Notes: generated by a model not told the origin, from the sequence alone. A stretch of DNA of 64,000 nucleotides from a virus (IMGVR_UViG_3300032245_000484:2689-66688), one strand, 5' to 3'. Counted from the stretch's first letter, positions 1 to 64,000 are shown. Translations and numbers: made by a program.

Positions 1-23
1 CAACTCCGACTCGCAGACCATCA

Positions 24-51
24 AATATAGAATGTCCCCAAACGAAGTCAA
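24..51 (-). promoter_or_regulatory. sigma70-type promoter firing leftward out of the window
   Basis: Minus strand TTGACT (51-46), 16 nt spacer, TATATT (29-24); same geometry as the promoters at 121, 52300 and 63324. Confidence 0.55.
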
Positions 52-120
52 GCGGTTCGATCAAGTGAATCTTACTTCGTTGTGAATGATTTGATCCAAA
101 GGTTCTGAAGCAATGGGTTC

Positions 121-148
121 TTGACTCGTATACTATACGGAGTATGCT
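121..148 (+). promoter_or_regulatory. sigma70-type promoter, probably giving a leaderless mRNA
   Basis: TTGACT (121-126), 16 nt spacer, TATGCT (143-148); ATG at 155 lies 7 nt downstream. Confidence 0.6.
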
Positions 149-154
149 TGAGGC

Positions 155-322
155 ATGAACAGCGACTACGACGATTGGCTACACGACGAGACGCGCGATA
201 GAACCAAGGAGCCGTGGCTTCCATTGGGATGCTGGAGCATCTTCGCTTGCCTCTGCATCTTCTACGGGTGCATCCTGCTCTTCTCCACCTTCGCAAAGAT
301 CCTAAACTCATGGCTTGGATAA
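155..322 (+). CDS. small membrane protein, 55 aa (not in the ORF track)
   Basis: Translated by hand as MNSDYDDWLHDETRDRTKEPWLPLGCWSIFACLCIFYGCILLFSTFAKILNSWLG; one hydrophobic segment; sits directly behind a promoter. Confidence 0.6.
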   Translation: MNSDYDDWLHDETRDRTKEPWLPLGCWSIFACLCIFYGCILLFSTFAKILNSWLG

Positions 323-353
323 ATGATTCTTTTTCATTCGAAGAGAATCATTT
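321..353 (+). other. 13-bp stem-loop after the small ORF (possible terminator or processing site)
   Basis: AAATGATTCTTTT (321-333) pairs with AAGAGAATCATTT (341-353) with one G-U pair. Confidence 0.45.
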
Positions 354-375
354 CCGATGGTTTCCGATGCACCCT

Positions 376-382
376 CTAAATA
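376..382 (+). promoter_or_regulatory. T4-type late promoter variant (CTAAATA)
   Basis: Intergenic CTAAATA about 30 nt upstream of the ORF at 415. Confidence 0.4.
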
Positions 383-414
383 GTGTGTCGGGTTTGATCA
401 AGAAGTAATACTAG

Positions 415-804
415 ATGATCCTGGACCCCGCCAAACACGCCAAGTTGATCGACTTCGCCCATGCGAAGTGCCTTGAGATCCCCCGCCGCAAGAAGCATTG
501 CAGCGTGATCCTCTACAAGAACAAGATCGTCGCAGTCGGCATCAATAGATTCAAGACCCACCCGCTTGCAGTCAAGCACGGCTATCTCTTCGGTGAGGTG
601 CATTCGGAACTTGATGCCTTCCTCAAGTGCGAGAGGAAGGAAGGTCTTGAACTCTGGAACTTCCGCTTCAATACATTCGGTCAGATGCGTATGTCGCGTC
701 CCTGCCCCAAGTGCCTACCTTGGTGCGTGAAGGTCTTCGACCGAATCTGCTACACGATGGACGATGGCATCCATGAGTTCGACACAGTCATGATCAGCCA
801 TTGA
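415..804 (+). CDS. cytidine/dCMP deaminase-fold zinc protein
   Basis: HSE...SRPCPKC matches the HxE...PCxxC deaminase signature; also KHCSVI and VAVGIN motifs. Confidence 0.75.
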   Translation: MILDPAKHAKLIDFAHAKCLEIPRRKKHCSVILYKNKIVAVGINRFKTHPLAVKHGYLFGEVHSELDAFLKCERKEGLELWNFRFNTFGQMRMSRPCPKCLPWCVKVFDRICYTMDDGIHEFDTVMISH

Positions 805-2566
805 ACCTTGGTGGAGTATCCGCTCCCGTGCGGCTTGTCGTTGGTGCCGATGCAACCACGGTATTGTTGGTTTGCTGAACGGAGTTCGCAGTCGTATTCA
901 TGGTAGGAGCAGCCGCAGGTGCCGACTTCAATGCAGCATTAGTCGCTGCATTGGTTGAAATATCCGATCCTGTCGGAGTTGCCGGTAGGATGGGAGCAAC
1001 CGTATCAACGCCTCCTCCCTGTTTCGACCAGCCTTCGGCAGTCGTTGATTTTGATCCGAAGGTGAATGATCCGACTCCAGGAATGACCAGATCGTCGGCA
1101 TCAAGGGCATCCCAATCGCTACCAACCCTGCCGATGATGCCAGTATCCTTGTCAATGTAAGCATTCATTCCGTCTCTGACTTTTCCGTTGGCAATGGCAT
1201 TGCCGAATATCCCATACTTCTTGACAAGGCTTCTCAGCCTATCGGCAGTGAACACCTCGGGATATTTGTTGATTCCCATCTTGGTGCTGCTGAGTATGGA
1301 GTTGAAGTCATTGACCAATCCAAGGGCTTTTGCGGAATCGTCGGTGGAGTTTGCAATGGCGTTGGAGAAATCCGCGCTGTACTCTGCCATCGACCTTTCG
1401 ACTTCCATCATCTTCTTCTCACCGGCGGACTTGCCGCTTGCTTCGGCAGTGGACATCGTTCCTTTTGCCATTCCTGCCGCAACAATCTCATTTCCCGATA
1501 GCCCCTTTGCAAGTCTTCCGGTTTCCTTTCCTCCCTGAGTTTCGACGCGATATGTCGATTCGGAAATCCTGCCTCCGTTGCTTTCGGCAAATCCTTCCTT
1601 CGATATCCCCTCAAGTTGCTGCTTATTCAATCCAAGGTCTTTGGCTGTGCCGAACTTGGTATTTCCATCCTTATCCGTTATCTTGTAGATTTTCTCACCT
1701 TGCTCATTGGTGGCAGTTTTTGTGGCATAACCCTGTTCCATCACCTGTTTTGTTTCTGCATCCGCCTTCGCGCGATATTTGTCTGCCTCATTGCCGATCC
1801 ATTTTGCGATTGCTAGTCCCACCGCTCCACCCAGTAGTATTGCGACTGCGGGGAGGGCGATTGCTCCAAGGATAGGAAGGATTGCTGCTGCCGCTGTTCC
1901 TATCGCACCCAACACCAGATCGATGAGACCTGTCAGTCCTCCTGCCAGCCATCCCTTGACCGATCCAAGAAGATCCATCAGTCCACTGAACAACCCACCA
2001 CCTTCTTTTTTCTCTCCTGGCTTCTTTCCAAACAACTTCGTGAAGAAGTTTTCCTGCTTCTTCTCCATGCGGTCGGCATCCGCATCGTCTTCCTTTTCCT
2101 TTTCCTTAGCCCTCTCCTCTTCCTCAAGGGCATATGCACCTTCCTCGGAGGGGGTGATGACCTTCTGCTTGCCCTGATCCATCCTCTTGTTGGGATTCTC
2201 GACTTCATAGGTGGGAACTCCATCGACTCCCCACTTGTCCACTATGAGGTCTTTTAGATCTCCAAGCGCACCTAGATCCCTGCGTTTCTTCTCGCGGTCT
2301 TCAAACTCCTGCTTGGTGAGTTTCCTTCCCGTCTCATCACGACCTGTTTGCTCGTAGCGTTGCCGCCTCTTGAACTCAGCCCTTTCCTGCAATATGCCAG
2401 CACCAGGAATGGCACGAAGAAGCGGCGACTTTGCCAGCAGATTGGCTTGCATCGTCAGGATGCTTGCGGATATTGCCGTACCTACCGCTTCCTTGCGGCT
2501 CCACGGCTGAAACTCGCGCATCTGATACGATGAAGGTGCGTTTTGTCCTGGGTTGGGTAGTGCCAT
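794..2566 (-). CDS. tape measure / baseplate hub protein (gp29-like)
   Basis: 590 aa, helical and charged, with a long Gly/Ala hydrophobic stretch (GGLTGLIDLVLGAIG...LLGGAVGLAIAKW) and a low-complexity C-terminus; lies downstream of gp26/gp51. Confidence 0.55.
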   Translation of the reverse strand: MALPNPGQNAPSSYQMREFQPWSRKEAVGTAISASILTMQANLLAKSPLLRAIPGAGILQERAEFKRRQRYEQTGRDETGRKLTKQEFEDREKKRRDLGALGDLKDLIVDKWGVDGVPTYEVENPNKRMDQGKQKVITPSEEGAYALEEEERAKEKEKEDDADADRMEKKQENFFTKLFGKKPGEKKEGGGLFSGLMDLLGSVKGWLAGGLTGLIDLVLGAIGTAAAAILPILGAIALPAVAILLGGAVGLAIAKWIGNEADKYRAKADAETKQVMEQGYATKTATNEQGEKIYKITDKDGNTKFGTAKDLGLNKQQLEGISKEGFAESNGGRISESTYRVETQGGKETGRLAKGLSGNEIVAAGMAKGTMSTAEASGKSAGEKKMMEVERSMAEYSADFSNAIANSTDDSAKALGLVNDFNSILSSTKMGINKYPEVFTADRLRSLVKKYGIFGNAIANGKVRDGMNAYIDKDTGIIGRVGSDWDALDADDLVIPGVGSFTFGSKSTTAEGWSKQGGGVDTVAPILPATPTGSDISTNAATNAALKSAPAAAPTMNTTANSVQQTNNTVVASAPTTSRTGADTPPRFNG

Positions 2567-2569
2567 CTT

Positions 2570-2755
2570 TTATTTTCCTAGTTTCTGCTGCCTTAGCCGT
2601 TCATTCTCTTCCTTGATGTACTGCGAGAGGAGAGACAGATATATCTCTCTTTCCCAAGGTATCATGTTCTCCAACTCTGTCAGCGAATAATGGTAATGGT
2701 GCATCAGGGCAAAGTTCGTCCTGTAGTAGTTACCAAGATTGTCGTGACAGAGCAT
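2570..2755 (-). CDS. gp51: baseplate hub assembly protein (short gp51-like)
   Basis: NYYRTNFALM.H..YSLTELENMIPWEREIY is the conserved motif of the small ORF that follows gp26 in T4-like phages. Confidence 0.75.
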   Translation of the reverse strand: MLCHDNLGNYYRTNFALMHHYHYSLTELENMIPWEREIYLSLLSQYIKEENERLRQQKLGK

Positions 2756-3456
2756 CAGGTAAAAAAATCATTCATACCTCGGAAGTCCAGATTGTAGTCT
2801 TGCTTGCAACTTGAGCAGTTGCATACCATGTGCTTGGTCAACTGAGGTCTCTTTCGATAGAACTCCGCGATCTGCTCAAACTGAGTCGTGTTGAGAGATT
2901 CCACGAAATCCTTCAGTTCCTGTGTGGTGAAGTCCTTCCGCGTGTATGTCATGCTGTCATCGAAGACCACTTCAATAGCCCCGCAGATGTATTCCAACAT
3001 TCCATCCCCATTCAAGTCGGCTATGTTCTTCAGTGAATCATCGAACTGCGGATACTTCATGATCACTCCGATCTTATCGGTGAACATGATCTTGTTGGAG
3101 TGGTTTTCGGGAAACTCGACTTCGATGGTCTCAAGGTTCACCGGAACCTTGTTCTTTGCATCGCACTTCGGGCATATCGTGTTGACTTCGATGATCTCAC
3201 CCACGGACTTGGCTCGTATCCGCAGGAAGATGTACTCAAGATCGAACACGGGCAGCGTCTCTGGATTTTGGATTCCCTCGACACATTCGCGAATGATGGT
3301 ACACATCGCATTGAATATCTGCTTTTGGTCGTTGCTTTCCATCGCGCTGTACAGAACCTTCTGCTCCTTCATCAGGAACGGTCTGTATATGGTCTTCTTC
3401 TTGGAAGACGGGATGGTAAGGGGATACTTGGGGGTTACTATCGTCGGTAGTGGCAT
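2755..3456 (-). CDS. gp26: baseplate hub assembly chaperone
   Basis: MPLP.I.TP.Y...IPS....YRPFL.KE.K, FDLEYIFLRIRAKSVGE, two CxxC pairs, C-terminal DFF. Confidence 0.85.
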   Translation of the reverse strand: MPLPTIVTPKYPLTIPSSKKKTIYRPFLMKEQKVLYSAMESNDQKQIFNAMCTIIRECVEGIQNPETLPVFDLEYIFLRIRAKSVGEIIEVNTICPKCDAKNKVPVNLETIEVEFPENHSNKIMFTDKIGVIMKYPQFDDSLKNIADLNGDGMLEYICGAIEVVFDDSMTYTRKDFTTQELKDFVESLNTTQFEQIAEFYRKRPQLTKHMVCNCSSCKQDYNLDFRGMNDFFT

Positions 3457-3474
3457 GATGTCTCCATTGTATTG

Positions 3475-4281
3475 TTACCTATTCGAATCAAACATATTCG
3501 TGATCTGCTGCATCGCTTCTTCGGTAGTCCTGTCGAGAACCTGGTTGCCGAAGTACTGTTCGTTGAGTTGAGCCATGACCTGCGGCTTGGAACCTGGATA
3601 GATCGGTCTCCTAACAGGTGCCACGCTCATGGCGGGAACTTCTGGTGGCTTCTTCATGGTCGTATATCCGACAACCTGCGATTCGGAATATCCAAGAGTG
3701 ATGCTCACGGTTTCTATGGTATCGGAGGAATCGGTGGATAGTTCTATGTCACCGATGCTCTTTGCAAAGACATTGTACAGTTCGGTGCAATAGACATAGT
3801 TGTCCTCGCGATCCAACTGATATATCTTCATGGTAGTCATATAGGAGTCGGGGTAGTTTACATCGTGCGTATGGTGGGACATAGCCGTGTTCATCCATCG
3901 GTCGAAGAAGTCCCGTTCAAGCATGTCCTCTCCCACTCGGAAAGTGATCTGCAACTCGGTGGGATAGTTTACCTCATAGACCTGATCCTTCGCGGAACCG
4001 TATATCTTGGCAGCCTGGCTCATGAGCGATCTTCCGGGAATCGAAATGGTCTGGCAGTTCCTGTTCAGCCGTTCATTCAGACCCCAGAGCAGACCTTCTA
4101 TGATGAACGAGAATCGCGTAGGACGAGCATAGAAGCCAGAGTTATTCTGAATATGGGCGATCTGTCGCGAGATGTCGCTGGTGAGGAAATCCTTGTTCTT
4201 CGATCCATTTGTCTGAGTGGGAGTGGATGCATTTTCCGTCCGATTGCCGAAAAGCAAATCTTTGAAGTCTATGTCTGGCAT
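3475..4281 (-). CDS. baseplate-tail tube initiator / tube-fold protein (gp54-like)
   Basis: gp19-like motifs ARPTRF, C...SIPGRSL, ITF......ERDFFD.W, YQLDR, P/K.SIGDIEL. Confidence 0.7.
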   Translation of the reverse strand: MPDIDFKDLLFGNRTENASTPTQTNGSKNKDFLTSDISRQIAHIQNNSGFYARPTRFSFIIEGLLWGLNERLNRNCQTISIPGRSLMSQAAKIYGSAKDQVYEVNYPTELQITFRVGEDMLERDFFDRWMNTAMSHHTHDVNYPDSYMTTMKIYQLDREDNYVYCTELYNVFAKSIGDIELSTDSSDTIETVSITLGYSESQVVGYTTMKKPPEVPAMSVAPVRRPIYPGSKPQVMAQLNEQYFGNQVLDRTTEEAMQQITNMFDSNR

Positions 4282-4290
4282 GGGTTTTCG

Positions 4291-4989
4291 TTACCTCAGT
4301 TTCCTGATTTTCTTGTAGGAGTCACGCCACACTCTATTTGGTTTTCCGCCTATGAACTGATAGGTCGGGAGATACATCATCTTGATCCAGTTTTCCGGGG
4401 GTATGGTGAGTATCCTTCCCCGCACATTGTCATACTTGTATCTGCGAATACACACTCTTCCATATTTAGCCAATCCAGTCATGAGTTTCTTCATGTTCAA
4501 CCCGACGATTCTTGAGTTCTTGTCCTGTATCGACCCGCTCATCTTGGTGATCATGTGCATCATGAACAGTCTCCTGAGTTTTGGCTCAAGATAGTGCAGG
4601 TTGATGCCAAGGAACGATTCGGTCGAGTCGAGGTTGTCGATCATCCTAAGAACCAATGGGAACTTGTCCCAATATGGGAGATCCGACTCAGGTTCGTATG
4701 TGAAGGTATAGAGCGCACCTGCCCGCTTTCTTCCGTCATAGAAGTCTGACATGCTGTTGAGCAGCACTCGTTGCTTGGTCTTTGCGCTGAAAGGACTGGA
4801 TTTTGTGATTTCCTCGTACACTTCCAATGCATGTCTTTCGTACCACTCGAATGCATCTCGGGAATCATCTTCCTTTGGATTCTCCAGTTCCTCGTCCTTG
4901 ATGCTGTCCATCCTATCGAAGATCGACTGTAGGTCGAGGAGCGGCTGATTGTCTGCTTCGGTGGGCTTGGTTAGTATTCTTCGGATCAT
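4291..4989 (-). CDS. gp2: DNA end protector protein
   Basis: LPYWDKFPLV, FLGINLHYL, C.RRY motifs; start moved to the ATG at 4989, coupled to the gp4 stop (TGATG). Confidence 0.85.
   Translation of the reverse strand: MIRRILTKPTEADNQPLLDLQSIFDRMDSIKDEELENPKEDDSRDAFEWYERHALEVYEEITKSSPFSAKTKQRVLLNSMSDFYDGRKRAGALYTFTYEPESDLPYWDKFPLVLRMIDNLDSTESFLGINLHYLEPKLRRLFMMHMITKMSGSIQDKNSRIVGLNMKKLMTGLAKYGRVCIRRYKYDNVRGRILTIPPENWIKMMYLPTYQFIGGKPNRVWRDSYKKIRKLR
4463..4469 (-). promoter_or_regulatory. late promoter variant (CTAAATA) inside gp2, upstream of the gp54-like gene
   Basis: TATTTAG on the plus strand, about 180 nt upstream of the 4281 start. Confidence 0.35.
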
Positions 4990-5444
4990 CAGTTCTTTAT
5001 CCCAAGTTCGTTTTCGGTCAACACGATGAACTTCCACCCTCGGTCTTCTGCATATTTCTTGGCGGCTACCCATTTGTTCTGGTTCTTCACATACTCCATA
5101 GACTCATAGAGGTAACTCTTGGACTGCCGCTTGGGTTTCTTGGGGGGCTTGGTCTTCTTGGCTGGCTTGATCTCAACCAGATAGGTCTGCAACCTGTCTT
5201 CCTTCTCCCGAACCGTGATCCTGAAGTCTATGAAGTAGCGATGGTTCTTGCCATCGACCTCATACAGGTAGTTCACGACCGTGCTTTCACTCGACCACTC
5301 CACGATGGAATCCTTCAGATCGCAGTAGTCCATGAACTTCCGTTCCCAAGAACTCCTATAAATAACCTTTGTGGGATCTCCCCTGTACTTCTTGGGGTTC
5401 TTCGGCTTGAACAGACCTTGTAGGAACTTTTTCTCGGTAGCCAT
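4989..5444 (-). CDS. gp4: head completion nuclease (TnsA-like PD-(D/E)xK)
   Basis: F.PKNPKKY.GDP..IYRSSWE, WSSE, HRYFIDF, LVEIKP, N..KW.AA motifs. Confidence 0.92.
   Translation of the reverse strand: MATEKKFLQGLFKPKNPKKYRGDPTKVIYRSSWERKFMDYCDLKDSIVEWSSESTVVNYLYEVDGKNHRYFIDFRITVREKEDRLQTYLVEIKPAKKTKPPKKPKRQSKSYLYESMEYVKNQNKWVAAKKYAEDRGWKFIVLTENELGIKN
5357..5364 (+). promoter_or_regulatory. T4 consensus late promoter TATAAATA embedded in gp4, facing gp48
   Basis: Exact TATAAATA about 80 nt upstream of the gp48 start; there is no intergenic space for another promoter. Confidence 0.65.
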
Positions 5445-5446
5445 AT

Positions 5447-6955
5447 ATGCCCAACCAAACAGACAAGATTTACACTGAGAACTCTTCGACAGCAGTCGGA
5501 AGCAGAGACTATCCTCTTGTTGCGGCTATGGGCGACAACAGCCGTAGCAAGCCGTACATGAGGAATGAGAACTTCCAAGACCTCATCACAGCAAATACGC
5601 GAAGACCTGATGCATCCTATGATCTGTCGAGCATCGATCCGCAAGCACAGAATCAGTTTCTGGACATTCCATCATTTCTGTACTATCCACAGGATCTTGG
5701 AAGAAATCAGAGATATCACCACTTCATGACCTTCAATATCTATCAGGGTACATCCGATCAGACCAGACTTGTGCAGAGAAACATCAATCAGATGACAAGT
5801 GCTATGCTTGCCAAGGGCGGGGGTCTTCAGTTCGGAAGCCAGATCAAGGGCGATGGTGGCGTGGATGCCAACTATGTTGCCTTGACACAGGCTGGATTCA
5901 GCCCCGATCAGATACAGGAGTTCCTCAAGTCATTCGAAGGATCTAGTGCCGCACTTCGTGCTTTCGGAATCACTTCAGACGAAAGAATAAACTCGTTCGA
6001 ACAGGCATTGCAAGGAAAGATACAGAATCTGTTCAATGAAAGTCAGGCGAATGGATCCAATGTCCTCGGTGCCTTGTATGATACGGCAACGGGGTTTTTT
6101 GGAGATGCAGGAAAAGAGGCATTTGGCTATTTCGCAGAATTGCTACAGGCTACAAACAGAGACATGCTAGATCCCGCAAATCAGACGAAGAGGAACTTTG
6201 ATGAAGTCGGAGTATCCGGCAAGAAGGTGAATAGACAGAAATCGGAGCAGAACATACTGCTTGCAAATCGAAGATTCACATTTGCCAATGTCAAGTCTAA
6301 GGACACCATCTGTCTCTATATGCCATTGAAGTTCTCCATAAACGATCAGTTGGTGTATTCGGAGGAGGAAATGGCTGGTGCCAAGGGCGTGATGGATACA
6401 TTGATGGGCAAGCGCGGAGGATTCTCTGGCGTGTTTGAGAAGGCTGGCACGAAGACCATATCCGATATGGTTGACAAACTGGCAGCAAATATAAATCTTG
6501 AGAGTACGAACATACAGGCGGTGAGGAATGCTGCAACAAGAAGCGTCTCAAATCCACGCCGCGAGGTCATGTTCAAGGATGTGGGCATCCGTCAGCACTC
6601 GTTCTCGTTCGATTTCTATCCGAAGAACTCGGCTGAGGCACAGACGGTTCTGGACATCATCAAGTTGCTGAGATACCATGCATATCCTGGTCTTCGCGGA
6701 GGTGGCGGTCACTTCTTCACATTCCCTGCGGAGTTTGAGGTGACTTTCAACATGATCAGTCCTGAAGGAATCGTTCAGGTCAATGACAATCTCCCGAAGT
6801 TGGCTCGTCTTGCCCTACAGGCAGTCAGCGTGGATTATTCCGCAGCAGGAGACTACAAGACATTTCCTGATGGCAAGCCAGCATTCATCCACATGGATTT
6901 GCAGTTCCAGGAAATGGAACAACTCACAAACGAACACATCATCCACGGATACTGA
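5447..6955 (+). CDS. gp48: baseplate tail tube cap
   Basis: YP.DL near the N-terminus, I.LYMP, NPR.EVMFK...R..SFSF.F.PKN..EA, F..P.EF, L.FQE motifs. Confidence 0.8.
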   Translation: MPNQTDKIYTENSSTAVGSRDYPLVAAMGDNSRSKPYMRNENFQDLITANTRRPDASYDLSSIDPQAQNQFLDIPSFLYYPQDLGRNQRYHHFMTFNIYQGTSDQTRLVQRNINQMTSAMLAKGGGLQFGSQIKGDGGVDANYVALTQAGFSPDQIQEFLKSFEGSSAALRAFGITSDERINSFEQALQGKIQNLFNESQANGSNVLGALYDTATGFFGDAGKEAFGYFAELLQATNRDMLDPANQTKRNFDEVGVSGKKVNRQKSEQNILLANRRFTFANVKSKDTICLYMPLKFSINDQLVYSEEEMAGAKGVMDTLMGKRGGFSGVFEKAGTKTISDMVDKLAANINLESTNIQAVRNAATRSVSNPRREVMFKDVGIRQHSFSFDFYPKNSAEAQTVLDIIKLLRYHAYPGLRGGGGHFFTFPAEFEVTFNMISPEGIVQVNDNLPKLARLALQAVSVDYSAAGDYKTFPDGKPAFIHMDLQFQEMEQLTNEHIIHGY

Positions 6956-6958
6956 TTC

Positions 6959-7828
6959 ATGTACGACAAACTACCAAGAGTACGATATATCACGCCACAG
7001 GGATTTGTGGAAATGTCAGACATCACCACGACATTCAAGGTTCGTCAGAAGGCTATTGAAGACGGTGCATATCCATTGAATGTCTCTGTCCCTGAAAATG
7101 ACAGACCAGAAGTCTTCTCGGACAGGGTATACAATAGATCCGACATGCACTGGATGATCTTGAACATGAACAACATGGCGAACCCATATTACGATTGGGT
7201 GCTTAGTCCCGCCGCGTTCGACAATTTTGTGGAGGAGAAATATCCTGGCTATACTCTTTTCCTTCTTGATGTGAATGGTACAGATGCATTCGAGGGTTCT
7301 TTCCGCACAAATGACATCGTATTTGCCACAGGGGTGACCAATCCCGACGAGCAGCCATCGATTCAATCCTCGCTGAAGAATGCCCGCGTGGTTTCATATG
7401 ATCCCGCATATTGCCGTCTTGTCATGGAGTTCACCAAGAAGACCGAATGGCTTCCGCAGGAAGGTCAATACATTGCTGGTGCAAATACCAACAAGGTCGG
7501 AGAGATCACCTACTATGTCGCCAAGATTGGAAAGATTATCGAAAGCCAGTATGCTGCCCACCATTTTGAAAACTCGGATAGCGAACTGCTGAACCCAACG
7601 CTACCCGCATCTCTTCACAATGAGTTCATTGAAGAGGGAGACTTCGGATATACTTTCGGGGCGACTCCTCTGGGTAAATACATCCTTGAGGACTTCGGAG
7701 ACTACACGATCACCAATCGGGAATATGAGATTGGTGTGAACGACACACACAGGAACATCACGCTGGTTCCCATAAAGCACCTTGCAAACATAGATCGTGA
7801 CATAGGCACATTGCTGGCAAATGGCTAA
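6959..7828 (+). CDS. gp53: baseplate wedge subunit
   Basis: DRPE.FS..VY....HW.IL..N...NPYYDW (LysM-like), HHFE, TNREYE..ND..R.I motifs. Confidence 0.85.
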   Translation: MYDKLPRVRYITPQGFVEMSDITTTFKVRQKAIEDGAYPLNVSVPENDRPEVFSDRVYNRSDMHWMILNMNNMANPYYDWVLSPAAFDNFVEEKYPGYTLFLLDVNGTDAFEGSFRTNDIVFATGVTNPDEQPSIQSSLKNARVVSYDPAYCRLVMEFTKKTEWLPQEGQYIAGANTNKVGEITYYVAKIGKIIESQYAAHHFENSDSELLNPTLPASLHNEFIEEGDFGYTFGATPLGKYILEDFGDYTITNREYEIGVNDTHRNITLVPIKHLANIDRDIGTLLANG

Positions 7829-9140
7829 TTCAATAAACAACATACCGACATACACCGACAATGCGTTTGAGATATCTCGCATTGAACTGCAATCCAATTC
7901 GGGTGGAAAGCCAATCGATCTCATGGAGATATACACGGAGATCGTGATATTCGAATCGATATTCGACAACAAGATGATCGGTGAGATCGTGATCCGAGAT
8001 GCACTGAACTATGCTGAAACACTTCCCATCGTCGGAAACGAATCGATACACATAGAGTACAAGACCAAGGGAGTGATTTGCGATACGGTTACGATCAAGG
8101 GAAAGGTCTTTGCTCCTCTTGGCAAGTCGAGGACTTCCAACGAAAAGACTGAGGTCTACAAGATGCAGTTTGTGTCCGACTTGCAGTTCTACAACAGGAT
8201 GCTGCGGGTGAACACTTCTTATGAAGGTCAAATCACATCTATAGCCTCCAAGATGTTCATTGACCAGTTTGGTGATCAGAATTCCAACAAACTGATGTTC
8301 AATGAGACCAGCATCGGACAGCACAAGTTCGTATTTCCGTACTGGACCCCAATCTTTGCGCTATCGTGGCTTTCTCAAAGAGCATATTGCAACAACCCAT
8401 CATGCTTCGTGTTCTATGAGGATGTTGATGGATTTCACTTTAAGAACCTGCTCAAGGCGATAGAGGCTGATCCGAAGTACACATATCGCGTCGAGCCTAA
8501 GAACGCATACAACCAAGGAACGGTTGAAGGCTTTCTCACTAAGGTGCAGGATTATTCCATCACTTCCTTCTTCGACAGACTTGAAGAGTATGGATCTGGA
8601 ATGTATGCGGGTGGATTGCTGACGCATAACATAACCACCAAGGAATACGAGCCATACACATTCAACTATGGGGACAGTTTCCTCAATAGTCGGCATCTCA
8701 ATCAATATCCCCTGTTCCCGCAGAAGACCACTCTTGGCGATAAATTAAATTCTGCATCATCGGGATTCCGAAATGTGCTTCCCGTACAGTACCGCAAGTT
8801 CAATAGCATCTTGGACAATGAGAAGCCAGATCGATATTTCCTGCAAAGGAGCAGCATACAGAAGCAGTTCACGACATTGAGGGTGACGATGACAGTTCCC
8901 GGTAACTCAAGTCTCCGTCTCCTTGATGTGCTGAACTTCGAACTACCGAAGTCGGGATACCTGGAAAACGCGGAATCCGATTGGCAAGACAAGTATCTGA
9001 GTGGCAAGTACATCATAGTGTCGATGAAGACCATCATAAATAAGGGGAGCGGCTACAACACAGTCGTGGAAATGTCCAAGGATTCACTCGTAGAAGGAAT
9101 CCCAAGCAAGTTTGAGGGAAGTTCCGAAGGAAGAATATAA
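7821..9140 (+). CDS. baseplate hub protein (gp27/gpD-like)
   Basis: IFESIF...G...I.DA......LPI.GNE, FVFYE..DGFHF, VPGNS.L, YLSGKYII; located before gp5. Confidence 0.7.
   Translation: MANSINNIPTYTDNAFEISRIELQSNSGGKPIDLMEIYTEIVIFESIFDNKMIGEIVIRDALNYAETLPIVGNESIHIEYKTKGVICDTVTIKGKVFAPLGKSRTSNEKTEVYKMQFVSDLQFYNRMLRVNTSYEGQITSIASKMFIDQFGDQNSNKLMFNETSIGQHKFVFPYWTPIFALSWLSQRAYCNNPSCFVFYEDVDGFHFKNLLKAIEADPKYTYRVEPKNAYNQGTVEGFLTKVQDYSITSFFDRLEEYGSGMYAGGLLTHNITTKEYEPYTFNYGDSFLNSRHLNQYPLFPQKTTLGDKLNSASSGFRNVLPVQYRKFNSILDNEKPDRYFLQRSSIQKQFTTLRVTMTVPGNSSLRLLDVLNFELPKSGYLENAESDWQDKYLSGKYIIVSMKTIINKGSGYNTVVEMSKDSLVEGIPSKFEGSSEGRI
9036..9042 (+). promoter_or_regulatory. late promoter (ATAAATA) near the end of the hub gene
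   Basis: CATAAATA about 100 nt upstream of the small ORF at 9140 and upstream of gp5. Confidence 0.4.
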
Positions 9141-9295
9141 TGGAGAAAATCATGAGCAACAGTGAAACACCGCATGTAATCACACCACAGGAAATCGAAG
9201 ACAAACTCCGCAAGTTGCCATATACCAAGGAAGAACTTCTTGATTGGGAACGATGGGGCAATGATACCTTTGGATATCCAGAAAGAAAGCGATGA
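9140..9295 (+). CDS. hypothetical protein, 51 aa (not in the ORF track)
   Basis: ATG overlaps the hub gene stop (TAATG); MEKIMSNSETPHVITPQEIEDKLRKLPYTKEELLDWERWGNDTFGYPERKR fills the gap before gp5. Confidence 0.5.
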   Translation: MEKIMSNSETPHVITPQEIEDKLRKLPYTKEELLDWERWGNDTFGYPERKR

Positions 9296-9298
9296 TAG

Positions 9299-10423
9299 AT
9301 GGTAGACTTCATGGGTCAGTCCGGATTCGTCTGGTGGTTCGGTGTCGTTGAGGACATTGATGACCCATTGAAACTTGGTAGAGTTCGCGTCCGGGTCTTC
9401 GGCTATCATCCAGAGGACAAGGGAACTCTCAGGACAGCCGATCTTCCTTGGGCGCACCCCCTACAGGACATAACGAATGCATCCATCAGTGGCGTGGGAA
9501 GATCTCCCACAGGTCTTGTCATGGGATCGCATGTATTCGGATTCTTTCGAGACGGATACGATGCACAGCAGCCAATCGTGATGATGTCGGTGGGTGGCAT
9601 ACCATCCGATGTGGCAAATTCACAATTAGGATTCAACGATCCGACTGGAATCTATCCTACGGAGAAGGATGTTCCCGACACCAACAGGCTTGCCAGGGGT
9701 GAAGAGACTGATAAGACGGTGATTGAGAGCAGGAACAACAACCGCAAGAAGGATGTTCTGGTTGCTCTTGATGGGCTGGATCAGCAGAAATGGTCTGAAC
9801 CAGAATCTCCGTACAAGACGAAGTATCCGAACAACAAGGTCTTTGCAACGAAGTCGGGGATGGTCGAGGAGTGGGACGATACGCCAGAAAAGGAACGACA
9901 TCATACCTATCATCCATCGGGAAGTTTTGAGGAAGTTGGTAATGGGTGGAGCAAGGATCCGAACGGAACTCGCGTACACAAGGTGGTTGGGAACAACTAT
10001 GAGATACATGCTGGAGACGATTTCATACACATCAAGGGAAATGCGAAGATAACACTTGATGGTTCTGCGAGCATCTATGTCGGTGCTGGCGAAGACAAGG
10101 GCAGCATGAACATTCAGGTTGACAAGGATGTCAATCTATATGTCAAGGGAAACATCAAGGGAACCGTCGAGGGGGACATGAGCCTCAAGGTTCTCGGAGA
10201 CTATAGGGAAACCATCGCGGGTAACAAGTATACCTCCGTGGCTGGAAATGTGATTACCGAATCTCAGTCGAAGATAGTTTCCAAATCCATGCTAGACACC
10301 ATAGTCAAGACTGAATCCAGTTCCGAACTGTTCCTGTCGGGTAGTGGACGCGCAATGAAGTTGAACTCATTCGGTCGTTCAAGATTCACCGATCCAACAA
10401 TTCCTCCGGAAGTATCACCATGA
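9299..10423 (+). CDS. gp5: baseplate hub / central spike, no lysozyme domain
   Basis: FVWWFGVVED..DPLKLGRVRVRVFG.H, LPWA, V.GFF.DG..AQ.P (OB fold); YP.N.V..T.SG...E.DDTP..ER; beta-helix repeats. Confidence 0.9.
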   Translation: MVDFMGQSGFVWWFGVVEDIDDPLKLGRVRVRVFGYHPEDKGTLRTADLPWAHPLQDITNASISGVGRSPTGLVMGSHVFGFFRDGYDAQQPIVMMSVGGIPSDVANSQLGFNDPTGIYPTEKDVPDTNRLARGEETDKTVIESRNNNRKKDVLVALDGLDQQKWSEPESPYKTKYPNNKVFATKSGMVEEWDDTPEKERHHTYHPSGSFEEVGNGWSKDPNGTRVHKVVGNNYEIHAGDDFIHIKGNAKITLDGSASIYVGAGEDKGSMNIQVDKDVNLYVKGNIKGTVEGDMSLKVLGDYRETIAGNKYTSVAGNVITESQSKIVSKSMLDTIVKTESSSELFLSGSGRAMKLNSFGRSRFTDPTIPPEVSP

Positions 10424-10617
10424 GCCATCTTCGCTGGTCTGGAGTTTTTGATCTATACAAGGTCTATGAACCCGGTGATGTCGTTCTTTCCGTAGATGAT
10501 GGATTCACCTATGTGTGCATATTCCAAACCCAAGGTTTTCCCCCACAGATAGAGAACTCGGGATTCGAACTGCTTTCCAGTTTCACCATCACGGAGATAG
10601 ATGGAGGCGAGTTCTGA
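10420..10617 (+). CDS. small virion protein, carbohydrate-binding-module-like
   Basis: W.G......Y.PGDVV.....G..YVC pattern and C-terminal IDGGEF; ATGA overlap with gp5. Confidence 0.55.
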   Translation: MSHLRWSGVFDLYKVYEPGDVVLSVDDGFTYVCIFQTQGFPPQIENSGFELLSSFTITEIDGGEF

Positions 10618-10874
10618 TGCCTAATGTAGGACGGGTGGGGGATTATGCTGGAGGGGCGATCTTGGACGGGGCGAATAGCGTGACCGTGAATGATCTACCT
10701 GTCGCAAGAATAGGAAGCAATATCGCAGATCACGGCATACTTTCCCATGATGCTGCCCATATGGCTATGGGTACTCCAGATGTCACTGCGGAAGACCTTC
10801 CCATATGTGTGACAGGACACACAGCGACATGTGGTCATCAATTGATTTCAAATAGCGATGTGGAGGCAGACTGA
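10617..10874 (+). CDS. PAAR-like spike tip protein (gp5.4-like)
   Basis: MPNVGRVGD..GG.I..G..SV.VN..PVARIG...H....H...G...CGH; start placed at the TGATG junction. Confidence 0.8.
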   Translation: MPNVGRVGDYAGGAILDGANSVTVNDLPVARIGSNIADHGILSHDAAHMAMGTPDVTAEDLPICVTGHTATCGHQLISNSDVEAD

Positions 10875-11734
10875 TGAGTTGCGGCGACCAAGTTTCACCA
10901 AACTATCCAAATATATTCGATCCGGCAAATTGTAGCCTTATTTCTCAGTTACTTCCTGCCACCCAAAAGCAGTTCTTGTTCGACTTCATGAACGGGAATG
11001 CCTTCCGCAATCCCATTGCACAGGTAACGGGACTTCTTCAGAACAAGATTGGAGCAAACCTCAATACCATTGCGGGCATCACTGCGCTATCTGGAGATTT
11101 GGCTGAACTTAATGCAGCACTGACAACTGCAAACGGGGAAATGGATGCATTCCTAGCCCATACCAACAGACTAAGTGGTCTGACCAAGAATGGTGGGGCA
11201 TCCCTTGATCAGATCCTCGGGGTGATGTCTGCCTACAATTCAATCAAGTATCTGCTCAAGAACTCAGGAGACTGCCTTGAAGACAACTTTTCGCGGGCAT
11301 TCTCTTCATTGAATCCACAGATCACAGGACCGTTCTTTGAGAATTTTGGGCAGAACATGAATAAGATTTCGGGAGTACTTGCAGAGATTCAGAATCAACT
11401 CGCTATGGGTGGAGCAACGGATCTAGCAGATCTTTTCGGGCAACTTGCCACTCTTACTGCCAATATTGGTGCATTGACAAGCAATATAAAGGCATTGATG
11501 CAGAGCGACAACGATGCATTTGCGTTGGCTCTTGCCTTTGTCGAACGGTATGCATTGGGCAACAGCCTGATCTCGACTGTATTGACAGATCCATGCTTTG
11601 GAGCGCAACTCGCAAAGAATCTCATAACTAATCCCGAGGCAAGTCAGCAACTTGATGGAATTGCCAAGGAAAGCGGAGTTGCGGTCGGTGGTTCGCCTGT
11701 GAATATGCTGGACTTTGTCCCAAGCCTCAAATAG
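10874..11734 (+). CDS. hypothetical helical virion protein
   Basis: 286 aa amphipathic Leu/Ala/Asn-rich ORF coupled to the PAAR gene; DPC motif near the C-terminus. Confidence 0.6.
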   Translation: MSCGDQVSPNYPNIFDPANCSLISQLLPATQKQFLFDFMNGNAFRNPIAQVTGLLQNKIGANLNTIAGITALSGDLAELNAALTTANGEMDAFLAHTNRLSGLTKNGGASLDQILGVMSAYNSIKYLLKNSGDCLEDNFSRAFSSLNPQITGPFFENFGQNMNKISGVLAEIQNQLAMGGATDLADLFGQLATLTANIGALTSNIKALMQSDNDAFALALAFVERYALGNSLISTVLTDPCFGAQLAKNLITNPEASQQLDGIAKESGVAVGGSPVNMLDFVPSLK

Positions 11735-11736
11735 GG

Positions 11737-11743
11737 CTAAATA
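11737..11743 (+). promoter_or_regulatory. late promoter variant CTAAATA
   Basis: Intergenic, upstream of the holin-like gene. Confidence 0.5.
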
Positions 11744-11808
11744 CCCACAGGAACTTGCCTTATCAAACTATCAGTGATTTATAGATATTTTGATAAATCG
11801 GAGGTTAC

Positions 11809-12438
11809 ATGGAAACAGAGAAGATTGGCGAGTGGTTTCAACTGGGCATCATGGGAGCAACCGTACTTGCCGGATTTATCTATGGCTTACGAAAAGCCTA
11901 CAAGGCAATTTCCAAGAGTAGAACTCAAAGGAATGAAGAGAGATTCAGTCAAGTCAATATGAGGATATGGGAGGCATTGAGTGAGATTCGCCTCACTCAT
12001 GGAGCATCTCGTATCTCCTTGACCCAGTTCCACAATGGCGGCAAGTTTGTGGATGGATCTTCGATGCGGAAGATGAGCATCTCCCATCAGTCCTGCGATT
12101 CAAAGATAGCCTCCACAATGCAGTTCCGACAGGATGTCCTCGTAAGTAGGTTCGTTGAGATCATCGACATCCTGCACGACAACGATCCGAGGCTAAGACT
12201 TCTTTCCAACTTCGGCGAATCAAACAGCAAGAAGTTCTATCAACTCCATGATACGGTGGCTGTGTCCATTTTACCCGTATATTCTTCTGATAGTATGCTG
12301 GTTTACGGCTACATATCTGTTGAGTGGTGTGACTTGGGAAGTTTGGACAAGGTAAACGAAAAGGAACTTACCCAGGATCTTGAGAATGCAAGGAGTCAGA
12401 TTGCCTTCCTGCTCAATTCATCCAAAGACTACAGATGA
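11809..12438 (+). CDS. putative holin (single TM helix plus GAF-like domain, T4 T-like architecture)
   Basis: N-terminal TM segment (FQLGIMGATVLAGFIYGL), basic stop-transfer residues, then ASRI..TQFHNGG...S and a GAF-like LPVY...YGYISVEW; GGAGG RBS. Confidence 0.45.
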   Translation: METEKIGEWFQLGIMGATVLAGFIYGLRKAYKAISKSRTQRNEERFSQVNMRIWEALSEIRLTHGASRISLTQFHNGGKFVDGSSMRKMSISHQSCDSKIASTMQFRQDVLVSRFVEIIDILHDNDPRLRLLSNFGESNSKKFYQLHDTVAVSILPVYSSDSMLVYGYISVEWCDLGSLDKVNEKELTQDLENARSQIAFLLNSSKDYR

Positions 12439-12833
12439 CAGATTTCCTTCGTAAGAACCTATTCAAAGACCTTGACCTAGACTTCTCTCCAAATCCCGTC
12501 ACTGCCGATGTTCCGCAGAAGGTGGATGCTGAGGCAGTGAAGAGGGCTGTTCGTAACTTGGTTCTAATGTCCAAGTACGACAAGCCGTTCAAGCCCGAGA
12601 TAGACTGCCGCATAAGCCGACTTCTATTTGAACCAGCCTCACCACTAGTAGCAATGGCAATCCGTTCCAACATCAAGGATATACTCACCCGCTATGAGCC
12701 ACGGGCAAGGATAAACGATATACAGGTCGTGTTCGATGAGCAATACAACTCGTTCAATGTCACTGTATCCTTTGCCATGCTCAACTCGCGCGAGATATCG
12801 AAGGTATTTGTAAGCATAGAAAGGCTTAGATAA
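12435..12833 (+). CDS. gp25: baseplate wedge subunit
   Basis: FKDLDLDF..NPVT.D......AVKRAVRNLV, PF.P.I, LLFEP, YEPR, C-terminal ERLR. Confidence 0.92.
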   Translation: MTDFLRKNLFKDLDLDFSPNPVTADVPQKVDAEAVKRAVRNLVLMSKYDKPFKPEIDCRISRLLFEPASPLVAMAIRSNIKDILTRYEPRARINDIQVVFDEQYNSFNVTVSFAMLNSREISKVFVSIERLR

Positions 12834-14668
12834 TGCCAAATCGCACGCTCATTCCAGTCACTCAACTAGACTTCGATGGCATCAAGCAGAATCTGAAGAA
12901 CTATCTGTCCACGACTCAGGAGTTCTCCGATTACGACTATGAGGGGGCGGGCATCAATGTCCTTCTTGACCTTCTTGCATACAATACCCACTATACCGCA
13001 ATGTATGCAAACATGCTTGCGGCTGAATCCTTCATCGATTCTGCCGTCATGCGGAAGTCCATTGTCTCGCTTGCCAAGAACCTAGGATATATCCCGAACT
13101 CAAGGAATGCCGCTATTGCGACAGTCTCGTTGTCTTTCGGTGCCACGGCAGGGGTTCCGAGTAGCGTTCCAACAGGAACTAACTTCACTGCGACCAAGAA
13201 TGGTTCCGAATATGTGTTCACTACCACGGAGCCATATCAGATAGACAAGAGCAGTGTTCCCTATACCTGCAACAACATCGACATCCATCAGGGAAAGTAC
13301 AAGAGCATCTCGTTCGTATATGATCCCGACAGCAACATGACGAAGTTTGAGATTCCCTTCCCGAGCATCGATAAGAGTCTCATCAGAGTCTATGTCATGA
13401 AGTCTCCTTCGGATCTAGCAAGCGCAGACTTCACTTGGAGAGAGAATACCGACTATCTTGAACTTGATTCGACTAGCAAGGTCTACTTCATCAACGAGAA
13501 CTATCGCGGAAACTATCAGGTTTCCTTTGGTGATGGCATCATCGGTACGACACCCGAGAAGGGCAACTACATCGTGGTTGTATTCTTCGAAACCAATGGT
13601 GTTGAGGGAAATGACATCGGAAAGGGAGATAGCAGCACTTCTTCCTTCGTGTTCTCTGGTATTGGTGGCAACGCATACAATGCGACCGTCACTACGGTCA
13701 CTCCTTCCTATGGTGGTGCTGAAAGGGACACCGAGGATAAGATCCGATATACCGCTCCGAAGTACTATCAGTCTCAGAACAGGACCGTCACGGCATATGA
13801 CTATGAGAGCATCATATTGCGCGAATATCCCGATGCGGAAGCCGTGAGGGTCTGGGGTGGAGATGAAAATGATCCACCCGAGTATGGAAAGGTATACATC
13901 TCCATCATCCCGAAGAACTCTCGCGTCCTCAGCGATGCACAGAAGGAAAGCCTCGTCAAGAATGTCCTGAATAAGAAGAAGATCGTGACAGTAACGGCTG
14001 AAGTGCTGGATGTTGACTACACCTATGTCCTGATAGAGTGCTTCGCCACATACAACTCTTCGCTTGCATACACCTCCGAGCAGTCGATTCGTGATGCTAT
14101 CCGAGCAGCAATAGAGTCATATTCGACTCTTTCGCTACAGACATTCAATGCCTCATTCAGGTATTCGGTTCTTTCAAGGCAGATCGATCTCTCCAGCAAC
14201 TCGCTGGTCAGCAATAGAATCAATACTCGCCTAGCCAAGAGAATAATCCCGATATATGGAACGGCAAACTATACCCTTGAGTATGGGGCGGCACTTAATC
14301 ATCCCTTTGATGGAAATCCATCGGTAATAAGCACATCCATCTTTCAGCACCGCGATATGGACAATGTCGTGAGGGATTGCTTCATAGAGGACAATGGTCG
14401 TGGTAGATTGGTAATGTATAGAATGGAAAATGGTTCTAAGAAGACGGTATATCCAAACATAGGAACCGTTGATTATTCCACGGGCAAAGTGAACCTGACG
14501 GCATTCTCTCCAACAGGCACAGGAACCCTCACATACATCAACTTCACGGTAGTTCCCGATCAAAAGTTCGACATCATACCCAAGAGGAACCAAGTCCTTC
14601 TTGTGGACATGAACTCACCCGATTCCACCACCATAAACTTGCAGGACGCTGCGGTTAGAGGGGTCTGA
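12833..14668 (+). CDS. gp6: baseplate wedge subunit
   Basis: LDFD.IK.NLK.YL, F.DYD.EG....LLD.LAYNTHY, FGDG..G, Q.R.VTA.DY, WGGDENDPP.YGKVYI. Confidence 0.93.
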   Translation: MPNRTLIPVTQLDFDGIKQNLKNYLSTTQEFSDYDYEGAGINVLLDLLAYNTHYTAMYANMLAAESFIDSAVMRKSIVSLAKNLGYIPNSRNAAIATVSLSFGATAGVPSSVPTGTNFTATKNGSEYVFTTTEPYQIDKSSVPYTCNNIDIHQGKYKSISFVYDPDSNMTKFEIPFPSIDKSLIRVYVMKSPSDLASADFTWRENTDYLELDSTSKVYFINENYRGNYQVSFGDGIIGTTPEKGNYIVVVFFETNGVEGNDIGKGDSSTSSFVFSGIGGNAYNATVTTVTPSYGGAERDTEDKIRYTAPKYYQSQNRTVTAYDYESIILREYPDAEAVRVWGGDENDPPEYGKVYISIIPKNSRVLSDAQKESLVKNVLNKKKIVTVTAEVLDVDYTYVLIECFATYNSSLAYTSEQSIRDAIRAAIESYSTLSLQTFNASFRYSVLSRQIDLSSNSLVSNRINTRLAKRIIPIYGTANYTLEYGAALNHPFDGNPSVISTSIFQHRDMDNVVRDCFIEDNGRGRLVMYRMENGSKKTVYPNIGTVDYSTGKVNLTAFSPTGTGTLTYINFTVVPDQKFDIIPKRNQVLLVDMNSPDSTTINLQDAAVRGV

Positions 14669-16683
14669 TGCCACTAGCCCAACTACCACTTCTCTTTGGC
14701 GGAACTGGTGCGCTAGTTGAGGCTGAAAACCTCAGACTATCTGAGGAATCTCCTCGCGTCATCAAGAGATTTGGTCCGAGCAATCTGATCGTCAATCAGG
14801 TTCCTGCTTTCATAAATCGCGATCATGAGTTGTTCCGCAGGTTCGTTGAGGCATACTATGAGTGGATGGAGCAGTATCAGAATGCATTCGGAATCATCGA
14901 CGCATTCACCGAACTCACCGATATAGACGAGACTCTTGGTCTGTTCTTCGGTGAGTTCCGAGCAATGTACCTACAGAACTTCCCCTCGCAACTGGCTACG
15001 GATGAGAATGGGAATGTGATCAGTGAAGCCAACTTCCTCAAGAATGTGCGCAACTTCTATGGTTCCAAGGGAACTGAAAAGGCATATCGTTTCCTCTTCA
15101 GATTGCTCTACAATGTCTATTCCGAGGTCAAGTATCCTGGTGAGGACATATTGAAGTGTTCCCACGGAAAGTGGATCGAAAGGCAATCGCTGAAGGTCAC
15201 AAGCAGTGGAGGAACTGCAAACTTTGCAATGGCGGGCAATCAGGTCTATCAGATGGATCCAGTCACAGGAAATGTATCTGGTTCCGCTATTGTGACCGAG
15301 GTCACTCAATATACGAAGAAATACTATGAAGTCACTGAAGTCTTCATAAAGAACATATTTGGAACATTCGATGCTTCCAGAAAACTGTATTGCAATGTGA
15401 ACGGAGCGATCCTGGAGGAAAGCATATATCCCGTAGTCACGGAGATAACGGTCCGCAATGGTGGTTCTGGCTATGACATCATAGATGATGTTGTCATCAA
15501 CAACAGCGAGAATGGAATCGGTCTTGTAGCAGCCATAGAACTGCTCGACACCAAAGGCAAGATCAAGATCATAAAGGTTCTTGATTCTGGTATTGGATAC
15601 ATCGACGGATTCACTTCGACTGTCGTATCAAATACCGGTGATGGCAAGGCATCCCTCACTCCAGTGATCGGTGCCGTTACCCATTATGCTGGCTACTATG
15701 CGAACAATAATGGCAAGTTGAGTTCCAACAAGAAGTTGTTCGATGGAGACTACTATCAGGATTTCTCATATGCCCTGAAGAGCGAGATATCTTTCTCAAC
15801 ATATAAGGAACTCTACAAGAAACTGGTTCATCCCGCAGGATTCAAGATGTTTGGCGAGATCCTGATGCGGCGTAACATGATCGACAATCTCCCGTTCCAT
15901 TCGGAGATGCAGCGGTATGAGATTCCATACATCGGTCACTATACTCCATACAGGATGGGTACTACTGCCGATCTATACAGCGTGTATCCGAGCGGATTCA
16001 ATCCACGCGGAAACACATACAGCACCTATCAGAACTATGGACAGACGGGTGGAAAACTATTCGTCAAGCCAGTCGGATTCACATTCATCGAAGGAACGGT
16101 TTGGACGACGATTGGAGCAACGGGTATCGGTGGAACTGGTATTTCGGGTTCCGTGTTTGAGTTCCGAGTGCTGAACAGCGGAGGAACCTATGGTGTCCTG
16201 CTTCTAAAGGGAATAGATTTCAATACGGCATCTGCTTCGGTGACGGGACCGGGATTCCTTGAGGGTGCCACATTCAGGATGTATACGGCATCCGCTGGCT
16301 TCACCGCAACAATCGACCGTGTTCGATATGGAGTCGGAATCGTACCCGAAACTGGTGGCTATACACACAATCCACAGGGCGCACCGCTTGGAAGCAGTCT
16401 TGGAGTTGAGGGATACATAGAAGCGAAGGGATTGAGTTATTCGTATTGGCGCGTCTACCACCATCCGAACATCCGTGGAATATATGGATTGACGGGTGTT
16501 TGGAACGGATTGACGGGAGCGGGTGCATCCTTCGGATCGGTAGCACTCAAGCCATTCTTCAAGATGCCAATAGGATATCACTTCCATTCCAACTCCGTAG
16601 GAACTCCATATCAGGGAACCACGGGAGCCGATCTAGAATATGGTCTGATCGAAAGCACAACCCTAGTATCACCGAACTTCTAA
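14668..16683 (+). CDS. gp7: baseplate wedge initiator (gp7-like)
   Basis: Q.P.F...D...F..F..AYYEW, FY.SKGTE....FLFRLLY, YYQDFSY..KS, VHPAG.K.FG; located between gp6 and gp8. Confidence 0.75.
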   Translation: MPLAQLPLLFGGTGALVEAENLRLSEESPRVIKRFGPSNLIVNQVPAFINRDHELFRRFVEAYYEWMEQYQNAFGIIDAFTELTDIDETLGLFFGEFRAMYLQNFPSQLATDENGNVISEANFLKNVRNFYGSKGTEKAYRFLFRLLYNVYSEVKYPGEDILKCSHGKWIERQSLKVTSSGGTANFAMAGNQVYQMDPVTGNVSGSAIVTEVTQYTKKYYEVTEVFIKNIFGTFDASRKLYCNVNGAILEESIYPVVTEITVRNGGSGYDIIDDVVINNSENGIGLVAAIELLDTKGKIKIIKVLDSGIGYIDGFTSTVVSNTGDGKASLTPVIGAVTHYAGYYANNNGKLSSNKKLFDGDYYQDFSYALKSEISFSTYKELYKKLVHPAGFKMFGEILMRRNMIDNLPFHSEMQRYEIPYIGHYTPYRMGTTADLYSVYPSGFNPRGNTYSTYQNYGQTGGKLFVKPVGFTFIEGTVWTTIGATGIGGTGISGSVFEFRVLNSGGTYGVLLLKGIDFNTASASVTGPGFLEGATFRMYTASAGFTATIDRVRYGVGIVPETGGYTHNPQGAPLGSSLGVEGYIEAKGLSYSYWRVYHHPNIRGIYGLTGVWNGLTGAGASFGSVALKPFFKMPIGYHFHSNSVGTPYQGTTGADLEYGLIESTTLVSPNF

Positions 16684-16684
16684 T

Positions 16685-19018
16685 ATGGCAAACAATGCAC
16701 TAAAGACTCTACTCAAGACCGATCTGATTGAAATGATCCGTCTTGGCATTTCGGACAGCAATCAGTACTACCTGTTTGTCAGTAGGGCATTGCCATATAC
16801 CGATGTAACCTCAACGACACTGGTGACGGAAAGCGACATACGCCCACCCTCTATTGGGGAATCCTCGCGGAATGCATATGATACCTACCGCAACATGGTG
16901 TTCATGAAGCGGATTCGACCAGAGAACCTGAAGTTGATGATTCCGAGGATCGATTGGACCTCGGGAGAGGTCTATACTCCCTATTCCGAGACCACCGACA
17001 TGGCTGGCGAAACCTACTATGTCATGACATCGGAATACAATGTCTACAAGTGCATGGCATCGAATGGGACATCGACCATCATGCCCACGGGTAAGAGTAC
17101 CAATGTGGTGTCTTTCGAGGACGGCTACAAGTGGAAGTACATCTATACCGTCACCGAAGACATGATAGACCATGTCACCCTCGACTATATTCCTGTATTC
17201 GTTGCCGACGAATCGCATAGTGATCAAAAGCAGGTCCAGAACCTCGCGGCACCCGGTTCGATAGACACAGTCACCGCAACGACGAACAGCAGCCTTGTCT
17301 TCGACAAGATATACCGCCTTGATGGCTATTTTAGCAACAACAAGACGGCAATGCAGACTGATCTTGGCATAACACCGAATGTCGCAGGATCGACCTATGT
17401 CTGCTTCACTCCACCGAACGAGCAGGGAGATGTGTCGAATGGATACTGGAATGACTATGCGATATATGTCAGAAGCGGACCTGGCATCGGTCAGTATTTC
17501 AGGATTGTGGACTTCAAGAAGGGTGGAAATGCGGGATCAAGTTACTACTATGCGAATGTATATCCCGCATTGACCCGTGATGTCGTATCGATATCGGAGG
17601 CTTCAAGTCCTGCGAATGCATCCAAGTTGAAGGTCGTTCCGTATGTGGTTGTGGATGGGGATGGAACAGATGCCGTCGTCATTCCAAATACGGGAACCGA
17701 CAAGTACATCACTTCACTTAGCATAATCAATCCGGGCTACAACTACACATATGCACAGCCAAGGGTTGTCACCGAGAAGAGCAGCGTGACATTGGGTTCC
17801 GCTGTCGCGACATACAACTCCTCCATCTCGACAAGCATCTCCACGCCAAAAGGTCATGGAGCAAATGCCATCAAGGAGTTTGGTGCATCCGATTTGATGA
17901 TCTTGGTGGAGATAGAGGGAACCGAGGACGGCAAGATATCCACGCGCAACGACTACCGTCAGTTCGGCATCGTCAAGAGTCCGTATCTATACGGAGGAGA
18001 GACATTCGCTGGCTACGAGGAAGAAGTTGTGCTGAAGGCTCTCATAAAGAGACAGCCAACCAAGAATCTATATGATGTCAATACATTTGTGAAGGGAAAC
18101 CACATCATTGGCAAGGAAACCCGTGCCACTGCCCGCATACTCGACAGCGAATCCATCCCAGGCTCAAGGTTCCATCGGCTGTACCTGACAGATGTCGTTG
18201 GAGACTTCCGTTTCTCAGACGATGGTTCCAAGAAGATACGGGTATTCTTCGACAGCACCTATACGGGAACCTTCGTCACGGGAGATATTGCCACTCAGTA
18301 TGAGGGAACCATCGGGCTTACCTTGACTGGATCTGGAAACATCGTTTCGTATGACATGAATGAAAAGCAGTTCGTGGTCGATACCACTTACGGATCGTTT
18401 GTTTCTGGCAAGACCATGATCTTCGTCGGCAGCGGCGGTCACACTCTCAGTGGAGCAAAGATCCTCGAAGTAGATGAAGAGTTTGGTGAGATCCTCGGAC
18501 AGGTTGTCTTTGGAACCACCTCTGGTAGCGATTTCCTCACATTCGGAGGAGATGAGGTGTTTGGTCGCCTTGCATCGACGGAGTTCGTCCCCACCGCCAA
18601 GGAAAATCTTGGCGAGTACCGCATGACAACCAAGTTGACCGTGGTCAATGCATCTCTATTCACGGATGGGGTGATCGCTTCCTCTTCTGCATTGGATGGA
18701 ACTATCACGCAGACCAATCCGATGACTCTAGCCAAGGTGACGGGAACTGTTGTTGACTTCACTGTTGCTGGTGGTCTTGGATTCACAGGAATCATCAGTC
18801 TCAACAACCTGACGGGAACATTCAGTCAGATTGGAACATTGACATTCACTCCATACGGAACCACTGCGGATACCGCATTGTCTACCGTCACAATCAACAG
18901 CATAACCAACCCCGAGGTTTCTGTAGGTTCCGGAGAGTTGTTATACATAGAAAATGTACGACCAATAGAACGAAATATCGAACAATCCGAGCAATTCAAG
19001 ATTGTAATCGGTTTCTAG
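16685..19018 (+). CDS. gp8: baseplate wedge subunit
   Basis: PRIDW.SG..Y, YYVM...YNVYKC, DGYKWKY.YT, P.GHG.N...E, NDYRQ.G, SGELLYIEN.RPI.R...Q.E..KI. Confidence 0.85.
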   Translation: MANNALKTLLKTDLIEMIRLGISDSNQYYLFVSRALPYTDVTSTTLVTESDIRPPSIGESSRNAYDTYRNMVFMKRIRPENLKLMIPRIDWTSGEVYTPYSETTDMAGETYYVMTSEYNVYKCMASNGTSTIMPTGKSTNVVSFEDGYKWKYIYTVTEDMIDHVTLDYIPVFVADESHSDQKQVQNLAAPGSIDTVTATTNSSLVFDKIYRLDGYFSNNKTAMQTDLGITPNVAGSTYVCFTPPNEQGDVSNGYWNDYAIYVRSGPGIGQYFRIVDFKKGGNAGSSYYYANVYPALTRDVVSISEASSPANASKLKVVPYVVVDGDGTDAVVIPNTGTDKYITSLSIINPGYNYTYAQPRVVTEKSSVTLGSAVATYNSSISTSISTPKGHGANAIKEFGASDLMILVEIEGTEDGKISTRNDYRQFGIVKSPYLYGGETFAGYEEEVVLKALIKRQPTKNLYDVNTFVKGNHIIGKETRATARILDSESIPGSRFHRLYLTDVVGDFRFSDDGSKKIRVFFDSTYTGTFVTGDIATQYEGTIGLTLTGSGNIVSYDMNEKQFVVDTTYGSFVSGKTMIFVGSGGHTLSGAKILEVDEEFGEILGQVVFGTTSGSDFLTFGGDEVFGRLASTEFVPTAKENLGEYRMTTKLTVVNASLFTDGVIASSSALDGTITQTNPMTLAKVTGTVVDFTVAGGLGFTGIISLNNLTGTFSQIGTLTFTPYGTTADTALSTVTINSITNPEVSVGSGELLYIENVRPIERNIEQSEQFKIVIGF

Positions 19019-19030
19019 GAGCAAGAGTAG

Positions 19031-22000
19031 ATGCCTTCTTACGATCCGACCCTTTTCAATGTCAATCCATACTACGATGACTTCAATGAGGATAAGAAGT
19101 TCCTCCGAATGCTCTTTCGTCCGGGGTATGCAGTTCAGTCCCGCGAACTGACCCAACTACAGACAATCCTACAGAATCAGGTCGAGCGGTTCGGCAATCA
19201 CATCTTCAAGGATGGCAGCAACATCATCGGCGGCGAGATATCGACGCAGACCTTGAACTTTGTCCGCATCTATCCACAGACCAGCGTTGCTCCGATCTTC
19301 ACTGCAACCGCAGAGGATGTCGTTGGTCATCGCCTCATTCAGAGAGATGGATCCGGAAATGCCGTCTCAAAGGCAGTTGTTGTCGATTACCTGCCAAGTT
19401 ACAGCGCAGCCGATCCGTATGGCGTAGCCGTAATCTCGTATATGTCGGGAACTGAGTTCACCACGGGAGCCACAGTCGAAAGCGACAATCCAGACAAGAC
19501 GATGCAGTTCACGATTGCTCCAGCAAGCAGCCCGGTAGCCCCAAAGGGGAAGACCCATGTTGTCGCGATCAGCGAGGGAATCTATTATATCAATGGATTC
19601 TTCGTCAAGTCCACCGAGCAGTTGGAACCGGCATACACAGTCACGAACGAGATCCGCAACTTCGACAGCCCCACGGGAATCATGGGATTCGAGGTTCAGT
19701 CCACAATCGTCACGGAAAAGGACGATTATACGATCAAGGATCCCGCAAACGGCTCCTACAACTATAATGCTCCCGGCGCACATAGATTCAAGATAGATCT
19801 TGTGCTTAAGTTTGTCGAGACCGATACAGATGCAAACTTCATACAGTTGGTGTTCTATTCGGGTGGCGAGATTCTGAAGAAGATTGAAAAGACAGAATAT
19901 TCAGACATCATCAACCTATTCGCGCAGCGGACATACGATGAGAGCGGAAACTACATCGTCAACCCATTCGATGTCTCATTCCGCGATGGCGATGAGACAA
20001 CTACCTATGCCGATGTCGGATCAGGCAAGGCTTATGTCTTCGGCTATGAATACGAAACAAAGTTCAAGGATGTGATTGAGGTTCCCCGTGCGCGAACGGT
20101 TGGCATCTACGAGGACTATTCGGTTGACAACTATTTTGGAAACTACATCATCGGTCAGTATAGCCCGAATGGAACAAACATCAACTATCTGTTCTCCGAG
20201 GTCAATGCGGCAATCGGTGAGAAGACCCTTGGATATTCGGTCTATGGAGCCACTGCAATGGCTACATCGGCAAACTACATGGACACCGCCATCTTTGAGG
20301 CATTCCTCATCAAGATGGAACCAGATGGAGTCACGAACTACTCGACTCAGGGTCAGAACATGCAGTTCAAGGCATTTATCTCCAACATCACGCAGATAAA
20401 TGCCACGGGTGGAATAAGCCACCCGATGAATCTCTACCTCTATTCATACGAGACGGGAGTTTCACACAAACTTCTCAACAGCGTCGAACTATATCGTTCC
20501 ACCTATACAGCAAGTCAGTCCAGGCTTCCAAAGTTCTCTGATTTCGATAGTCAGTCCTTGGTTTTCCCGATCAACGGCGAGACACCGACTACGATGGTCA
20601 AGCAGGTCACGGATCTTTCCTATCTACAGACTGTCTTCAAGGGATTCGTTGCTTCTTCCAATGATACTCAGCCATCCGTAGCACTTGCTATGGGTGAGAA
20701 CTTCAACTGGTCATTCAACAATGGATTCATCCCCAACGGCAACGATGTGGTTCTTGATGAATCCGATGGATACTATGTCGTCTATGCCTCGGGATCGGCA
20801 ATGCTCATCGGAACCATCCTACGCATAGTAGGACCAAACATAACTGTTCCCACTGGTCAGACGAAGGTCACGGCAAAGATCACCGATGATGGAGACTACA
20901 TTCAGTTCACATCTTCGCTTCCCGTGGGATCCTACTATCTCGTTGGAAAAGCGAAGAACATCACGGCTGATGTACAGACAAGCACATCCACCAAGATTCG
21001 TACCAAGACATTGGAGTCGAACACAGAGACGATCACGGAAGCGATCAATACACTCAATACGCTCAAGAGGAACATCAAGTACACGAAGAAGGGAACCACT
21101 CAGGTTTCCGACATAACCACGATGTATTTCGTGCTTGATAGGTCCGATGTCCTCCGCATCAACAGCATAACAACCACAGATGGAACCGACATAAGCGACC
21201 GCTTCCTGTTTGATACCGGTCAGCGCGATGCCGCATATCTCCTCGGCAGAATCTATGTCAAGCCTGAGCATTATAGCAAGTACTCAGATGGTACATCTTT
21301 TTCCATCGTGGTCTCATACGACTATTACGAGCATTCTGGCTATGGTCCGTTCGTTGCCGACTCCTATGTCGGAATCTCCTACGATGATATTCAGGTTTTC
21401 GTCAGCCCACGCACAGGCAAGTCGATAAATCTCGCCAATGCAATGGACTTCCGCACACAAGCCAAGATCACTGGGTTCATGCCAGCGGGGGCTACGAGCG
21501 GAACTACTGCTGCGGAAAGCCCAAGCCAACTCTACAATCGTCCGATCATCCGATACAGCAATGGCTTTGCTCCCGAAAGATCCAGCATTGTGCAAAGCCA
21601 CACGGCATATCTTCCAAGAATAGACAAACTGGTCGTTTCGAAGAACATTGCAGCAGAGGACACCGGTGACATCACTACCCTCAAGAGGATTGCGGGAATA
21701 CCCAGCGATTCTCCGATTGTTCCCGAGGATCTCAGCGATTCGATGACGCTGTTCACATTGAGCATTCCTGCATATACATTTAATGCACAGGACATAAAGG
21801 CTCAGACAATCGGAAACAACCGATTCACGATGAAGGACATTGGAACCATTTCAAGTCGTGTGGATGCCCTTGAGCAGCAAGCCACATTGAATGATCTTGA
21901 GATGAGCGTCATATCCAAGGATCTCAAGACAACCACAGGTGCCGATGCATTGAAGCGGGCAATCCTCGTTGATACATTCGATGGGCATTCAATCGGTGAT

Positions 22001-24262
22001 GTCTCGGATACCGACTATAGGTGCGCCATCGATCCCGAACTGGGCGAACTGAGGGCATCGTTCGATTCCAATGCCTACGGATTTGCCTACAATGGTTCCG
22101 ATCCAGGACTCACTTTGACTGTGGACAACATTCTGTGTGCCTCTTTCACAGGCACCACGATGATCTATCAGAACAAGGCAAGCGATACGGTCAATGTGAA
22201 CTCGTACTCTCTGCCCAACTGGGTTGGAAACATCAAGACAAGTCCTGTCGGAGACTATTGGTACGACAATGCTACGAGACCGGTGGTCAAGAACAACGAC
22301 TCCGGCAGCAATGATGCATGGAACATCAGCAACATGAATGCCATGCATGGTCATGGTTCTCAATGGAATGATTGGGAAAGCATCTGGAATGGAATCTCCG
22401 TCGAGGCAAACGAGGTAGAGTCCAAGAAGAATGCAGATTTCTTTGCTTCCAGTAGGAAGAAGGATCAGGACACCTCAGTCGAGGCAAGATGGTATGCCAG
22501 CAACAAGATCAGCAGGTTCACCATCCCCGTGGATAAACTCAAGCAGAAGTATTCGTATGTCCTCCGCAAGAAGGACTACTATGCGAACATCGGCACGAAT
22601 ACTCTATTGAACCGCAGCATCTCTCCATACATGCGCGGCAAGATGATAACATTCAGCGCATACAACATGAAGCCGAACACGCAGATGCATGTGTTCCTCG
22701 ACAACATCAATGTCAACGAATACTGCGTCAAGTCGGGTTCCAACGGTCCATTCACAACCGATGTTGCCAACGGCTCGCTTGAGAATATCGTGTTGACTCT
22801 TCCCGCTGGCATGTTTGAGGTGGGAGACAAGATCCTTCGTCTGATAGACGATGCAAACAATGTTGTGGAGAATGCCACCACTATTGCCGAGGCTACCTTC
22901 TATAGCAGAGGAACGAATCCAGAGAATCCATTTGGAATAGCATCGGTTCGTCCCGCGGAGATCAGGAAGCAGACCCCCAGCAGCAGCAAGGTGGTCAGCA
23001 ATCCACTTTATCGTAAGAAGAGTATCAATACCACAAAATACAATCAGTGGATCGATCCCGTTGCACAGACATTCGAAATCAACGAGAACGAGAATCCATA
23101 CGGCACATTCCTGGAGAGTGTGGATATTGCCATTGCAACCAAGGACGACGAACTTCCGATCACGGTCGAGATATGCCCCGTGGTCAACGGAGTTCCCCAC
23201 CCATCTGTGATCCTACCATTCAGCACGGTTGTTCGCAATCCATCCACGATAACTGCAAATGCGATAACGCCGACATATACCAACTTCAAGTTCAGTAGCC
23301 CCGTCTACTTGTCACCAGGTCAATATGCAGTCGTTGTCCGTTCGAACAGTCTGAAGTACACACTGTTCGTGGCTAACATCGGAAAGCAGGATCTTGTGAC
23401 CGAGGAAACTATAACCTCGACATTCACAGGAGGAATCCTATATAAGGCTCAGAATGCATCGGAACCAAGAGGAGATGCAAACACCGACTTGATGTTCCGA
23501 CTCAACCGCTGCATATTCCAACTTCCCTCCGCATCGGTGACGCTCAACTACATCGATCAGCCTGATGCATTCACGGCACACTTGATACAGCCGAATGTGT
23601 TTGCATTCACCCCACCGAACATGACCCTCACCGCCGAGGTGGTGGTCGGATCGACGGAATATAGTGCAACGATCAACAGGAATCTCCCACTCAAGTCGAG
23701 CCATATCCTTGATGAGAGCGGAACCTTGAACCTGATACTCAATGCAGCGAACACGGCAAGTCCATTGTACACATACATGATCGATCTTGATCGCACCAAT
23801 GTAGTGGCGGTCAAGAACATCATCAGCAGCAGCGAGAACAGCACTACTATCGAACAGGCTATATCTTCGGGTAGGACGGACAATACTGCAAGGTACATCA
23901 CCAAGAAGGTGTCTATTCCATACGGTCAGTCTGCCAAGGAACTGAAGGTAATAATGGATGCCTACTATCCCAAGGGAACCTACATCCGAGTCTATGCCAA
24001 GACATTCAATTCGGAGCATAATGTTCCGGACGAGGTAGGCTACAAGAGGATGGTGATCGATTCCACAAGCGAGTTCTATGTTGGTGGTCAGTTCACTTAT
24101 TCAGTCAATCCACAGGATTTCCGTGAGATATCCTTCTCAATACTTCCCGATGCAAACGAGAAGTTCAATACATTCTCCGCGAAGATTTGCATGTATAGCG
24201 ATAGCGGCAATGAAATCAAGGTTCCGATCATCAAGAACCTACGAGTGGTTGCAATCGAATGA
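19031..24262 (+). CDS. large baseplate/virion structural protein (VrlC / DUF4815-like)
   Basis: NVNPYYDDF...K.F.R.LFRPG.AVQ.RELTQLQ.ILQ.Q.ERFG.HIFKDGS, APGAHR, RTYDESG.Y, YLPRID, N.R.TM.DIG, DP.AQTF. Confidence 0.85.
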   Translation: MPSYDPTLFNVNPYYDDFNEDKKFLRMLFRPGYAVQSRELTQLQTILQNQVERFGNHIFKDGSNIIGGEISTQTLNFVRIYPQTSVAPIFTATAEDVVGHRLIQRDGSGNAVSKAVVVDYLPSYSAADPYGVAVISYMSGTEFTTGATVESDNPDKTMQFTIAPASSPVAPKGKTHVVAISEGIYYINGFFVKSTEQLEPAYTVTNEIRNFDSPTGIMGFEVQSTIVTEKDDYTIKDPANGSYNYNAPGAHRFKIDLVLKFVETDTDANFIQLVFYSGGEILKKIEKTEYSDIINLFAQRTYDESGNYIVNPFDVSFRDGDETTTYADVGSGKAYVFGYEYETKFKDVIEVPRARTVGIYEDYSVDNYFGNYIIGQYSPNGTNINYLFSEVNAAIGEKTLGYSVYGATAMATSANYMDTAIFEAFLIKMEPDGVTNYSTQGQNMQFKAFISNITQINATGGISHPMNLYLYSYETGVSHKLLNSVELYRSTYTASQSRLPKFSDFDSQSLVFPINGETPTTMVKQVTDLSYLQTVFKGFVASSNDTQPSVALAMGENFNWSFNNGFIPNGNDVVLDESDGYYVVYASGSAMLIGTILRIVGPNITVPTGQTKVTAKITDDGDYIQFTSSLPVGSYYLVGKAKNITADVQTSTSTKIRTKTLESNTETITEAINTLNTLKRNIKYTKKGTTQVSDITTMYFVLDRSDVLRINSITTTDGTDISDRFLFDTGQRDAAYLLGRIYVKPEHYSKYSDGTSFSIVVSYDYYEHSGYGPFVADSYVGISYDDIQVFVSPRTGKSINLANAMDFRTQAKITGFMPAGATSGTTAAESPSQLYNRPIIRYSNGFAPERSSIVQSHTAYLPRIDKLVVSKNIAAEDTGDITTLKRIAGIPSDSPIVPEDLSDSMTLFTLSIPAYTFNAQDIKAQTIGNNRFTMKDIGTISSRVDALEQQATLNDLEMSVISKDLKTTTGADALKRAILVDTFDGHSIGDVSDTDYRCAIDPELGELRASFDSNAYGFAYNGSDPGLTLTVDNILCASFTGTTMIYQNKASDTVNVNSYSLPNWVGNIKTSPVGDYWYDNATRPVVKNNDSGSNDAWNISNMNAMHGHGSQWNDWESIWNGISVEANEVESKKNADFFASSRKKDQDTSVEARWYASNKISRFTIPVDKLKQKYSYVLRKKDYYANIGTNTLLNRSISPYMRGKMITFSAYNMKPNTQMHVFLDNINVNEYCVKSGSNGPFTTDVANGSLENIVLTLPAGMFEVGDKILRLIDDANNVVENATTIAEATFYSRGTNPENPFGIASVRPAEIRKQTPSSSKVVSNPLYRKKSINTTKYNQWIDPVAQTFEINENENPYGTFLESVDIAIATKDDELPITVEICPVVNGVPHPSVILPFSTVVRNPSTITANAITPTYTNFKFSSPVYLSPGQYAVVVRSNSLKYTLFVANIGKQDLVTEETITSTFTGGILYKAQNASEPRGDANTDLMFRLNRCIFQLPSASVTLNYIDQPDAFTAHLIQPNVFAFTPPNMTLTAEVVVGSTEYSATINRNLPLKSSHILDESGTLNLILNAANTASPLYTYMIDLDRTNVVAVKNIISSSENSTTIEQAISSGRTDNTARYITKKVSIPYGQSAKELKVIMDAYYPKGTYIRVYAKTFNSEHNVPDEVGYKRMVIDSTSEFYVGGQFTYSVNPQDFREISFSILPDANEKFNTFSAKICMYSDSGNEIKVPIIKNLRVVAIE

Positions 24263-24429
24263 GCGACTATAGAAGAGACAAGGCTACAGGTGCTTTGATA
24301 TTCTGCAATCCCGAAAAAGAGAAGGAGATTCTCTCAAGACGGAGCATGGTGGAGGAGATAAAGCACCTCAAAGAAGAGATAAATACTCTTAAGAGTCAGG
24401 TACAGGAACTACTAGCAGCGAGAAACTGA
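24259..24429 (+). CDS. small coiled-coil protein, 56 aa (not in the ORF track)
   Basis: MSDYRRDKATGALIFCN...EEIKHLKEEINTLKSQVQELLAARN; RD..TGA.I motif of the small gene that follows VrlC-like genes; ATGA overlap. Confidence 0.7.
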   Translation: MSDYRRDKATGALIFCNPEKEKEILSRRSMVEEIKHLKEEINTLKSQVQELLAARN

Positions 24430-24430
24430 G

Positions 24431-27001
24431 ATGCCGACAGGTCCAGCAAGCAGCAGTTACATAATCCCCCAGTTGACTTTGTCCGATACCTTCTACGAAT
24501 GGTACTCGCTGACAAACAACGAGATCATCGACAAGTTGAACCGCATGAGTGTCTATGGGGTCACTGGTGCCACAGGCATCGCCACATCTCAGGGTGATGA
24601 TGGCATAGCGACCATCTATCTTGCACCAACTATTCCCGGTGACCACAACTTCACGGGAAACATCACATTCGATGGAACCGTCACCACAGTCAACACCAAT
24701 CTTGTCACCATTGATGACTACAATCTGGTACTTGGTGCGGTGGGTTCAAATGGTGGAACGGGTGGAACATCCGACAATGTGATCACGACAAGCGGCGGTG
24801 GCGGAATCATCATTGCGGGTGCATGTGGCGACAAGTCTTTCCTGTGGAAGTCGTATGACAGCACTGGCAGGACATATTCGGGGTGGCGCATCAGCGATGC
24901 CCTTGCATTCACCGGCGACGGAAAGTTCTATTCCTACAACAATAAGTTCATCTTCTCTGAGGGTGATGACAGTACTCCAGCATCGAAGGTGATCCTGAAC
25001 ACATATAGTGCAGGATCAACGGTCGATCTACAGACATACTTCGACTCTTCGGGAACGACATATACCAACTTCAACTTCCTGAGCGATGGTTCGTCACGAA
25101 TGGTGAACTCCTCGCTGATCAAGCGATTTGATTCGGTGACGAACATCTCCGCAATAGGATTGACTTTTGGAATGGTCGTTCGCCACGATAAGAACACAGG
25201 TGGAATCACGCTTGCAAAGGCAGACAATGTTTCGAATGCAGAGGCAATCGGCATTGCAGTCAATCTAAACAGCACATCTCAGTTTGTCGATGTGAACATG
25301 CTTGGATATGTGGCAGGAAACTTCTCAGGAGCAATCGCATCTGCGGATTCCGCCACTGCTCTTGGAACCGGAGAGTTCTATTTCCTTTCCGACAGCGAAG
25401 CAGGAAAGATCACAAAGACAGCCCCCACCGTGACGGGAATGGTTCGCAAGCCGATTCTATATGCTCTTGGCACAACCAAGGCAATCATGATGAACTATGT
25501 CGGCAATAAGATTGTCGATATCGATACCGTCTACTCCAAGTTGAATGCTTCCACAGTCGTGATCAAGCATGAGGCTAATCTCTTCTCAATAGGCGACACG
25601 GTTCGCTTTGAGGAAGGCATTACCGCCACAGACAGACCATATGGTTCGTATGTCAAGGCATCTTGCAACAGCACCGAGGAAGCCGAAGCACTCGGCATCA
25701 TCTCAAAGATCAACTATGGTGGGAACTCCGCTGCATCATTGATGACGGTCGCAGGATACATCGATCTTTCCGCGTCGGGTCTTACCTTCAATCCCGGATC
25801 GGTCTACTTTCTCGGAAACGAGGATGGATCTCTTGTGGATACGGCTCCTTATACGGTCAATACCGTCAGGAAGCCAATCATGGTTGCAGTCACCCCGACT
25901 GCGGGTATTGTGCAGAACTATGTCGGTCTCGTCATCAATACGAATACCGACACAGGAACGAGCATCCTCATCCCGCAAAGTGGTTCGGGCTTCCGCAACA
26001 AGTTGATCAACGGAAACTTTGATTTCTGGCAGAGAGGAACCACATTCTCCTTCCGTAATCCAATATCAGAAACAAATCGCTATACGGCTGACAGATGGAA
26101 GTTGATCAATGACGGTGGCACCACCGCAGAACGACTCGGAATCAGCGTCAATCAGACGGTTCTTGGTCTTGGAGATCTCAAGAACTCCGCAGCATATTCT
26201 GCATATGGACTTGAGTTGAATATCAGCACGGGTGGACATACCGCAGGAAGCCAGACATACCTTTTCCAGAGAATAGAAGGTGCCGAACAGTTCCCAAGCG
26301 GATATGCAACTGTATCATTCTATGCCAAAGCAAGCGTGACCAATGCCAAGTTGGGCGTTTCCTTCCGCAGGGATTTTGGTGGTGGAACCGCTCCCGACTA
26401 TGCAACCACAAAAGTCGAGAAGAACTCACAGAAGGTATCTGGCTTCGTGATGAATGTTCCTAATACATGGACTCGCGTTGCATATACTTTCTCCCTGCCC
26501 GATGCAAGTGGTGGTATTCTTGGAACAGCAGGAACGGACGGACCCGAGATTAGGTTCTTTGTCCGCGCTGGAACCGATCATGTCGGAACAACAGGAGATG
26601 TTGCAGAAGAGATCAATGCCAATCTTGCGGGTGTCAACAACTACACCATCAAGATCGCGCAAGTGCAGTTTGAGTACGGGCAGGATGCAACTCCATTCGA
26701 ACTCAATGATCCGACATCGGAGTTCAATCGATGCCTGAGATACTATCAGACGACCAATGCAGCATCTCCGTTCCGAGCCATATCCTCGGTAAATGCAAAT
26801 AATGTGGATTCCATACCAACTGAGAACAGCAATGTGGTTGTGCGCTATCCGGTCGAGATCCGCGACTCAAGCAACTGCACTGTCAACTATGTGGTTGATA
26901 CGGGATCGCTTGGAGCAATAACGAAGTCGAAGAAGGGCTTCAAGACAACCAAAGTCGGCTCACCTACGAACCTAAACTACGAAGTGGAATCTGAACTCTA
27001 A
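24431..27001 (+). CDS. tail fibre-like virion protein
   Basis: L.DTF..W...TN at the N-terminus, GT.TTVNT...I.D fibre motif, two internal repeat domains, RN..ING.FD.WQRGT...Y.ADRW carbohydrate-binding-type module, Q.E.G..ATPFE. Confidence 0.75.
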   Translation: MPTGPASSSYIIPQLTLSDTFYEWYSLTNNEIIDKLNRMSVYGVTGATGIATSQGDDGIATIYLAPTIPGDHNFTGNITFDGTVTTVNTNLVTIDDYNLVLGAVGSNGGTGGTSDNVITTSGGGGIIIAGACGDKSFLWKSYDSTGRTYSGWRISDALAFTGDGKFYSYNNKFIFSEGDDSTPASKVILNTYSAGSTVDLQTYFDSSGTTYTNFNFLSDGSSRMVNSSLIKRFDSVTNISAIGLTFGMVVRHDKNTGGITLAKADNVSNAEAIGIAVNLNSTSQFVDVNMLGYVAGNFSGAIASADSATALGTGEFYFLSDSEAGKITKTAPTVTGMVRKPILYALGTTKAIMMNYVGNKIVDIDTVYSKLNASTVVIKHEANLFSIGDTVRFEEGITATDRPYGSYVKASCNSTEEAEALGIISKINYGGNSAASLMTVAGYIDLSASGLTFNPGSVYFLGNEDGSLVDTAPYTVNTVRKPIMVAVTPTAGIVQNYVGLVINTNTDTGTSILIPQSGSGFRNKLINGNFDFWQRGTTFSFRNPISETNRYTADRWKLINDGGTTAERLGISVNQTVLGLGDLKNSAAYSAYGLELNISTGGHTAGSQTYLFQRIEGAEQFPSGYATVSFYAKASVTNAKLGVSFRRDFGGGTAPDYATTKVEKNSQKVSGFVMNVPNTWTRVAYTFSLPDASGGILGTAGTDGPEIRFFVRAGTDHVGTTGDVAEEINANLAGVNNYTIKIAQVQFEYGQDATPFELNDPTSEFNRCLRYYQTTNAASPFRAISSVNANNVDSIPTENSNVVVRYPVEIRDSSNCTVNYVVDTGSLGAITKSKKGFKTTKVGSPTNLNYEVESEL

Positions 27002-27011
27002 AGAGGCATAA

Positions 27012-28850
27012 ATGGGAAGCAGCGCATTCGAACCAGTTGTACTAGCAGATGTCCGTTCAGTCAAGAACAAGGTGTCCTTGGCTGGCATCACATCCGATGT
27101 CATTACCGCAGGAGATGTCATCCGCTATGATCCGTCCACGGACACATATCTTCGGGCAAAGGCAGATACTGAAACCAATGCAAACTTCTTTGGCGTAGTC
27201 GAAAGCGTAAGCGGCACGGATTATACAATAGTCTATTCGGGAGAAATAACGCTTCCTGATAGCGTGATGTCTTTGATTTCTGGTTATACCGGAGCGCAGG
27301 TATTCTACCTCTCCGATACTGATGCAGGAAAACTTACGACAACCGCACCATCTGCACCTTCGCATGTGATAAAGCCAGTCATAATCACTCGCGGAACTGT
27401 TGTCGATGGCGATGGTAGCGTCGATGGAATAGTCGTGAACTCTGCCGTTGGTACGAAGATCAGCGGCGATTCCACCGTGGATCTCAGCGACATACAGCCA
27501 GTTGGTTCCATCCTTGCATTTGCAGGAAACACAGGACAGATCCCCACGGGTTGGGACATCTGCGATGGCGGTTATCTGGATGTCACCACATATTCCGATC
27601 TATATTCGGCATTGAACAGTGGAAAGTTGTATGGATTCGTACAGAACCTTGCATTGACCAAGGTTGCGAACAGTGGACTTGGGCTGCTGACCGCAGACAA
27701 TCTAGTGGGAAGCATCTTCTATGTCACCAAGACGGATGCCACATCTGCATTCAAATGCACCATTCTCAGCGGAACCGTCTCCGGAACTGTGGTCAGCAAT
27801 GCCAATGTTTTCGTTGAGCCGATCTATGCATCGGGAACCCAAGCAGGTGCATACCACAACACGGAACTTGCCCTGAATGACTTGGGTCGTCTCTACAGCG
27901 GAAGCAGTCCTCTTGACATGGTCTATCAGGTGACAACAGCACCGACAAAAACATATTTCAAGAAGCCGGATATGAGGGCAAGGTTTGTCATCGGTGCATC
28001 TCGCGGAATAACTGGACTTGAGAACTCGGGATTCAACTCATATACGATAGGAAACCTCGGTGGAGAGGAATACCATACCCTTACCACATCTGAAATGCCA
28101 GTTCATACCCATGATTCCAGTTATTCAGCAACAATGACTGGAACGGTCAGTGTCTCGCACAATCTACAGACCGATTCTGTCGGATCGCATACACATCCAG
28201 GCATCTGGCTGAGAGATACCGCGTTGGTTGATGGCTTCGATCAGGTCTATTCAAATGTATCCTTCAATAATAACAATACACCGCTCAATCCAGCAGGAAC
28301 TCATAGCCATACCATAAGCGGAGACATCAATGTAAGTGCGACTGATCTTGTCCCAACCGTATCGGGTGCAATATCCAATGCGGGTGGCGATCTTCCACAC
28401 AACAATGTTCCTCAGCACATCGTCATGTATTGGATCATCAAAACCCGTAAGGATTCATATGCCAAGTTGTACAAACTCGGTCCTTCGGGTGGCGGGGCAA
28501 TCGTTGCCAAGAACACCGCCAAGCGTTGGGCAAGAATGTCTACGCCAGGATCCGGCTGCACCGTGGATATTTCCTACGGAACATGGGGAGTAGCCCGTCT
28601 TGGAACAGGTCACTATCGGTTCACGCACGATCTCATCAATGATCTTGGAACTGCCGATCAGACGAAATACATAGTTGAGGCAACTATAGTGAAGGGAAAC
28701 TCTGGTGCAACCCAGATGTTCATCTCCAATCCATATGACCTACAGGGCATCACTTTCGGCGTTCGCATCTATGACATCATGGGTGCAACATTCAGCGACA
28801 ACTTCCAATATTTGGATCTGACTATCTACGGTGGCGGCACTGCCATCTGA
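27012..28850 (+). CDS. tail collar domain fibre protein (short fibre-like)
   Basis: PVGSI.AFAG....PTGW..CDG, PD.R.RF..G, GGEE.HTLT..EMP.HTH, HNN.P...V..WIIK. Confidence 0.8.
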   Translation: MGSSAFEPVVLADVRSVKNKVSLAGITSDVITAGDVIRYDPSTDTYLRAKADTETNANFFGVVESVSGTDYTIVYSGEITLPDSVMSLISGYTGAQVFYLSDTDAGKLTTTAPSAPSHVIKPVIITRGTVVDGDGSVDGIVVNSAVGTKISGDSTVDLSDIQPVGSILAFAGNTGQIPTGWDICDGGYLDVTTYSDLYSALNSGKLYGFVQNLALTKVANSGLGLLTADNLVGSIFYVTKTDATSAFKCTILSGTVSGTVVSNANVFVEPIYASGTQAGAYHNTELALNDLGRLYSGSSPLDMVYQVTTAPTKTYFKKPDMRARFVIGASRGITGLENSGFNSYTIGNLGGEEYHTLTTSEMPVHTHDSSYSATMTGTVSVSHNLQTDSVGSHTHPGIWLRDTALVDGFDQVYSNVSFNNNNTPLNPAGTHSHTISGDINVSATDLVPTVSGAISNAGGDLPHNNVPQHIVMYWIIKTRKDSYAKLYKLGPSGGGAIVAKNTAKRWARMSTPGSGCTVDISYGTWGVARLGTGHYRFTHDLINDLGTADQTKYIVEATIVKGNSGATQMFISNPYDLQGITFGVRIYDIMGATFSDNFQYLDLTIYGGGTAI

Positions 28851-28859
28851 GGAGAATAA

Positions 28860-30692
28860 ATGGGCGAGTTCTCAGCACATAGGATAACGGTATCTGCGGG
28901 AGAAAGAGTTGTCATTGCAACCCCCGTAAATCTCTATGTCAATCCGATTGGAGACGATGTTCTCAATTCGGGCATTGAGGAGGATTCGCCATTTCGTACA
29001 CCAGCCCGTGCAATAGAATGGCTGAATGATAAGTATATCTCCGAATTCGGATTCGTTACCATCAACTTTGCGGCAGGAATCTACGATCTTAGCGAATCTC
29101 TCGTCTTTGATCACGATCAGGGAGACCGCGTTGCCTTTGTCGGAGCCGAGCCAGAGACGCTTCTACTTCAGTATGTCAGTTACTACAAGACGAGTGGATT
29201 TACCGCTGGCAATACGGGATACTACAAGTACTACTCAGGAGTGAAGCACGGAATCACGCTCGCTTGTGTCCGACCAAGCGATAGCACCGTATATGCTCCA
29301 ATTGGCTCATCGAATGCCATATCCAATGTGTGTGGAGTCAGCGGTAGCGGAGTTCTGATCGAAGACTATGACCTTGTCTTCAAGGATGATTACAATCCAG
29401 CATACTTCTATGCAGCCTATCCATTCCATCCAAGAAACAACATAGTCCGTCAGGGTTCCATCCTTGGTTGCCACAAACTATGGGGAGTCACGGGAGGAAT
29501 CATAACCCTTCAGTCATCCATCCGCGACGATTGGTTCTCCATTCCTGCGGGAACATCTTCTTCGTGGGGTAGGTTCTACGGAAATGCTCAGATGGGTGTT
29601 TCATATTTCAACAATACCGTTGCAGTTCCTTCCGATTACACGGATCAGGCGGAAAACACCAACAATGTCTGGATGATCCCAAACAACAATGTTGCTAGTA
29701 TTGACAAGAAGGGTCATTATCTAAGCAGCGTTCCCGTTGGATACTTTGGAACGAATGCAACCACAGGAATCACCATCGGTGCAACAGCAAACCTCATGGG
29801 AGTATCTTTCCCAAATGGAAGTACTTCGGGCAAGACTGCATCGTTTACCTGGCAGGAATACAACGGCACAAACTATGCAGGATGGTATACGGCAACAGGA
29901 CCAAATGGTTCGTTCCTGAATGATACCATACTGTTCGGAAGCAACTACCATGAACATACCCCAGTATCAGGCACTGGTGGCATGGGTGTTTCGGGATCAT
30001 GGAGATCCATCAACAGCAATAGGATCACCGTGAAGTTGATTCCCACGGTTTTCCGCAGATTCGGAAACATCCTCAAGATCAGCGGAAACGGATTGAGAAA
30101 GATACAGAACATCTTCTTCGACGGTGTGGACATGCAGTCGCACTACAAGTTGATTGGAAACAGCGAAACAGGATACAGCAACAAGGTTGCCGTATATGCC
30201 AAGAATACAAGAGTCGGAGAATCGGTTTCAAATGAGCCAGACGGTCTTGGTGCTGGATTGTTTGGCAACTCCGGTGTCAAGGATTTCCATGTTGGATTCT
30301 ATGCAGATCATGGAACCGATGCATATCTCGGCAAGTTGATTGCATCAAACTGCTCGTATGGAATAATCGCCAACAATGGATCGAACATCGTGACACTCGG
30401 CAGCGTTTGCTCTGGAATGGCATCCACGGGATTCGGTGCATTTGGATCCTCCAGTATGGTTGCCGACAGATGCTTCGCATCATTCGTGGGTCAATCCCAT
30501 GTCACTCTTCGTCTGAAGCAGGTTTCTGGCTCGACATTGAGCGATTCATCCTTTATTCCTGGAGCGACATATGCAAGCCCAGATGGAAGAATCAAGGGAA
30601 CTGTGTGGGATTGGGATCCAAGGGACAAGACTCTTGTGGTTGCAGTCCGCGTTGGAATGCTAGAGGGCGGCGACGCAATATTCCAATACTAA
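28860..30692 (+). CDS. tail spike/fibre with right-handed beta-helix region
   Basis: LYV...G.D..NSG....PF.T...A...I.F..G.Y pectin-lyase-like start; C-terminal S/C/N-rich beta-helix rungs. Confidence 0.6.
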   Translation: MGEFSAHRITVSAGERVVIATPVNLYVNPIGDDVLNSGIEEDSPFRTPARAIEWLNDKYISEFGFVTINFAAGIYDLSESLVFDHDQGDRVAFVGAEPETLLLQYVSYYKTSGFTAGNTGYYKYYSGVKHGITLACVRPSDSTVYAPIGSSNAISNVCGVSGSGVLIEDYDLVFKDDYNPAYFYAAYPFHPRNNIVRQGSILGCHKLWGVTGGIITLQSSIRDDWFSIPAGTSSSWGRFYGNAQMGVSYFNNTVAVPSDYTDQAENTNNVWMIPNNNVASIDKKGHYLSSVPVGYFGTNATTGITIGATANLMGVSFPNGSTSGKTASFTWQEYNGTNYAGWYTATGPNGSFLNDTILFGSNYHEHTPVSGTGGMGVSGSWRSINSNRITVKLIPTVFRRFGNILKISGNGLRKIQNIFFDGVDMQSHYKLIGNSETGYSNKVAVYAKNTRVGESVSNEPDGLGAGLFGNSGVKDFHVGFYADHGTDAYLGKLIASNCSYGIIANNGSNIVTLGSVCSGMASTGFGAFGSSSMVADRCFASFVGQSHVTLRLKQVSGSTLSDSSFIPGATYASPDGRIKGTVWDWDPRDKTLVVAVRVGMLEGGDAIFQY

Positions 30693-30709
30693 ACAAGGAA
30701 TCCTAACCT

Positions 30710-31723
30710 ATGCCAGGTGTAGTCAATACAACAGGAAGCAACGATGCAGGAGCCGCTGGTGGACAACCAGGAAATCCAGATCCAGATGTCGGATCGGGTA
30801 GTGGCACTACCACCACAGGAGGTGGCACCACGGTCATATCTGGTGGTGATACTCCATCCTCATATCAATACGACATAATCAGCCTCTATGGTGGAGTCGG
30901 AAGTGCATATCTTTCGATGAACAACTCCAGCATGTCATGCAACTCATCGGTTGCTGTATTCAACCGAAACAATGCATTTGCGGCATTGAGTACATCGACA
31001 GCCAACTATTCGAACTGCTGCTCCTATGCGGCGAATCAAGGATTCATTGCAGCAAACACCTCGCGCATTGCTGCCTCACTCTGCGTTGCATCGATTTCTG
31101 CATACAACTTCAAGGTGAACTCTTCCTCATCGATGTATGCCAACCTATGTGCATCCGTGTTTCCCTCGCTATTCGGAATCCATGCAAGCAGCACATCGAC
31201 ATTCTCATCGAATGAGATGGAAAGCATGACTTTCTTCTGGTCAACCACAGGACCGGTTCCTGTCCACTTCAGCAGCAGTCAGAACTCCTATTGCACGAAT
31301 AGTTCGACTGCAATGTCCACCAAGACATCCGCAGGTCTTTCTGGACCACTCATGAATGGAAAGCAAGTGAGTTTCCTGTGGTCGCAGATATACCGAGATA
31401 CGACTACTGGCAATGGTATACAGAATACTCCCATTCCGGGCAACATCTTCTATGCCAATCCAAAGGCTAGTTACCGTTATGTTCCGTTTCAGCACTCCAC
31501 GGATTACTCAAACATAACAGGTTCGGGATTGAGTTCGATTACCGACACCACAGCAATCTCAACCACGGGAATAATCCAAGTCATTGCAATGGGAAGGAAC
31601 TGCTATACCTCGGTCAAGCCTCCAGACTATCTCTATCCACCAGAAGACAACTCAGGAAAGGTCGGAGTGGGTGGATTGACTGGAGCATTCTCGGTATCAG
31701 ATCTGTTGTCTGCTTTGGTTTGA
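30710..31723 (+). CDS. beta-helix-repeat virion protein
   Basis: G/T/P-rich leader followed by about 22-residue Ser/Cys/Asn rungs similar to the end of the upstream gene. Confidence 0.55.
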   Translation: MPGVVNTTGSNDAGAAGGQPGNPDPDVGSGSGTTTTGGGTTVISGGDTPSSYQYDIISLYGGVGSAYLSMNNSSMSCNSSVAVFNRNNAFAALSTSTANYSNCCSYAANQGFIAANTSRIAASLCVASISAYNFKVNSSSSMYANLCASVFPSLFGIHASSTSTFSSNEMESMTFFWSTTGPVPVHFSSSQNSYCTNSSTAMSTKTSAGLSGPLMNGKQVSFLWSQIYRDTTTGNGIQNTPIPGNIFYANPKASYRYVPFQHSTDYSNITGSGLSSITDTTAISTTGIIQVIAMGRNCYTSVKPPDYLYPPEDNSGKVGVGGLTGAFSVSDLLSALV

Positions 31724-31741
31724 TAGAACAAGGAAAACTAC

Positions 31742-33712
31742 ATGGCATATAGGCTTTGCACATTCAACTCATTCGGAAAGATAGTTTCGGTATCTCCCGT
31801 ATCATATCAGAGCGATTCCGTGAACATCCTCAACTTCACGGCACTGAATCCGAGTGCATATGCATTGATTGACGAGACCTTGCTTCCAAAGACTCTGATC
31901 GACAACAGCACAAGCGGCAACAGCGATGAACTGATCTTTGAGGGTAGCGATGTGACCATCAGACCACGCCCAAAGGCAGAGGACTATGATCCTCGCGTGG
32001 AGGTCACTCTGTATACCCCAAACCCCTATCCATATTTTTCAAGGGGAACACAGGTTGTGCAGGACATCACCAAGGCTACTGCGGTATACAATCTAGTCGC
32101 ACCGGAAACAAAGCCAGTTCATAGTTCGACCACATATAAGTTTGGTCCTTGCTCTGCTAAGTTTACGAAGAGCGGTATAGGATACACGGGTGGATTCATC
32201 TATCTCACCAATCTGAGCAAGAGAACTCAATCATCTTATACAGCACCACACAACAACATCGGCGGTGGAGCAACATACTCATGGGCAATGGAGTTGTTCT
32301 TCTACCCCACCTCAACTGCAACTAACTTCACCCTCTTACAGAAGGGACCGACTGGAGCATCTGCGAATTGGAAACTCGGATTCGATAGTTCAGCAGGACA
32401 ACTTCAGTTTGCATGGCAGTCGTATGGTTCATCTGCTGGATACAACTATTCGCAGAACATCATCAATACCGCAGGACTAACGACCAATACATGGCATCAT
32501 GTTGCAGTAGCCCTTGTCAAGAATGGCTCGGGAGTATGCTATCAGATGTCTGGCTATTTCAACGGAATCAATAAGTTCACATTTGGTGTCACTTCGTCGG
32601 CAACTCTACCCGAAGTTCGCTACAATCACGGACTGTACATTGGGAACAACAGTCTTGGTAGCGAATCGTTTAATGGATATATCGATTCTCTACGCATACT
32701 GGAATCACCATCCACGGGTGGAATATTTGGACCAACTGGTTACGGATTCCTTCCATTTGGTGGAGGAACTCTTGGAGTTCCCACTCTCAGTGGATTCACG
32801 CGCAGTTCTGAAGCATGTGTGGTGTTGAACTTCAACAATCTTCCCGACTCTTCGGATTTCTATGTCGAAAGTACGGATTTCATAACGGGAAATATTCTCA
32901 CGATTACCGATCTCATTCTTGGTCCTTCTGGTCCAACCAGTTCAGCCAATGCAGAGATAGGGGTTGCCTCTGTAGTTCGATATACCATCGGGGCAACCGG
33001 TGCCACGGGATATTCGGATCCAACTGGATTCACCACCAACTATGGGGCTATCTGTGCGCCATACATCGACACAACTCCCGTGGGAAGCACAAGCACGGTT
33101 CATGGCTATGACTATGCTTATTCGCTGAATGGTGTGTTGGACAATGCTCCCGGCATAGATGTGTATCGCACGACCTATCAGAATAATCTCATCTTCAGTC
33201 TCGGGCTTGAACTGCTTACTACCATCGAAGGTTGTCGGGGAAACACGGGTTCTTCGGGGAGTATATTCTCACCGAGGCTAGGAACAAATCCATTCAGAAG
33301 ACTCTTCAGCGGACAAACTGGTGCCTCGGGCAACTGCTATGGAGTCGGACTTGTCCATACATCCCTATTCCTCAATCCGCTGGACACAACGACCATGCAG
33401 TACATCATGAACAATGGATATCTTGCATCCCAAGGAATATCCCTGGCAAGTTATTCTTTCTTCGATGCACGGGGAATAACACGGACAGTCACTGCCACAG
33501 ACATCAGCAACCTGAGACTCGACATCATGGAGTATCAGAACAACATATTGAATGGATATCGTGCCACCAAGGCTCAGGTCGTGGCTGCTGCCACGAAGAA
33601 CGACATCAAGGTGGCAGTGAAGAATAAAACATACAATACTACACTCGACGCAACGACTGTGCTTGGTGGCAAGGATTCTGTCCTTGGCGATGGGGGTGTT
33701 AGCATTTCATGA
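31742..33712 (+). CDS. LamG/concanavalin-like domain virion protein
   Basis: KFG..S..F, E.FFYP, TWHHVAV, Y.NG, LYIG......FNGYID.LRI. Confidence 0.8.
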   Translation: MAYRLCTFNSFGKIVSVSPVSYQSDSVNILNFTALNPSAYALIDETLLPKTLIDNSTSGNSDELIFEGSDVTIRPRPKAEDYDPRVEVTLYTPNPYPYFSRGTQVVQDITKATAVYNLVAPETKPVHSSTTYKFGPCSAKFTKSGIGYTGGFIYLTNLSKRTQSSYTAPHNNIGGGATYSWAMELFFYPTSTATNFTLLQKGPTGASANWKLGFDSSAGQLQFAWQSYGSSAGYNYSQNIINTAGLTTNTWHHVAVALVKNGSGVCYQMSGYFNGINKFTFGVTSSATLPEVRYNHGLYIGNNSLGSESFNGYIDSLRILESPSTGGIFGPTGYGFLPFGGGTLGVPTLSGFTRSSEACVVLNFNNLPDSSDFYVESTDFITGNILTITDLILGPSGPTSSANAEIGVASVVRYTIGATGATGYSDPTGFTTNYGAICAPYIDTTPVGSTSTVHGYDYAYSLNGVLDNAPGIDVYRTTYQNNLIFSLGLELLTTIEGCRGNTGSSGSIFSPRLGTNPFRRLFSGQTGASGNCYGVGLVHTSLFLNPLDTTTMQYIMNNGYLASQGISLASYSFFDARGITRTVTATDISNLRLDIMEYQNNILNGYRATKAQVVAAATKNDIKVAVKNKTYNTTLDATTVLGGKDSVLGDGGVSIS

Positions 33713-33993
33713 TAATCAGAAGATCCGGTGATGTAGTCTTTGTCGATGATGAGCAGTTTGCTCTTGTGGATCTTCTTTCCTTGTTCCCCGACTATGGCAA
33801 GTCGGAGTTCAAGGCTCATTACTATGATGGTCGAAAGCACTATGTCAGTGATGGATCCAATCAGTATTCTTGCCCCATTCCATATGAACTAGCATTGGAT
33901 CTGTCTCGCAGGATGCCCGAACTGAGAATGTGCAGGAGTCAGAGAATAGCAGATACTAAGTACTTTGAGAATCTTCGGAATGCTAGGAGGTAA
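33709..33993 (+). CDS. hypothetical protein
   Basis: 94 aa ORF with ATGA overlap; fills the gap before gp13. Confidence 0.55.
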   Translation: MIIRRSGDVVFVDDEQFALVDLLSLFPDYGKSEFKAHYYDGRKHYVSDGSNQYSCPIPYELALDLSRRMPELRMCRSQRIADTKYFENLRNARR

Positions 33994-33995
33994 AC

Positions 33996-34763
33996 ATGGC
34001 AACTACATCAAGAGAAGATCTCAAGGACTATGCGCTTCGTCGCCTGGGCTTTCCCGTAATCGAAATCAATGTCGATGATGCTCAGGTTGAGGATCGCATA
34101 GATGATGCATTGCAGTTCTTTTCTCAGTACCATTTTGATGGTGTTGAGAAACTCTACCTCCCGTATGTCCTCACGCAGACCGACATAGACAACAAGTACA
34201 TCAATACCGACAACATACCGACAGGATCGACTGGTGCTGAACTGGTCACCGTCAGCAAGGTATTCGTCATCGATCAAGCCATGTCGAGCGGAATGTTCAG
34301 CGTTCAGTATCAGTTGATGTTGAACGACTACTTCAACGGTTTCCTCACAGGTACATCGAACCTCAACTACTACGATACCACCAAGCAATACCTTGGTATG
34401 CTTGAGATGTTCCTCAATCCCGAGAAGCAGATTCAGTTCAGTCGCGTGACGAACAAACTACGCATGAACACCGATTGGTCGGTTTATAAACCAGGCGACA
34501 AGTTCATGGTGGAGGGAATGGTTGCTCTCAGCCCCGAGACATATCCCGAGATATACAATGACATCCTGCTGAAGCGATATGTCACTGCACTCATCAAGAG
34601 GCAGTGGGCTGCAAATCTCAGCAAGTTCTCCAACATCGCACTACCTGGTGGAATGAAGTTCGATGCCGCACAGATGTACACGGACGCAACCACGGAACTT
34701 GGGCAGATAGAGGACACCGTGCAGTCCAAGTACGAACTCCCCGTCGATTTCATGGTGGGATAA
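33996..34763 (+). CDS. gp13: neck protein
   Basis: R..LKDY.LRRLG.PVIEINVDD.Q.EDRID.ALQ....YH.DG, LK.Y.TALIK.QW..NL.KF....LPGG. Confidence 0.93.
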   Translation: MATTSREDLKDYALRRLGFPVIEINVDDAQVEDRIDDALQFFSQYHFDGVEKLYLPYVLTQTDIDNKYINTDNIPTGSTGAELVTVSKVFVIDQAMSSGMFSVQYQLMLNDYFNGFLTGTSNLNYYDTTKQYLGMLEMFLNPEKQIQFSRVTNKLRMNTDWSVYKPGDKFMVEGMVALSPETYPEIYNDILLKRYVTALIKRQWAANLSKFSNIALPGGMKFDAAQMYTDATTELGQIEDTVQSKYELPVDFMVG

Positions 34764-35618
34764 ATGGCAAGAAACAACTACTTCAAAGTCTCCGCTCGCG
34801 AATCGGATCTGTTCGAACAACTAGTCACCGAACAGATCAAGATCTATGGCTTTGATGTACATTACATCTTTAGGAAGTTTCAGAAACTCGATGCCTTGTT
34901 TGGCGAAGACCCAATTTCGAAGTTCAATAAGAGTTTTCAGATCGAAATGTTCGTAAGCAATTATGAATTCTTCGAATCTCTTGGCAGAGTCGTGGACAAG
35001 TTCGGCATAAATCTACAGGATTCCGTAACTTTGATGGTTGGTAAGAAGAGATTCAGCGAAGAGTGCGCTAAATATGGAACTGACCTTGTCCCGCAGGAAG
35101 GCGACCTGATCTACTTCCCCGAATACGGCGGTCTCTATGAGATCAAGTATGTCGGGACAAGGAACTCGTTCTTTGCATACGAACTTTCCTGTGAACTTTT
35201 CCGCTACTCTGGCGAGGAAATCACCACGGAGATTCAGGAAGTGGACGAGATCGAAGACAACCTTATCACGCCTATCCGCAAGTTCACCCTTGCTACGAGC
35301 GGTATTACATTCTACGAAGGCGAGACGATCTATCAGGGTTTGACCTTCGGCAGCAGCACCTACAGTGCAGTCGTAATCAACTTCGATGCTCCAACAAAGA
35401 CGATGCAAGTCCGTTCCGAGGTGGGAAGTGCATCGTCCGTACTCCCCTTGCGCGGCTTGAAGTCCGAGGCTTCGTGCTACTATGACACCATCGATACCAC
35501 AGAGAAGACATTCATCAATACCACCGCGGACGATACGGATGAGATCGAACTTGAGAGGGTCACGAAGGACTTGATAGATTTCTCCGATAAGGATCCATTC
35601 TCGGAGGGTAACTACTGA
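34764..35618 (+). CDS. gp14: neck protein
   Basis: E..L.E.L..E.IKIYG.DV.Y, FGED, KFG, P.EGDLIYFP, CELF.YS.E, DFS..DPF. Confidence 0.92.
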   Translation: MARNNYFKVSARESDLFEQLVTEQIKIYGFDVHYIFRKFQKLDALFGEDPISKFNKSFQIEMFVSNYEFFESLGRVVDKFGINLQDSVTLMVGKKRFSEECAKYGTDLVPQEGDLIYFPEYGGLYEIKYVGTRNSFFAYELSCELFRYSGEEITTEIQEVDEIEDNLITPIRKFTLATSGITFYEGETIYQGLTFGSSTYSAVVINFDAPTKTMQVRSEVGSASSVLPLRGLKSEASCYYDTIDTTEKTFINTTADDTDEIELERVTKDLIDFSDKDPFSEGNY

Positions 35619-36277
35619 TGTTCGACTACTTCTACCACGCAAGCATCAGGAAACTCGTCGTTGCATTTGGTTCGCTCTTCAACGAGATATACATCTCCCG
35701 CACGGAGGAAGATGGAACCGAAATCAAGAAGATAAAGGTTCCGATCTCATATGGTCCCAAGGAGAAGTTCTATCGGAAGATCGTGGAACTTGACGAGAAC
35801 GGCTCGCGCAACTCCGTCGAGAACATCCTTCCGAGGATAGGTTTCGAGATCTCCTCAATGAACTACGATACGAACAGGAAGATGAACAGCCTGAACAAGC
35901 AGTTCATCATGAGGGATGAGAAGGACAAGACCTTGTCCTATTCGTACAGCGAGGTTCCCTATACATTTCAGTTCACTGTCCATGTCATGTCGCGTTCCAT
36001 AGACGATGGCTATCAGATTATTGAGCAGATACTTCCCAACTTCACGCCCGATTTCACCATAACGATGAACTTCACTGAAGTCGATAGGAAGGTCGATGTA
36101 CCGATAGTGATTTCCTCCATAAGTACCACTGAGGACTATGAAGGCGATCTACAGACCAGAAGAATGATCACGCATACGATGACATTCAATGCGAAGTCCT
36201 TCATATTCGGACGAATCCGCGAGGCTGGCTTGATTCGCGAGATCAACCTGACTTTCCAAGAACTGACGGGTGAATGA
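35618..36277 (+). CDS. gp15: tail sheath stabiliser / head-tail connector
   Basis: FYH..IRK.V.AFG.LFN.I, KVP..YGPKEK, LPR..FE, QI.EQILP.F.P. Confidence 0.93.
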   Translation: MFDYFYHASIRKLVVAFGSLFNEIYISRTEEDGTEIKKIKVPISYGPKEKFYRKIVELDENGSRNSVENILPRIGFEISSMNYDTNRKMNSLNKQFIMRDEKDKTLSYSYSEVPYTFQFTVHVMSRSIDDGYQIIEQILPNFTPDFTITMNFTEVDRKVDVPIVISSISTTEDYEGDLQTRRMITHTMTFNAKSFIFGRIREAGLIREINLTFQELTGE

Positions 36278-38694
36278 TGGCTAACAACGAGAAAGACCTG
36301 GACACATTTCTGTCAGACTATCGGGTGATCACGACAGCCACCGAATCCGTCGATCTCACGACAGACAACCTCCTGAAGACCATAAACATCAGCGTGGAGC
36401 AGAAACGGAGAACTCCCGTTGGATTCTTCACCCGTGGAATGATTCCATACTTTGCTCCTATGGACAACGGCAACTTGTTCACTGCGGGAATGACGGCAAC
36501 AGGAATCTGCGGTGAGCATGGTGACTTCAGAGCGGGCATCACTTACTTCAATGCACTCGGGATGGAGATGTTCTATGACCTGGGGGAAGTCCGCGATGCA
36601 GAGCATGGGACGATAGGATATGTTCCGGGAGCATCGAACATGTATGGCGCATTCAAGGTCATGTTCGACCGCTATCAGTTCGTCTCACAATATCCAGTGT
36701 TCTACAGCATCACGGCAGGAAACGATCCATATGCCGTCTCCTCCTTCACGGGAGTTACCGAAAAGGGAGCATCGGGTGGCTGCTATACGATGGTCAACTT
36801 CGGTGGAGTCATCACTCCTTTCCAGTTGATGTTCGATGCATCCACGCTTGGAATCAGCAACTCAAATGGCTTGCCAACGGGAACGGGTGGAAATCCTCTT
36901 TACTTCGGTCTATCGCAGTACACGGGAATCACCTCTGCCGTGAAGTCTCTCTACTTCACTCCAGATATCCATGCTTCCCTCCGAAGGAGCATAAACCTCT
37001 ACAAGGACAAGGGAATAACATTCGTGGGAGTGCTTGCATCCCTCAACCCGCACTACGAGTTCATCAAGTTTGCCGACGATGCATATCTTGACACACAGAC
37101 AAGCCTGATGTCGAGATATGTCGGAAACAGTGCAAACCCCGCATGGACGGTTGAGTTGCTTCGCTTTGCGGGAGCAACCAATGGCAACAACCTCGTCGGA
37201 TTCAAACTAGCCAATGAATTCAGCAATAGGTTCTTGCAGGAGATATCGCAGTATCCTGCCAAGTATAACTTCTCAAGAAACTCATACAACATAGGACATC
37301 TTGGTCTTCCCCGCACCACGGAAGTATTGGGATGGTCTGCATTGATCCCAACACCAGGAATCGCAGCAGATGCCACGGGACCATTCGCATCGGCGGGGCA
37401 GAACTACTATATCAATAGGATCGCGGGACTGACCCTGTATCCCGCACCATCGGGATACACATATTCGACTGGTATGAGTGGATGGAACTCATATAAGAAG
37501 TCGGTGTCTGCCAACACCAACTACTACAATGACTACTTCATGCTGGGCAACTCTCATACTGCCGCATCCACCACATATGCCGCATCGAACATAATACCCG
37601 CAAACATATTGACATACTTCACCGATACAGGCGCAGGATTGGGTCTTGACAATGCATCGATGACCTATCTCGACTCGTATTACTACGATACCATTGCCGA
37701 ATCCATATCATATGGTGGATATCGCTATGCCAATGTCTATCCCATAAACTTCACGCCAAGATACAATCCACTGATCCCGATGCAGTTGACTGGCTCGTAT
37801 TCGAGCAAGAACTTCGAATCTCGCAGGGATTGCACCATTCATAAAGACTTCGGAAACTCCTCCAACGAGAGACTGTACAACCTTAAGAAGTCTATGGCAG
37901 ATTCCCTCCATGTCGCTGCCAAGGTATGGAAGTTGACCCTTGATCAGTACGGCAAGTACAACTATAGGATAATGGCTGTCCTCAAGGGCAGAAACGAGGA
38001 CTATGACCTCACTCGCGGTGGATGCGTTCCATATGCTCCAAGCGACTTCGTTGAGTATCTAATAGCACCATTGTTCACTGGCGATGTGCCTGTGAATTCA
38101 TTCATTATGAATGACGACATTGATGAGAGATTGCTGAATGATTTCTACTATGGAAATATTGCGCGTGGCTCCACAGAATATACAAAGGTGATCACCAACA
38201 AGGGAGTATCGGGAAGCGACAGAGCGACTTCCTTCATCCGTGGGCTAGAGACATATTTCTTCGATCTACAGCAGATGCAGGATCAAATGTCATTTTCCTT
38301 GCATCTCGACAACCTCGGACTAACTGCCGCAGTCTCAAGTCACTCTCAGTACATGAGCAACTTCAATTCAGGAAGACTGAGCGACTACCGCGTTTTTGAA
38401 ACAAACACGGGAACTACTGGTGGAAACACCATAATACCATATGGTAACTCAAGAGATTTCCGATGGTATCTCGTTCCGCCGAGGGTCGATTCCATTCTCA
38501 ATACCGATCAAGACCTAAAGTTGCGGTGGACATCCACCTCAAATACCAACATACGAACTGCATACACGATACTACGGGATGCATATTTCCGATTGACCAA
38601 GCAGCAGTTGGAAGCAGCATACCAATATTTCGAGGACAATGACATAACTACCTTTGTGCAGTACAGAAGTACCGATAGAGCGATTGGAAGGTAA
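36274..38694 (+). CDS. large hypothetical virion-associated protein, 806 aa
   Basis: Long ORF overlapping the gp15 stop; Tyr/Gly/Thr-rich with many GxT motifs; no family recognised. Confidence 0.7.
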   Translation: MMANNEKDLDTFLSDYRVITTATESVDLTTDNLLKTINISVEQKRRTPVGFFTRGMIPYFAPMDNGNLFTAGMTATGICGEHGDFRAGITYFNALGMEMFYDLGEVRDAEHGTIGYVPGASNMYGAFKVMFDRYQFVSQYPVFYSITAGNDPYAVSSFTGVTEKGASGGCYTMVNFGGVITPFQLMFDASTLGISNSNGLPTGTGGNPLYFGLSQYTGITSAVKSLYFTPDIHASLRRSINLYKDKGITFVGVLASLNPHYEFIKFADDAYLDTQTSLMSRYVGNSANPAWTVELLRFAGATNGNNLVGFKLANEFSNRFLQEISQYPAKYNFSRNSYNIGHLGLPRTTEVLGWSALIPTPGIAADATGPFASAGQNYYINRIAGLTLYPAPSGYTYSTGMSGWNSYKKSVSANTNYYNDYFMLGNSHTAASTTYAASNIIPANILTYFTDTGAGLGLDNASMTYLDSYYYDTIAESISYGGYRYANVYPINFTPRYNPLIPMQLTGSYSSKNFESRRDCTIHKDFGNSSNERLYNLKKSMADSLHVAAKVWKLTLDQYGKYNYRIMAVLKGRNEDYDLTRGGCVPYAPSDFVEYLIAPLFTGDVPVNSFIMNDDIDERLLNDFYYGNIARGSTEYTKVITNKGVSGSDRATSFIRGLETYFFDLQQMQDQMSFSLHLDNLGLTAAVSSHSQYMSNFNSGRLSDYRVFETNTGTTGGNTIIPYGNSRDFRWYLVPPRVDSILNTDQDLKLRWTSTSNTNIRTAYTILRDAYFRLTKQQLEAAYQYFEDNDITTFVQYRSTDRAIGR

Positions 38695-38699
38695 ATATC

Positions 38700-39179
38700 A
38701 TGAGCAAGATGGATGAGAACCTTTCGGAGATCCTGAACATAGATCCCGAACCAAAGGCTATTGTTTCCAGACCACCGAATGCCGTCGAGGTCAAGGTGGA
38801 CATGGATGATGCCGACAAGGATTTTCAAAAGGCAAGAGAGAATCTAAAGGAACTCGTCAACTTGGGATTCCAAGCCATAGACGGGGTTCTCAAGGTGGCA
38901 AGCGAGGGAGACTCCCCCCGTGCCTATGAAGTGGTTGCGCAGATGATCAAGGCAGTCGCAGATACCAACAAGGATCTGGTCGAACTCCATCAGCGCATGA
39001 AGACCATCAAGGAGGACAAGTATTCCTCCAAGACCGTCAACAATACGACCAATGCCATATTCCTCGGCTCGACCAAGGAACTACAGGAACTCATCAATCC
39101 GAAGCGAAGTTTTGCCAAGGCAATGAATGAGACGGAAATCATCATCGATGACTCCAAGAAGATTCTAGACAATGGTTGA
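38700..39179 (+). CDS. gp16: terminase small subunit
   Basis: D....R.NL..L...G..A.......A.....PRAYEV..Q.IK...D....L, N..F.GST.ELQ. Confidence 0.92.
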   Translation: MSKMDENLSEILNIDPEPKAIVSRPPNAVEVKVDMDDADKDFQKARENLKELVNLGFQAIDGVLKVASEGDSPRAYEVVAQMIKAVADTNKDLVELHQRMKTIKEDKYSSKTVNNTTNAIFLGSTKELQELINPKRSFAKAMNETEIIIDDSKKILDNG

Positions 39180-40830
39180 TACAAAGAACTCCAAGAACTA
39201 CCTCGGCAATCCCAATCTCAAGGCAACGGATGTTCAGATCAACTGGACGAAGGAGCAACTTGAGGAATATGCCAAGTGCGCCCGCGACCCGATCTATTTC
39301 ATACAGAAGTATGTGAAGATCGTCAGCCTTGACAAGGGTCTCGTCCCGTTTGAACTTTATGACTTTCAGGAGGAGATGGTTCGTACCGTCCACTCGACCA
39401 GATTCGTCATTGCCAAGTTGCCCCGTCAGAGCGGCAAGTCCACCACGGTCACCGCATACATCCTACATTACATCCTGTTCAATCAGAGCGTCAATGTAGC
39501 CATCCTAGCCAACAAACTCAGCACGGCTAGGGAACTATTGTCCCGTCTCAAGTTGGCATATGAATACCTGCCCAAGTGGTTGCAGCAGGGTGTCCTTGAA
39601 TGGAACAAGGGATCGATTCAGTTGGAGAACGGGTCAAAGGTTCTGGCTTCGGCTACCTCGTCCAGCGCAGTCCGTGGTGGATCTTTCAACATGATCTTCC
39701 TTGACGAGTTTGCATATGTTCCTCAGAATGTTGCAGAGGAGTTCTTCTCCTCAGTCTATCCCACCATCTCGTCGGGTCAGGAGACCAAGGTGTTCATCGT
39801 CTCCACTCCCCACGGAATGAACCTCTACTACAAGTTGTGGACGGATGCCTCCAATGGCAGGAACTCATATATTCCAATCGATGTCCACTGGTCGGATGTG
39901 CCAGGTCGAGACGAGAAGTGGAAGGAAGAGACGATTGCCAATACCTCGGAAGAACAGTTTAGGACAGAGTTCGAATGCGATTTCGTAGGCTCGGTGCATA
40001 CTCTCATCTCTCCGTCCAAGTTGAAGACTCTGGCATATGTCGATCCCGTCTTCAAGAATGGAGAAGGATTCAAGGTCTATGCCAAGCCAGAGGAGAAGCA
40101 TGTCTATGTCATGACGGTCGATGTCTCGCGAGGAACGGGGCAGGACTATTCTGCATTTTCAATAATCGACATAACAACCTCCCCTTACAAGTTGGTCGCC
40201 ACCTTCAGGAACAATACCATGTCCCCGCTGGTGTTCCCAAATGCCATCCATGTTGCTGCCAAGCAGTACAACAATGCCCATGTCCTTGTAGAGATCAATG
40301 ACATGGGTGGTCAGGTGGCAGATGTCCTCCATGCCGAACTTGAGTATGAGAACATCCTGTCTGCCACCATGCGAGGTAGGAAGGGTCAGGTACTTGACGG
40401 TGGCTTCGGTGCGGGGCAGAGCCAGTTTGGCGTTCGAACTACCGAGGTGGTCAAGAGGACGGGCTGCTCCATCCTCAAGTCTCTGGTGGAATCCGACAGG
40501 ATGGTCATACAGGATTTCGATGTCATCAAGGAACTCTTTGCCTTCGTTGCCAAGAAGAACTCATTCGAGGCAGAGGTCGGCTACAACGATGACTTGGTCA
40601 TGACCCTTGTCCTTTTCGGATGGCTGTCTACCCAACCATACTTCAAGGATCTTTCATCCTTGGACATCCGAAAGGATATCTATCAGGACACCATCACCAA
40701 ACTTGAGGAGGAAATGACCCCCTTTGGATTCGTGGATGATGGAGTCGAGGAACCTATTCCGGAGAAGCCATCAGAGGATGGTTCGGTCTGGTGGTCCGAC
40801 CGACAAGCGGAGCGAAATGGTTGGTACTGA
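39172..40830 (+). CDS. gp17: terminase large subunit
   Basis: YLGNPNLK, Walker A PRQSGKST, Walker B IFLDEFA, VSTP.G.N, EFEC.F.GS, DVSRG...DYSAF, DDLVM. Confidence 0.97.
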   Translation: MVDTKNSKNYLGNPNLKATDVQINWTKEQLEEYAKCARDPIYFIQKYVKIVSLDKGLVPFELYDFQEEMVRTVHSTRFVIAKLPRQSGKSTTVTAYILHYILFNQSVNVAILANKLSTARELLSRLKLAYEYLPKWLQQGVLEWNKGSIQLENGSKVLASATSSSAVRGGSFNMIFLDEFAYVPQNVAEEFFSSVYPTISSGQETKVFIVSTPHGMNLYYKLWTDASNGRNSYIPIDVHWSDVPGRDEKWKEETIANTSEEQFRTEFECDFVGSVHTLISPSKLKTLAYVDPVFKNGEGFKVYAKPEEKHVYVMTVDVSRGTGQDYSAFSIIDITTSPYKLVATFRNNTMSPLVFPNAIHVAAKQYNNAHVLVEINDMGGQVADVLHAELEYENILSATMRGRKGQVLDGGFGAGQSQFGVRTTEVVKRTGCSILKSLVESDRMVIQDFDVIKELFAFVAKKNSFEAEVGYNDDLVMTLVLFGWLSTQPYFKDLSSLDIRKDIYQDTITKLEEEMTPFGFVDDGVEEPIPEKPSEDGSVWWSDRQAERNGWY

Positions 40831-40846
40831 GCAAATCCTCAAAATC

Positions 40847-40853
40847 ATACATA
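40847..40853 (+). promoter_or_regulatory. late promoter variant ATACATA upstream of the first sheath gene
   Basis: Intergenic; the same heptamer precedes gp22 and gp3. Confidence 0.55.
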
Positions 40854-40879
40854 TCAAGTAGATTCATCGGGAGAAACAA

Positions 40880-42790
40880 ATGAGCAGACTACCAGTACAA
40901 ATTAGCCCCGGTGTGAATTATTCGGAAATTGACCTAACCACGGTTGTTCCCAATGTCGCAACGGCTACGGGAGCATTCGCGGGCGTCTTTCAATGGGGAC
41001 CAGCGGAAAAGATCACCACAATCACGAACGAAGACCAACTTGTTGCTGTCTTCGGTAAGCCTCTACGCACGGAAGAAGGCATTGACTTCCATTGCGCGGC
41101 TAACTTCCTTCAGTACAGCCGCGACCTCCGTGTCGTGCGCGTGATTGGTGGAAGCGAGACGAATGCCAACTCCAGTGGTCTCACTGGCAAGCAATACCTC
41201 AATGAGGACATTCTTTCCGCACAAGGCGATGTCGGGGGTCTAACTGCGGCATTTTATGCGAAATACCCCGGTATTCTCGGTAACTCGCTCAAAGTCGTAC
41301 TCATCGATGGAGATGGTCAGGCTAATCTTGTCCTTGGAACGACTGCTGCGGTAGGAGACAATACCATTCAATTCACTACAAGTGTCGGTGGTTATATGGA
41401 AGAAAACGACAAGTTGATCTTCTCCACGGACAACTTCTCACAGACACTTCTGGTTGATTCTGCATCTGGCTTCACTGCCACCGTCAAGTCTTTCGTTGCA
41501 AGCACATTCCCAAAGAACGGCACGATCACATTCCGCAGCAAGTATGCGGATCTATTCCAGATGACTGCCGATACCAGCACACAGGCTACAAACCGTGGCG
41601 GTGCCAATGACGAACTCAATGTTGCCGTTGTAGATGAAGACGGAGCATTTACGGGAACTCAAGGTTCCGTGGTCGAGGTATTCCCGAATGTCTCCAAGGC
41701 ATATGATGCCAAGGACAATGACGGAAATCCCAACTATGTGTCGAGCGTCATCAACAACAACTCAAACTATGTCTGGGTTGGAAACATTGAAAGTCTCTGG
41801 AACTCCTCGACTCAGCAGGATCTGACCACAACATTCACGGATATCGGCGTTGGATTCACGGCAGCAGAGTTCTCCAAGTACAGCCTCAGTGGCGGAACGG
41901 GATCGACGGCAAGCAATGCCAACCTCTATATCGGTGGCTATAGCAAGTTTGCAGATCGCGACAGCGTAGATGTCTCGCTGATCATCTCAGGTCGTGCGGA
42001 TACCACCAATGTCAAGTTGCTCGGAGACCTGGTCGATAGCCGCAAGGACTGCGTATTGTTCATATCGCCAGCCAAGGACGATGTTCTCAATAAGAATCAG
42101 GTCAATGCCACTCAGAATATCCTGAGCAGAAGGAATAGTTCTTACAACATCAACTCTTCCTATGTGGTCATGGACAGTGGATGGAAGTACATCTATGACA
42201 AGTACAACGACAAGTACCTGTATATTCCACTGAATGCCGACATTGCAGGTCTCTGCGCCCGCTCGGAGTTCAATACCTCGTCTTGGTTCTCCCCTGCGGG
42301 AATCAACCGTGGTCTGATCAAGAATGTGGTCAAGTTGGCATTCAATCCCGATCAGGGTTCTCGCGACCTGCTGTATACCGCAGGAGTCAATCCCGTCGTT
42401 ACCTTCAGCGGAGAGGGAACCATGCTATATGGCGACAAGACCCTCCTCAAGAAGCCAAGCGCATTCGACCGCATCAATGTCCGTAGGCTGTTCATCACGC
42501 TTGAGAAGGCTATCTCGACTGCATCTAAATATTCGTTGTTCGAACTCAATGATGAGTTCACTCGCGCACAGTTCAGGAACCTCGTCATTCCATATCTCCG
42601 CAATGTACAGGCTCAACGCGGCATCACCGACTTCAAGGTGGTCTGTGACGAGACGAACAATACTGGACAGGTCATCGACAACAACCAGTTCGTTGCAGAC
42701 ATCTACATCAAGCCGAACCGCAGCGTGAACTTCATCCAGTTGAACTTCATTGCAACAAGAACAGACAGTGCATTCACTGAAATCGTCTAA
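40880..42790 (+). CDS. gp18: tail sheath protein, copy 1 (636 aa)
   Basis: SPGV..SEIDLT, G.FQWGP, AKYPG..GN.L.V, DSGWKY.YD.YND, W.SPAG.NRG, GDKT.....SAFDRINVRRLF. Confidence 0.95.
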   Translation: MSRLPVQISPGVNYSEIDLTTVVPNVATATGAFAGVFQWGPAEKITTITNEDQLVAVFGKPLRTEEGIDFHCAANFLQYSRDLRVVRVIGGSETNANSSGLTGKQYLNEDILSAQGDVGGLTAAFYAKYPGILGNSLKVVLIDGDGQANLVLGTTAAVGDNTIQFTTSVGGYMEENDKLIFSTDNFSQTLLVDSASGFTATVKSFVASTFPKNGTITFRSKYADLFQMTADTSTQATNRGGANDELNVAVVDEDGAFTGTQGSVVEVFPNVSKAYDAKDNDGNPNYVSSVINNNSNYVWVGNIESLWNSSTQQDLTTTFTDIGVGFTAAEFSKYSLSGGTGSTASNANLYIGGYSKFADRDSVDVSLIISGRADTTNVKLLGDLVDSRKDCVLFISPAKDDVLNKNQVNATQNILSRRNSSYNINSSYVVMDSGWKYIYDKYNDKYLYIPLNADIAGLCARSEFNTSSWFSPAGINRGLIKNVVKLAFNPDQGSRDLLYTAGVNPVVTFSGEGTMLYGDKTLLKKPSAFDRINVRRLFITLEKAISTASKYSLFELNDEFTRAQFRNLVIPYLRNVQAQRGITDFKVVCDETNNTGQVIDNNQFVADIYIKPNRSVNFIQLNFIATRTDSAFTEIV

Positions 42791-42799
42791 GGAGAGAAA

Positions 42800-45691
42800 A
42801 TGGCTAGCCCAATCCCGAACCAACTGAGTCCAGGTGTAAATGTTTCCGAGATTGATCTCTCGACATTCGTTCAGCCACAGGCATTCAATACCGGTGGAAT
42901 GGCAGGAGTCTTCAACTGGGGACCGTGCTTGGTTGCAACAAGGGTTTCCTCGGAAAGCGAACTGGCAAGCATCTTCGGCAAGCCAACGCTTGATCAGAAC
43001 GATACTACCAACAACTCCGACTTCCTTGCGGCATCCAACTTCCTTCGATACTCACAGAATCTCAAGGTTGTCCGCATCCTACAGGAAGACGACTACAATG
43101 CAACTTCGGTTGAGCCGGGTATAACTTGGATCTTCAGCACTAGCCGTCCTACTGTGAAGAACCTTGATGAGTTCCGTGCATTTGGTGGATTCTCAGGCAA
43201 TGATGGCATTGAATCAACTGCATACTTCAAGGCTAGGTATCCGGGAAACTTCGGTAATGCACTGAAGGTTTTGATGTATGATGGAATCAGTGGTGGAACC
43301 CTCACGACATCCGGAGGACTTGGATATAAGGATTTCACCGTCAATGGTGGATACAATCCAATTACCGTTTCTGGATTTCAGAGTGGAACGGTTGGTTACA
43401 CCTACGGAATATATGTGAACTGGTTTCCCAATACTGACTTTGGAACCTCAGCAGTATTGGTTGGTGTATCATTCCAATCCATGCCTTGGTACATGCTTAC
43501 GCTGAATCTGCCCACGGATGTGGATCCGGCAGCGTTCATAAACACCAAGATCGGTGACGGAACGGAATTCAGCATACTATATGCAACAGGTACTACCACA
43601 GACAACTGGAATGCAACTAGTCAGGGCAGCAATCCTGATGGAAATCAGGCAAACTACTATGCTGTGGAAGTATGGGATACCGCGGGATCCCCCACCAACT
43701 TTGATCCAGCAACACAAAAGATTAAGCCAATACAGCCGTGGACAACATTTGGTCTACAAACATATTGCTATGCAGTAAGCCAAACTCCCAATGCAATCGA
43801 TGTTCTATTCTTCGATGGAGACTATCAGACGCTTCAGACAAAAGCCCGCCGATGGATTGATGATACCGTTCCCGGCGGAACTGGCAACTTTACGGGAAAT
43901 ACATACACTCCAAAAGACTTTTTGGGAAATGACTTTGATGTACGGAAGATTCTCTACACGAAGCCACTGACGGATCCGACAAATTCCGGCAATCCTTGGG
44001 TAAGTGGTCTTCCATCTTCATTCGGAAAACAAGCACTTCCTGCAACCTCACAGTTCTCAATATTCAATCCAAATGTTCCAATCAGTCCCACTGTATTCGG
44101 TCCTCATGAATATCTGTCACTCACCCTCAACTATGCTGGTGCGGTACTTGGGTATGCCAATGCACCAACTGGAGGCATGAGAGGACCAGCACAGATCCTT
44201 GGATTGACGGGAGCGCGAACATTCCGCCAAAGCCTTGATTCTGCGGGTAACTCTGCGGCAGTCACGATTACTTTCGATAGTTCTGGTACCACTGCGGGAA
44301 TCAAGAACAACCTCAAGTATGGAATAATTCAGTTTGGAAACAAGTTGGGTGTGAGTTCGGTCGAGACTTCCGACTCGTTCAACGGAGTTCCAATATTCAG
44401 CAAGACTCCAGACACATCTTCATATGCAGAGGCAATCGGTGGAGCAAACGACGAGATATCATTTGCCGTTGTTGATGTGGGTGGAAAGTTTGGTCCTAAG
44501 AATGCAGTTCTTGAGCGGTTTGAACTACTGTCAAAGGCAACTGATGCAAAGAACCTTGATGGCGATTCGATCTACTACAAGGACTACATCAACAACAACT
44601 CTCAGTATGTCTACCTCACGAAGCCATTCGGTTTCACAGGCAACGGATCAGCCAACTCAACATCGGAAACGGCATTCGGAGACATAACATCTCTCTATCA
44701 GCCAAATGGAACTGGTCCAATATTCACCCGTAATGGGTATTACGAGAATCAGTTGGACTATGGTCAGTTGATTGGATCAACTCCATCTGTTAATGAGAAG
44801 TTCACCGCATATTCGATATTTGCGGATGACGATTCGGCAGTCGATGTCCTGTTCATGCCAGAGTCGGATCTCGAAAATGATGCAACGAATCCGGATACCA
44901 CCACGACACTTGAGGGAATGGTCTATGACAGTGTCATTTCCACAAGAAAAGATACTCTATATGTCCTTCCGACGCCCAAGCCAGCAAATCTAACTCAGCA
45001 TTCGTCTGCCGCAGCATCCAAGGCTGTGGTGTATCGCAATACCAAACTCAATGTTCCGACCAACTCCTACACGATGGTCGTTGCAGGTCGCAAGGTGTTC
45101 TATGATACCTTCAACAACCAGACCCGCAAGATGTCGCTCTCTTCGGATGTTGCAGGTATCCTCTGCGCTCAGGAAGTCGCCTGGGAATCGCCAGCAGGAT
45201 TCGCAAGGGGAATGCTGAAGAATGTCATCAAGTTGGAGACCAAGTTCAGCAAGACTGATCGCGATGAACTCTACAAGAACCAGATCAACTTCTTCACGCA
45301 GTTCGATGATGGTTCGGGAACAGTTCTCTTTGGCGACAAGACCATGCTCACCAAGCCAAGCGCATTCGACCGTATCAATGTCCGTCGAGTGTTCATCGCT
45401 TGCGAGAAGGCAATCGCCAAGGCGGCTAAGTACTCGCTCTTTGAGTTCAATGACGAGTTTACTCGCGCACAGTTCAGGAATCTTGTCACGCCATTCCTCC
45501 GCGCCATTCAGTCGCAGAGGGGTATCGTTGACTACAGGGTCGTTTGCGATCAGACAAACAACACGGCTGAAGTCATCGATAATAACCAGTTCGTGGCAGA
45601 CATCTATATCAAGCCAGCGAAGTCCATCAACTTCATCCAGTTGAACTTCATTGCGGTGAAATCTGATTTCACGCTAACCATCACCGAATAA
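42800..45691 (+). CDS. gp18: tail sheath protein, copy 2 (963 aa, large insertion)
   Basis: SPGV.VSEIDL, G.FNWGP, ARYPG.FGN.L.V, WESPAG..RG, GDKT....PSAFDRINVRR, FEFNDEFTR, IKP..SINFIQLNFIA. Confidence 0.9.
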   Translation: MASPIPNQLSPGVNVSEIDLSTFVQPQAFNTGGMAGVFNWGPCLVATRVSSESELASIFGKPTLDQNDTTNNSDFLAASNFLRYSQNLKVVRILQEDDYNATSVEPGITWIFSTSRPTVKNLDEFRAFGGFSGNDGIESTAYFKARYPGNFGNALKVLMYDGISGGTLTTSGGLGYKDFTVNGGYNPITVSGFQSGTVGYTYGIYVNWFPNTDFGTSAVLVGVSFQSMPWYMLTLNLPTDVDPAAFINTKIGDGTEFSILYATGTTTDNWNATSQGSNPDGNQANYYAVEVWDTAGSPTNFDPATQKIKPIQPWTTFGLQTYCYAVSQTPNAIDVLFFDGDYQTLQTKARRWIDDTVPGGTGNFTGNTYTPKDFLGNDFDVRKILYTKPLTDPTNSGNPWVSGLPSSFGKQALPATSQFSIFNPNVPISPTVFGPHEYLSLTLNYAGAVLGYANAPTGGMRGPAQILGLTGARTFRQSLDSAGNSAAVTITFDSSGTTAGIKNNLKYGIIQFGNKLGVSSVETSDSFNGVPIFSKTPDTSSYAEAIGGANDEISFAVVDVGGKFGPKNAVLERFELLSKATDAKNLDGDSIYYKDYINNNSQYVYLTKPFGFTGNGSANSTSETAFGDITSLYQPNGTGPIFTRNGYYENQLDYGQLIGSTPSVNEKFTAYSIFADDDSAVDVLFMPESDLENDATNPDTTTTLEGMVYDSVISTRKDTLYVLPTPKPANLTQHSSAAASKAVVYRNTKLNVPTNSYTMVVAGRKVFYDTFNNQTRKMSLSSDVAGILCAQEVAWESPAGFARGMLKNVIKLETKFSKTDRDELYKNQINFFTQFDDGSGTVLFGDKTMLTKPSAFDRINVRRVFIACEKAIAKAAKYSLFEFNDEFTRAQFRNLVTPFLRAIQSQRGIVDYRVVCDQTNNTAEVIDNNQFVADIYIKPAKSINFIQLNFIAVKSDFTLTITE

Positions 45692-45694
45692 ATA
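45688..45694 (+). promoter_or_regulatory. late promoter ATAAATA upstream of gp19
   Basis: Overlaps the stop of the second sheath gene; followed by a GAGGAG RBS. Confidence 0.65.
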
Positions 45695-45714
45695 GGATAT
45701 AGAGGAGAACCACA

Positions 45715-46305
45715 ATGGCAGCAGATATTACAACCTTTGCAAAGCAGATGGTAGGAGCGGGCGTAAAGCCCTCGCTCTTTGAAGTAAATGGATCCATCGG
45801 AGGTGCAAACCTCGCGAACAACGGACAGGCAGTTCCCTTCCTCATCAAGGCAGCATCGCTGCCGGGAACTGCAATCGGAACCATCGAAGTTCCTTTCCGT
45901 GGCAGGAAGATCAAACTTCCTGGAGACAGGACATTCGCAGATTGGTCGATCACGATCATCAACGACTCCAACTTCTCCTTGAGAAATGCGTTCGAGACAT
46001 GGATCAACAACATTCAGGGAATGCAGAGCAATATCTCTACTCCCGCATTCGCCACTTCGTTCACTCCATTCTTGAATCCATTGTTCCAGGACTGGACTGT
46101 CAATCAGTTGAACCGTCAGGGAACTCCGATCAAGGCATACAAGTTGATCGGTTGCTTCCCAACCGACATCTCTGCAATCGACCTGAGTTTCGAATCTACC
46201 GATCAGATCGAAGAGTTCCAGGTTACACTTGCCTACTCGTACTTCGCAACGGACAGCACGACACCTGATGTCACCGATGGTGTGAAACTCACTCCATTGA
46301 CCTAA
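45715..46305 (+). CDS. gp19: tail tube protein
   Basis: P.LFEV, FL.KAASLPG..IG.IEVPFRGR..K..GDRTF.DW..T..ND..F..R.AFE.W, FPT..S.IDL, IEEF.VT. Confidence 0.95.
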   Translation: MAADITTFAKQMVGAGVKPSLFEVNGSIGGANLANNGQAVPFLIKAASLPGTAIGTIEVPFRGRKIKLPGDRTFADWSITIINDSNFSLRNAFETWINNIQGMQSNISTPAFATSFTPFLNPLFQDWTVNQLNRQGTPIKAYKLIGCFPTDISAIDLSFESTDQIEEFQVTLAYSYFATDSTTPDVTDGVKLTPLT

Positions 46306-46325
46306 GCATTTCTCAGGAGAGATGA

Positions 46326-48005
46326 ATGGCATTTGAACTTTTTGGTTATTCCCTCAGCCGCACTGGCAAAATAGCCCCAACGGAGAAACAGGAGGATGTA
46401 ACAGCAAACACATCGTTTGCTCCTCCTCAGTACGACGATGGGGCTTTGCCTGTTACATCTGGTGTCTATTTCAGTTCATACATGGATTTCGATGGTGGCA
46501 TCAAGGCTACCAGCGACATGATCCGCAAATACCGCGAGATGTCTCTCTACCCCGAGGTGGAGATGGCAATCGCGGATATCTGCGATGAGTCAATCGTCTA
46601 TGACGAGACAAAGAGACCCGTCGAGATCCATGTGGATGACAAGCGCATCTCTCCGAAGATCAAGGGAAAGATTGCGGATGAGTTCGATGAGATCCTTCGT
46701 CTGCTGAAGTTTCAGGACAAGGGATATGAGATATTCCGAAAGTGGTACATCGACGGAAGGCTCTACTACCATAAGATCATCGACAAGGAAAACCCTAAGA
46801 AGGGTCTTGTGGAACTCCGTCCCGTCGAGGCAACGAACATCCGCAAGGTTCGCAATGTAGTCAAGAAGAAGGATCAGAAGACGGGCGCGGATCTCGTTGC
46901 CAAGGTCGATGAGTTCTTCATCTACAACGAGCGCGAGGAAACAGTCACATCGACTGCGGCATATGCACCTGCCACGCCACTCAAGGGTGTCAGGATCGCC
47001 ACAGATTCAATCTGCTATGTCCATAGCGGTCTGTTCGACGGAGGAAAGAGAAGAGTCCTCTCATACATCCACAAGGCACTGAAGCCAATGAATCAGTTGA
47101 AGATGGTCGAGGATGCCCTCGTCATCTATCGCATGGCTCGCGCACCCGAGCGCAGGGTGTTCTATGTGGATGTTGGAAACCTCCCCAAGGCAAAGGCAGA
47201 GCAGTACCTCAAGGAGATCATGAACCGCTATCGCAACAAGTTGGTGTATGATGCATCGACGGGCGAGATGCGCGATGAGCGCAAGCACATGACGATGCTT
47301 GAGGACTTCTGGATGCCTCGTCGCGAAGGCGGCAAGGGAACTGAAGTCAGCACCCTGCCAGGTGGTCAAAACCTTGGTCAGATGGACGATGTCCTCTACT
47401 TTCAGAAGAAACTATACAAGTCCCTGAATGTTCCGATCTCCCGTCTTGAGACCGATCAGAACGGCTTCAACATGGGTCGTCAGGCAGAGATCACCCGCGA
47501 CGAACTGAAGTTCTTCAGGTTCATCGAGCGTCTTCGCAAGAAGTTCTCCGATCTGTTTGCGGAACTCCTCAAGACCCAGTTGATCCTCAAGGGAGTCATC
47601 ACCAAGGACGATTGGGAGTCGATCCACCCGAACATTCGCTTCGATTTCCGCAAGGATTCCTACTTCACGGAAGCCAAGGAAAACGAGATGCTCAACACCA
47701 GAATGACTCTGGTTGCTGCGGCAGATCCGTACTTGGGCAAGTATTTCTCCAAGAAGTTCATTCAGAAGAAGATCCTCCGCTTGTCGGACGACGAGATTGC
47801 GGACATCGATGCAGAGATCGATTCGGAGAAGGCAGAGGATCCGAACAATGTGCTGCCGACTCAGATCACCACTCAGGCAACCACTCAGCAGATGACTGGC
47901 GACATACAGAATCAGCAGCAGTTGCAGCAGCAGCAGGATCAGGCACAACTACAGGCTCAGATGCCTCAGCCCGAAGAAACCCCCGCAAAGAAGCCAAAAC
48001 GATAA
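46326..48005 (+). CDS. gp20: portal vertex protein
   Basis: YR.M...PE...AI.DI..E, FR.WY.DGR, LSY.HKA.K..NQL.M.ED..VIYR..RAPERRVFY.DVGNLPK.KAEQY, EDFW.PRREGG.GTE. Confidence 0.97.
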   Translation: MAFELFGYSLSRTGKIAPTEKQEDVTANTSFAPPQYDDGALPVTSGVYFSSYMDFDGGIKATSDMIRKYREMSLYPEVEMAIADICDESIVYDETKRPVEIHVDDKRISPKIKGKIADEFDEILRLLKFQDKGYEIFRKWYIDGRLYYHKIIDKENPKKGLVELRPVEATNIRKVRNVVKKKDQKTGADLVAKVDEFFIYNEREETVTSTAAYAPATPLKGVRIATDSICYVHSGLFDGGKRRVLSYIHKALKPMNQLKMVEDALVIYRMARAPERRVFYVDVGNLPKAKAEQYLKEIMNRYRNKLVYDASTGEMRDERKHMTMLEDFWMPRREGGKGTEVSTLPGGQNLGQMDDVLYFQKKLYKSLNVPISRLETDQNGFNMGRQAEITRDELKFFRFIERLRKKFSDLFAELLKTQLILKGVITKDDWESIHPNIRFDFRKDSYFTEAKENEMLNTRMTLVAAADPYLGKYFSKKFIQKKILRLSDDEIADIDAEIDSEKAEDPNNVLPTQITTQATTQQMTGDIQNQQQLQQQQDQAQLQAQMPQPEETPAKKPKR

Positions 48006-48008
48006 ATA
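48002..48008 (+). promoter_or_regulatory. late promoter ATAAATA
   Basis: Overlaps the gp20 stop, upstream of the prohead core gene. Confidence 0.6.
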
Positions 48009-48029
48009 TCATTATCCACGGAGAATACC

Positions 48030-48356
48030 ATGAGTACACCACACGACCTGATCAGAGCAATCGTTGACGAAGACTTCGTCGCTGCCAAGGAAATCACGAA
48101 CAACCTCGTATTTGCAGCAGTTTCAGATGAACTTGAAGTTGCCAAGATGGAAGTCGCGGCAAACCTCTTTGATGATTGTGAAACTTGTGGCGACGATGTG
48201 AACGAAGAACTTGCCAAAGCAGATTTTGACAGAGATGGAAAGCGCGAGACTCCCCAGGCTGAAGTCCACGGCTCCCACATCAATGCCGCAGTCAAGGCAG
48301 GAAGACTTACACCAAGTGCTGCTTCCAAGACCAAGAACAAGGGTAAGTACCGCTAA
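48030..48356 (+). CDS. prohead core protein (gp67/gp68-like)
   Basis: Located between gp20 and gp21; LI.AI...D...A helical N-terminus, acidic then basic halves; DFDRDG loop. Confidence 0.6.
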   Translation: MSTPHDLIRAIVDEDFVAAKEITNNLVFAAVSDELEVAKMEVAANLFDDCETCGDDVNEELAKADFDRDGKRETPQAEVHGSHINAAVKAGRLTPSAASKTKNKGKYR

Positions 48357-48367
48357 AGGAGCCACAG

Positions 48368-49015
48368 ATGCTACTGTTCACCGAACACACTGAAGATAAC
48401 ATCCAAACCCTCACCGAAGATGCTGGTGGTGGTAAGAAGAACTACTACATCCGTGGCATCTTCATGCAGTCCGAGCAGGTCAACAAGAACGGTCGCATCT
48501 ACCCCGCTGCCATCATGGAGCGCGAGGTCGAGAAGTACAACAACGACTACATCAAGACCAACCGTTCTCTCGGAGAAATGGGTCACCCACAGGGACCAAG
48601 CCTGAACCTAGACCGCATTTCCCATCTCATCAAGGAGATGAAGATGGACGGAAACACGGTCTATGGCAAGGCAAAGATCCTTGATACCCCATATGGAAAC
48701 ATCGTCAAGAACCTCATCGATGAGGGTGTTCGTCTTGGCGTTTCCTCGCGCGGAATGGGTTCCCTCAAGCAGGTCAACGGCGTGAACGAGGTGCAGGATG
48801 ATTTCAATCTTGCCACCGTCGATATCGTTGCCGATCCCTCTGCACCCAATGCTTTCGTAAACGGCATCATGGAAGGCAAGGAATGGGTCTGGAACAACGG
48901 AGTCCTTGCTGAGAGGCACATTGCCTCCTATAAGAATACCATCAAGAAGGCTTCTTCCAGGAAACTAGAAGAAGCAAAACTAGAGGTCTTTAGGGACTTC
49001 ATATCCAAACTATAA
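48368..49015 (+). CDS. gp21: prohead protease
   Basis: I.GIFMQ....N.NGR.YP, R..GE.GHP, GKAKIL.TP.G, LGVSSRG.GSL, DIVADPSAP.AFV. Confidence 0.96.
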   Translation: MLLFTEHTEDNIQTLTEDAGGGKKNYYIRGIFMQSEQVNKNGRIYPAAIMEREVEKYNNDYIKTNRSLGEMGHPQGPSLNLDRISHLIKEMKMDGNTVYGKAKILDTPYGNIVKNLIDEGVRLGVSSRGMGSLKQVNGVNEVQDDFNLATVDIVADPSAPNAFVNGIMEGKEWVWNNGVLAERHIASYKNTIKKASSRKLEEAKLEVFRDFISKL

Positions 49016-49019
49016 CTTT

Positions 49020-49027
49020 TATACATA
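49020..49027 (+). promoter_or_regulatory. late promoter variant TATACATA upstream of gp22
   Basis: One mismatch to TATAAATA; intergenic; followed by an AAGGAG RBS. Confidence 0.6.
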
Positions 49028-49049
49028 TGGGAAGATAAAGGAGATTCTA

Positions 49050-50192
49050 ATGCCACAGCCCGAAGAGTTTTTCGAAGAAGAAGAAATCCTTGCAGATGAT
49101 GCCGCCATCAACGAAGAAGAGATTGATGAGGACGAGGTCATCGAAGAGGACGAAGACGAACTAGACCTTGAGGATGAATCCGACGAGGATTTTGCCGACG
49201 AGGACGAAGAAGAACTCATCGATGAGGACGAAGAGTCTGACGATGAGGATGATGTCAGCGAGGAGTATGAGGTTGTTGCCAACAGCGACACCGACAAGGA
49301 CTATTCGGGCAAGGGTCCGAAGATGTGGGATGCTCCCGCAGATAAGTCCGGTACCAACAAGGCAACCATCGCTGGCAAGGCTCCCTTCAAGGGCAAGGCA
49401 AAGATTCCAGACAAGAGCGACTTCACCATGAAGGAGCATATGTCTGCGATGTTCGAAGGAGAGGAACTCTCCGAGGACTTCAAGACCAAGGCAAGCGCAG
49501 TCTTCGAAGCAGCCATCAGCGAGCGTTACGATGCAATCGTTGAGCGTCTTGAAGAGGCTTACGAGCAGACCATCGAAGAGAACACCGCAAAGATCCTTGA
49601 TGAACTCTCGTCTCGCGTCAATGACTACATCTCGTACATTGCCGAGGAATGGCTCAAGGAAAACCGTCTCGTAGTCGAGAGTGGCATCAAGACCGAGATC
49701 GCAGAGAACTTCCTCAATGGAATGCGCGACATCTTTGAGCAGAACTACATTCAGGTTCCCGAAGAGAAGGTCGATCTCGTCTCTGAAATGGAAGAAGAGA
49801 ACGAGGAACTCCGCAACGAGGTCAATGAGCAGGTCAACGAGAACATCGAACTCAAGAAGCAGATCGTCGCACTCCGTTGCGATGACATCTTCGAGTCCTA
49901 CTGCGATGGTCTAGCCGATACTCAGGTCGAGAAACTCCGTACCCTTGCAGAGGGCATTGAGTTCGACTCGGAGGAACTCTTTGAAGAGAAGTTGTCCGTC
50001 CTCAAGGAATCATACTTCGGAAACGCTCGTCGTATCCGCAAGCCAGCATCTGCTTCTATGGATCTCGTTGAGGAAATCGTCCTAGACAGCGGCGAGACCG
50101 AAGAGAATCTTCAGGAACAGGAAACATCAATCAATCCAATCATGCAGAACTATACTTCTGCACTTTCACGCAAGGGTCTAACAAACAGGTAA
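49050..50192 (+). CDS. gp22: prohead core scaffold protein
   Basis: Very acidic N-terminus, LSEDFK.KA..VFEAA, Y..Y....W..EN, G.K.E..E.F..G, KESYF. Confidence 0.93.
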   Translation: MPQPEEFFEEEEILADDAAINEEEIDEDEVIEEDEDELDLEDESDEDFADEDEEELIDEDEESDDEDDVSEEYEVVANSDTDKDYSGKGPKMWDAPADKSGTNKATIAGKAPFKGKAKIPDKSDFTMKEHMSAMFEGEELSEDFKTKASAVFEAAISERYDAIVERLEEAYEQTIEENTAKILDELSSRVNDYISYIAEEWLKENRLVVESGIKTEIAENFLNGMRDIFEQNYIQVPEEKVDLVSEMEEENEELRNEVNEQVNENIELKKQIVALRCDDIFESYCDGLADTQVEKLRTLAEGIEFDSEELFEEKLSVLKESYFGNARRIRKPASASMDLVEEIVLDSGETEENLQEQETSINPIMQNYTSALSRKGLTNR

Positions 50193-50220
50193 TCCCTGTT
50201 ACATTTAAGGAGACACAGAA

Positions 50221-51678
50221 ATGGGAACTTTTTCACTAGTAGAACAACTTGAGCATAAGTGGCAGCCTGTGCTTGAACACAGCAGCCTGTCCCCCGTTCA
50301 GGACAACTATCGTCGCGCAGTCACCTCCATTCTTCTTGAGAATGAAGAACAGGCACTCCGCGAAGATTCTTCTCTCGCAAACTCAGCAGGAACTGGTCTT
50401 AACTACAGCACCTCCAGCGGTCTTGCAGGTTACGATCCAATCCTCATCGCACTCGTTCGCCGTGCAATGCCAAACCTAATGGCATACGATGTTGCATCGG
50501 TTCAGCCAATGACCTCACCAACAGGATTGATCTTCGCAATGAAGTCAACCTACAGTGTAGGTACTCGTACTTCTGGTCCCGAAGCACTCTACAAGGAAGC
50601 ATATACGAGATTCTCGGGTATTTCCTACGGTGCAGGACTTACTGGTGTCACTCCCGAATTCAGCATGGCTGGAGATCCCCTCACAGGCATCGTCTCGGCA
50701 ACTTCGGTCACTGCAACCGGTGGCTGGGCACCATATGGTGGTATGGAGCGTCAGATTGCGGAAGCACTCGGTGAAGGTGGAACAACCTCCGGCGACTTCA
50801 ACTCAATGGCATTCACCATTGATCGTGCAGCCGTCACTGCAAGGACTCGCGCACTCAAGGCAGAGTACACCATCGAACTCGCTCAGGATCTCAAGGCTAT
50901 CCACGGCTTGGATGCTGAGACCGAACTCGCCAACATTCTCAGCACCGAAATCCTTGCTGAAATCAACCGCGAAGTCGTTCGTTCGATCTATGCAACCGCT
51001 AAACTCGGCGCACAGCACACCGACCTCAAGTACAATTCAACCAACGGAACCAGTTATCAGTTTGGTGGTACTGCTAACCCAATCACTGTCGGCGGTGTCT
51101 ATGACCTCCTCTATGATTCGGATGGTCGTTGGTCGGCTGAGAAGTTCCGTGGTCTCATGTTCCAGATTGAGCGCGAAGCCAATGTGATTGCCAAGGATAC
51201 CCGCCGTGGCAAGGGTAACTTCATCATCTGCTCGTCCGATGTTGCATCGGCACTTGCAATGGGTGGTTTCCTCAATGTCAGCCCAGCACTCAATGTCAAC
51301 CTTGATGTCGATGACACTGGCAACACCTTCGTCGGTGTTCTCAATGGCAAGATCAAGGTCTATGTTGACCCATACTCGGGTGTCGGCATCAACACCAGTG
51401 CCCGCGACTTCGTGTGCGTTGGATACAAGGGAACCTCGCCATATGACGCCGGTCTCTTCTACTGCCCTTACATCCCACTACAGATGGTCCGTGCAATCAA
51501 TCCGAACACTTTCCAGCCAAAGATCGGATTCAAGACTCGCTACGGAATGGCAGTCAACCCCTTCAACAACACCACGGATGTTTCGATTGCTTCGAACTAC
51601 CGTAACAACATCTACTACCGCATCTTCCGCGTCGATAACCTCCACGGTATCAATGCCAACTCTCAGTCGGCTGGCTGA
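50221..51678 (+). CDS. gp23: major capsid protein
   Basis: KW.P.L, DP.LI.LVRRAMPNL.A.D...VQPM..PTGLIFAM, RALKAEYT.ELAQDLKA.HGLDAE.EL.NILS.EI..EINRE, YDAG.FYCPY.PL, FQPKIGFKTRYG. Confidence 0.98.
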   Translation: MGTFSLVEQLEHKWQPVLEHSSLSPVQDNYRRAVTSILLENEEQALREDSSLANSAGTGLNYSTSSGLAGYDPILIALVRRAMPNLMAYDVASVQPMTSPTGLIFAMKSTYSVGTRTSGPEALYKEAYTRFSGISYGAGLTGVTPEFSMAGDPLTGIVSATSVTATGGWAPYGGMERQIAEALGEGGTTSGDFNSMAFTIDRAAVTARTRALKAEYTIELAQDLKAIHGLDAETELANILSTEILAEINREVVRSIYATAKLGAQHTDLKYNSTNGTSYQFGGTANPITVGGVYDLLYDSDGRWSAEKFRGLMFQIEREANVIAKDTRRGKGNFIICSSDVASALAMGGFLNVSPALNVNLDVDDTGNTFVGVLNGKIKVYVDPYSGVGINTSARDFVCVGYKGTSPYDAGLFYCPYIPLQMVRAINPNTFQPKIGFKTRYGMAVNPFNNTTDVSIASNYRNNIYYRIFRVDNLHGINANSQSAG

Positions 51679-51705
51679 TAGTTGAAGTGCAGTAACTAAG
51701 CAAAG

Positions 51706-51738
51706 GTCGGGGGGAGAAATCCCCCCGACTTTCTTTTT
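51706..51738 (+). terminator. rho-independent terminator after gp23
   Basis: GTCGGGGGGA-GAAA-TCCCCCCGAC, a perfect 10-bp stem with GNRA loop, followed by TTTCTTTTT. Confidence 0.9.
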
Positions 51739-51742
51739 AGGA

Positions 51743-51749
51743 ATACATA
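51743..51749 (+). promoter_or_regulatory. late promoter variant ATACATA for gp3
   Basis: Immediately after the terminator; the gp3 ATG begins 6 nt after its last base. Confidence 0.6.
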
Positions 51750-51754
51750 ATGAT

Positions 51755-52303
51755 ATGAGCGAATACAACATACCACAGATCAATCAGGAGGGCTTGAGTT
51801 ACAATGTTCTCGCAAGGCAGCCTGATACCACCAATCCGATGCTCAACACGAACTTCAAGTTTGAGTTGCTTCGGTTGCCAAATGTATCCTTTTGGTGTAC
51901 TGCTGCAAATGTTCCTTCAGTCAACATAGGCAGCGTGGCAGTTCAGAACATGTTCGTATCGCACCATGTTCCTGGTTCATCGATTGAGATGGATGACTTG
52001 AAGTTGTCCTTCATCGTTGACGAGGAGTTCTCCAACTGGAACGAGATATACAAATGGATGCGCGGATTGCTCCCATTCGAGAACTTTCGCGAGATAATCA
52101 GCAATACCGAAAACTATTATTCGGATGGAGTGGTCTATTGCCTCAACAATGCAAAACAGCCACATATCCGTATCGTCTATAAGAAACTTCTTCCCGTCTC
52201 TCTTGATGGATTCGATCTCAATGCAGCACTCAATGACAGCGATCCCATCACGGTGAATGTAAGGTTCAAATATGAATCTTTTGATGTCGAGAAGGTCACT
52301 TGA
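51755..52303 (+). CDS. gp3: tail tube terminator / tail completion protein
   Basis: N......F.F...RLP.V.F.C...N.P....G, L...F.VDE...NW.EI..W...L, P.SL; standard position after gp23. Confidence 0.85.
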   Translation: MSEYNIPQINQEGLSYNVLARQPDTTNPMLNTNFKFELLRLPNVSFWCTAANVPSVNIGSVAVQNMFVSHHVPGSSIEMDDLKLSFIVDEEFSNWNEIYKWMRGLLPFENFREIISNTENYYSDGVVYCLNNAKQPHIRIVYKKLLPVSLDGFDLNAALNDSDPITVNVRFKYESFDVEKVT

Positions 52304-52327
52304 CTTGATCTGAATCTCTAGTATAGT
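52300..52327 (+). promoter_or_regulatory. sigma70-type promoter for uvsY, probably leaderless
   Basis: TTGACT (52300-52305), 16 nt spacer, TATAGT (52322-52327); ATG at 52335 with no SD. Confidence 0.6.
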
Positions 52328-52334
52328 CTTCGTC

Positions 52335-52769
52335 ATGGACATCGAAACAATCAAGAAGATGGTCGAGAAAGACATGGAGATCGATGATCTCAACCTCGAC
52401 CTTGAGTCGTTGAAGACTCCACAACTCCACGGCAAGTATCTAAACCTATTGCACGACGAATCGCTTGTCCTGCACAAGTATCTCATTGAGCAGAAGGAGA
52501 TGCGTAGGCTGAAGTGGGAATACTATCTTGGAAAGTTGGATCAGGAGACCCTTGATGAGAAGGGTTGGCAACCATTTGGGCTGAAGATCCTCCGAACAGA
52601 CATCGATGTCTATCTTGAGTCTGACAAGGATCTCCTGCGCCTTGAGGCTCGCGTACACTATCAGCGCGAGAAGGTGAAGTACCTTGAGTCCGTGCTGCAA
52701 GGTCTTGGTCGCCGTGGTTGGGACATCAAGTCTGCCATAGAGTGGAAGAAGTTCATGAGCGGATCATGA
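52335..52769 (+). CDS. uvsY: recombination mediator
   Basis: D..ID...L..ESL..P.LH.KYL, K.EYY.GK, D...Y...D, R.W.IK.AIEW.KF..G. Confidence 0.92.
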   Translation: MDIETIKKMVEKDMEIDDLNLDLESLKTPQLHGKYLNLLHDESLVLHKYLIEQKEMRRLKWEYYLGKLDQETLDEKGWQPFGLKILRTDIDVYLESDKDLLRLEARVHYQREKVKYLESVLQGLGRRGWDIKSAIEWKKFMSGS

Positions 52770-53266
52770 AGATCGTAACCGAAGGCATTCATCGCGTATA
52801 TCTCCGTCAGGCATATATCCATGCTCAGGCACGGAGTCAGGATACCAACACACAGAACGGAGCATTGATCATTTTCCCCTCATCGGGGATCATTGCGGCT
52901 GATGCGAACCGCTATCCATCCATTCGCGAGACCGAATCAGATCCGAAGTACGACTACATCGAACATGCAGAGAGATCGGTGATCTACAAGTGTGCAAGCA
53001 AAGGTCTTACTACCTTGAACACACACCTATATGCACCTTTCATAATCTGCCCAGACTGCTCAAGGGCTGTGGTTCTATCGGGTATACGCCGAGTGGTTGG
53101 TCATAAGACCATATGGGACAAGACTCCCGAGAGATGGAAGGAAAAATGCAATATTGGAATCAATATCCTTGAGAGCGCAGGAGTGGAAGTCCTGCTGTTC
53201 GACGGCAAGGTATTGAACGATGGAGAGTTCAAGATTAGGTTCAATGGAGAAGACATGGAACCATAA
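52766..53266 (+). CDS. dCMP deaminase-like protein
   Basis: S.D..TQ.GA, KY...EHAER..IY, C.DC..A...SGI..VV; start placed at the ATGA overlap with uvsY. Confidence 0.8.
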   Translation: MKIVTEGIHRVYLRQAYIHAQARSQDTNTQNGALIIFPSSGIIAADANRYPSIRETESDPKYDYIEHAERSVIYKCASKGLTTLNTHLYAPFIICPDCSRAVVLSGIRRVVGHKTIWDKTPERWKEKCNIGINILESAGVEVLLFDGKVLNDGEFKIRFNGEDMEP

Positions 53267-53269
53267 ATA
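53263..53269 (+). promoter_or_regulatory. late promoter ATAAATA for uvsW
   Basis: The uvsW ATG begins 6 nt after its last base; no SD. Confidence 0.6.
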
Positions 53270-53274
53270 TCTGC

Positions 53275-54765
53275 ATGGATACATTGGTTCTTGAAGATGT
53301 TGATTCCGTGTTTATCCGTGTGCGATGTGAGAGGGGAACTGCCAAGGAGTTGAGCGACTGCTTCTCCTTCAAGGTTCCAAACCACAAGTACATGTCCCGC
53401 TTCCGCAAGACGCGATGGAGTGGCGACATCAAACTATACAACATAGGCAAGGCAACGATCTACCGAGGGCTGAAGAACTATGTCACCAAGTTCGCAGCGG
53501 ATCGCGGCTATCATGTCGAGAACAACCTGACACCGACTCCCAATATCCCGCTCAGTCCGGACAATGTAGATACATTGTTTGAACGATGCGTGGGAAAGGC
53601 ATCAGGGATTCCTTCGCTCCATGACCACCAGCGGGATGCCATCGTCAAGGCAACAGAAACATCTAGAATCCTCCTGGTGTCTCCGACAGGCAGCGGCAAG
53701 TCGATGATCATCTACCTGCTGGTGAGGCATCTGCTTGAGAATACGGATGGCAAGATACTCATCGTGGTTCCCACCATCGGTCTTGTCACGCAGATGGCAA
53801 GCGACTTCGAGAACTATGCCAAAGGAACAGACTGGAAGGTATCGAAGAACTGCCATGCAATCTATGCAGGGCAGGACAAGGACACGAACAAGCGCATCGT
53901 CATCACTACCTGGCAGTCCATCTTCAAGCAACCTCGCTCCTGGTTCGATCAGTTCTCCGCAGCATTCGGGGACGAGTGCCACATGTTCAAGGCAAAATCC
54001 CTGAGCGGCATCATGGAGAAACTCGTCAACTGCAACCATAGAATCGGAACAACAGGTACTCTTGACGGAATGCAATCGCATAAGTTGATCATCGAAGGTC
54101 TCTTTGGTCCTTCGTATCATGTGACCTCGACAAAGAAACTCATCGACAAGAACATCCTCTCAAGCCTCAAGATCGATGCAATCCTTCTCCAATACAACGA
54201 GGAAGATCGACGCACGATGAGCAAGCATAACTATAGTGACGAGATGCTGTGGCTCGTCCACAATGCCAAGAGAAACAAGTTCATAACGGATCTCGCGCAT
54301 ACGCTCAAGGGAAACACGCTTATTCTGTTTCAGTATGTCGAGAAGCATGGAAAGGTTCTATATGATCTCGCGAAGGAAACTGACAAGAGAAAGGTCTTCT
54401 TTGTGCATGGTGGGACGGATGTGGAGGATCGCGAGGCTGTACGCAAGATCCTTGAAGAGAACGATTCGTGCATTGTGGTGGCGTCTTACGGGACATTCTC
54501 GACGGGGATCTCAATAAAGAGATTGCACAACATCATATTTGCCTCACCGAGCAAGTCTAGGATTCGGGTATTGCAGTCGATTGGTAGGCAACTGCGTGTT
54601 TCGGAACACAAGCAGTTCGCAAAGTTGTACGATATTGGAGATGATCTATCATGGAAGACAAGAAAGAATCACACTCTTCGTCATTTCTCCGAAAGAATCA
54701 AAATCTATCGGTCGGAAAAATTCGAGTTTCGACCGATCATCCTAAAGATGGAGAACCTCCAATGA
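53275..54765 (+). CDS. uvsW: SF2 DNA/RNA helicase
   Basis: F.F.VP, W.G.I.L, SPTGSGKS, TWQS, GDECH, GTTGT, SYGTFSTG, SPSKS.IR.LQSIGR.LR. Confidence 0.96.
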   Translation: MDTLVLEDVDSVFIRVRCERGTAKELSDCFSFKVPNHKYMSRFRKTRWSGDIKLYNIGKATIYRGLKNYVTKFAADRGYHVENNLTPTPNIPLSPDNVDTLFERCVGKASGIPSLHDHQRDAIVKATETSRILLVSPTGSGKSMIIYLLVRHLLENTDGKILIVVPTIGLVTQMASDFENYAKGTDWKVSKNCHAIYAGQDKDTNKRIVITTWQSIFKQPRSWFDQFSAAFGDECHMFKAKSLSGIMEKLVNCNHRIGTTGTLDGMQSHKLIIEGLFGPSYHVTSTKKLIDKNILSSLKIDAILLQYNEEDRRTMSKHNYSDEMLWLVHNAKRNKFITDLAHTLKGNTLILFQYVEKHGKVLYDLAKETDKRKVFFVHGGTDVEDREAVRKILEENDSCIVVASYGTFSTGISIKRLHNIIFASPSKSRIRVLQSIGRQLRVSEHKQFAKLYDIGDDLSWKTRKNHTLRHFSERIKIYRSEKFEFRPIILKMENLQ

Positions 54766-55508
54766 AGGACTATATCCTCATCAAGTTGAGATCGGGCGAG
54801 GAGTTGATCGCCAGCATCACGGGCAAGAACCGCACGAACATCAAGGTTCTCCGTCCAATGCAGATCCGACAGGTTCCGTTTGTCGATCCGAAATCGGGTT
54901 CGCTCAGGGCTGCTGTCGTGATGGAGAACTGGATTGGTAGGACGAATGAGAATGAAGTCACTATCCCGAACAACTGGGTCGGCATCAAGATGGCTCCTTC
55001 TCAGGAAGCCATCGATGCATACGAGAAGTACATCAAGGAAGAAGATGTTCCTACCTCCGCACCAGCGGTGAAGAATGAGGATCCTCCGCTTACTGCGAAG
55101 GAAGAGGAGGACTTCAAGCGTCTAGAGGATGAGATGAACAAGATGCTCATGGAGATGACATCTGCTGCCGGACTCCCCCCACAGACCGTGGAGGGGATGG
55201 ATTCCTTCATGAAGGGTTCCTCCTTCGACAAGGAGAGCAAGGAATCGGTTATCGTCAACTTCATGTTCCCTGCGAATGTCTTCAAGAACATGATGGAGGA
55301 TGGTCTGATTGAGGATTTCCTCACCGCAGGAATGTATCCTGATGACAATGGTGACGATTCCGAAGAGGATCTTGAGGACGATGTCGATTTCACCAAGGAT
55401 AAGCCAAGGAAGATCCGAGAGAACGACATCAACATGAAGGAGAAGGGTGATGAGTCTTGGGGGAATAGTTACAGGGATTGGAGTTCCAATCCTAGTGACT
55501 ACCTCTAA
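54762..55508 (+). CDS. conserved T4-like hypothetical protein (Sm-like N-terminus, acidic C-terminus)
   Basis: IKL.SGEELIA motif; located between uvsW and gp55; start placed at the ATGA overlap. Confidence 0.65.
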   Translation: MKDYILIKLRSGEELIASITGKNRTNIKVLRPMQIRQVPFVDPKSGSLRAAVVMENWIGRTNENEVTIPNNWVGIKMAPSQEAIDAYEKYIKEEDVPTSAPAVKNEDPPLTAKEEEDFKRLEDEMNKMLMEMTSAAGLPPQTVEGMDSFMKGSSFDKESKESVIVNFMFPANVFKNMMEDGLIEDFLTAGMYPDDNGDDSEEDLEDDVDFTKDKPRKIRENDINMKEKGDESWGNSYRDWSSNPSDYL

Positions 55509-55608
55509 GTAATCTCTAAGAACACCTCTTGATGAAACATGACACACTCAAGTTACCTATTTCGTTTTCGCCTGTCAACAACAATCCAGTAGAATCTAAA
55601 GTGCCTCC

Positions 55609-55636
55609 TTGCTTTCATACAAAAGCCGTGTAGTAT
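55609..55636 (+). promoter_or_regulatory. sigma70-type promoter for gp55
   Basis: TTGCTT, 16 nt spacer, TAGTAT; followed by an AAGGAG RBS. Confidence 0.45.
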
Positions 55637-55664
55637 ATTCGCACAGGCAAAGGAGATACCATGA

Positions 55665-56255
55665 ATGAGTGACAGCCACTATATCGACAACAAGGTGTTC
55701 TATGCGGAGATGGTGAAGTGGAAGAAGGAGTGGAAGAAAGCCAAGAAGGCGAATCTTCCTCTTCCCCCCGTTACCGACTACATCGGCAGATGCTTCCTTG
55801 CAATCGCGGAGCGTCTTTCCTACAGACCGAACTTCATCAACTACCCATACAGGGAGGAGATGGTGGGGGACGGAATAGAGAACTGCCTGATGTATGCCGC
55901 GAACTTCGATCCTACCAAGTCAAAGAATCCGTTTTCCTACTTCACTCAGATCATCTACTATGCATTCGTCCGCAGGATACAGAAGGAAAAGAAGCAGAAC
56001 TACATCAAGTTCAAGAGCATAGAGATGGCAAGGACGAACGGCACGGTTCCAAGGTGGCTCAACGATGCATACCATGACGAGAACAAGATACAGGATTTCT
56101 TCAAGTCTCTTTCCCTGACTGAACTCGACCTTGAGAACTTCCAAGGTAGCAAGAAGAAGGAACCTGTCAAGGAACTTGTCGTTGCCAAGAAGGCTGCTAA
56201 GAAAACCTCCAAGAAGGTCACCAAGAAGGTCACCAAGAAGAAGCCAAAGAAATGA
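55665..56255 (+). CDS. gp55: late-transcription sigma factor
   Basis: HY.DNK.F, YIG.CFL.IA..LS.RPNF.NY.YR.EM..DGIENC..Y..NFDP.KS.NPF.YFTQI.Y.AF.RRI.KEK.Q. Confidence 0.96.
   Translation: MSDSHYIDNKVFYAEMVKWKKEWKKAKKANLPLPPVTDYIGRCFLAIAERLSYRPNFINYPYREEMVGDGIENCLMYAANFDPTKSKNPFSYFTQIIYYAFVRRIQKEKKQNYIKFKSIEMARTNGTVPRWLNDAYHDENKIQDFFKSLSLTELDLENFQGSKKKEPVKELVVAKKAAKKTSKKVTKKVTKKKPKK
56209..56240 (+). repeat. 12-bp tandem repeat (CCAAGAAGGTCA, about 2.7 copies) in the gp55 tail
   Basis: Units at 56209 and 56221, partial unit at 56233; encodes KKVT repeats. Confidence 0.8.
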
Positions 56256-57304
56256 AGATCGCCATCGTCACCGATACTCACTTCGGATTCAAGAATGATT
56301 CTCCTGTCTTTCTTGAGGCATACCTTGAGTTCTTTGAGAAGCAGTTCTTCCCCTATCTGCTGAAGAACAACATCAAGACGGTCATCCACATGGGTGATGT
56401 TCTTGATCGCAGGAAGTTCATCAACTTCAATACCCTGCGGAATGTCAGAAAAAGGTTCACGGAATGGTTCTCCAAGAACGACATCACCGTGTATTGCGTC
56501 ATCGGAAACCATGACTGCTATTGGAAGAATACCAATGAAGTGAACTCCGTTGTGGAGATATTCGGAGACCATTTCAAGGTCTACGAGAACCCCAAGGATG
56601 TGATGATCGACGGGATGGTCTGTGGATTCGTTCCGTGGATATCGAAGGACAATGCATCCGAGGTTCAGAAGTACCTTGAGACGAGCAATGCCGATGCCCT
56701 GTTCGGTCACTTTGAACTGACGGGCTATGAGGTGGTTCGTGGAGTCAAGCACGAAGGTGGTCTCGACCCCTCCGTCCTGTCGCGGTTCAAGAAGGTCTAT
56801 TCGGGGCATTTCCATTGCAAGCAGGAAAGCGGAAATATCCACTATCTTGGCAATCCCTATCAGATGTTCTTCTCCGAGGTCAATGAGTCCAAGGGATTCC
56901 ATGTGCTTGACACGGAGGATGGCTCCTTGGAGTTCTTTGAGAATCCGAGGAAACTGTACCATCGGGTTAACTATGACCTCAACCTGGACGAACAGGGGCA
57001 TGGAAACTTCAACTTTGCGAAGTACAAGGAATGCTTTGTGAAGTTGGTGGTAACCTCCAAGAAGAACCAGCCCAAGTTCGACATGTTCTGCGACCGTCTT
57101 TTTGAGGCAGGAATCCATGATCTCCTGATCGCGGAGAAGATGGAGGCTGAGGAGGAAACCGAGGATTCCTTTGTTTCCGAAAAGGAACTCTCCAAGAACA
57201 CCGTCGATCTCATAGACGGGTACATCGATGAACTCAAGATCGACGGCGGAAGCGACCTGAAGAACCTGATGCGGGAGATTTATACTGAAAGTTTGTCCAT
57301 CTAG
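56252..57304 (+). CDS. gp47: recombination endonuclease, Mre11/SbcD-like subunit
   Basis: TDTHFG, H.GD..DRRK.INF, GNHD, PWI, GH.EL.G, SGHFH, YLG.PY. Confidence 0.96.
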   Translation: MKIAIVTDTHFGFKNDSPVFLEAYLEFFEKQFFPYLLKNNIKTVIHMGDVLDRRKFINFNTLRNVRKRFTEWFSKNDITVYCVIGNHDCYWKNTNEVNSVVEIFGDHFKVYENPKDVMIDGMVCGFVPWISKDNASEVQKYLETSNADALFGHFELTGYEVVRGVKHEGGLDPSVLSRFKKVYSGHFHCKQESGNIHYLGNPYQMFFSEVNESKGFHVLDTEDGSLEFFENPRKLYHRVNYDLNLDEQGHGNFNFAKYKECFVKLVVTSKKNQPKFDMFCDRLFEAGIHDLLIAEKMEAEEETEDSFVSEKELSKNTVDLIDGYIDELKIDGGSDLKNLMREIYTESLSI

Positions 57305-57308
57305 TTTC

Positions 57309-57315
57309 CTAAATA
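57309..57315 (+). promoter_or_regulatory. late promoter variant CTAAATA at the head of the insert
   Basis: Intergenic after gp47; followed by a GGAGG RBS and ATG at 57334. Confidence 0.55.
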
Positions 57316-57333
57316 TTGGAAACTGGAGGACAG

Positions 57334-58230
57334 ATGGACGGTCATATTCGCGAGGATCTTCGCAAGTGGTTCAATCCCAAGCACCCCGAGGGTGGCTGGA
57401 AGCGCATCAACACCAAGGGTGAAGTGGTTGGTCCCTGTGCGCGTGAACCTGGCGAACCAAAGCCAAAGTGCATGTCCAATGAGAAGCGGCGGAAACTTTC
57501 CAAGACGGAGAGAGCCGCTGCTGTCCGTACCAAGAGAAAACATGATCCGAATTCGGAAAGGCAGGGTAAGCCCATCAATGTCTCAAACTTTGGAAAAGGC
57601 AAGATAAGCGAAGAGTATGTAATCGATCCGAAGGACGATCTGATCGAATCGATGGATCTTTTGCTTGAGAAGAACAGCCCCACAAGCCCCGACAAGTGGC
57701 AGGATTGCGTCTCGCAAGCCCGAGCCAAGTTCGATGTCTACCCATCCGCATATGCGAATGGCTGGGCTGCTCAGTGCTACAAGCGCAAAGGTGGCAAGTG
57801 GAAGGCAGTCAACGAGCAGAAGTTGTCCTTCTCCGCATTCGTGGACAAGAAGAGCATACTGAGCGAGACCAAGAAGAAACTCAGCCTGAATGAGGACGAT
57901 GGATATGCCAGGTCTTCCGATGGCAGGAAGGTTCGGATCGCAGAGGAAGAGAAGAAGCCATACAAGGGTTTTGTGAAGGGCAAGAACCATCCCGAGGGTG
58001 GTCTTTCCCGCAAGGAAGCACATCGTCAAGGCATCCATGCTGGCATCGAAACCAAGGATGAGGCAAAGCGCAAGGGTGGCTTTGGCAAACTCTCCGACAA
58101 GACTCAGGCAAGAAGAAAATCATTCTGTGCGCGTATGAAGGGAATGAAGAAGCACAACACCAGTGCAAAGACTGCAAATGATCCCAAGTCGAAGATAAAT
58201 GCATCGCTCCGTGTATGGGGCTGTCGGTGA
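57334..58230 (+). CDS. basic multi-module head/internal protein
   Basis: Three basic modules typical of T4-like phage hypotheticals (L.KWF...W...G.C....KPKC; AKF.VYPSAYAN.W....YK..GG.W; RRKSFCARM.G......A.DP.S.IN..LR.W.C); start moved to the ATG behind GGAGG. Confidence 0.7.
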   Translation: MDGHIREDLRKWFNPKHPEGGWKRINTKGEVVGPCAREPGEPKPKCMSNEKRRKLSKTERAAAVRTKRKHDPNSERQGKPINVSNFGKGKISEEYVIDPKDDLIESMDLLLEKNSPTSPDKWQDCVSQARAKFDVYPSAYANGWAAQCYKRKGGKWKAVNEQKLSFSAFVDKKSILSETKKKLSLNEDDGYARSSDGRKVRIAEEEKKPYKGFVKGKNHPEGGLSRKEAHRQGIHAGIETKDEAKRKGGFGKLSDKTQARRKSFCARMKGMKKHNTSAKTANDPKSKINASLRVWGCR

Positions 58231-58247
58231 TGTGGGGAGGACTATAA

Positions 58248-58706
58248 ATGGCACTTACAGTACAGGACTTCACGATAGAGCAGGGTGCTTCGTTCATCCT
58301 TGAGTTTGAACTCAAGAAGGATGACGATACTCCTCTTGGTCTGATGACCCCATCAGCCGGTGGTGCGAATACCTATGATCTGGGAATCTATTCCTTCCGC
58401 ATGAAGTTGCGGAAAACCAAGTACGGCTGCCTTACCTGCATCGGTGCAGTCGCATATTCTCTTTCTGAAACCGACATCATACAGGTCGGGGATGACGATA
58501 CAGAGGGTCTTACCGCAGATGGCTTCTATGTCATTGCAGGAACTCCTGGCAAAATCAGATTGACAATCAATCCCACTTCCACTGCTGCGATAAAGTATGG
58601 AAAGTACTTCTATGACATAGAGGCAGTTTCGGGGACAACTGGAAGTTTTGAAGTGACCAAGGTTCTCTCTGGTCGCATGGTAGTGAACGCAGAAGCAACC
58701 ACCTGA
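58248..58706 (+). CDS. Ig-like fibre adaptor protein, paralogue 1
   Basis: IEQGA.F, Y..RM..RK, G.I.L......T......Y.YDIE.......KVL.G motifs. Confidence 0.65.
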   Translation: MALTVQDFTIEQGASFILEFELKKDDDTPLGLMTPSAGGANTYDLGIYSFRMKLRKTKYGCLTCIGAVAYSLSETDIIQVGDDDTEGLTADGFYVIAGTPGKIRLTINPTSTAAIKYGKYFYDIEAVSGTTGSFEVTKVLSGRMVVNAEATT

Positions 58707-58715
58707 GAGGAAAAC

Positions 58716-59165
58716 ATGGCAGCACTGAGCATAGACCTAAATGCCGAGCAGGGATCCACCTTCGTACTTGAGTTTCAGGTATTCGATGACCTCTTGACTC
58801 CGATACAGATGCTTGAGCAAAGCATCAATGCATCTGGAACCACGGAGTATTCCCTCGACGCCTACCGCATGAGGATGAAGATCCGCAAGTCCAAGTACAC
58901 GAATTCGATCATCTATTCCGCTGGCATCACCACCAACTTCGTGGTTCAGCCAGGAACAACCGAAGGATTTGTGCGAGATGGATTTGCCTTCGTCGGTGGA
59001 GCAACCGGATTTGCAAGGATGATAATCACATCAGATACTGCGGCTTCTTTCAAGGGAGGTCGGTACTTCTACGATGTGGAACTTGTCGAGTTGGTCGGCT
59101 CGGATGAGATAGTCAGCAAGTTGCTGGATGGAAAGTTCGAAGTAGCAGCAGAGGCAACCAAATGA
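58716..59165 (+). CDS. Ig-like fibre adaptor protein, paralogue 2
   Basis: AEQGSTF, Y.MRMKIRK, YFYDVE, KLL.G.F.V.AEAT; clearly homologous to the upstream gene. Confidence 0.65.
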   Translation: MAALSIDLNAEQGSTFVLEFQVFDDLLTPIQMLEQSINASGTTEYSLDAYRMRMKIRKSKYTNSIIYSAGITTNFVVQPGTTEGFVRDGFAFVGGATGFARMIITSDTAASFKGGRYFYDVELVELVGSDEIVSKLLDGKFEVAAEATK

Positions 59166-62100
59166 AGATAACGAACATACGGGTAAAGAACAACTACAAG
59201 GTCAAGTTGACGAACTCCAAGTTGGCTGGAGTCAATGCTGGTACTAGCGTTGTCGCTGAACAGGGAACAAGGACTCCCGTCATCCCTACTCCACCTGCAC
59301 CGCCCAAGACCTTCCAAGAAAAATATGACATTGTGATGAAGTACCTCATCGAAAGGTACGAGCCAGGTTGGTCTGCTGCCGATCCTGTGGTGGGCAAGGC
59401 AGCAACGATGTCATTGCTTGGAGTATCGGCAGGAATCAATCCACTGATCCTTGGTGGAACTGCTCAATCCGCATTTCAATATGCTGCATATCCGGGTAGT
59501 TCATATGCGGACGGTGGGTGGTTTGATCCATTGACCCATCCGAAGGATTTTGCCGCAGCAGTCAAGTCTGCATATAAAGTCTTTGAACGGGCAAGAAGCC
59601 CTCAGAAGGCAAAGCATCGGTTTGTGGACTACCAACTCTATGGTATTGGAGATGCCACCTCTAGTCCTGGACCTGGTGGAAACATGTTCTTCAACTTCAA
59701 TGATTTCATGTGGTATCCGGATACCAACACAAATCCACAGAAATCTATGGGTCTTACCCTAAACTACAACAATTGCATAGAGAGAGTTTTCATGCAGTGT
59801 CCATATGGACACTTTGGGACTCCGATGTCGGGTATTGGTGGGCTACACAAGAGAAGTTTTCCTTGGATCTCAGACAGGTATACGCATGGATATTGGAGAT
59901 TTGATTCTGGGTTGCTTCTGCGTGAATCCACCACGATGAGGGACTTGCTGAATGATGTTGGAATCACCCGTGATCCGTTCAATGGAGTAGTTGTCGATGG
60001 TGTCACAGATGCATTCCTAAATGAGAGTTATCGCAACTACTTCTATCCCGCAGGACATTATACTGCTACGATGGGCGATAGATCATCCGGAGGATTTACT
60101 GGTGGTGTGGTATCTGTTGGTTCTCCGTGGATACGATATCCACAAGGATTGACATGGTCGGATGGCTGGTGGGGTGGCAATGTACCAGGTTTGTGCTTTA
60201 ACAAACTTACCCTTCAACTATTCGATGGGACTACCTTCCCAACCAACCCACAGGAAATAACCGACCGCCCCGTACCCTATAACACCATCGGCATATCGTA
60301 TGGTTTTGGAGAGATGGTATATCAATCCCTGAATGACCTATCATCGGCATGGGGAAATTCGATGGAGTTCATCGGTTATCTTGGTGGTCTTCCATACGGA
60401 ACAGAGTTTGAAAGCATGGTTCCCTGGGCACTCTTTAGGGATCCAACCGTTGCAGGAAATACGGCGTATTTCAACTGGAGGCTTGATGCATCGGTTTCTC
60501 ATTGGAAGGAGAAGTTCCGTTCACCAATCGATGGATTTGCCCATGTATTCATGGATGCATCTTCACTGATCGAACGGACATTCCATCGATATCAGCCAAA
60601 TGGTTTCACTGCATGGAAAAACATTGCAAGCAATGGAGTGAGTTTCGTTGAGAACATACCCGTAACTTGGGCTAGAAAACAGTTCAACAATACCTATGGA
60701 TCAAGTGGTGGCAATGGAGTGGTGCTAGGCATCGAACGATTTGCACACTATATGTTCATGGATGACGGAGATATACTTGATCCCAACTCCAACAATCAGC
60801 GAAAATCGCCAACAGACACATTGCCTAGACATTGGTGTCTCGACAGCGATATTGCATCATCATTGCAAACCAGTCTCTATGATCTTGTCATCGGACAAAG
60901 GCGGCGAGGACTGACCTACACCAACCAAGTCTGGGGAATGGGTGTTTGTGGCAGCAGTTATCTCGGGGAACTTTATGTTGGATGTAGACCCGATGCATCA
61001 CCTGTTTCATATCTCCCGCTTGATGCATATCCTTTCTTCTACAATACATTCATACAGTTGAATGGAGATACATCGGGACTTCCTCCGTTGGAATGGAAGC
61101 GTATTTCAAATACGGTGTATAACCCTTCACCATACACACCCAGCAGCCTTGGAGTTCCTTGGGATCGTGATCGTAGATTCCGGCTCTTCTATCTCTATCC
61201 GACGATTCTTGCGCTGAATGGAACCGTGTTTGATGGTTTCTATAATGGAGATTCTCGATTTGCTCCTCAATCTACTGGTTGGTTCGATATTTCAAAGGGC
61301 AGGCTTTTGCAATATGACATGGGAACTGATCTTCCAGCAACTCCAGCACAGAACTTCTGGAGTGGAAATGCAAGAACATCGGAGTTTGAACTTCTCTATG
61401 CCTGCATGAAGGGTGGATTGACTGCTGGTCTTGATTCACTCGGGTTCACAAACCTCTACAATGAACTGGACAATGCAGGAACCACTCCAACGACTCCTGA
61501 AGGATACTATCGTGCATTGGACTATACTGTCTATGGTGCTGCCTACTTTGGACTCACCGGAGACAATCCTGCAATAGTCCCAATAATCAAGCCACAAGGA
61601 AATGCTAACTACAGAGGATATACTGATCCTGGTTCCACGGCAGGATTGCCATCGACTGAGTTTGCCGACTTTGTTTCTGTGGCAACAACTATTCCTATCG
61701 AACGGCGTGTAGTCATACCAACCTACTGGCTCCTTGATGGACCTTCAACATTTAGACCAAACGATTACTTCTTCAAGAGAACTGCGGATGGAACCACATA
61801 CACAGGAAATACTCCTGGTGTAACATATCTAAGCACCGACTATGGTGGTACATTCACGAATCTTGATACCTCTCCCCTGAGGTTCAATACTCCTTGGGCA
61901 TATGTAAACCGCGAGACAGCAAAAACATCGTACAAGAACTTCTTGCAACAGGCAAGGAATGTGGGTCAACTCTTCAGTGTTGTCAATGATGATAATGAAG
62001 CACTGGATATATTCAGCATCGGATCTTTTTATAATACTCACACTGCTGGTACTGCGGCACTTGATTCGTTCGTCGATACCTACCCGTGGCTAGAAGTCCC

Positions 62101-63322
62101 CGATGCAAGGCGTTTCGGAGCCATCATGGACGATCCTAGGTTTGTTGGAATCACAAACAGCGTGACGAATCGGACACTTGCACAAGAGTTCAAGCAACAT
62201 TATGATTCGATTCTAGTGAGTGAGGGTATGGGTGTTTGTGGGGCAAGTGCAGCAGCCATACTGACTTTCTTCACTGATGTGAACAATAGAAACGACTTCA
62301 AGGCACCTTGGGGCATTACCGAGCAAATATTGAAGATGTATGCATGGAACTCTGCGATCTATACATTCTGTCACGGAGACTTGAAATCCAAGATCATCGG
62401 CGACTCGTTGAATGAAACAGCAGGATTCCCAAGTACCAAGAAGTACTCATCTACTCTCTATGCAACCAATGCAGCAGAGGCTAAATTTGCCACGGATCTC
62501 AATGGTCATCGCAGAGTGCAAGAACATATTACTGGCTATGGACATGAGGTGCATTCCTATGGTCAGTTGGCAGGTGGAAAGAATGCATCGGGTGTGGATC
62601 CATCGGGTGGTGCAGGACCAATAAATCTGTATGGGTATCCACCAGGTGCTACAACGGACGAGGCAACTCGCTATGGCAAGTCATTCGGATGGCATCCTGT
62701 TGCAGAGGGAGGCATTACATTTGGATGTCCTGCATATCAGGCATTCATTGCGGACATCCGTAGGTTCCGAGGAATACTTCGTACAAGACCACAGGCATAT
62801 CAGGATGGCATTCGTACATGGATCTTAGGATCTCTCACTGGTGCATTTGGTGGATGGAGTGGAGATGCTTCCTATACTCAGTTCTATGAAGGAAACTCAT
62901 ATGCAACTGAATACTATAAGGAGCAGTTCTACCATCTCTGCTTGAACGGAGTGGAGGCATTCCATATCTTCAATTCGAATGGATCAGTTTCTCTGCCGAA
63001 CCAACTTCTCATCGATTGGAAGACAATCAGCGGAAACACTGTTGGTATTCCATGCACAAATGCCACGGGTGCCACAGGTGCTACCATCGACCGCATCGAT
63101 CTGTATCAAGCGGGAACCAATCAGGTGATCAGCGGAGCATATATTGGAAACACAGGTTCTAGGTTGTGGAGAATAACGGTTCCGCCAGGAAAGACTCAGT
63201 TGGTCAATCAAAGCACGACTCAGCCAAATCTTCCAGCAACTATTCCGATCCCATCTGGTTCTCGCGGAGTATGGCTGACGGCTCCTGCATCTTATGGTAT
63301 GCCTGATTATTTGAGTACATGA
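59162..63322 (+). CDS. very large hypothetical virion-associated protein, 1386 aa
   Basis: ATGA-coupled to the adaptor gene; short basic N-terminal strand, Pro linker, aromatic-rich globular regions, many GxT motifs. Confidence 0.7.
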   Translation: MKITNIRVKNNYKVKLTNSKLAGVNAGTSVVAEQGTRTPVIPTPPAPPKTFQEKYDIVMKYLIERYEPGWSAADPVVGKAATMSLLGVSAGINPLILGGTAQSAFQYAAYPGSSYADGGWFDPLTHPKDFAAAVKSAYKVFERARSPQKAKHRFVDYQLYGIGDATSSPGPGGNMFFNFNDFMWYPDTNTNPQKSMGLTLNYNNCIERVFMQCPYGHFGTPMSGIGGLHKRSFPWISDRYTHGYWRFDSGLLLRESTTMRDLLNDVGITRDPFNGVVVDGVTDAFLNESYRNYFYPAGHYTATMGDRSSGGFTGGVVSVGSPWIRYPQGLTWSDGWWGGNVPGLCFNKLTLQLFDGTTFPTNPQEITDRPVPYNTIGISYGFGEMVYQSLNDLSSAWGNSMEFIGYLGGLPYGTEFESMVPWALFRDPTVAGNTAYFNWRLDASVSHWKEKFRSPIDGFAHVFMDASSLIERTFHRYQPNGFTAWKNIASNGVSFVENIPVTWARKQFNNTYGSSGGNGVVLGIERFAHYMFMDDGDILDPNSNNQRKSPTDTLPRHWCLDSDIASSLQTSLYDLVIGQRRRGLTYTNQVWGMGVCGSSYLGELYVGCRPDASPVSYLPLDAYPFFYNTFIQLNGDTSGLPPLEWKRISNTVYNPSPYTPSSLGVPWDRDRRFRLFYLYPTILALNGTVFDGFYNGDSRFAPQSTGWFDISKGRLLQYDMGTDLPATPAQNFWSGNARTSEFELLYACMKGGLTAGLDSLGFTNLYNELDNAGTTPTTPEGYYRALDYTVYGAAYFGLTGDNPAIVPIIKPQGNANYRGYTDPGSTAGLPSTEFADFVSVATTIPIERRVVIPTYWLLDGPSTFRPNDYFFKRTADGTTYTGNTPGVTYLSTDYGGTFTNLDTSPLRFNTPWAYVNRETAKTSYKNFLQQARNVGQLFSVVNDDNEALDIFSIGSFYNTHTAGTAALDSFVDTYPWLEVPDARRFGAIMDDPRFVGITNSVTNRTLAQEFKQHYDSILVSEGMGVCGASAAAILTFFTDVNNRNDFKAPWGITEQILKMYAWNSAIYTFCHGDLKSKIIGDSLNETAGFPSTKKYSSTLYATNAAEAKFATDLNGHRRVQEHITGYGHEVHSYGQLAGGKNASGVDPSGGAGPINLYGYPPGATTDEATRYGKSFGWHPVAEGGITFGCPAYQAFIADIRRFRGILRTRPQAYQDGIRTWILGSLTGAFGGWSGDASYTQFYEGNSYATEYYKEQFYHLCLNGVEAFHIFNSNGSVSLPNQLLIDWKTISGNTVGIPCTNATGATGATIDRIDLYQAGTNQVISGAYIGNTGSRLWRITVPPGKTQLVNQSTTQPNLPATIPIPSGSRGVWLTAPASYGMPDYLST

Positions 63323-63323
63323 C

Positions 63324-63351
63324 TTGACATGCCTAGATCACGGTGTATGAT
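63324..63351 (+). promoter_or_regulatory. sigma70-type promoter for the denV-like gene, overlapped by an inverted repeat
   Basis: TTGACA (63324-63329), 16 nt spacer, TATGAT (63346-63351); ATG at 63358. Confidence 0.65.
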
Positions 63352-63360
63352 CTAGGCATG
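63328..63360. repeat. perfect 13-bp inverted repeat
   Basis: CATGCCTAGATCA-cggtgta-TGATCTAGGCATG. Confidence 0.9.
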
Positions 63361-63879
63361 AACATTTTCATCGTGAACCAAGATCCAGCACAGGCAGCGC
63401 GTGATCTCTGCGACAAGCATGTGGTGAAGATGATAGTCGAAGGCTGTCAGATGCTATCGACCAATCATCGCATCTGCGGCAGTCATGTCATCTATGCTCC
63501 CGTGAACCTGTACAAGGCATCGTTTGCAAACCATCCATGCACCATTTGGGCTAGGGAGTCCTTCGACAACTACGAATGGCTTGCAAGGCATACGCACGAA
63601 CTATGCATGGAATATACCCGTAGGTATGACAAGGTTCATTCGTGCCAGCAGATGGCGAAATGGTTCATGATGCATGTTGTCCTCCCACATGGGGCAAAGG
63701 ACTCGCTCACTCCATTCCCACAGGCAATGCCTGATCAATACCGAAGCACCGATGCTGTGGTTGCATACCGCAAGTACTATCTCGGAGAGAAGGCTAGGTT
63801 TGCCAAGTGGAATCACGGCAATCCCCCGTCTTGGTTCTCCTCAAAGAATGTTTATGAAGGTCTAGAGACTCCCGTATAA
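63358..63879 (+). CDS. pyrimidine dimer DNA glycosylase / endonuclease V-like protein
   Basis: MNIF....DP...A...CDKHVVKM..E..Q.LST, YK....NHPCT.W.R....NY.W, EYT.RY.K.H, QAMP..Y...D.V.AYR.YY..EK..FAKW. Confidence 0.8.
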   Translation: MNIFIVNQDPAQAARDLCDKHVVKMIVEGCQMLSTNHRICGSHVIYAPVNLYKASFANHPCTIWARESFDNYEWLARHTHELCMEYTRRYDKVHSCQQMAKWFMMHVVLPHGAKDSLTPFPQAMPDQYRSTDAVVAYRKYYLGEKARFAKWNHGNPPSWFSSKNVYEGLETPV

Positions 63880-63882
63880 ATA
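63875..63882 (+). promoter_or_regulatory. consensus late promoter TATAAATA upstream of gp46
   Basis: Exact match overlapping the denV-like stop; GGAG RBS follows. Confidence 0.6.
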
Positions 63883-63897
63883 TCGGTGGAGTGAACG

Positions 63898-64000
63898 ATG
63901 ATCTTCTTTGTGTAACTTCGTTGGAAGAACTTCCTCTCGTATGGGAACTACTTCACGCAGATCACGCTCAACAAGAGCGAGATGACCTTGATCTGCGGGG
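63898..64000 (+). CDS. gp46: recombination ATPase Rad50/SbcC-like subunit, 5' fragment with an in-frame TAA at codon 6
   Basis: Reads MIFFV*LRWKNFLSYGNYFTQITLNKSEMTLICG, the typical gp46 N-terminus leading to Walker A; truncated by the window end. Confidence 0.75.

What the first reader, a model, noticed from the sequence alone, without database searches (positions are those of the whole stretch)
6959..63322. A G-x-T motif saturates exposed virion proteins but not enzymes: candidate virion-wide modification (glycosylation) sequon
Seen: Gly-x-Thr, mostly G[ALIVFGST]T and often followed by G or A, recurs in unrelated structural proteins. Examples: the gp7 C-terminus (13 in about 245 aa by my count, e.g. 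IGATGIGGTG, GLTGV, GLTGA), gp8 (GIT, GST, GLT, GFT), gp6 (FGATAG), gp53 (GVT, GYTFGAT), gp13 (TGSTGA), gp14 (SGITF, QGLTF), both sheaths (SGLTG, GGLTA, SGFTA, VGFTA), the variable loops of gp23 (AGLTGVT, GGTT), the fibres, and the 806 and 1386 aa proteins. I found none in terminase, portal or gp47, and only one or two in gp21 and uvsW. The motifs tend to fall in insertions relative to the conserved cores and are not collagen Gxy runs. Known: some mycobacteriophages glycosylate their virions. Inference: this is a sequon for a phage or host enzyme that coats the whole particle, e.g. by O-glycosylation. No glycosyltransferase is visible in this window.
Basis: partly seen in the sequence, partly recalled or inferred. 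Interest (0 to 1): 0.82.

Follow-up and report, generated by a model that had tools for sequence, protein, structure and literature searches.

The report
Candidate glycosylation motif on phage virion
The outer proteins of this T4-like aquatic phage carry far more copies of a short Gly-x-Thr-Gly/Ala motif than chance allows, and its relatives encode a protein-sugar-adding enzyme, so the motif may mark sites where the virus particle is coated with sugars, though this is not proven.

Summary
The window is the structural module of an uncultured T4-like myovirus; the contig is estimated 37% complete. The raw contrast in G-x-T between structural proteins and enzymes is mostly Gly/Thr composition. 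A real excess remains: 177 observed against 112 expected, the top of 400 a-x-b pairs. It resolves into G-x-T-[G/A], 67 against 18, or about 21 by local shuffles. G-x-T followed by any other residue is near background, 110 against 94. The excess lies in 13 peripheral or large proteins (sheaths, fibres, gp7 C-terminus, capsid, five unknowns) and is absent from 16 core virion proteins and 10 enzymes. It acts at the protein level, prefers T over S and not V, and is missing from T4, Melnitz, HTVC008M and a distant relative. Two related lineages share it, although only 3 of about 24 aligned sites coincide with the more distant one. Both lineages, including the nearest relative, encode a GT2+TPR enzyme. 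Its best sequence and fold matches are the peptide and protein glycosyltransferases SunS, ThuS and GmaR, whose known acceptor is a Gly-flanked nucleophile. Sugar-nucleotide and further glycosyltransferase genes accompany it. Best reading: an O-glycosylation acceptor motif (about 0.4). Main rival: a lineage-specific loop or turn motif (about 0.35). No direct evidence of modification exists.

The parts
14668..16683 (+). gp7-like baseplate wedge protein (671 aa). The C-terminal 245 aa are motif-rich.
   Evidence: PHROG and Pfam baseplate wedge hits. G-x-T 16 against 6.1. 10 G-x-T-[GA] sites.
16685..19018 (+). gp8-like wedge protein (777 aa)
   Evidence: G-x-T 10 against 8.1, not enriched. 2 G-x-T-[GA] sites near the C-terminus.
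19031..24262 (+). 1743-aa DUF4815 protein of the baseplate/fibre block
   Evidence: G-x-T 13 against 9.8. 2 G-x-T-[GA] sites.
24431..27001 (+). tail fibre protein (856 aa)
   Evidence: PHROG tail fibre. G-x-T 19 against 10.1. 8 G-x-T-[GA] sites.
27012..28850 (+). tail fibre or collar-domain protein (612 aa)
   Evidence: G-x-T 9 against 7.4. 4 G-x-T-[GA] sites.
28860..30692 (+). unknown 610-aa protein in the fibre block. Virion status is inferred from its position only.
   Evidence: No family hit. G-x-T 10 against 5.1. 5 G-x-T-[GA] sites.
30710..31723 (+). unknown 337-aa protein in the fibre block
   Evidence: No family hit. G-x-T 5 against 3.5. 1 G-x-T-[GA] site.
31742..33712 (+). unknown 656-aa protein with a ConA-like lectin/glucanase domain
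   Evidence: Pfam Laminin_G_3. G-x-T 16 against 8.0. 7 G-x-T-[GA] sites.
36274..38694 (+). unknown 806-aa protein between gp15 and the small terminase
   Evidence: No family hit. G-x-T 12 against 6.2. 3 G-x-T-[GA] sites.
40880..42790 (+). tail sheath 1 (636 aa). All 7 G-x-T-[GA] sites lie in the inserted domains, residues 100-343.
   Evidence: In the AF2 model (pLDDT 83) the 7 motif Gly are in coil. Among 58 close homologues the mean is 3.7 sites against 0.68 expected; among 57 distant ones it is 1.2 against 0.73.
42800..45691 (+). tail sheath 2 (963 aa), a paralogue with a large insertion
   Evidence: G-x-T 10 against 8.2. 4 G-x-T-[GA] sites.
50221..51678 (+). major capsid protein gp23 (485 aa)
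   Evidence: G-x-T 6 against 3.8. 2 G-x-T-[GA] sites at residues 139 and 282.
58248..59165 (+). two paralogous small proteins of 152 and 149 aa (phrog_1084)
   Evidence: The 149-aa protein has G-x-T 5 against 1.1; homologues have 49 against 14.1. In G012 a family member is translationally coupled directly after the GT2-TPR gene.
59162..63322 (+). unknown 1386-aa protein, the largest single contributor
   Evidence: No family hit and no match in cultured phages. G-x-T 30 against 12.7. 9 G-x-T-[GA] sites.
63343..64000 (+). denV-like gene and the contig end. In relatives the GT2-TPR glycosyltransferase lies about 5-8 kb further on.
   Evidence: Gene order in L023/G001 and L021 is: 1386-aa homologue, denV-like, gp46, gp45, gp44, gp62, regA, GT2-TPR. 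The held contig has no hit to the GT2 profile.

Best explanation
G-x-[T>S]-[G/A] is the acceptor motif of a phage-encoded protein O-glycosyltransferase. It has an uncharged residue at x and is often followed by a second G/A. The enzyme is a GT2 (GT-A) catalytic domain fused to a TPR-like helical domain, of the SunS/ThuS/GmaR kind. It would be encoded a few kb beyond the end of this contig, as in the nearest relatives. It would add a first sugar to Thr in loop-edge motifs of the peripheral virion proteins in the cytoplasm: sheath insertion domains, fibres, the outer baseplate, capsid loops and several large unknown late proteins. Other glycosyltransferases and sugar-nucleotide enzymes found in relatives could extend it into a glycan coat. 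Shown: the motif excess, its specificity, its distribution, the enzyme's family and fold, and their co-occurrence in relatives. Inferred: that the enzyme exists in this phage, that it acts on these proteins, and that the motif Thr is the acceptor.
For: (1) G.TG (37 against 10.3) and G.TA (30 against 7.7) are the two most over-represented of all a.bc patterns in the structural set. G.TGA is 12 against 0.7. Local shuffles give about 21 against 67 observed. (2) The effect is at the protein level. Codon usage at the sites equals that elsewhere, and GGNNNNAC is not enriched out of frame. (3) The third position prefers nucleophiles. In window+G012 the ratios are T 3.34, S 1.87, C 4.27 (9 against 2.1), V 1.33 and all others 1.06 or less. 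In four genomes without the enzyme T is 1.26 and S 1.25. (4) Distribution: 13 peripheral proteins 64 against 15.7, 16 core virion proteins 3 against 2.5, 10 enzymes 1 against 0.8. In relative G001, 113 other ORFs (22.5 kaa) give 15 against 10.1. (5) The excess is not a T4-like generality. T4 16/14.1, Melnitz 14/10.9, HTVC008M 12/9.8 and G006 12/8.1, against window 67/18.0, G001 54/17.6 and G012 41/14.3. Binomial p is 1e-9. (6) Density is kept while positions turn over. Window and G012 share 3 of 25 and 23 aligned sites at 38% identity. No shared domain among the motif-rich proteins was found by phmmer. (7) The GT2-TPR gene is present in 4 of 5 close records, in the nearest relative and in complete genome G012. 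It is absent from G006 (91% complete), Melnitz, HTVC008M and S-SKS1. (8) The enzyme has an invariant IDADD motif. Profile hits are GmaR 2e-15, SunS 5e-10 and ThuS-like 3e-9. The AF2 model has pLDDT 89, and Foldseek ranks SunS and ThuS first over about 396 columns at E 3e-16, with TarS next at 6e-8. (9) Published acceptors of this family are a Cys flanked by Gly (G-C-G-G/S), and also Ser for ThuS (PMC6405829, passages). GmaR O-GlcNAcylates flagellin (PMC9638930, passages). (10) In G012 the enzyme ends a contiguous cluster of GT47-like, GT25, GT10 and GT2 genes, a sugar C-methyltransferase and 3 SDR enzymes. G001 has a comparable cluster.
Against: There is no direct evidence of any modification. 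The enzyme is not in the held 37% of this genome. Co-occurrence rests on related lineages, effectively one or two evolutionary events. Tunturi_5 carries a 38%-identical enzyme but shows no genome-wide excess (75 against about 85 outside one collagen-like ORF). Two huge phages show nothing within 20 kb of their copy. G-x-T followed by F/Y/V/W/L is also raised (1.9-3.5), and is mildly raised in enzyme-free phages for F, L, V, W and I (1.5-2.4; Y is 0.71), which suggests a structural turn-to-strand component. The motif Thr is replaced by Ser only slightly more often than other Thr (28% against 24%), and is also replaced by N/A/G/D. In the sheath model the motif Thr have the same secondary-structure mix as other Thr. 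Known SunS-type substrates are small helical peptides and GmaR has one substrate, so a broad sequon would be new for the family. The glycan genes could instead serve host-surface or DNA modification.
Confidence: 0.4

Rival explanations
1. The motif is a lineage-specific structural motif without modification. G-x-T-[small or aromatic] would be a favoured loop-to-strand or loop-to-helix junction: a Gly turn, then a Thr side-chain cap. It would have spread through the fast-evolving peripheral domains of this clade. The glycosyltransferase cluster would do something else.
For: In the sheath model all 7 motif Gly are in coil, and the Thr sit at loop ends, strand starts or a helix start. G-x-T-[F/L/V/W/I] is raised 1.5-2.4 fold in phages without the enzyme. 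The motif Thr is more conserved than other Thr (for example 0.71 against 0.47 in gp7), as a structural residue would be. It is replaced by turn formers N/G/D as well as by S. One universally conserved G-I-T-D lies in the sheath core.
Against: It does not explain why the excess is absent from the homologous peripheral domains of T4, Melnitz, HTVC008M and G006, or from 57 distant sheath homologues. It does not explain why V is not favoured at position 3 while S and C are. It does not explain how density is kept when positions are not. No shared domain was detected.
Confidence: 0.35
2. The same motif is recognised by a different enzyme or factor. Candidates are another post-translational modification of Thr (for example phosphorylation) or an assembly chaperone. 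The GT2-TPR enzyme would be unrelated to it.
For: The statistics show only a protein-level, hydroxyl-preferring motif on late proteins. There are 23 genes shared by G012 and G001 and absent from three enzyme-free genomes, several of them of unknown function.
Against: No kinase or other protein-modifying family was seen among the 23 clade-specific genes that had Pfam hits. The only protein-directed modifier found is the GT2-TPR enzyme.
Confidence: 0.1
3. The sites are remnants of collagen-like G-X-Y runs or of small-residue low-complexity loops.
For: Short runs such as GATGATG, GGTGGT and GATGIGGTG exist. Relatives G001, G012 and Tunturi_5 have true collagen-like GATGATGPTG fibres.
Against: Only 12 of 177 sites are in tandem. 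Shuffling within 10-aa blocks, which keeps local composition, gives 22 against 67. The reverse motif [GA]-T-x-G is only 1.33. There was no Pfam Collagen hit among the 20 window proteins scanned.
Confidence: 0.05
4. The pattern is a composition or chance artefact.
For: Most of the raw contrast between structural proteins and enzymes is Gly/Thr content.
Against: Poisson p is 7.5e-19 for G-x-T-[GA] in the window. The excess is replicated in G001 and G012, and no shuffle reached the observed count.
Confidence: 0.02

Closest known systems
SunS / ThuS / PalS glycocin glycosyltransferases (GT2 domain plus TPR-like domain)
   Same: They are the best fold match over the whole length of the relatives' enzyme and give profile hits. 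The DxD motif is present. They modify Cys, Ser or Thr flanked by Gly; the known motif is G-C-G-G/S (PMC6405829, passages). That resembles a nucleophile followed by G/A-G/A here.
   Different: Identity is only about 15-20%. Known substrates are single small helical bacteriocin precursors with Gly at -1. Here Gly is at -2, Thr is preferred, and there would be dozens of large virion proteins as targets. No activity was tested.
GmaR, the Listeria flagellin O-GlcNAc transferase (GT domain + TPR + antirepressor)
   Same: It is the best sequence hit of the catalytic domain (E 2e-15). It O-glycosylates a surface filament protein in the cytoplasm, and the TPR domain is proposed to bind the protein substrate (PMC9638930, passages).
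   Different: The phage enzyme is 413-439 aa and lacks the antirepressor part. GmaR has one substrate. I did not see a published sequon for it.
Virion glycosylation of mycobacteriophages (Freeman et al. 2023)
   Same: Phage-encoded glycosyltransferases decorate capsid and tail proteins.
   Different: This is recalled, and was seen only as a reference entry in PMC12801897. The paper itself is not held, so I could not compare sites or enzyme families. The hosts and the phage family differ.
Glycosylation of chlorovirus and giant-virus capsids or fibrils by virus-encoded enzymes
   Same: Virus-encoded sugar-nucleotide synthesis and glycosyltransferases build glycans on virion proteins (search listing and abstracts only).
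   Different: These are eukaryotic viruses with N-linked or fibril glycans and unrelated enzymes. I read no details.
Phage DNA glycosylation clusters (RB69/DLP3 arabinosyl-5-hydroxycytosine; 5hmC glycans)
   Same: T4-like phages carry glycosyltransferases and sugar genes among DNA-metabolism genes (PMC13326640, abstract and section 25; bioRxiv 2023.12.21.572611, passages).
   Different: Those enzymes are GT-B types or TarP/JGT-like GT-A types, and they need a ThyA-family or TET-like enzyme. G001 and G012 gave no PF00303 or PF12851 hit (the second search had no positive control). DNA glycosylation would not explain a protein motif.
Collagen-like G-X-T regions that carry O-glycans (Bacillus exosporium BclA)
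   Same: Thr in the third place of a Gly-X-Y triplet serves as a glycan acceptor. G001, G012 and Tunturi_5 combine G-x-T-G collagen-like fibres with the GT2-TPR gene.
   Different: This is recalled from memory and was not checked in a paper. The window's sites are isolated, not triple-helix runs.

Membership tests
SunS/ThuS/GmaR-type GT2+TPR protein glycosyltransferase (applies to the relatives' enzyme) | GT-A catalytic domain with a DxD motif | tested here: met
   Pfam Glycos_transf_2. I-D-A-D-D is invariant in 32 sequences. The model has an alpha/beta domain at residues 1-165.
SunS/ThuS/GmaR-type GT2+TPR protein glycosyltransferase (applies to the relatives' enzyme) | C-terminal TPR-like helical domain | tested here: met
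   TPR hits at residues 179-299. The model is all-helical over 176-424. Foldseek also hits the OGT TPR domain and designed TPR proteins.
SunS/ThuS/GmaR-type GT2+TPR protein glycosyltransferase (applies to the relatives' enzyme) | Closest relatives are members of the family rather than polysaccharide or teichoic-acid GT2 enzymes | tested here: met
   PDB profile search: GmaR 2e-15, SunS 5e-10, ThuS-like 3e-9, next chondroitin synthase 8e-5. Foldseek: SunS and ThuS at E 3e-16 against TarS at 6e-8. The NCBIfam SunS model scores 38.8 bits against a cut-off of 350, so the enzyme is not an equivalog.
SunS/ThuS/GmaR-type GT2+TPR protein glycosyltransferase (applies to the relatives' enzyme) | Transfers sugar to a peptide or protein acceptor | not testable with these tools
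   This needs an enzyme assay.
SunS/ThuS/GmaR-type GT2+TPR protein glycosyltransferase (applies to the relatives' enzyme) | Encoded by the window's own phage | tested here: inconclusive
   The held contig (37% complete) has no hit. By synteny with L021 and G001 the expected place lies beyond the contig end. One exact-match scan of metagenome contigs found no extension.
Protein glycosylation sequon | Short ordered motif with a hydroxyl or thiol acceptor, over-represented beyond composition | tested here: met
Protein glycosylation sequon | Enriched in the supposed substrates and not in other proteins of the same genome | tested here: met
   The virion status of five unknown proteins is inferred from their position only.
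Protein glycosylation sequon | Co-occurs with the enzyme across genomes | tested here: inconclusive
   The excess appears in 3 of 3 T4-like genomes with the enzyme and 0 of 4 without, but the genomes are related. Tunturi_5 carries the enzyme without a genome-wide excess.
Protein glycosylation sequon | Sites are solvent-exposed | tested here: inconclusive
   Only secondary structure is returned. In sheath 1 the sites lie in the inserted domains, in coil or at element ends, but do not differ from other Thr.
Protein glycosylation sequon | Glycan detected on the acceptor residue | not testable with these tools
   This needs mass spectrometry.
Collagen-like triple-helix repeat | Long uninterrupted G-X-Y runs | tested here: not met
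   12 of 177 sites are in tandem. No Pfam Collagen hit in the 20 window proteins scanned. Relatives do have such proteins.

The most novel reading that the evidence does not exclude
A widespread clade of uncultured aquatic T4-like myoviruses coats the exposed parts of its virion with a glycan. The targets would be the sheath, fibres, outer baseplate, capsid loops and large accessory proteins. A glycocin-type (SunS/GmaR-like) GT2-TPR enzyme would start the glycan at a simple sequon, G-x-T/S-G/A, and a phage-encoded multi-enzyme sugar cluster would extend it. Selection would keep sequon density while individual sites turn over, as in the glycan shields of animal viruses. This would be the first sequon-defined protein O-glycosylation system of a phage particle, and a new role for the glycocin transferase family.
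Probability: 0.35. Interest if true: 0.85.

Novelty: new variant of a known kind. Interest (0 to 1): 0.68.

Why it matters
Glycosyltransferase and sugar gene clusters are common in marine and freshwater myoviruses. They are usually ascribed to host-surface or DNA modification, as in PMC12801897 (passages). A sequon readable from sequence, tied to a specific enzyme family, would make virion glycosylation predictable in metagenomes. It would bear on adsorption, grazing, aggregation, stability and recognition of phage particles. It would also give a compact, broadly acting O-glycosyltransferase with a four-residue tag for testing. If the motif turns out to be structural, it is still a clean case of a lineage-specific sequence signature of exposed domains, and a warning about motif counting without composition controls.

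Tried and rejected
- **DNA-level cause:** rejected. Codon usage at the sites equals that elsewhere, and there is no out-of-frame excess.
- **Periodic repeats:** the distances between sites show no strong period.
- **Shared domain among motif-rich proteins:** phmmer all-against-all found only the two sheaths and the 149/152-aa pair.
- **Cultured relatives of the 1386-aa protein:** none found. The Atlas gave only weak glycoside-hydrolase-like leads, all below 0.9.
- **Extending the contig:** an exact 40-base scan of metagenome contigs found nothing.
- **Independent co-occurrence:** Tunturi_5 shows no virion-wide excess, though a collagen-like G-x-T-G protein lies 4 kb from its enzyme. The regions around the enzyme in two huge uncultured phages were uninformative. 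Five further contigs carrying the enzyme held almost no structural genes.
- **Secondary-structure mapping on sheath 1:** it did not separate the hypotheses.
- **Earlier scan notes:** none for this genome.
- **The Freeman et al. 2023 paper:** could not be read.
- **Complex prediction:** not used, because enzyme-substrate pairs are a poor fit for it.

Full report
**What the window is.** PHROG and Pfam scans show the structural module of a T4-like myovirus. It holds baseplate hub and wedge genes (gp26-, gp48-, gp53-, gp5-, PAAR-, gp25-, gp6-, gp7- and gp8-like), a 1743-aa DUF4815 protein, two fibre proteins and three unknown proteins. Then come neck proteins gp13-15, an unknown 806-aa protein, both terminase subunits, two tandem sheath genes, tube, portal, protease, scaffold and major capsid. 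After these lie gp3, uvsY, a deaminase-like gene, uvsW, gp55, gp47, three small unknown proteins, an unknown 1386-aa protein and a denV-like gene. The capsid protein is at most 57% identical to cultured phages (Melnitz, pelagimyophages, cyanomyophages). The 1386-aa protein has no match in cultured phages. The whole held record is one contig of 66,688 bases, estimated 37% complete.

**The observation.** The quoted strings are there, and the gp7-like C-terminus does hold 13 G-x-T. The raw contrast is 0.94-1.92 sites per 100 aa in structural sets against 0.28 in enzymes. Most of it comes from the higher Gly and Thr content of structural proteins: composition predicts 112 of the 177 sites. A residue-order effect remains.
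- G-x-T is 177 against 112 (z 6.1), the strongest of all 400 a-x-b pairs.
- The controls are flat: G-T 1.18, G-x-x-T 0.96, T-x-G 0.99, G-x-S 1.06.
- Splitting by the next residue shows where the excess sits. G-x-T-[G/A] is 67 against 18.0. G-x-T followed by anything else is 110 against 93.9.
- Shuffling within blocks of 10, 15 or 30 residues, which keeps local composition, gives 20-22. No shuffle exceeded 38.
- G.TG and G.TA are the top two of all a.bc patterns, and G.TGA is 12 against 0.7.
- Only 12 sites lie in tandem arrays, and there is no clear periodicity.
- Codon usage at the sites matches the rest of the genes, and the DNA word is not enriched out of frame. The constraint therefore acts on the protein.

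**Where it is and is not.** Thirteen peripheral or large proteins carry 64 G-x-T-[GA] against 15.7 expected (p 5e-20). They are the gp7-like and gp8-like proteins, the 1743-aa protein, two fibres, the unknown proteins of 610, 337, 656, 806 and 1386 aa, both sheaths and the capsid protein. Sixteen conserved core or inner virion proteins carry 3 against 2.5, and for plain G-x-T 13 against 20.5. Ten non-virion proteins carry 1 against 0.8. So 'saturates exposed virion proteins' is too strong. The virion status of the five unknown proteins rests on gene position alone. In sheath 1 all seven sites lie at residues 100-343, between the conserved N- and C-terminal sheath domains.

**Is it a general property of such proteins? 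No.**

| Genome | GT2-TPR gene | G-x-T obs/exp | G-x-T-[GA] obs/exp |
|---|---|---|---|
| Window | not in held contig | 177/112 | 67/18.0 |
| G001 (156 kb, about 59% identical proteins) | yes | 176/110 | 54/17.6 |
| G012 (147 kb, complete, about 38% identical) | yes | 133/78.3 | 41/14.3 |
| T4 (33 virion proteins) | not searched | 96/87.3 | 16/14.1 |
| Melnitz | no | 82/68.8 | 14/10.9 |
| HTVC008M | no | 77/65.7 | 12/9.8 |
| G006 (150 kb, 91% complete, distant) | no | 69/54.5 | 12/8.1 |

In G001 the other 113 ORFs give 15/10.1. Among 58 close sheath homologues the mean is 3.7 sites against 0.68 expected. Among 57 homologues at 44-57% identity it is 1.2 against 0.73.

**Motif anatomy.** I compared window+G012 with the four genomes that lack the excess.
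- Position 1 must be Gly (3.34; all other residues 1.5 or less).
- Position 2 is anything but D, E or R.
- Position 3 favours T (3.34), S (1.87) and C (4.27, but only 9 against 2.1). V is 1.33 and all others are 1.06 or less.
- Position 4 favours A, F and G (3.1-3.7), and less so Y, V and W.

The aromatic and aliphatic options at position 4 are partly seen in the control genomes too. This points to a general turn-to-strand component under the clade-specific G/A signal.

**Conservation.** Within the close clade the motif Thr is more conserved than other Thr: gp7 0.71 against 0.47, gp53 0.85 against 0.44, fibre 0.94 against 0.52. It is replaced a little more often by S (28% against 24%) and less often by V/I (10% against 16.5%), but also by N/A/G/D. 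In the sheath, G and T are kept while x varies freely, as in GTTG, GFTG, GITG and GATG. Between the window and G012 only 3 of 25 and 23 aligned sites coincide, yet both are about three-fold enriched. No shared domain links the motif-rich proteins. Density is therefore maintained while positions change.

**The enzyme in relatives.** Four of five close-relative records hold a GT2 gene of about 425-439 aa. In G001/L023 the order after the 1386-aa homologue is denV-like, gp46, an unknown ORF, gp45, gp44, gp62, regA, GT2, dUTPase-like. The nearest relative, L021 (93% identical in the 1386-aa protein), has the same order, with the GT2 gene 5.4 kb past that gene. The window ends in the denV-like gene, so the expected site lies off the contig.
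- IMG/VR holds 122 stretches encoding this enzyme.
- Among cultured phages only Tunturi_5, four huge uncultured phages and a few Firmicute phage fragments match.
- It is absent from G006, Melnitz, HTVC008M and S-SKS1.
- An alignment of 32 sequences has an invariant I-D-A-D-D.
- A profile search of PDB sequences gives GmaR 2e-15, SunS 5e-10 and ThuS-like 3e-9. Weak chondroitin synthase and TPR hits at 179-299 follow.
- The AF2 model (pLDDT 89.4) is a GT-A domain followed by an all-helical domain.
- Foldseek ranks SunS and ThuS first over about 396 columns (E 3e-16), far ahead of TarS (6e-8).

These relatives glycosylate peptides or proteins. In the glycocins the acceptor is a Cys flanked by Gly (G-C-G-G/S), and ThuS also takes Ser (PMC6405829, passages). 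GmaR puts O-GlcNAc on flagellin, and its TPR domain is proposed to bind the substrate (PMC9638930, passages).

**Accessory genes.** Of 187 G012 ORFs, 65 have a G001 homologue, and 23 of those are missing from G006, Melnitz and HTVC008M. The 23 include the GT2-TPR gene, a GT10 fucosyltransferase-like gene, a sugar C-methyltransferase, a GDP-mannose-4,6-dehydratase-like gene and a collagen-like fibre. In G012 the GT2-TPR gene closes a contiguous block of GT47-like, GT25, GT10, C-methyltransferase, SDR, GT2 and two more SDR genes. It is followed, with overlapping stop and start, by a 152-aa member of the window's 149/152-aa family that carries 6 G-x-T. G001 has a similar cluster between gp41 and uvsX: an SDR, a nucleotidyltransferase, a HAD enzyme, two methyltransferases, GT10, GT7 and an RmlD-like gene.

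**Rivals.** The main rival is a structural loop-edge motif peculiar to the clade. The sheath model supports it in part. The seven motif Gly are all in coil, and the Thr sit in coil (4), at strand starts (2) or at a helix start (1). This is the same mix as the other Thr of the inserted domains (13/6/2), so the mapping does not discriminate. The rival does not explain the absence from homologous domains elsewhere, the T/S/C but not V preference, or the turnover at constant density.

The glycan genes might instead modify DNA, as in RB69/DLP3 or 5hmC-glycosylating phages. However, G001 and G012 gave no ThyA-family or Tet_JBP hit (the latter had no positive control). Those DNA enzymes are of other kinds, and DNA modification would leave the protein motif unexplained. 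Host-surface modification, the usual reading for cyanomyovirus glycosyltransferases (PMC12801897, passages), remains possible for the accessory genes.

**Weak points.**
- Nothing shows a modification.
- The enzyme is inferred, not seen, for this phage.
- The enzyme-motif association rests on related lineages.
- Tunturi_5, with a 38%-identical enzyme, has no general excess (75 against about 85). Its only motif-rich protein is a collagen-like GATGATGPTG fibre 4 kb from the enzyme (66 against 8.7).
- Two huge phages were uninformative.
- Supplements of the cited papers were not opened. The Freeman et al. 2023 paper is not held, so its sites and enzymes could not be compared.

**Verdict.** It is a G-x-T-[G/A] motif on peripheral virion and late proteins of one clade. 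The glycosylation reading gains circumstantial support from a SunS/GmaR-type enzyme and a sugar cluster in relatives. I put it at about 0.4, against 0.35 for an unmodified structural motif. It is a new variant of known kinds (virion glycosylation, glycocin-type transferases) and is directly testable by co-expression and mass spectrometry.

Noticed in passing
window 40880-42790 and 42800-45691: Two tail sheath genes lie in tandem. The second (963 aa) is a paralogue with a roughly 350-aa insertion (phmmer E 4e-122). G001 also has both. In G012 the listed ORFs (300 aa or more) include only one sheath-like ORF.
   Followed up: partly
window 59162-63322; L023 10001-16819: The 1386-aa protein has no family and no cultured homologue. 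The Atlas gives only weak glycoside-hydrolase-like leads, below 0.9. In G001 the homologue is 2272 aa, with a right-handed beta-helix domain in the extra C-terminal part.
   Followed up: partly
window 58248-58706 and 58716-59165; G012 69260-69718: A paralogous pair of small proteins (phrog_1084) has highly conserved G-x-T sites. A member of the family is translationally coupled to the GT2-TPR gene in G012.
   Followed up: partly
window structural set: V-x-T (51 against 88.5) and I-x-I (29 against 60.3) are strongly depleted. W-K-x-I is 6 against 0.3, probably from a repeated element in one protein.
   Followed up: no
window + G012 structural sets: G-x-C-[GA] is 9 against 2.1, compared with 3 against 1.7 in enzyme-free genomes. 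The numbers are small, but Cys is the classical acceptor of SunS-type enzymes.
   Followed up: no
window 52718-53266; G012 41277-41849: The deaminase-like gene after uvsY overlaps uvsY. In G012 its homologue hits dCMP_cyt_deam_1 and several APOBEC-like Pfam families. It is among the 23 clade-specific genes.
   Followed up: no
window 54651-55508: The longest ORF here starts 115 bases inside uvsW (53275-54765), so the real start is probably later. It has only a weak phrog_471 hit.
   Followed up: no
L150 / Tunturi_5 28905-33314: A 1469-aa protein with many GATGATGPTG collagen-like runs, interspersed with repeated globular segments, lies 4 kb from the phage's GT2-TPR homologue.
   Followed up: partly
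G001 47772-67214: The relative has a second fibre cluster with two Pfam Collagen proteins. One is of the GATGATGPTG type and one of the charged GERGEKGDQG type. The cluster sits next to thyX, gp41 and the sugar cluster.
   Followed up: partly
G012 73528-74448: A Mom-family protein (a DNA modification family) and two HNH endonucleases lie a few kb from the sugar cluster in the sister-clade genome.
   Followed up: no
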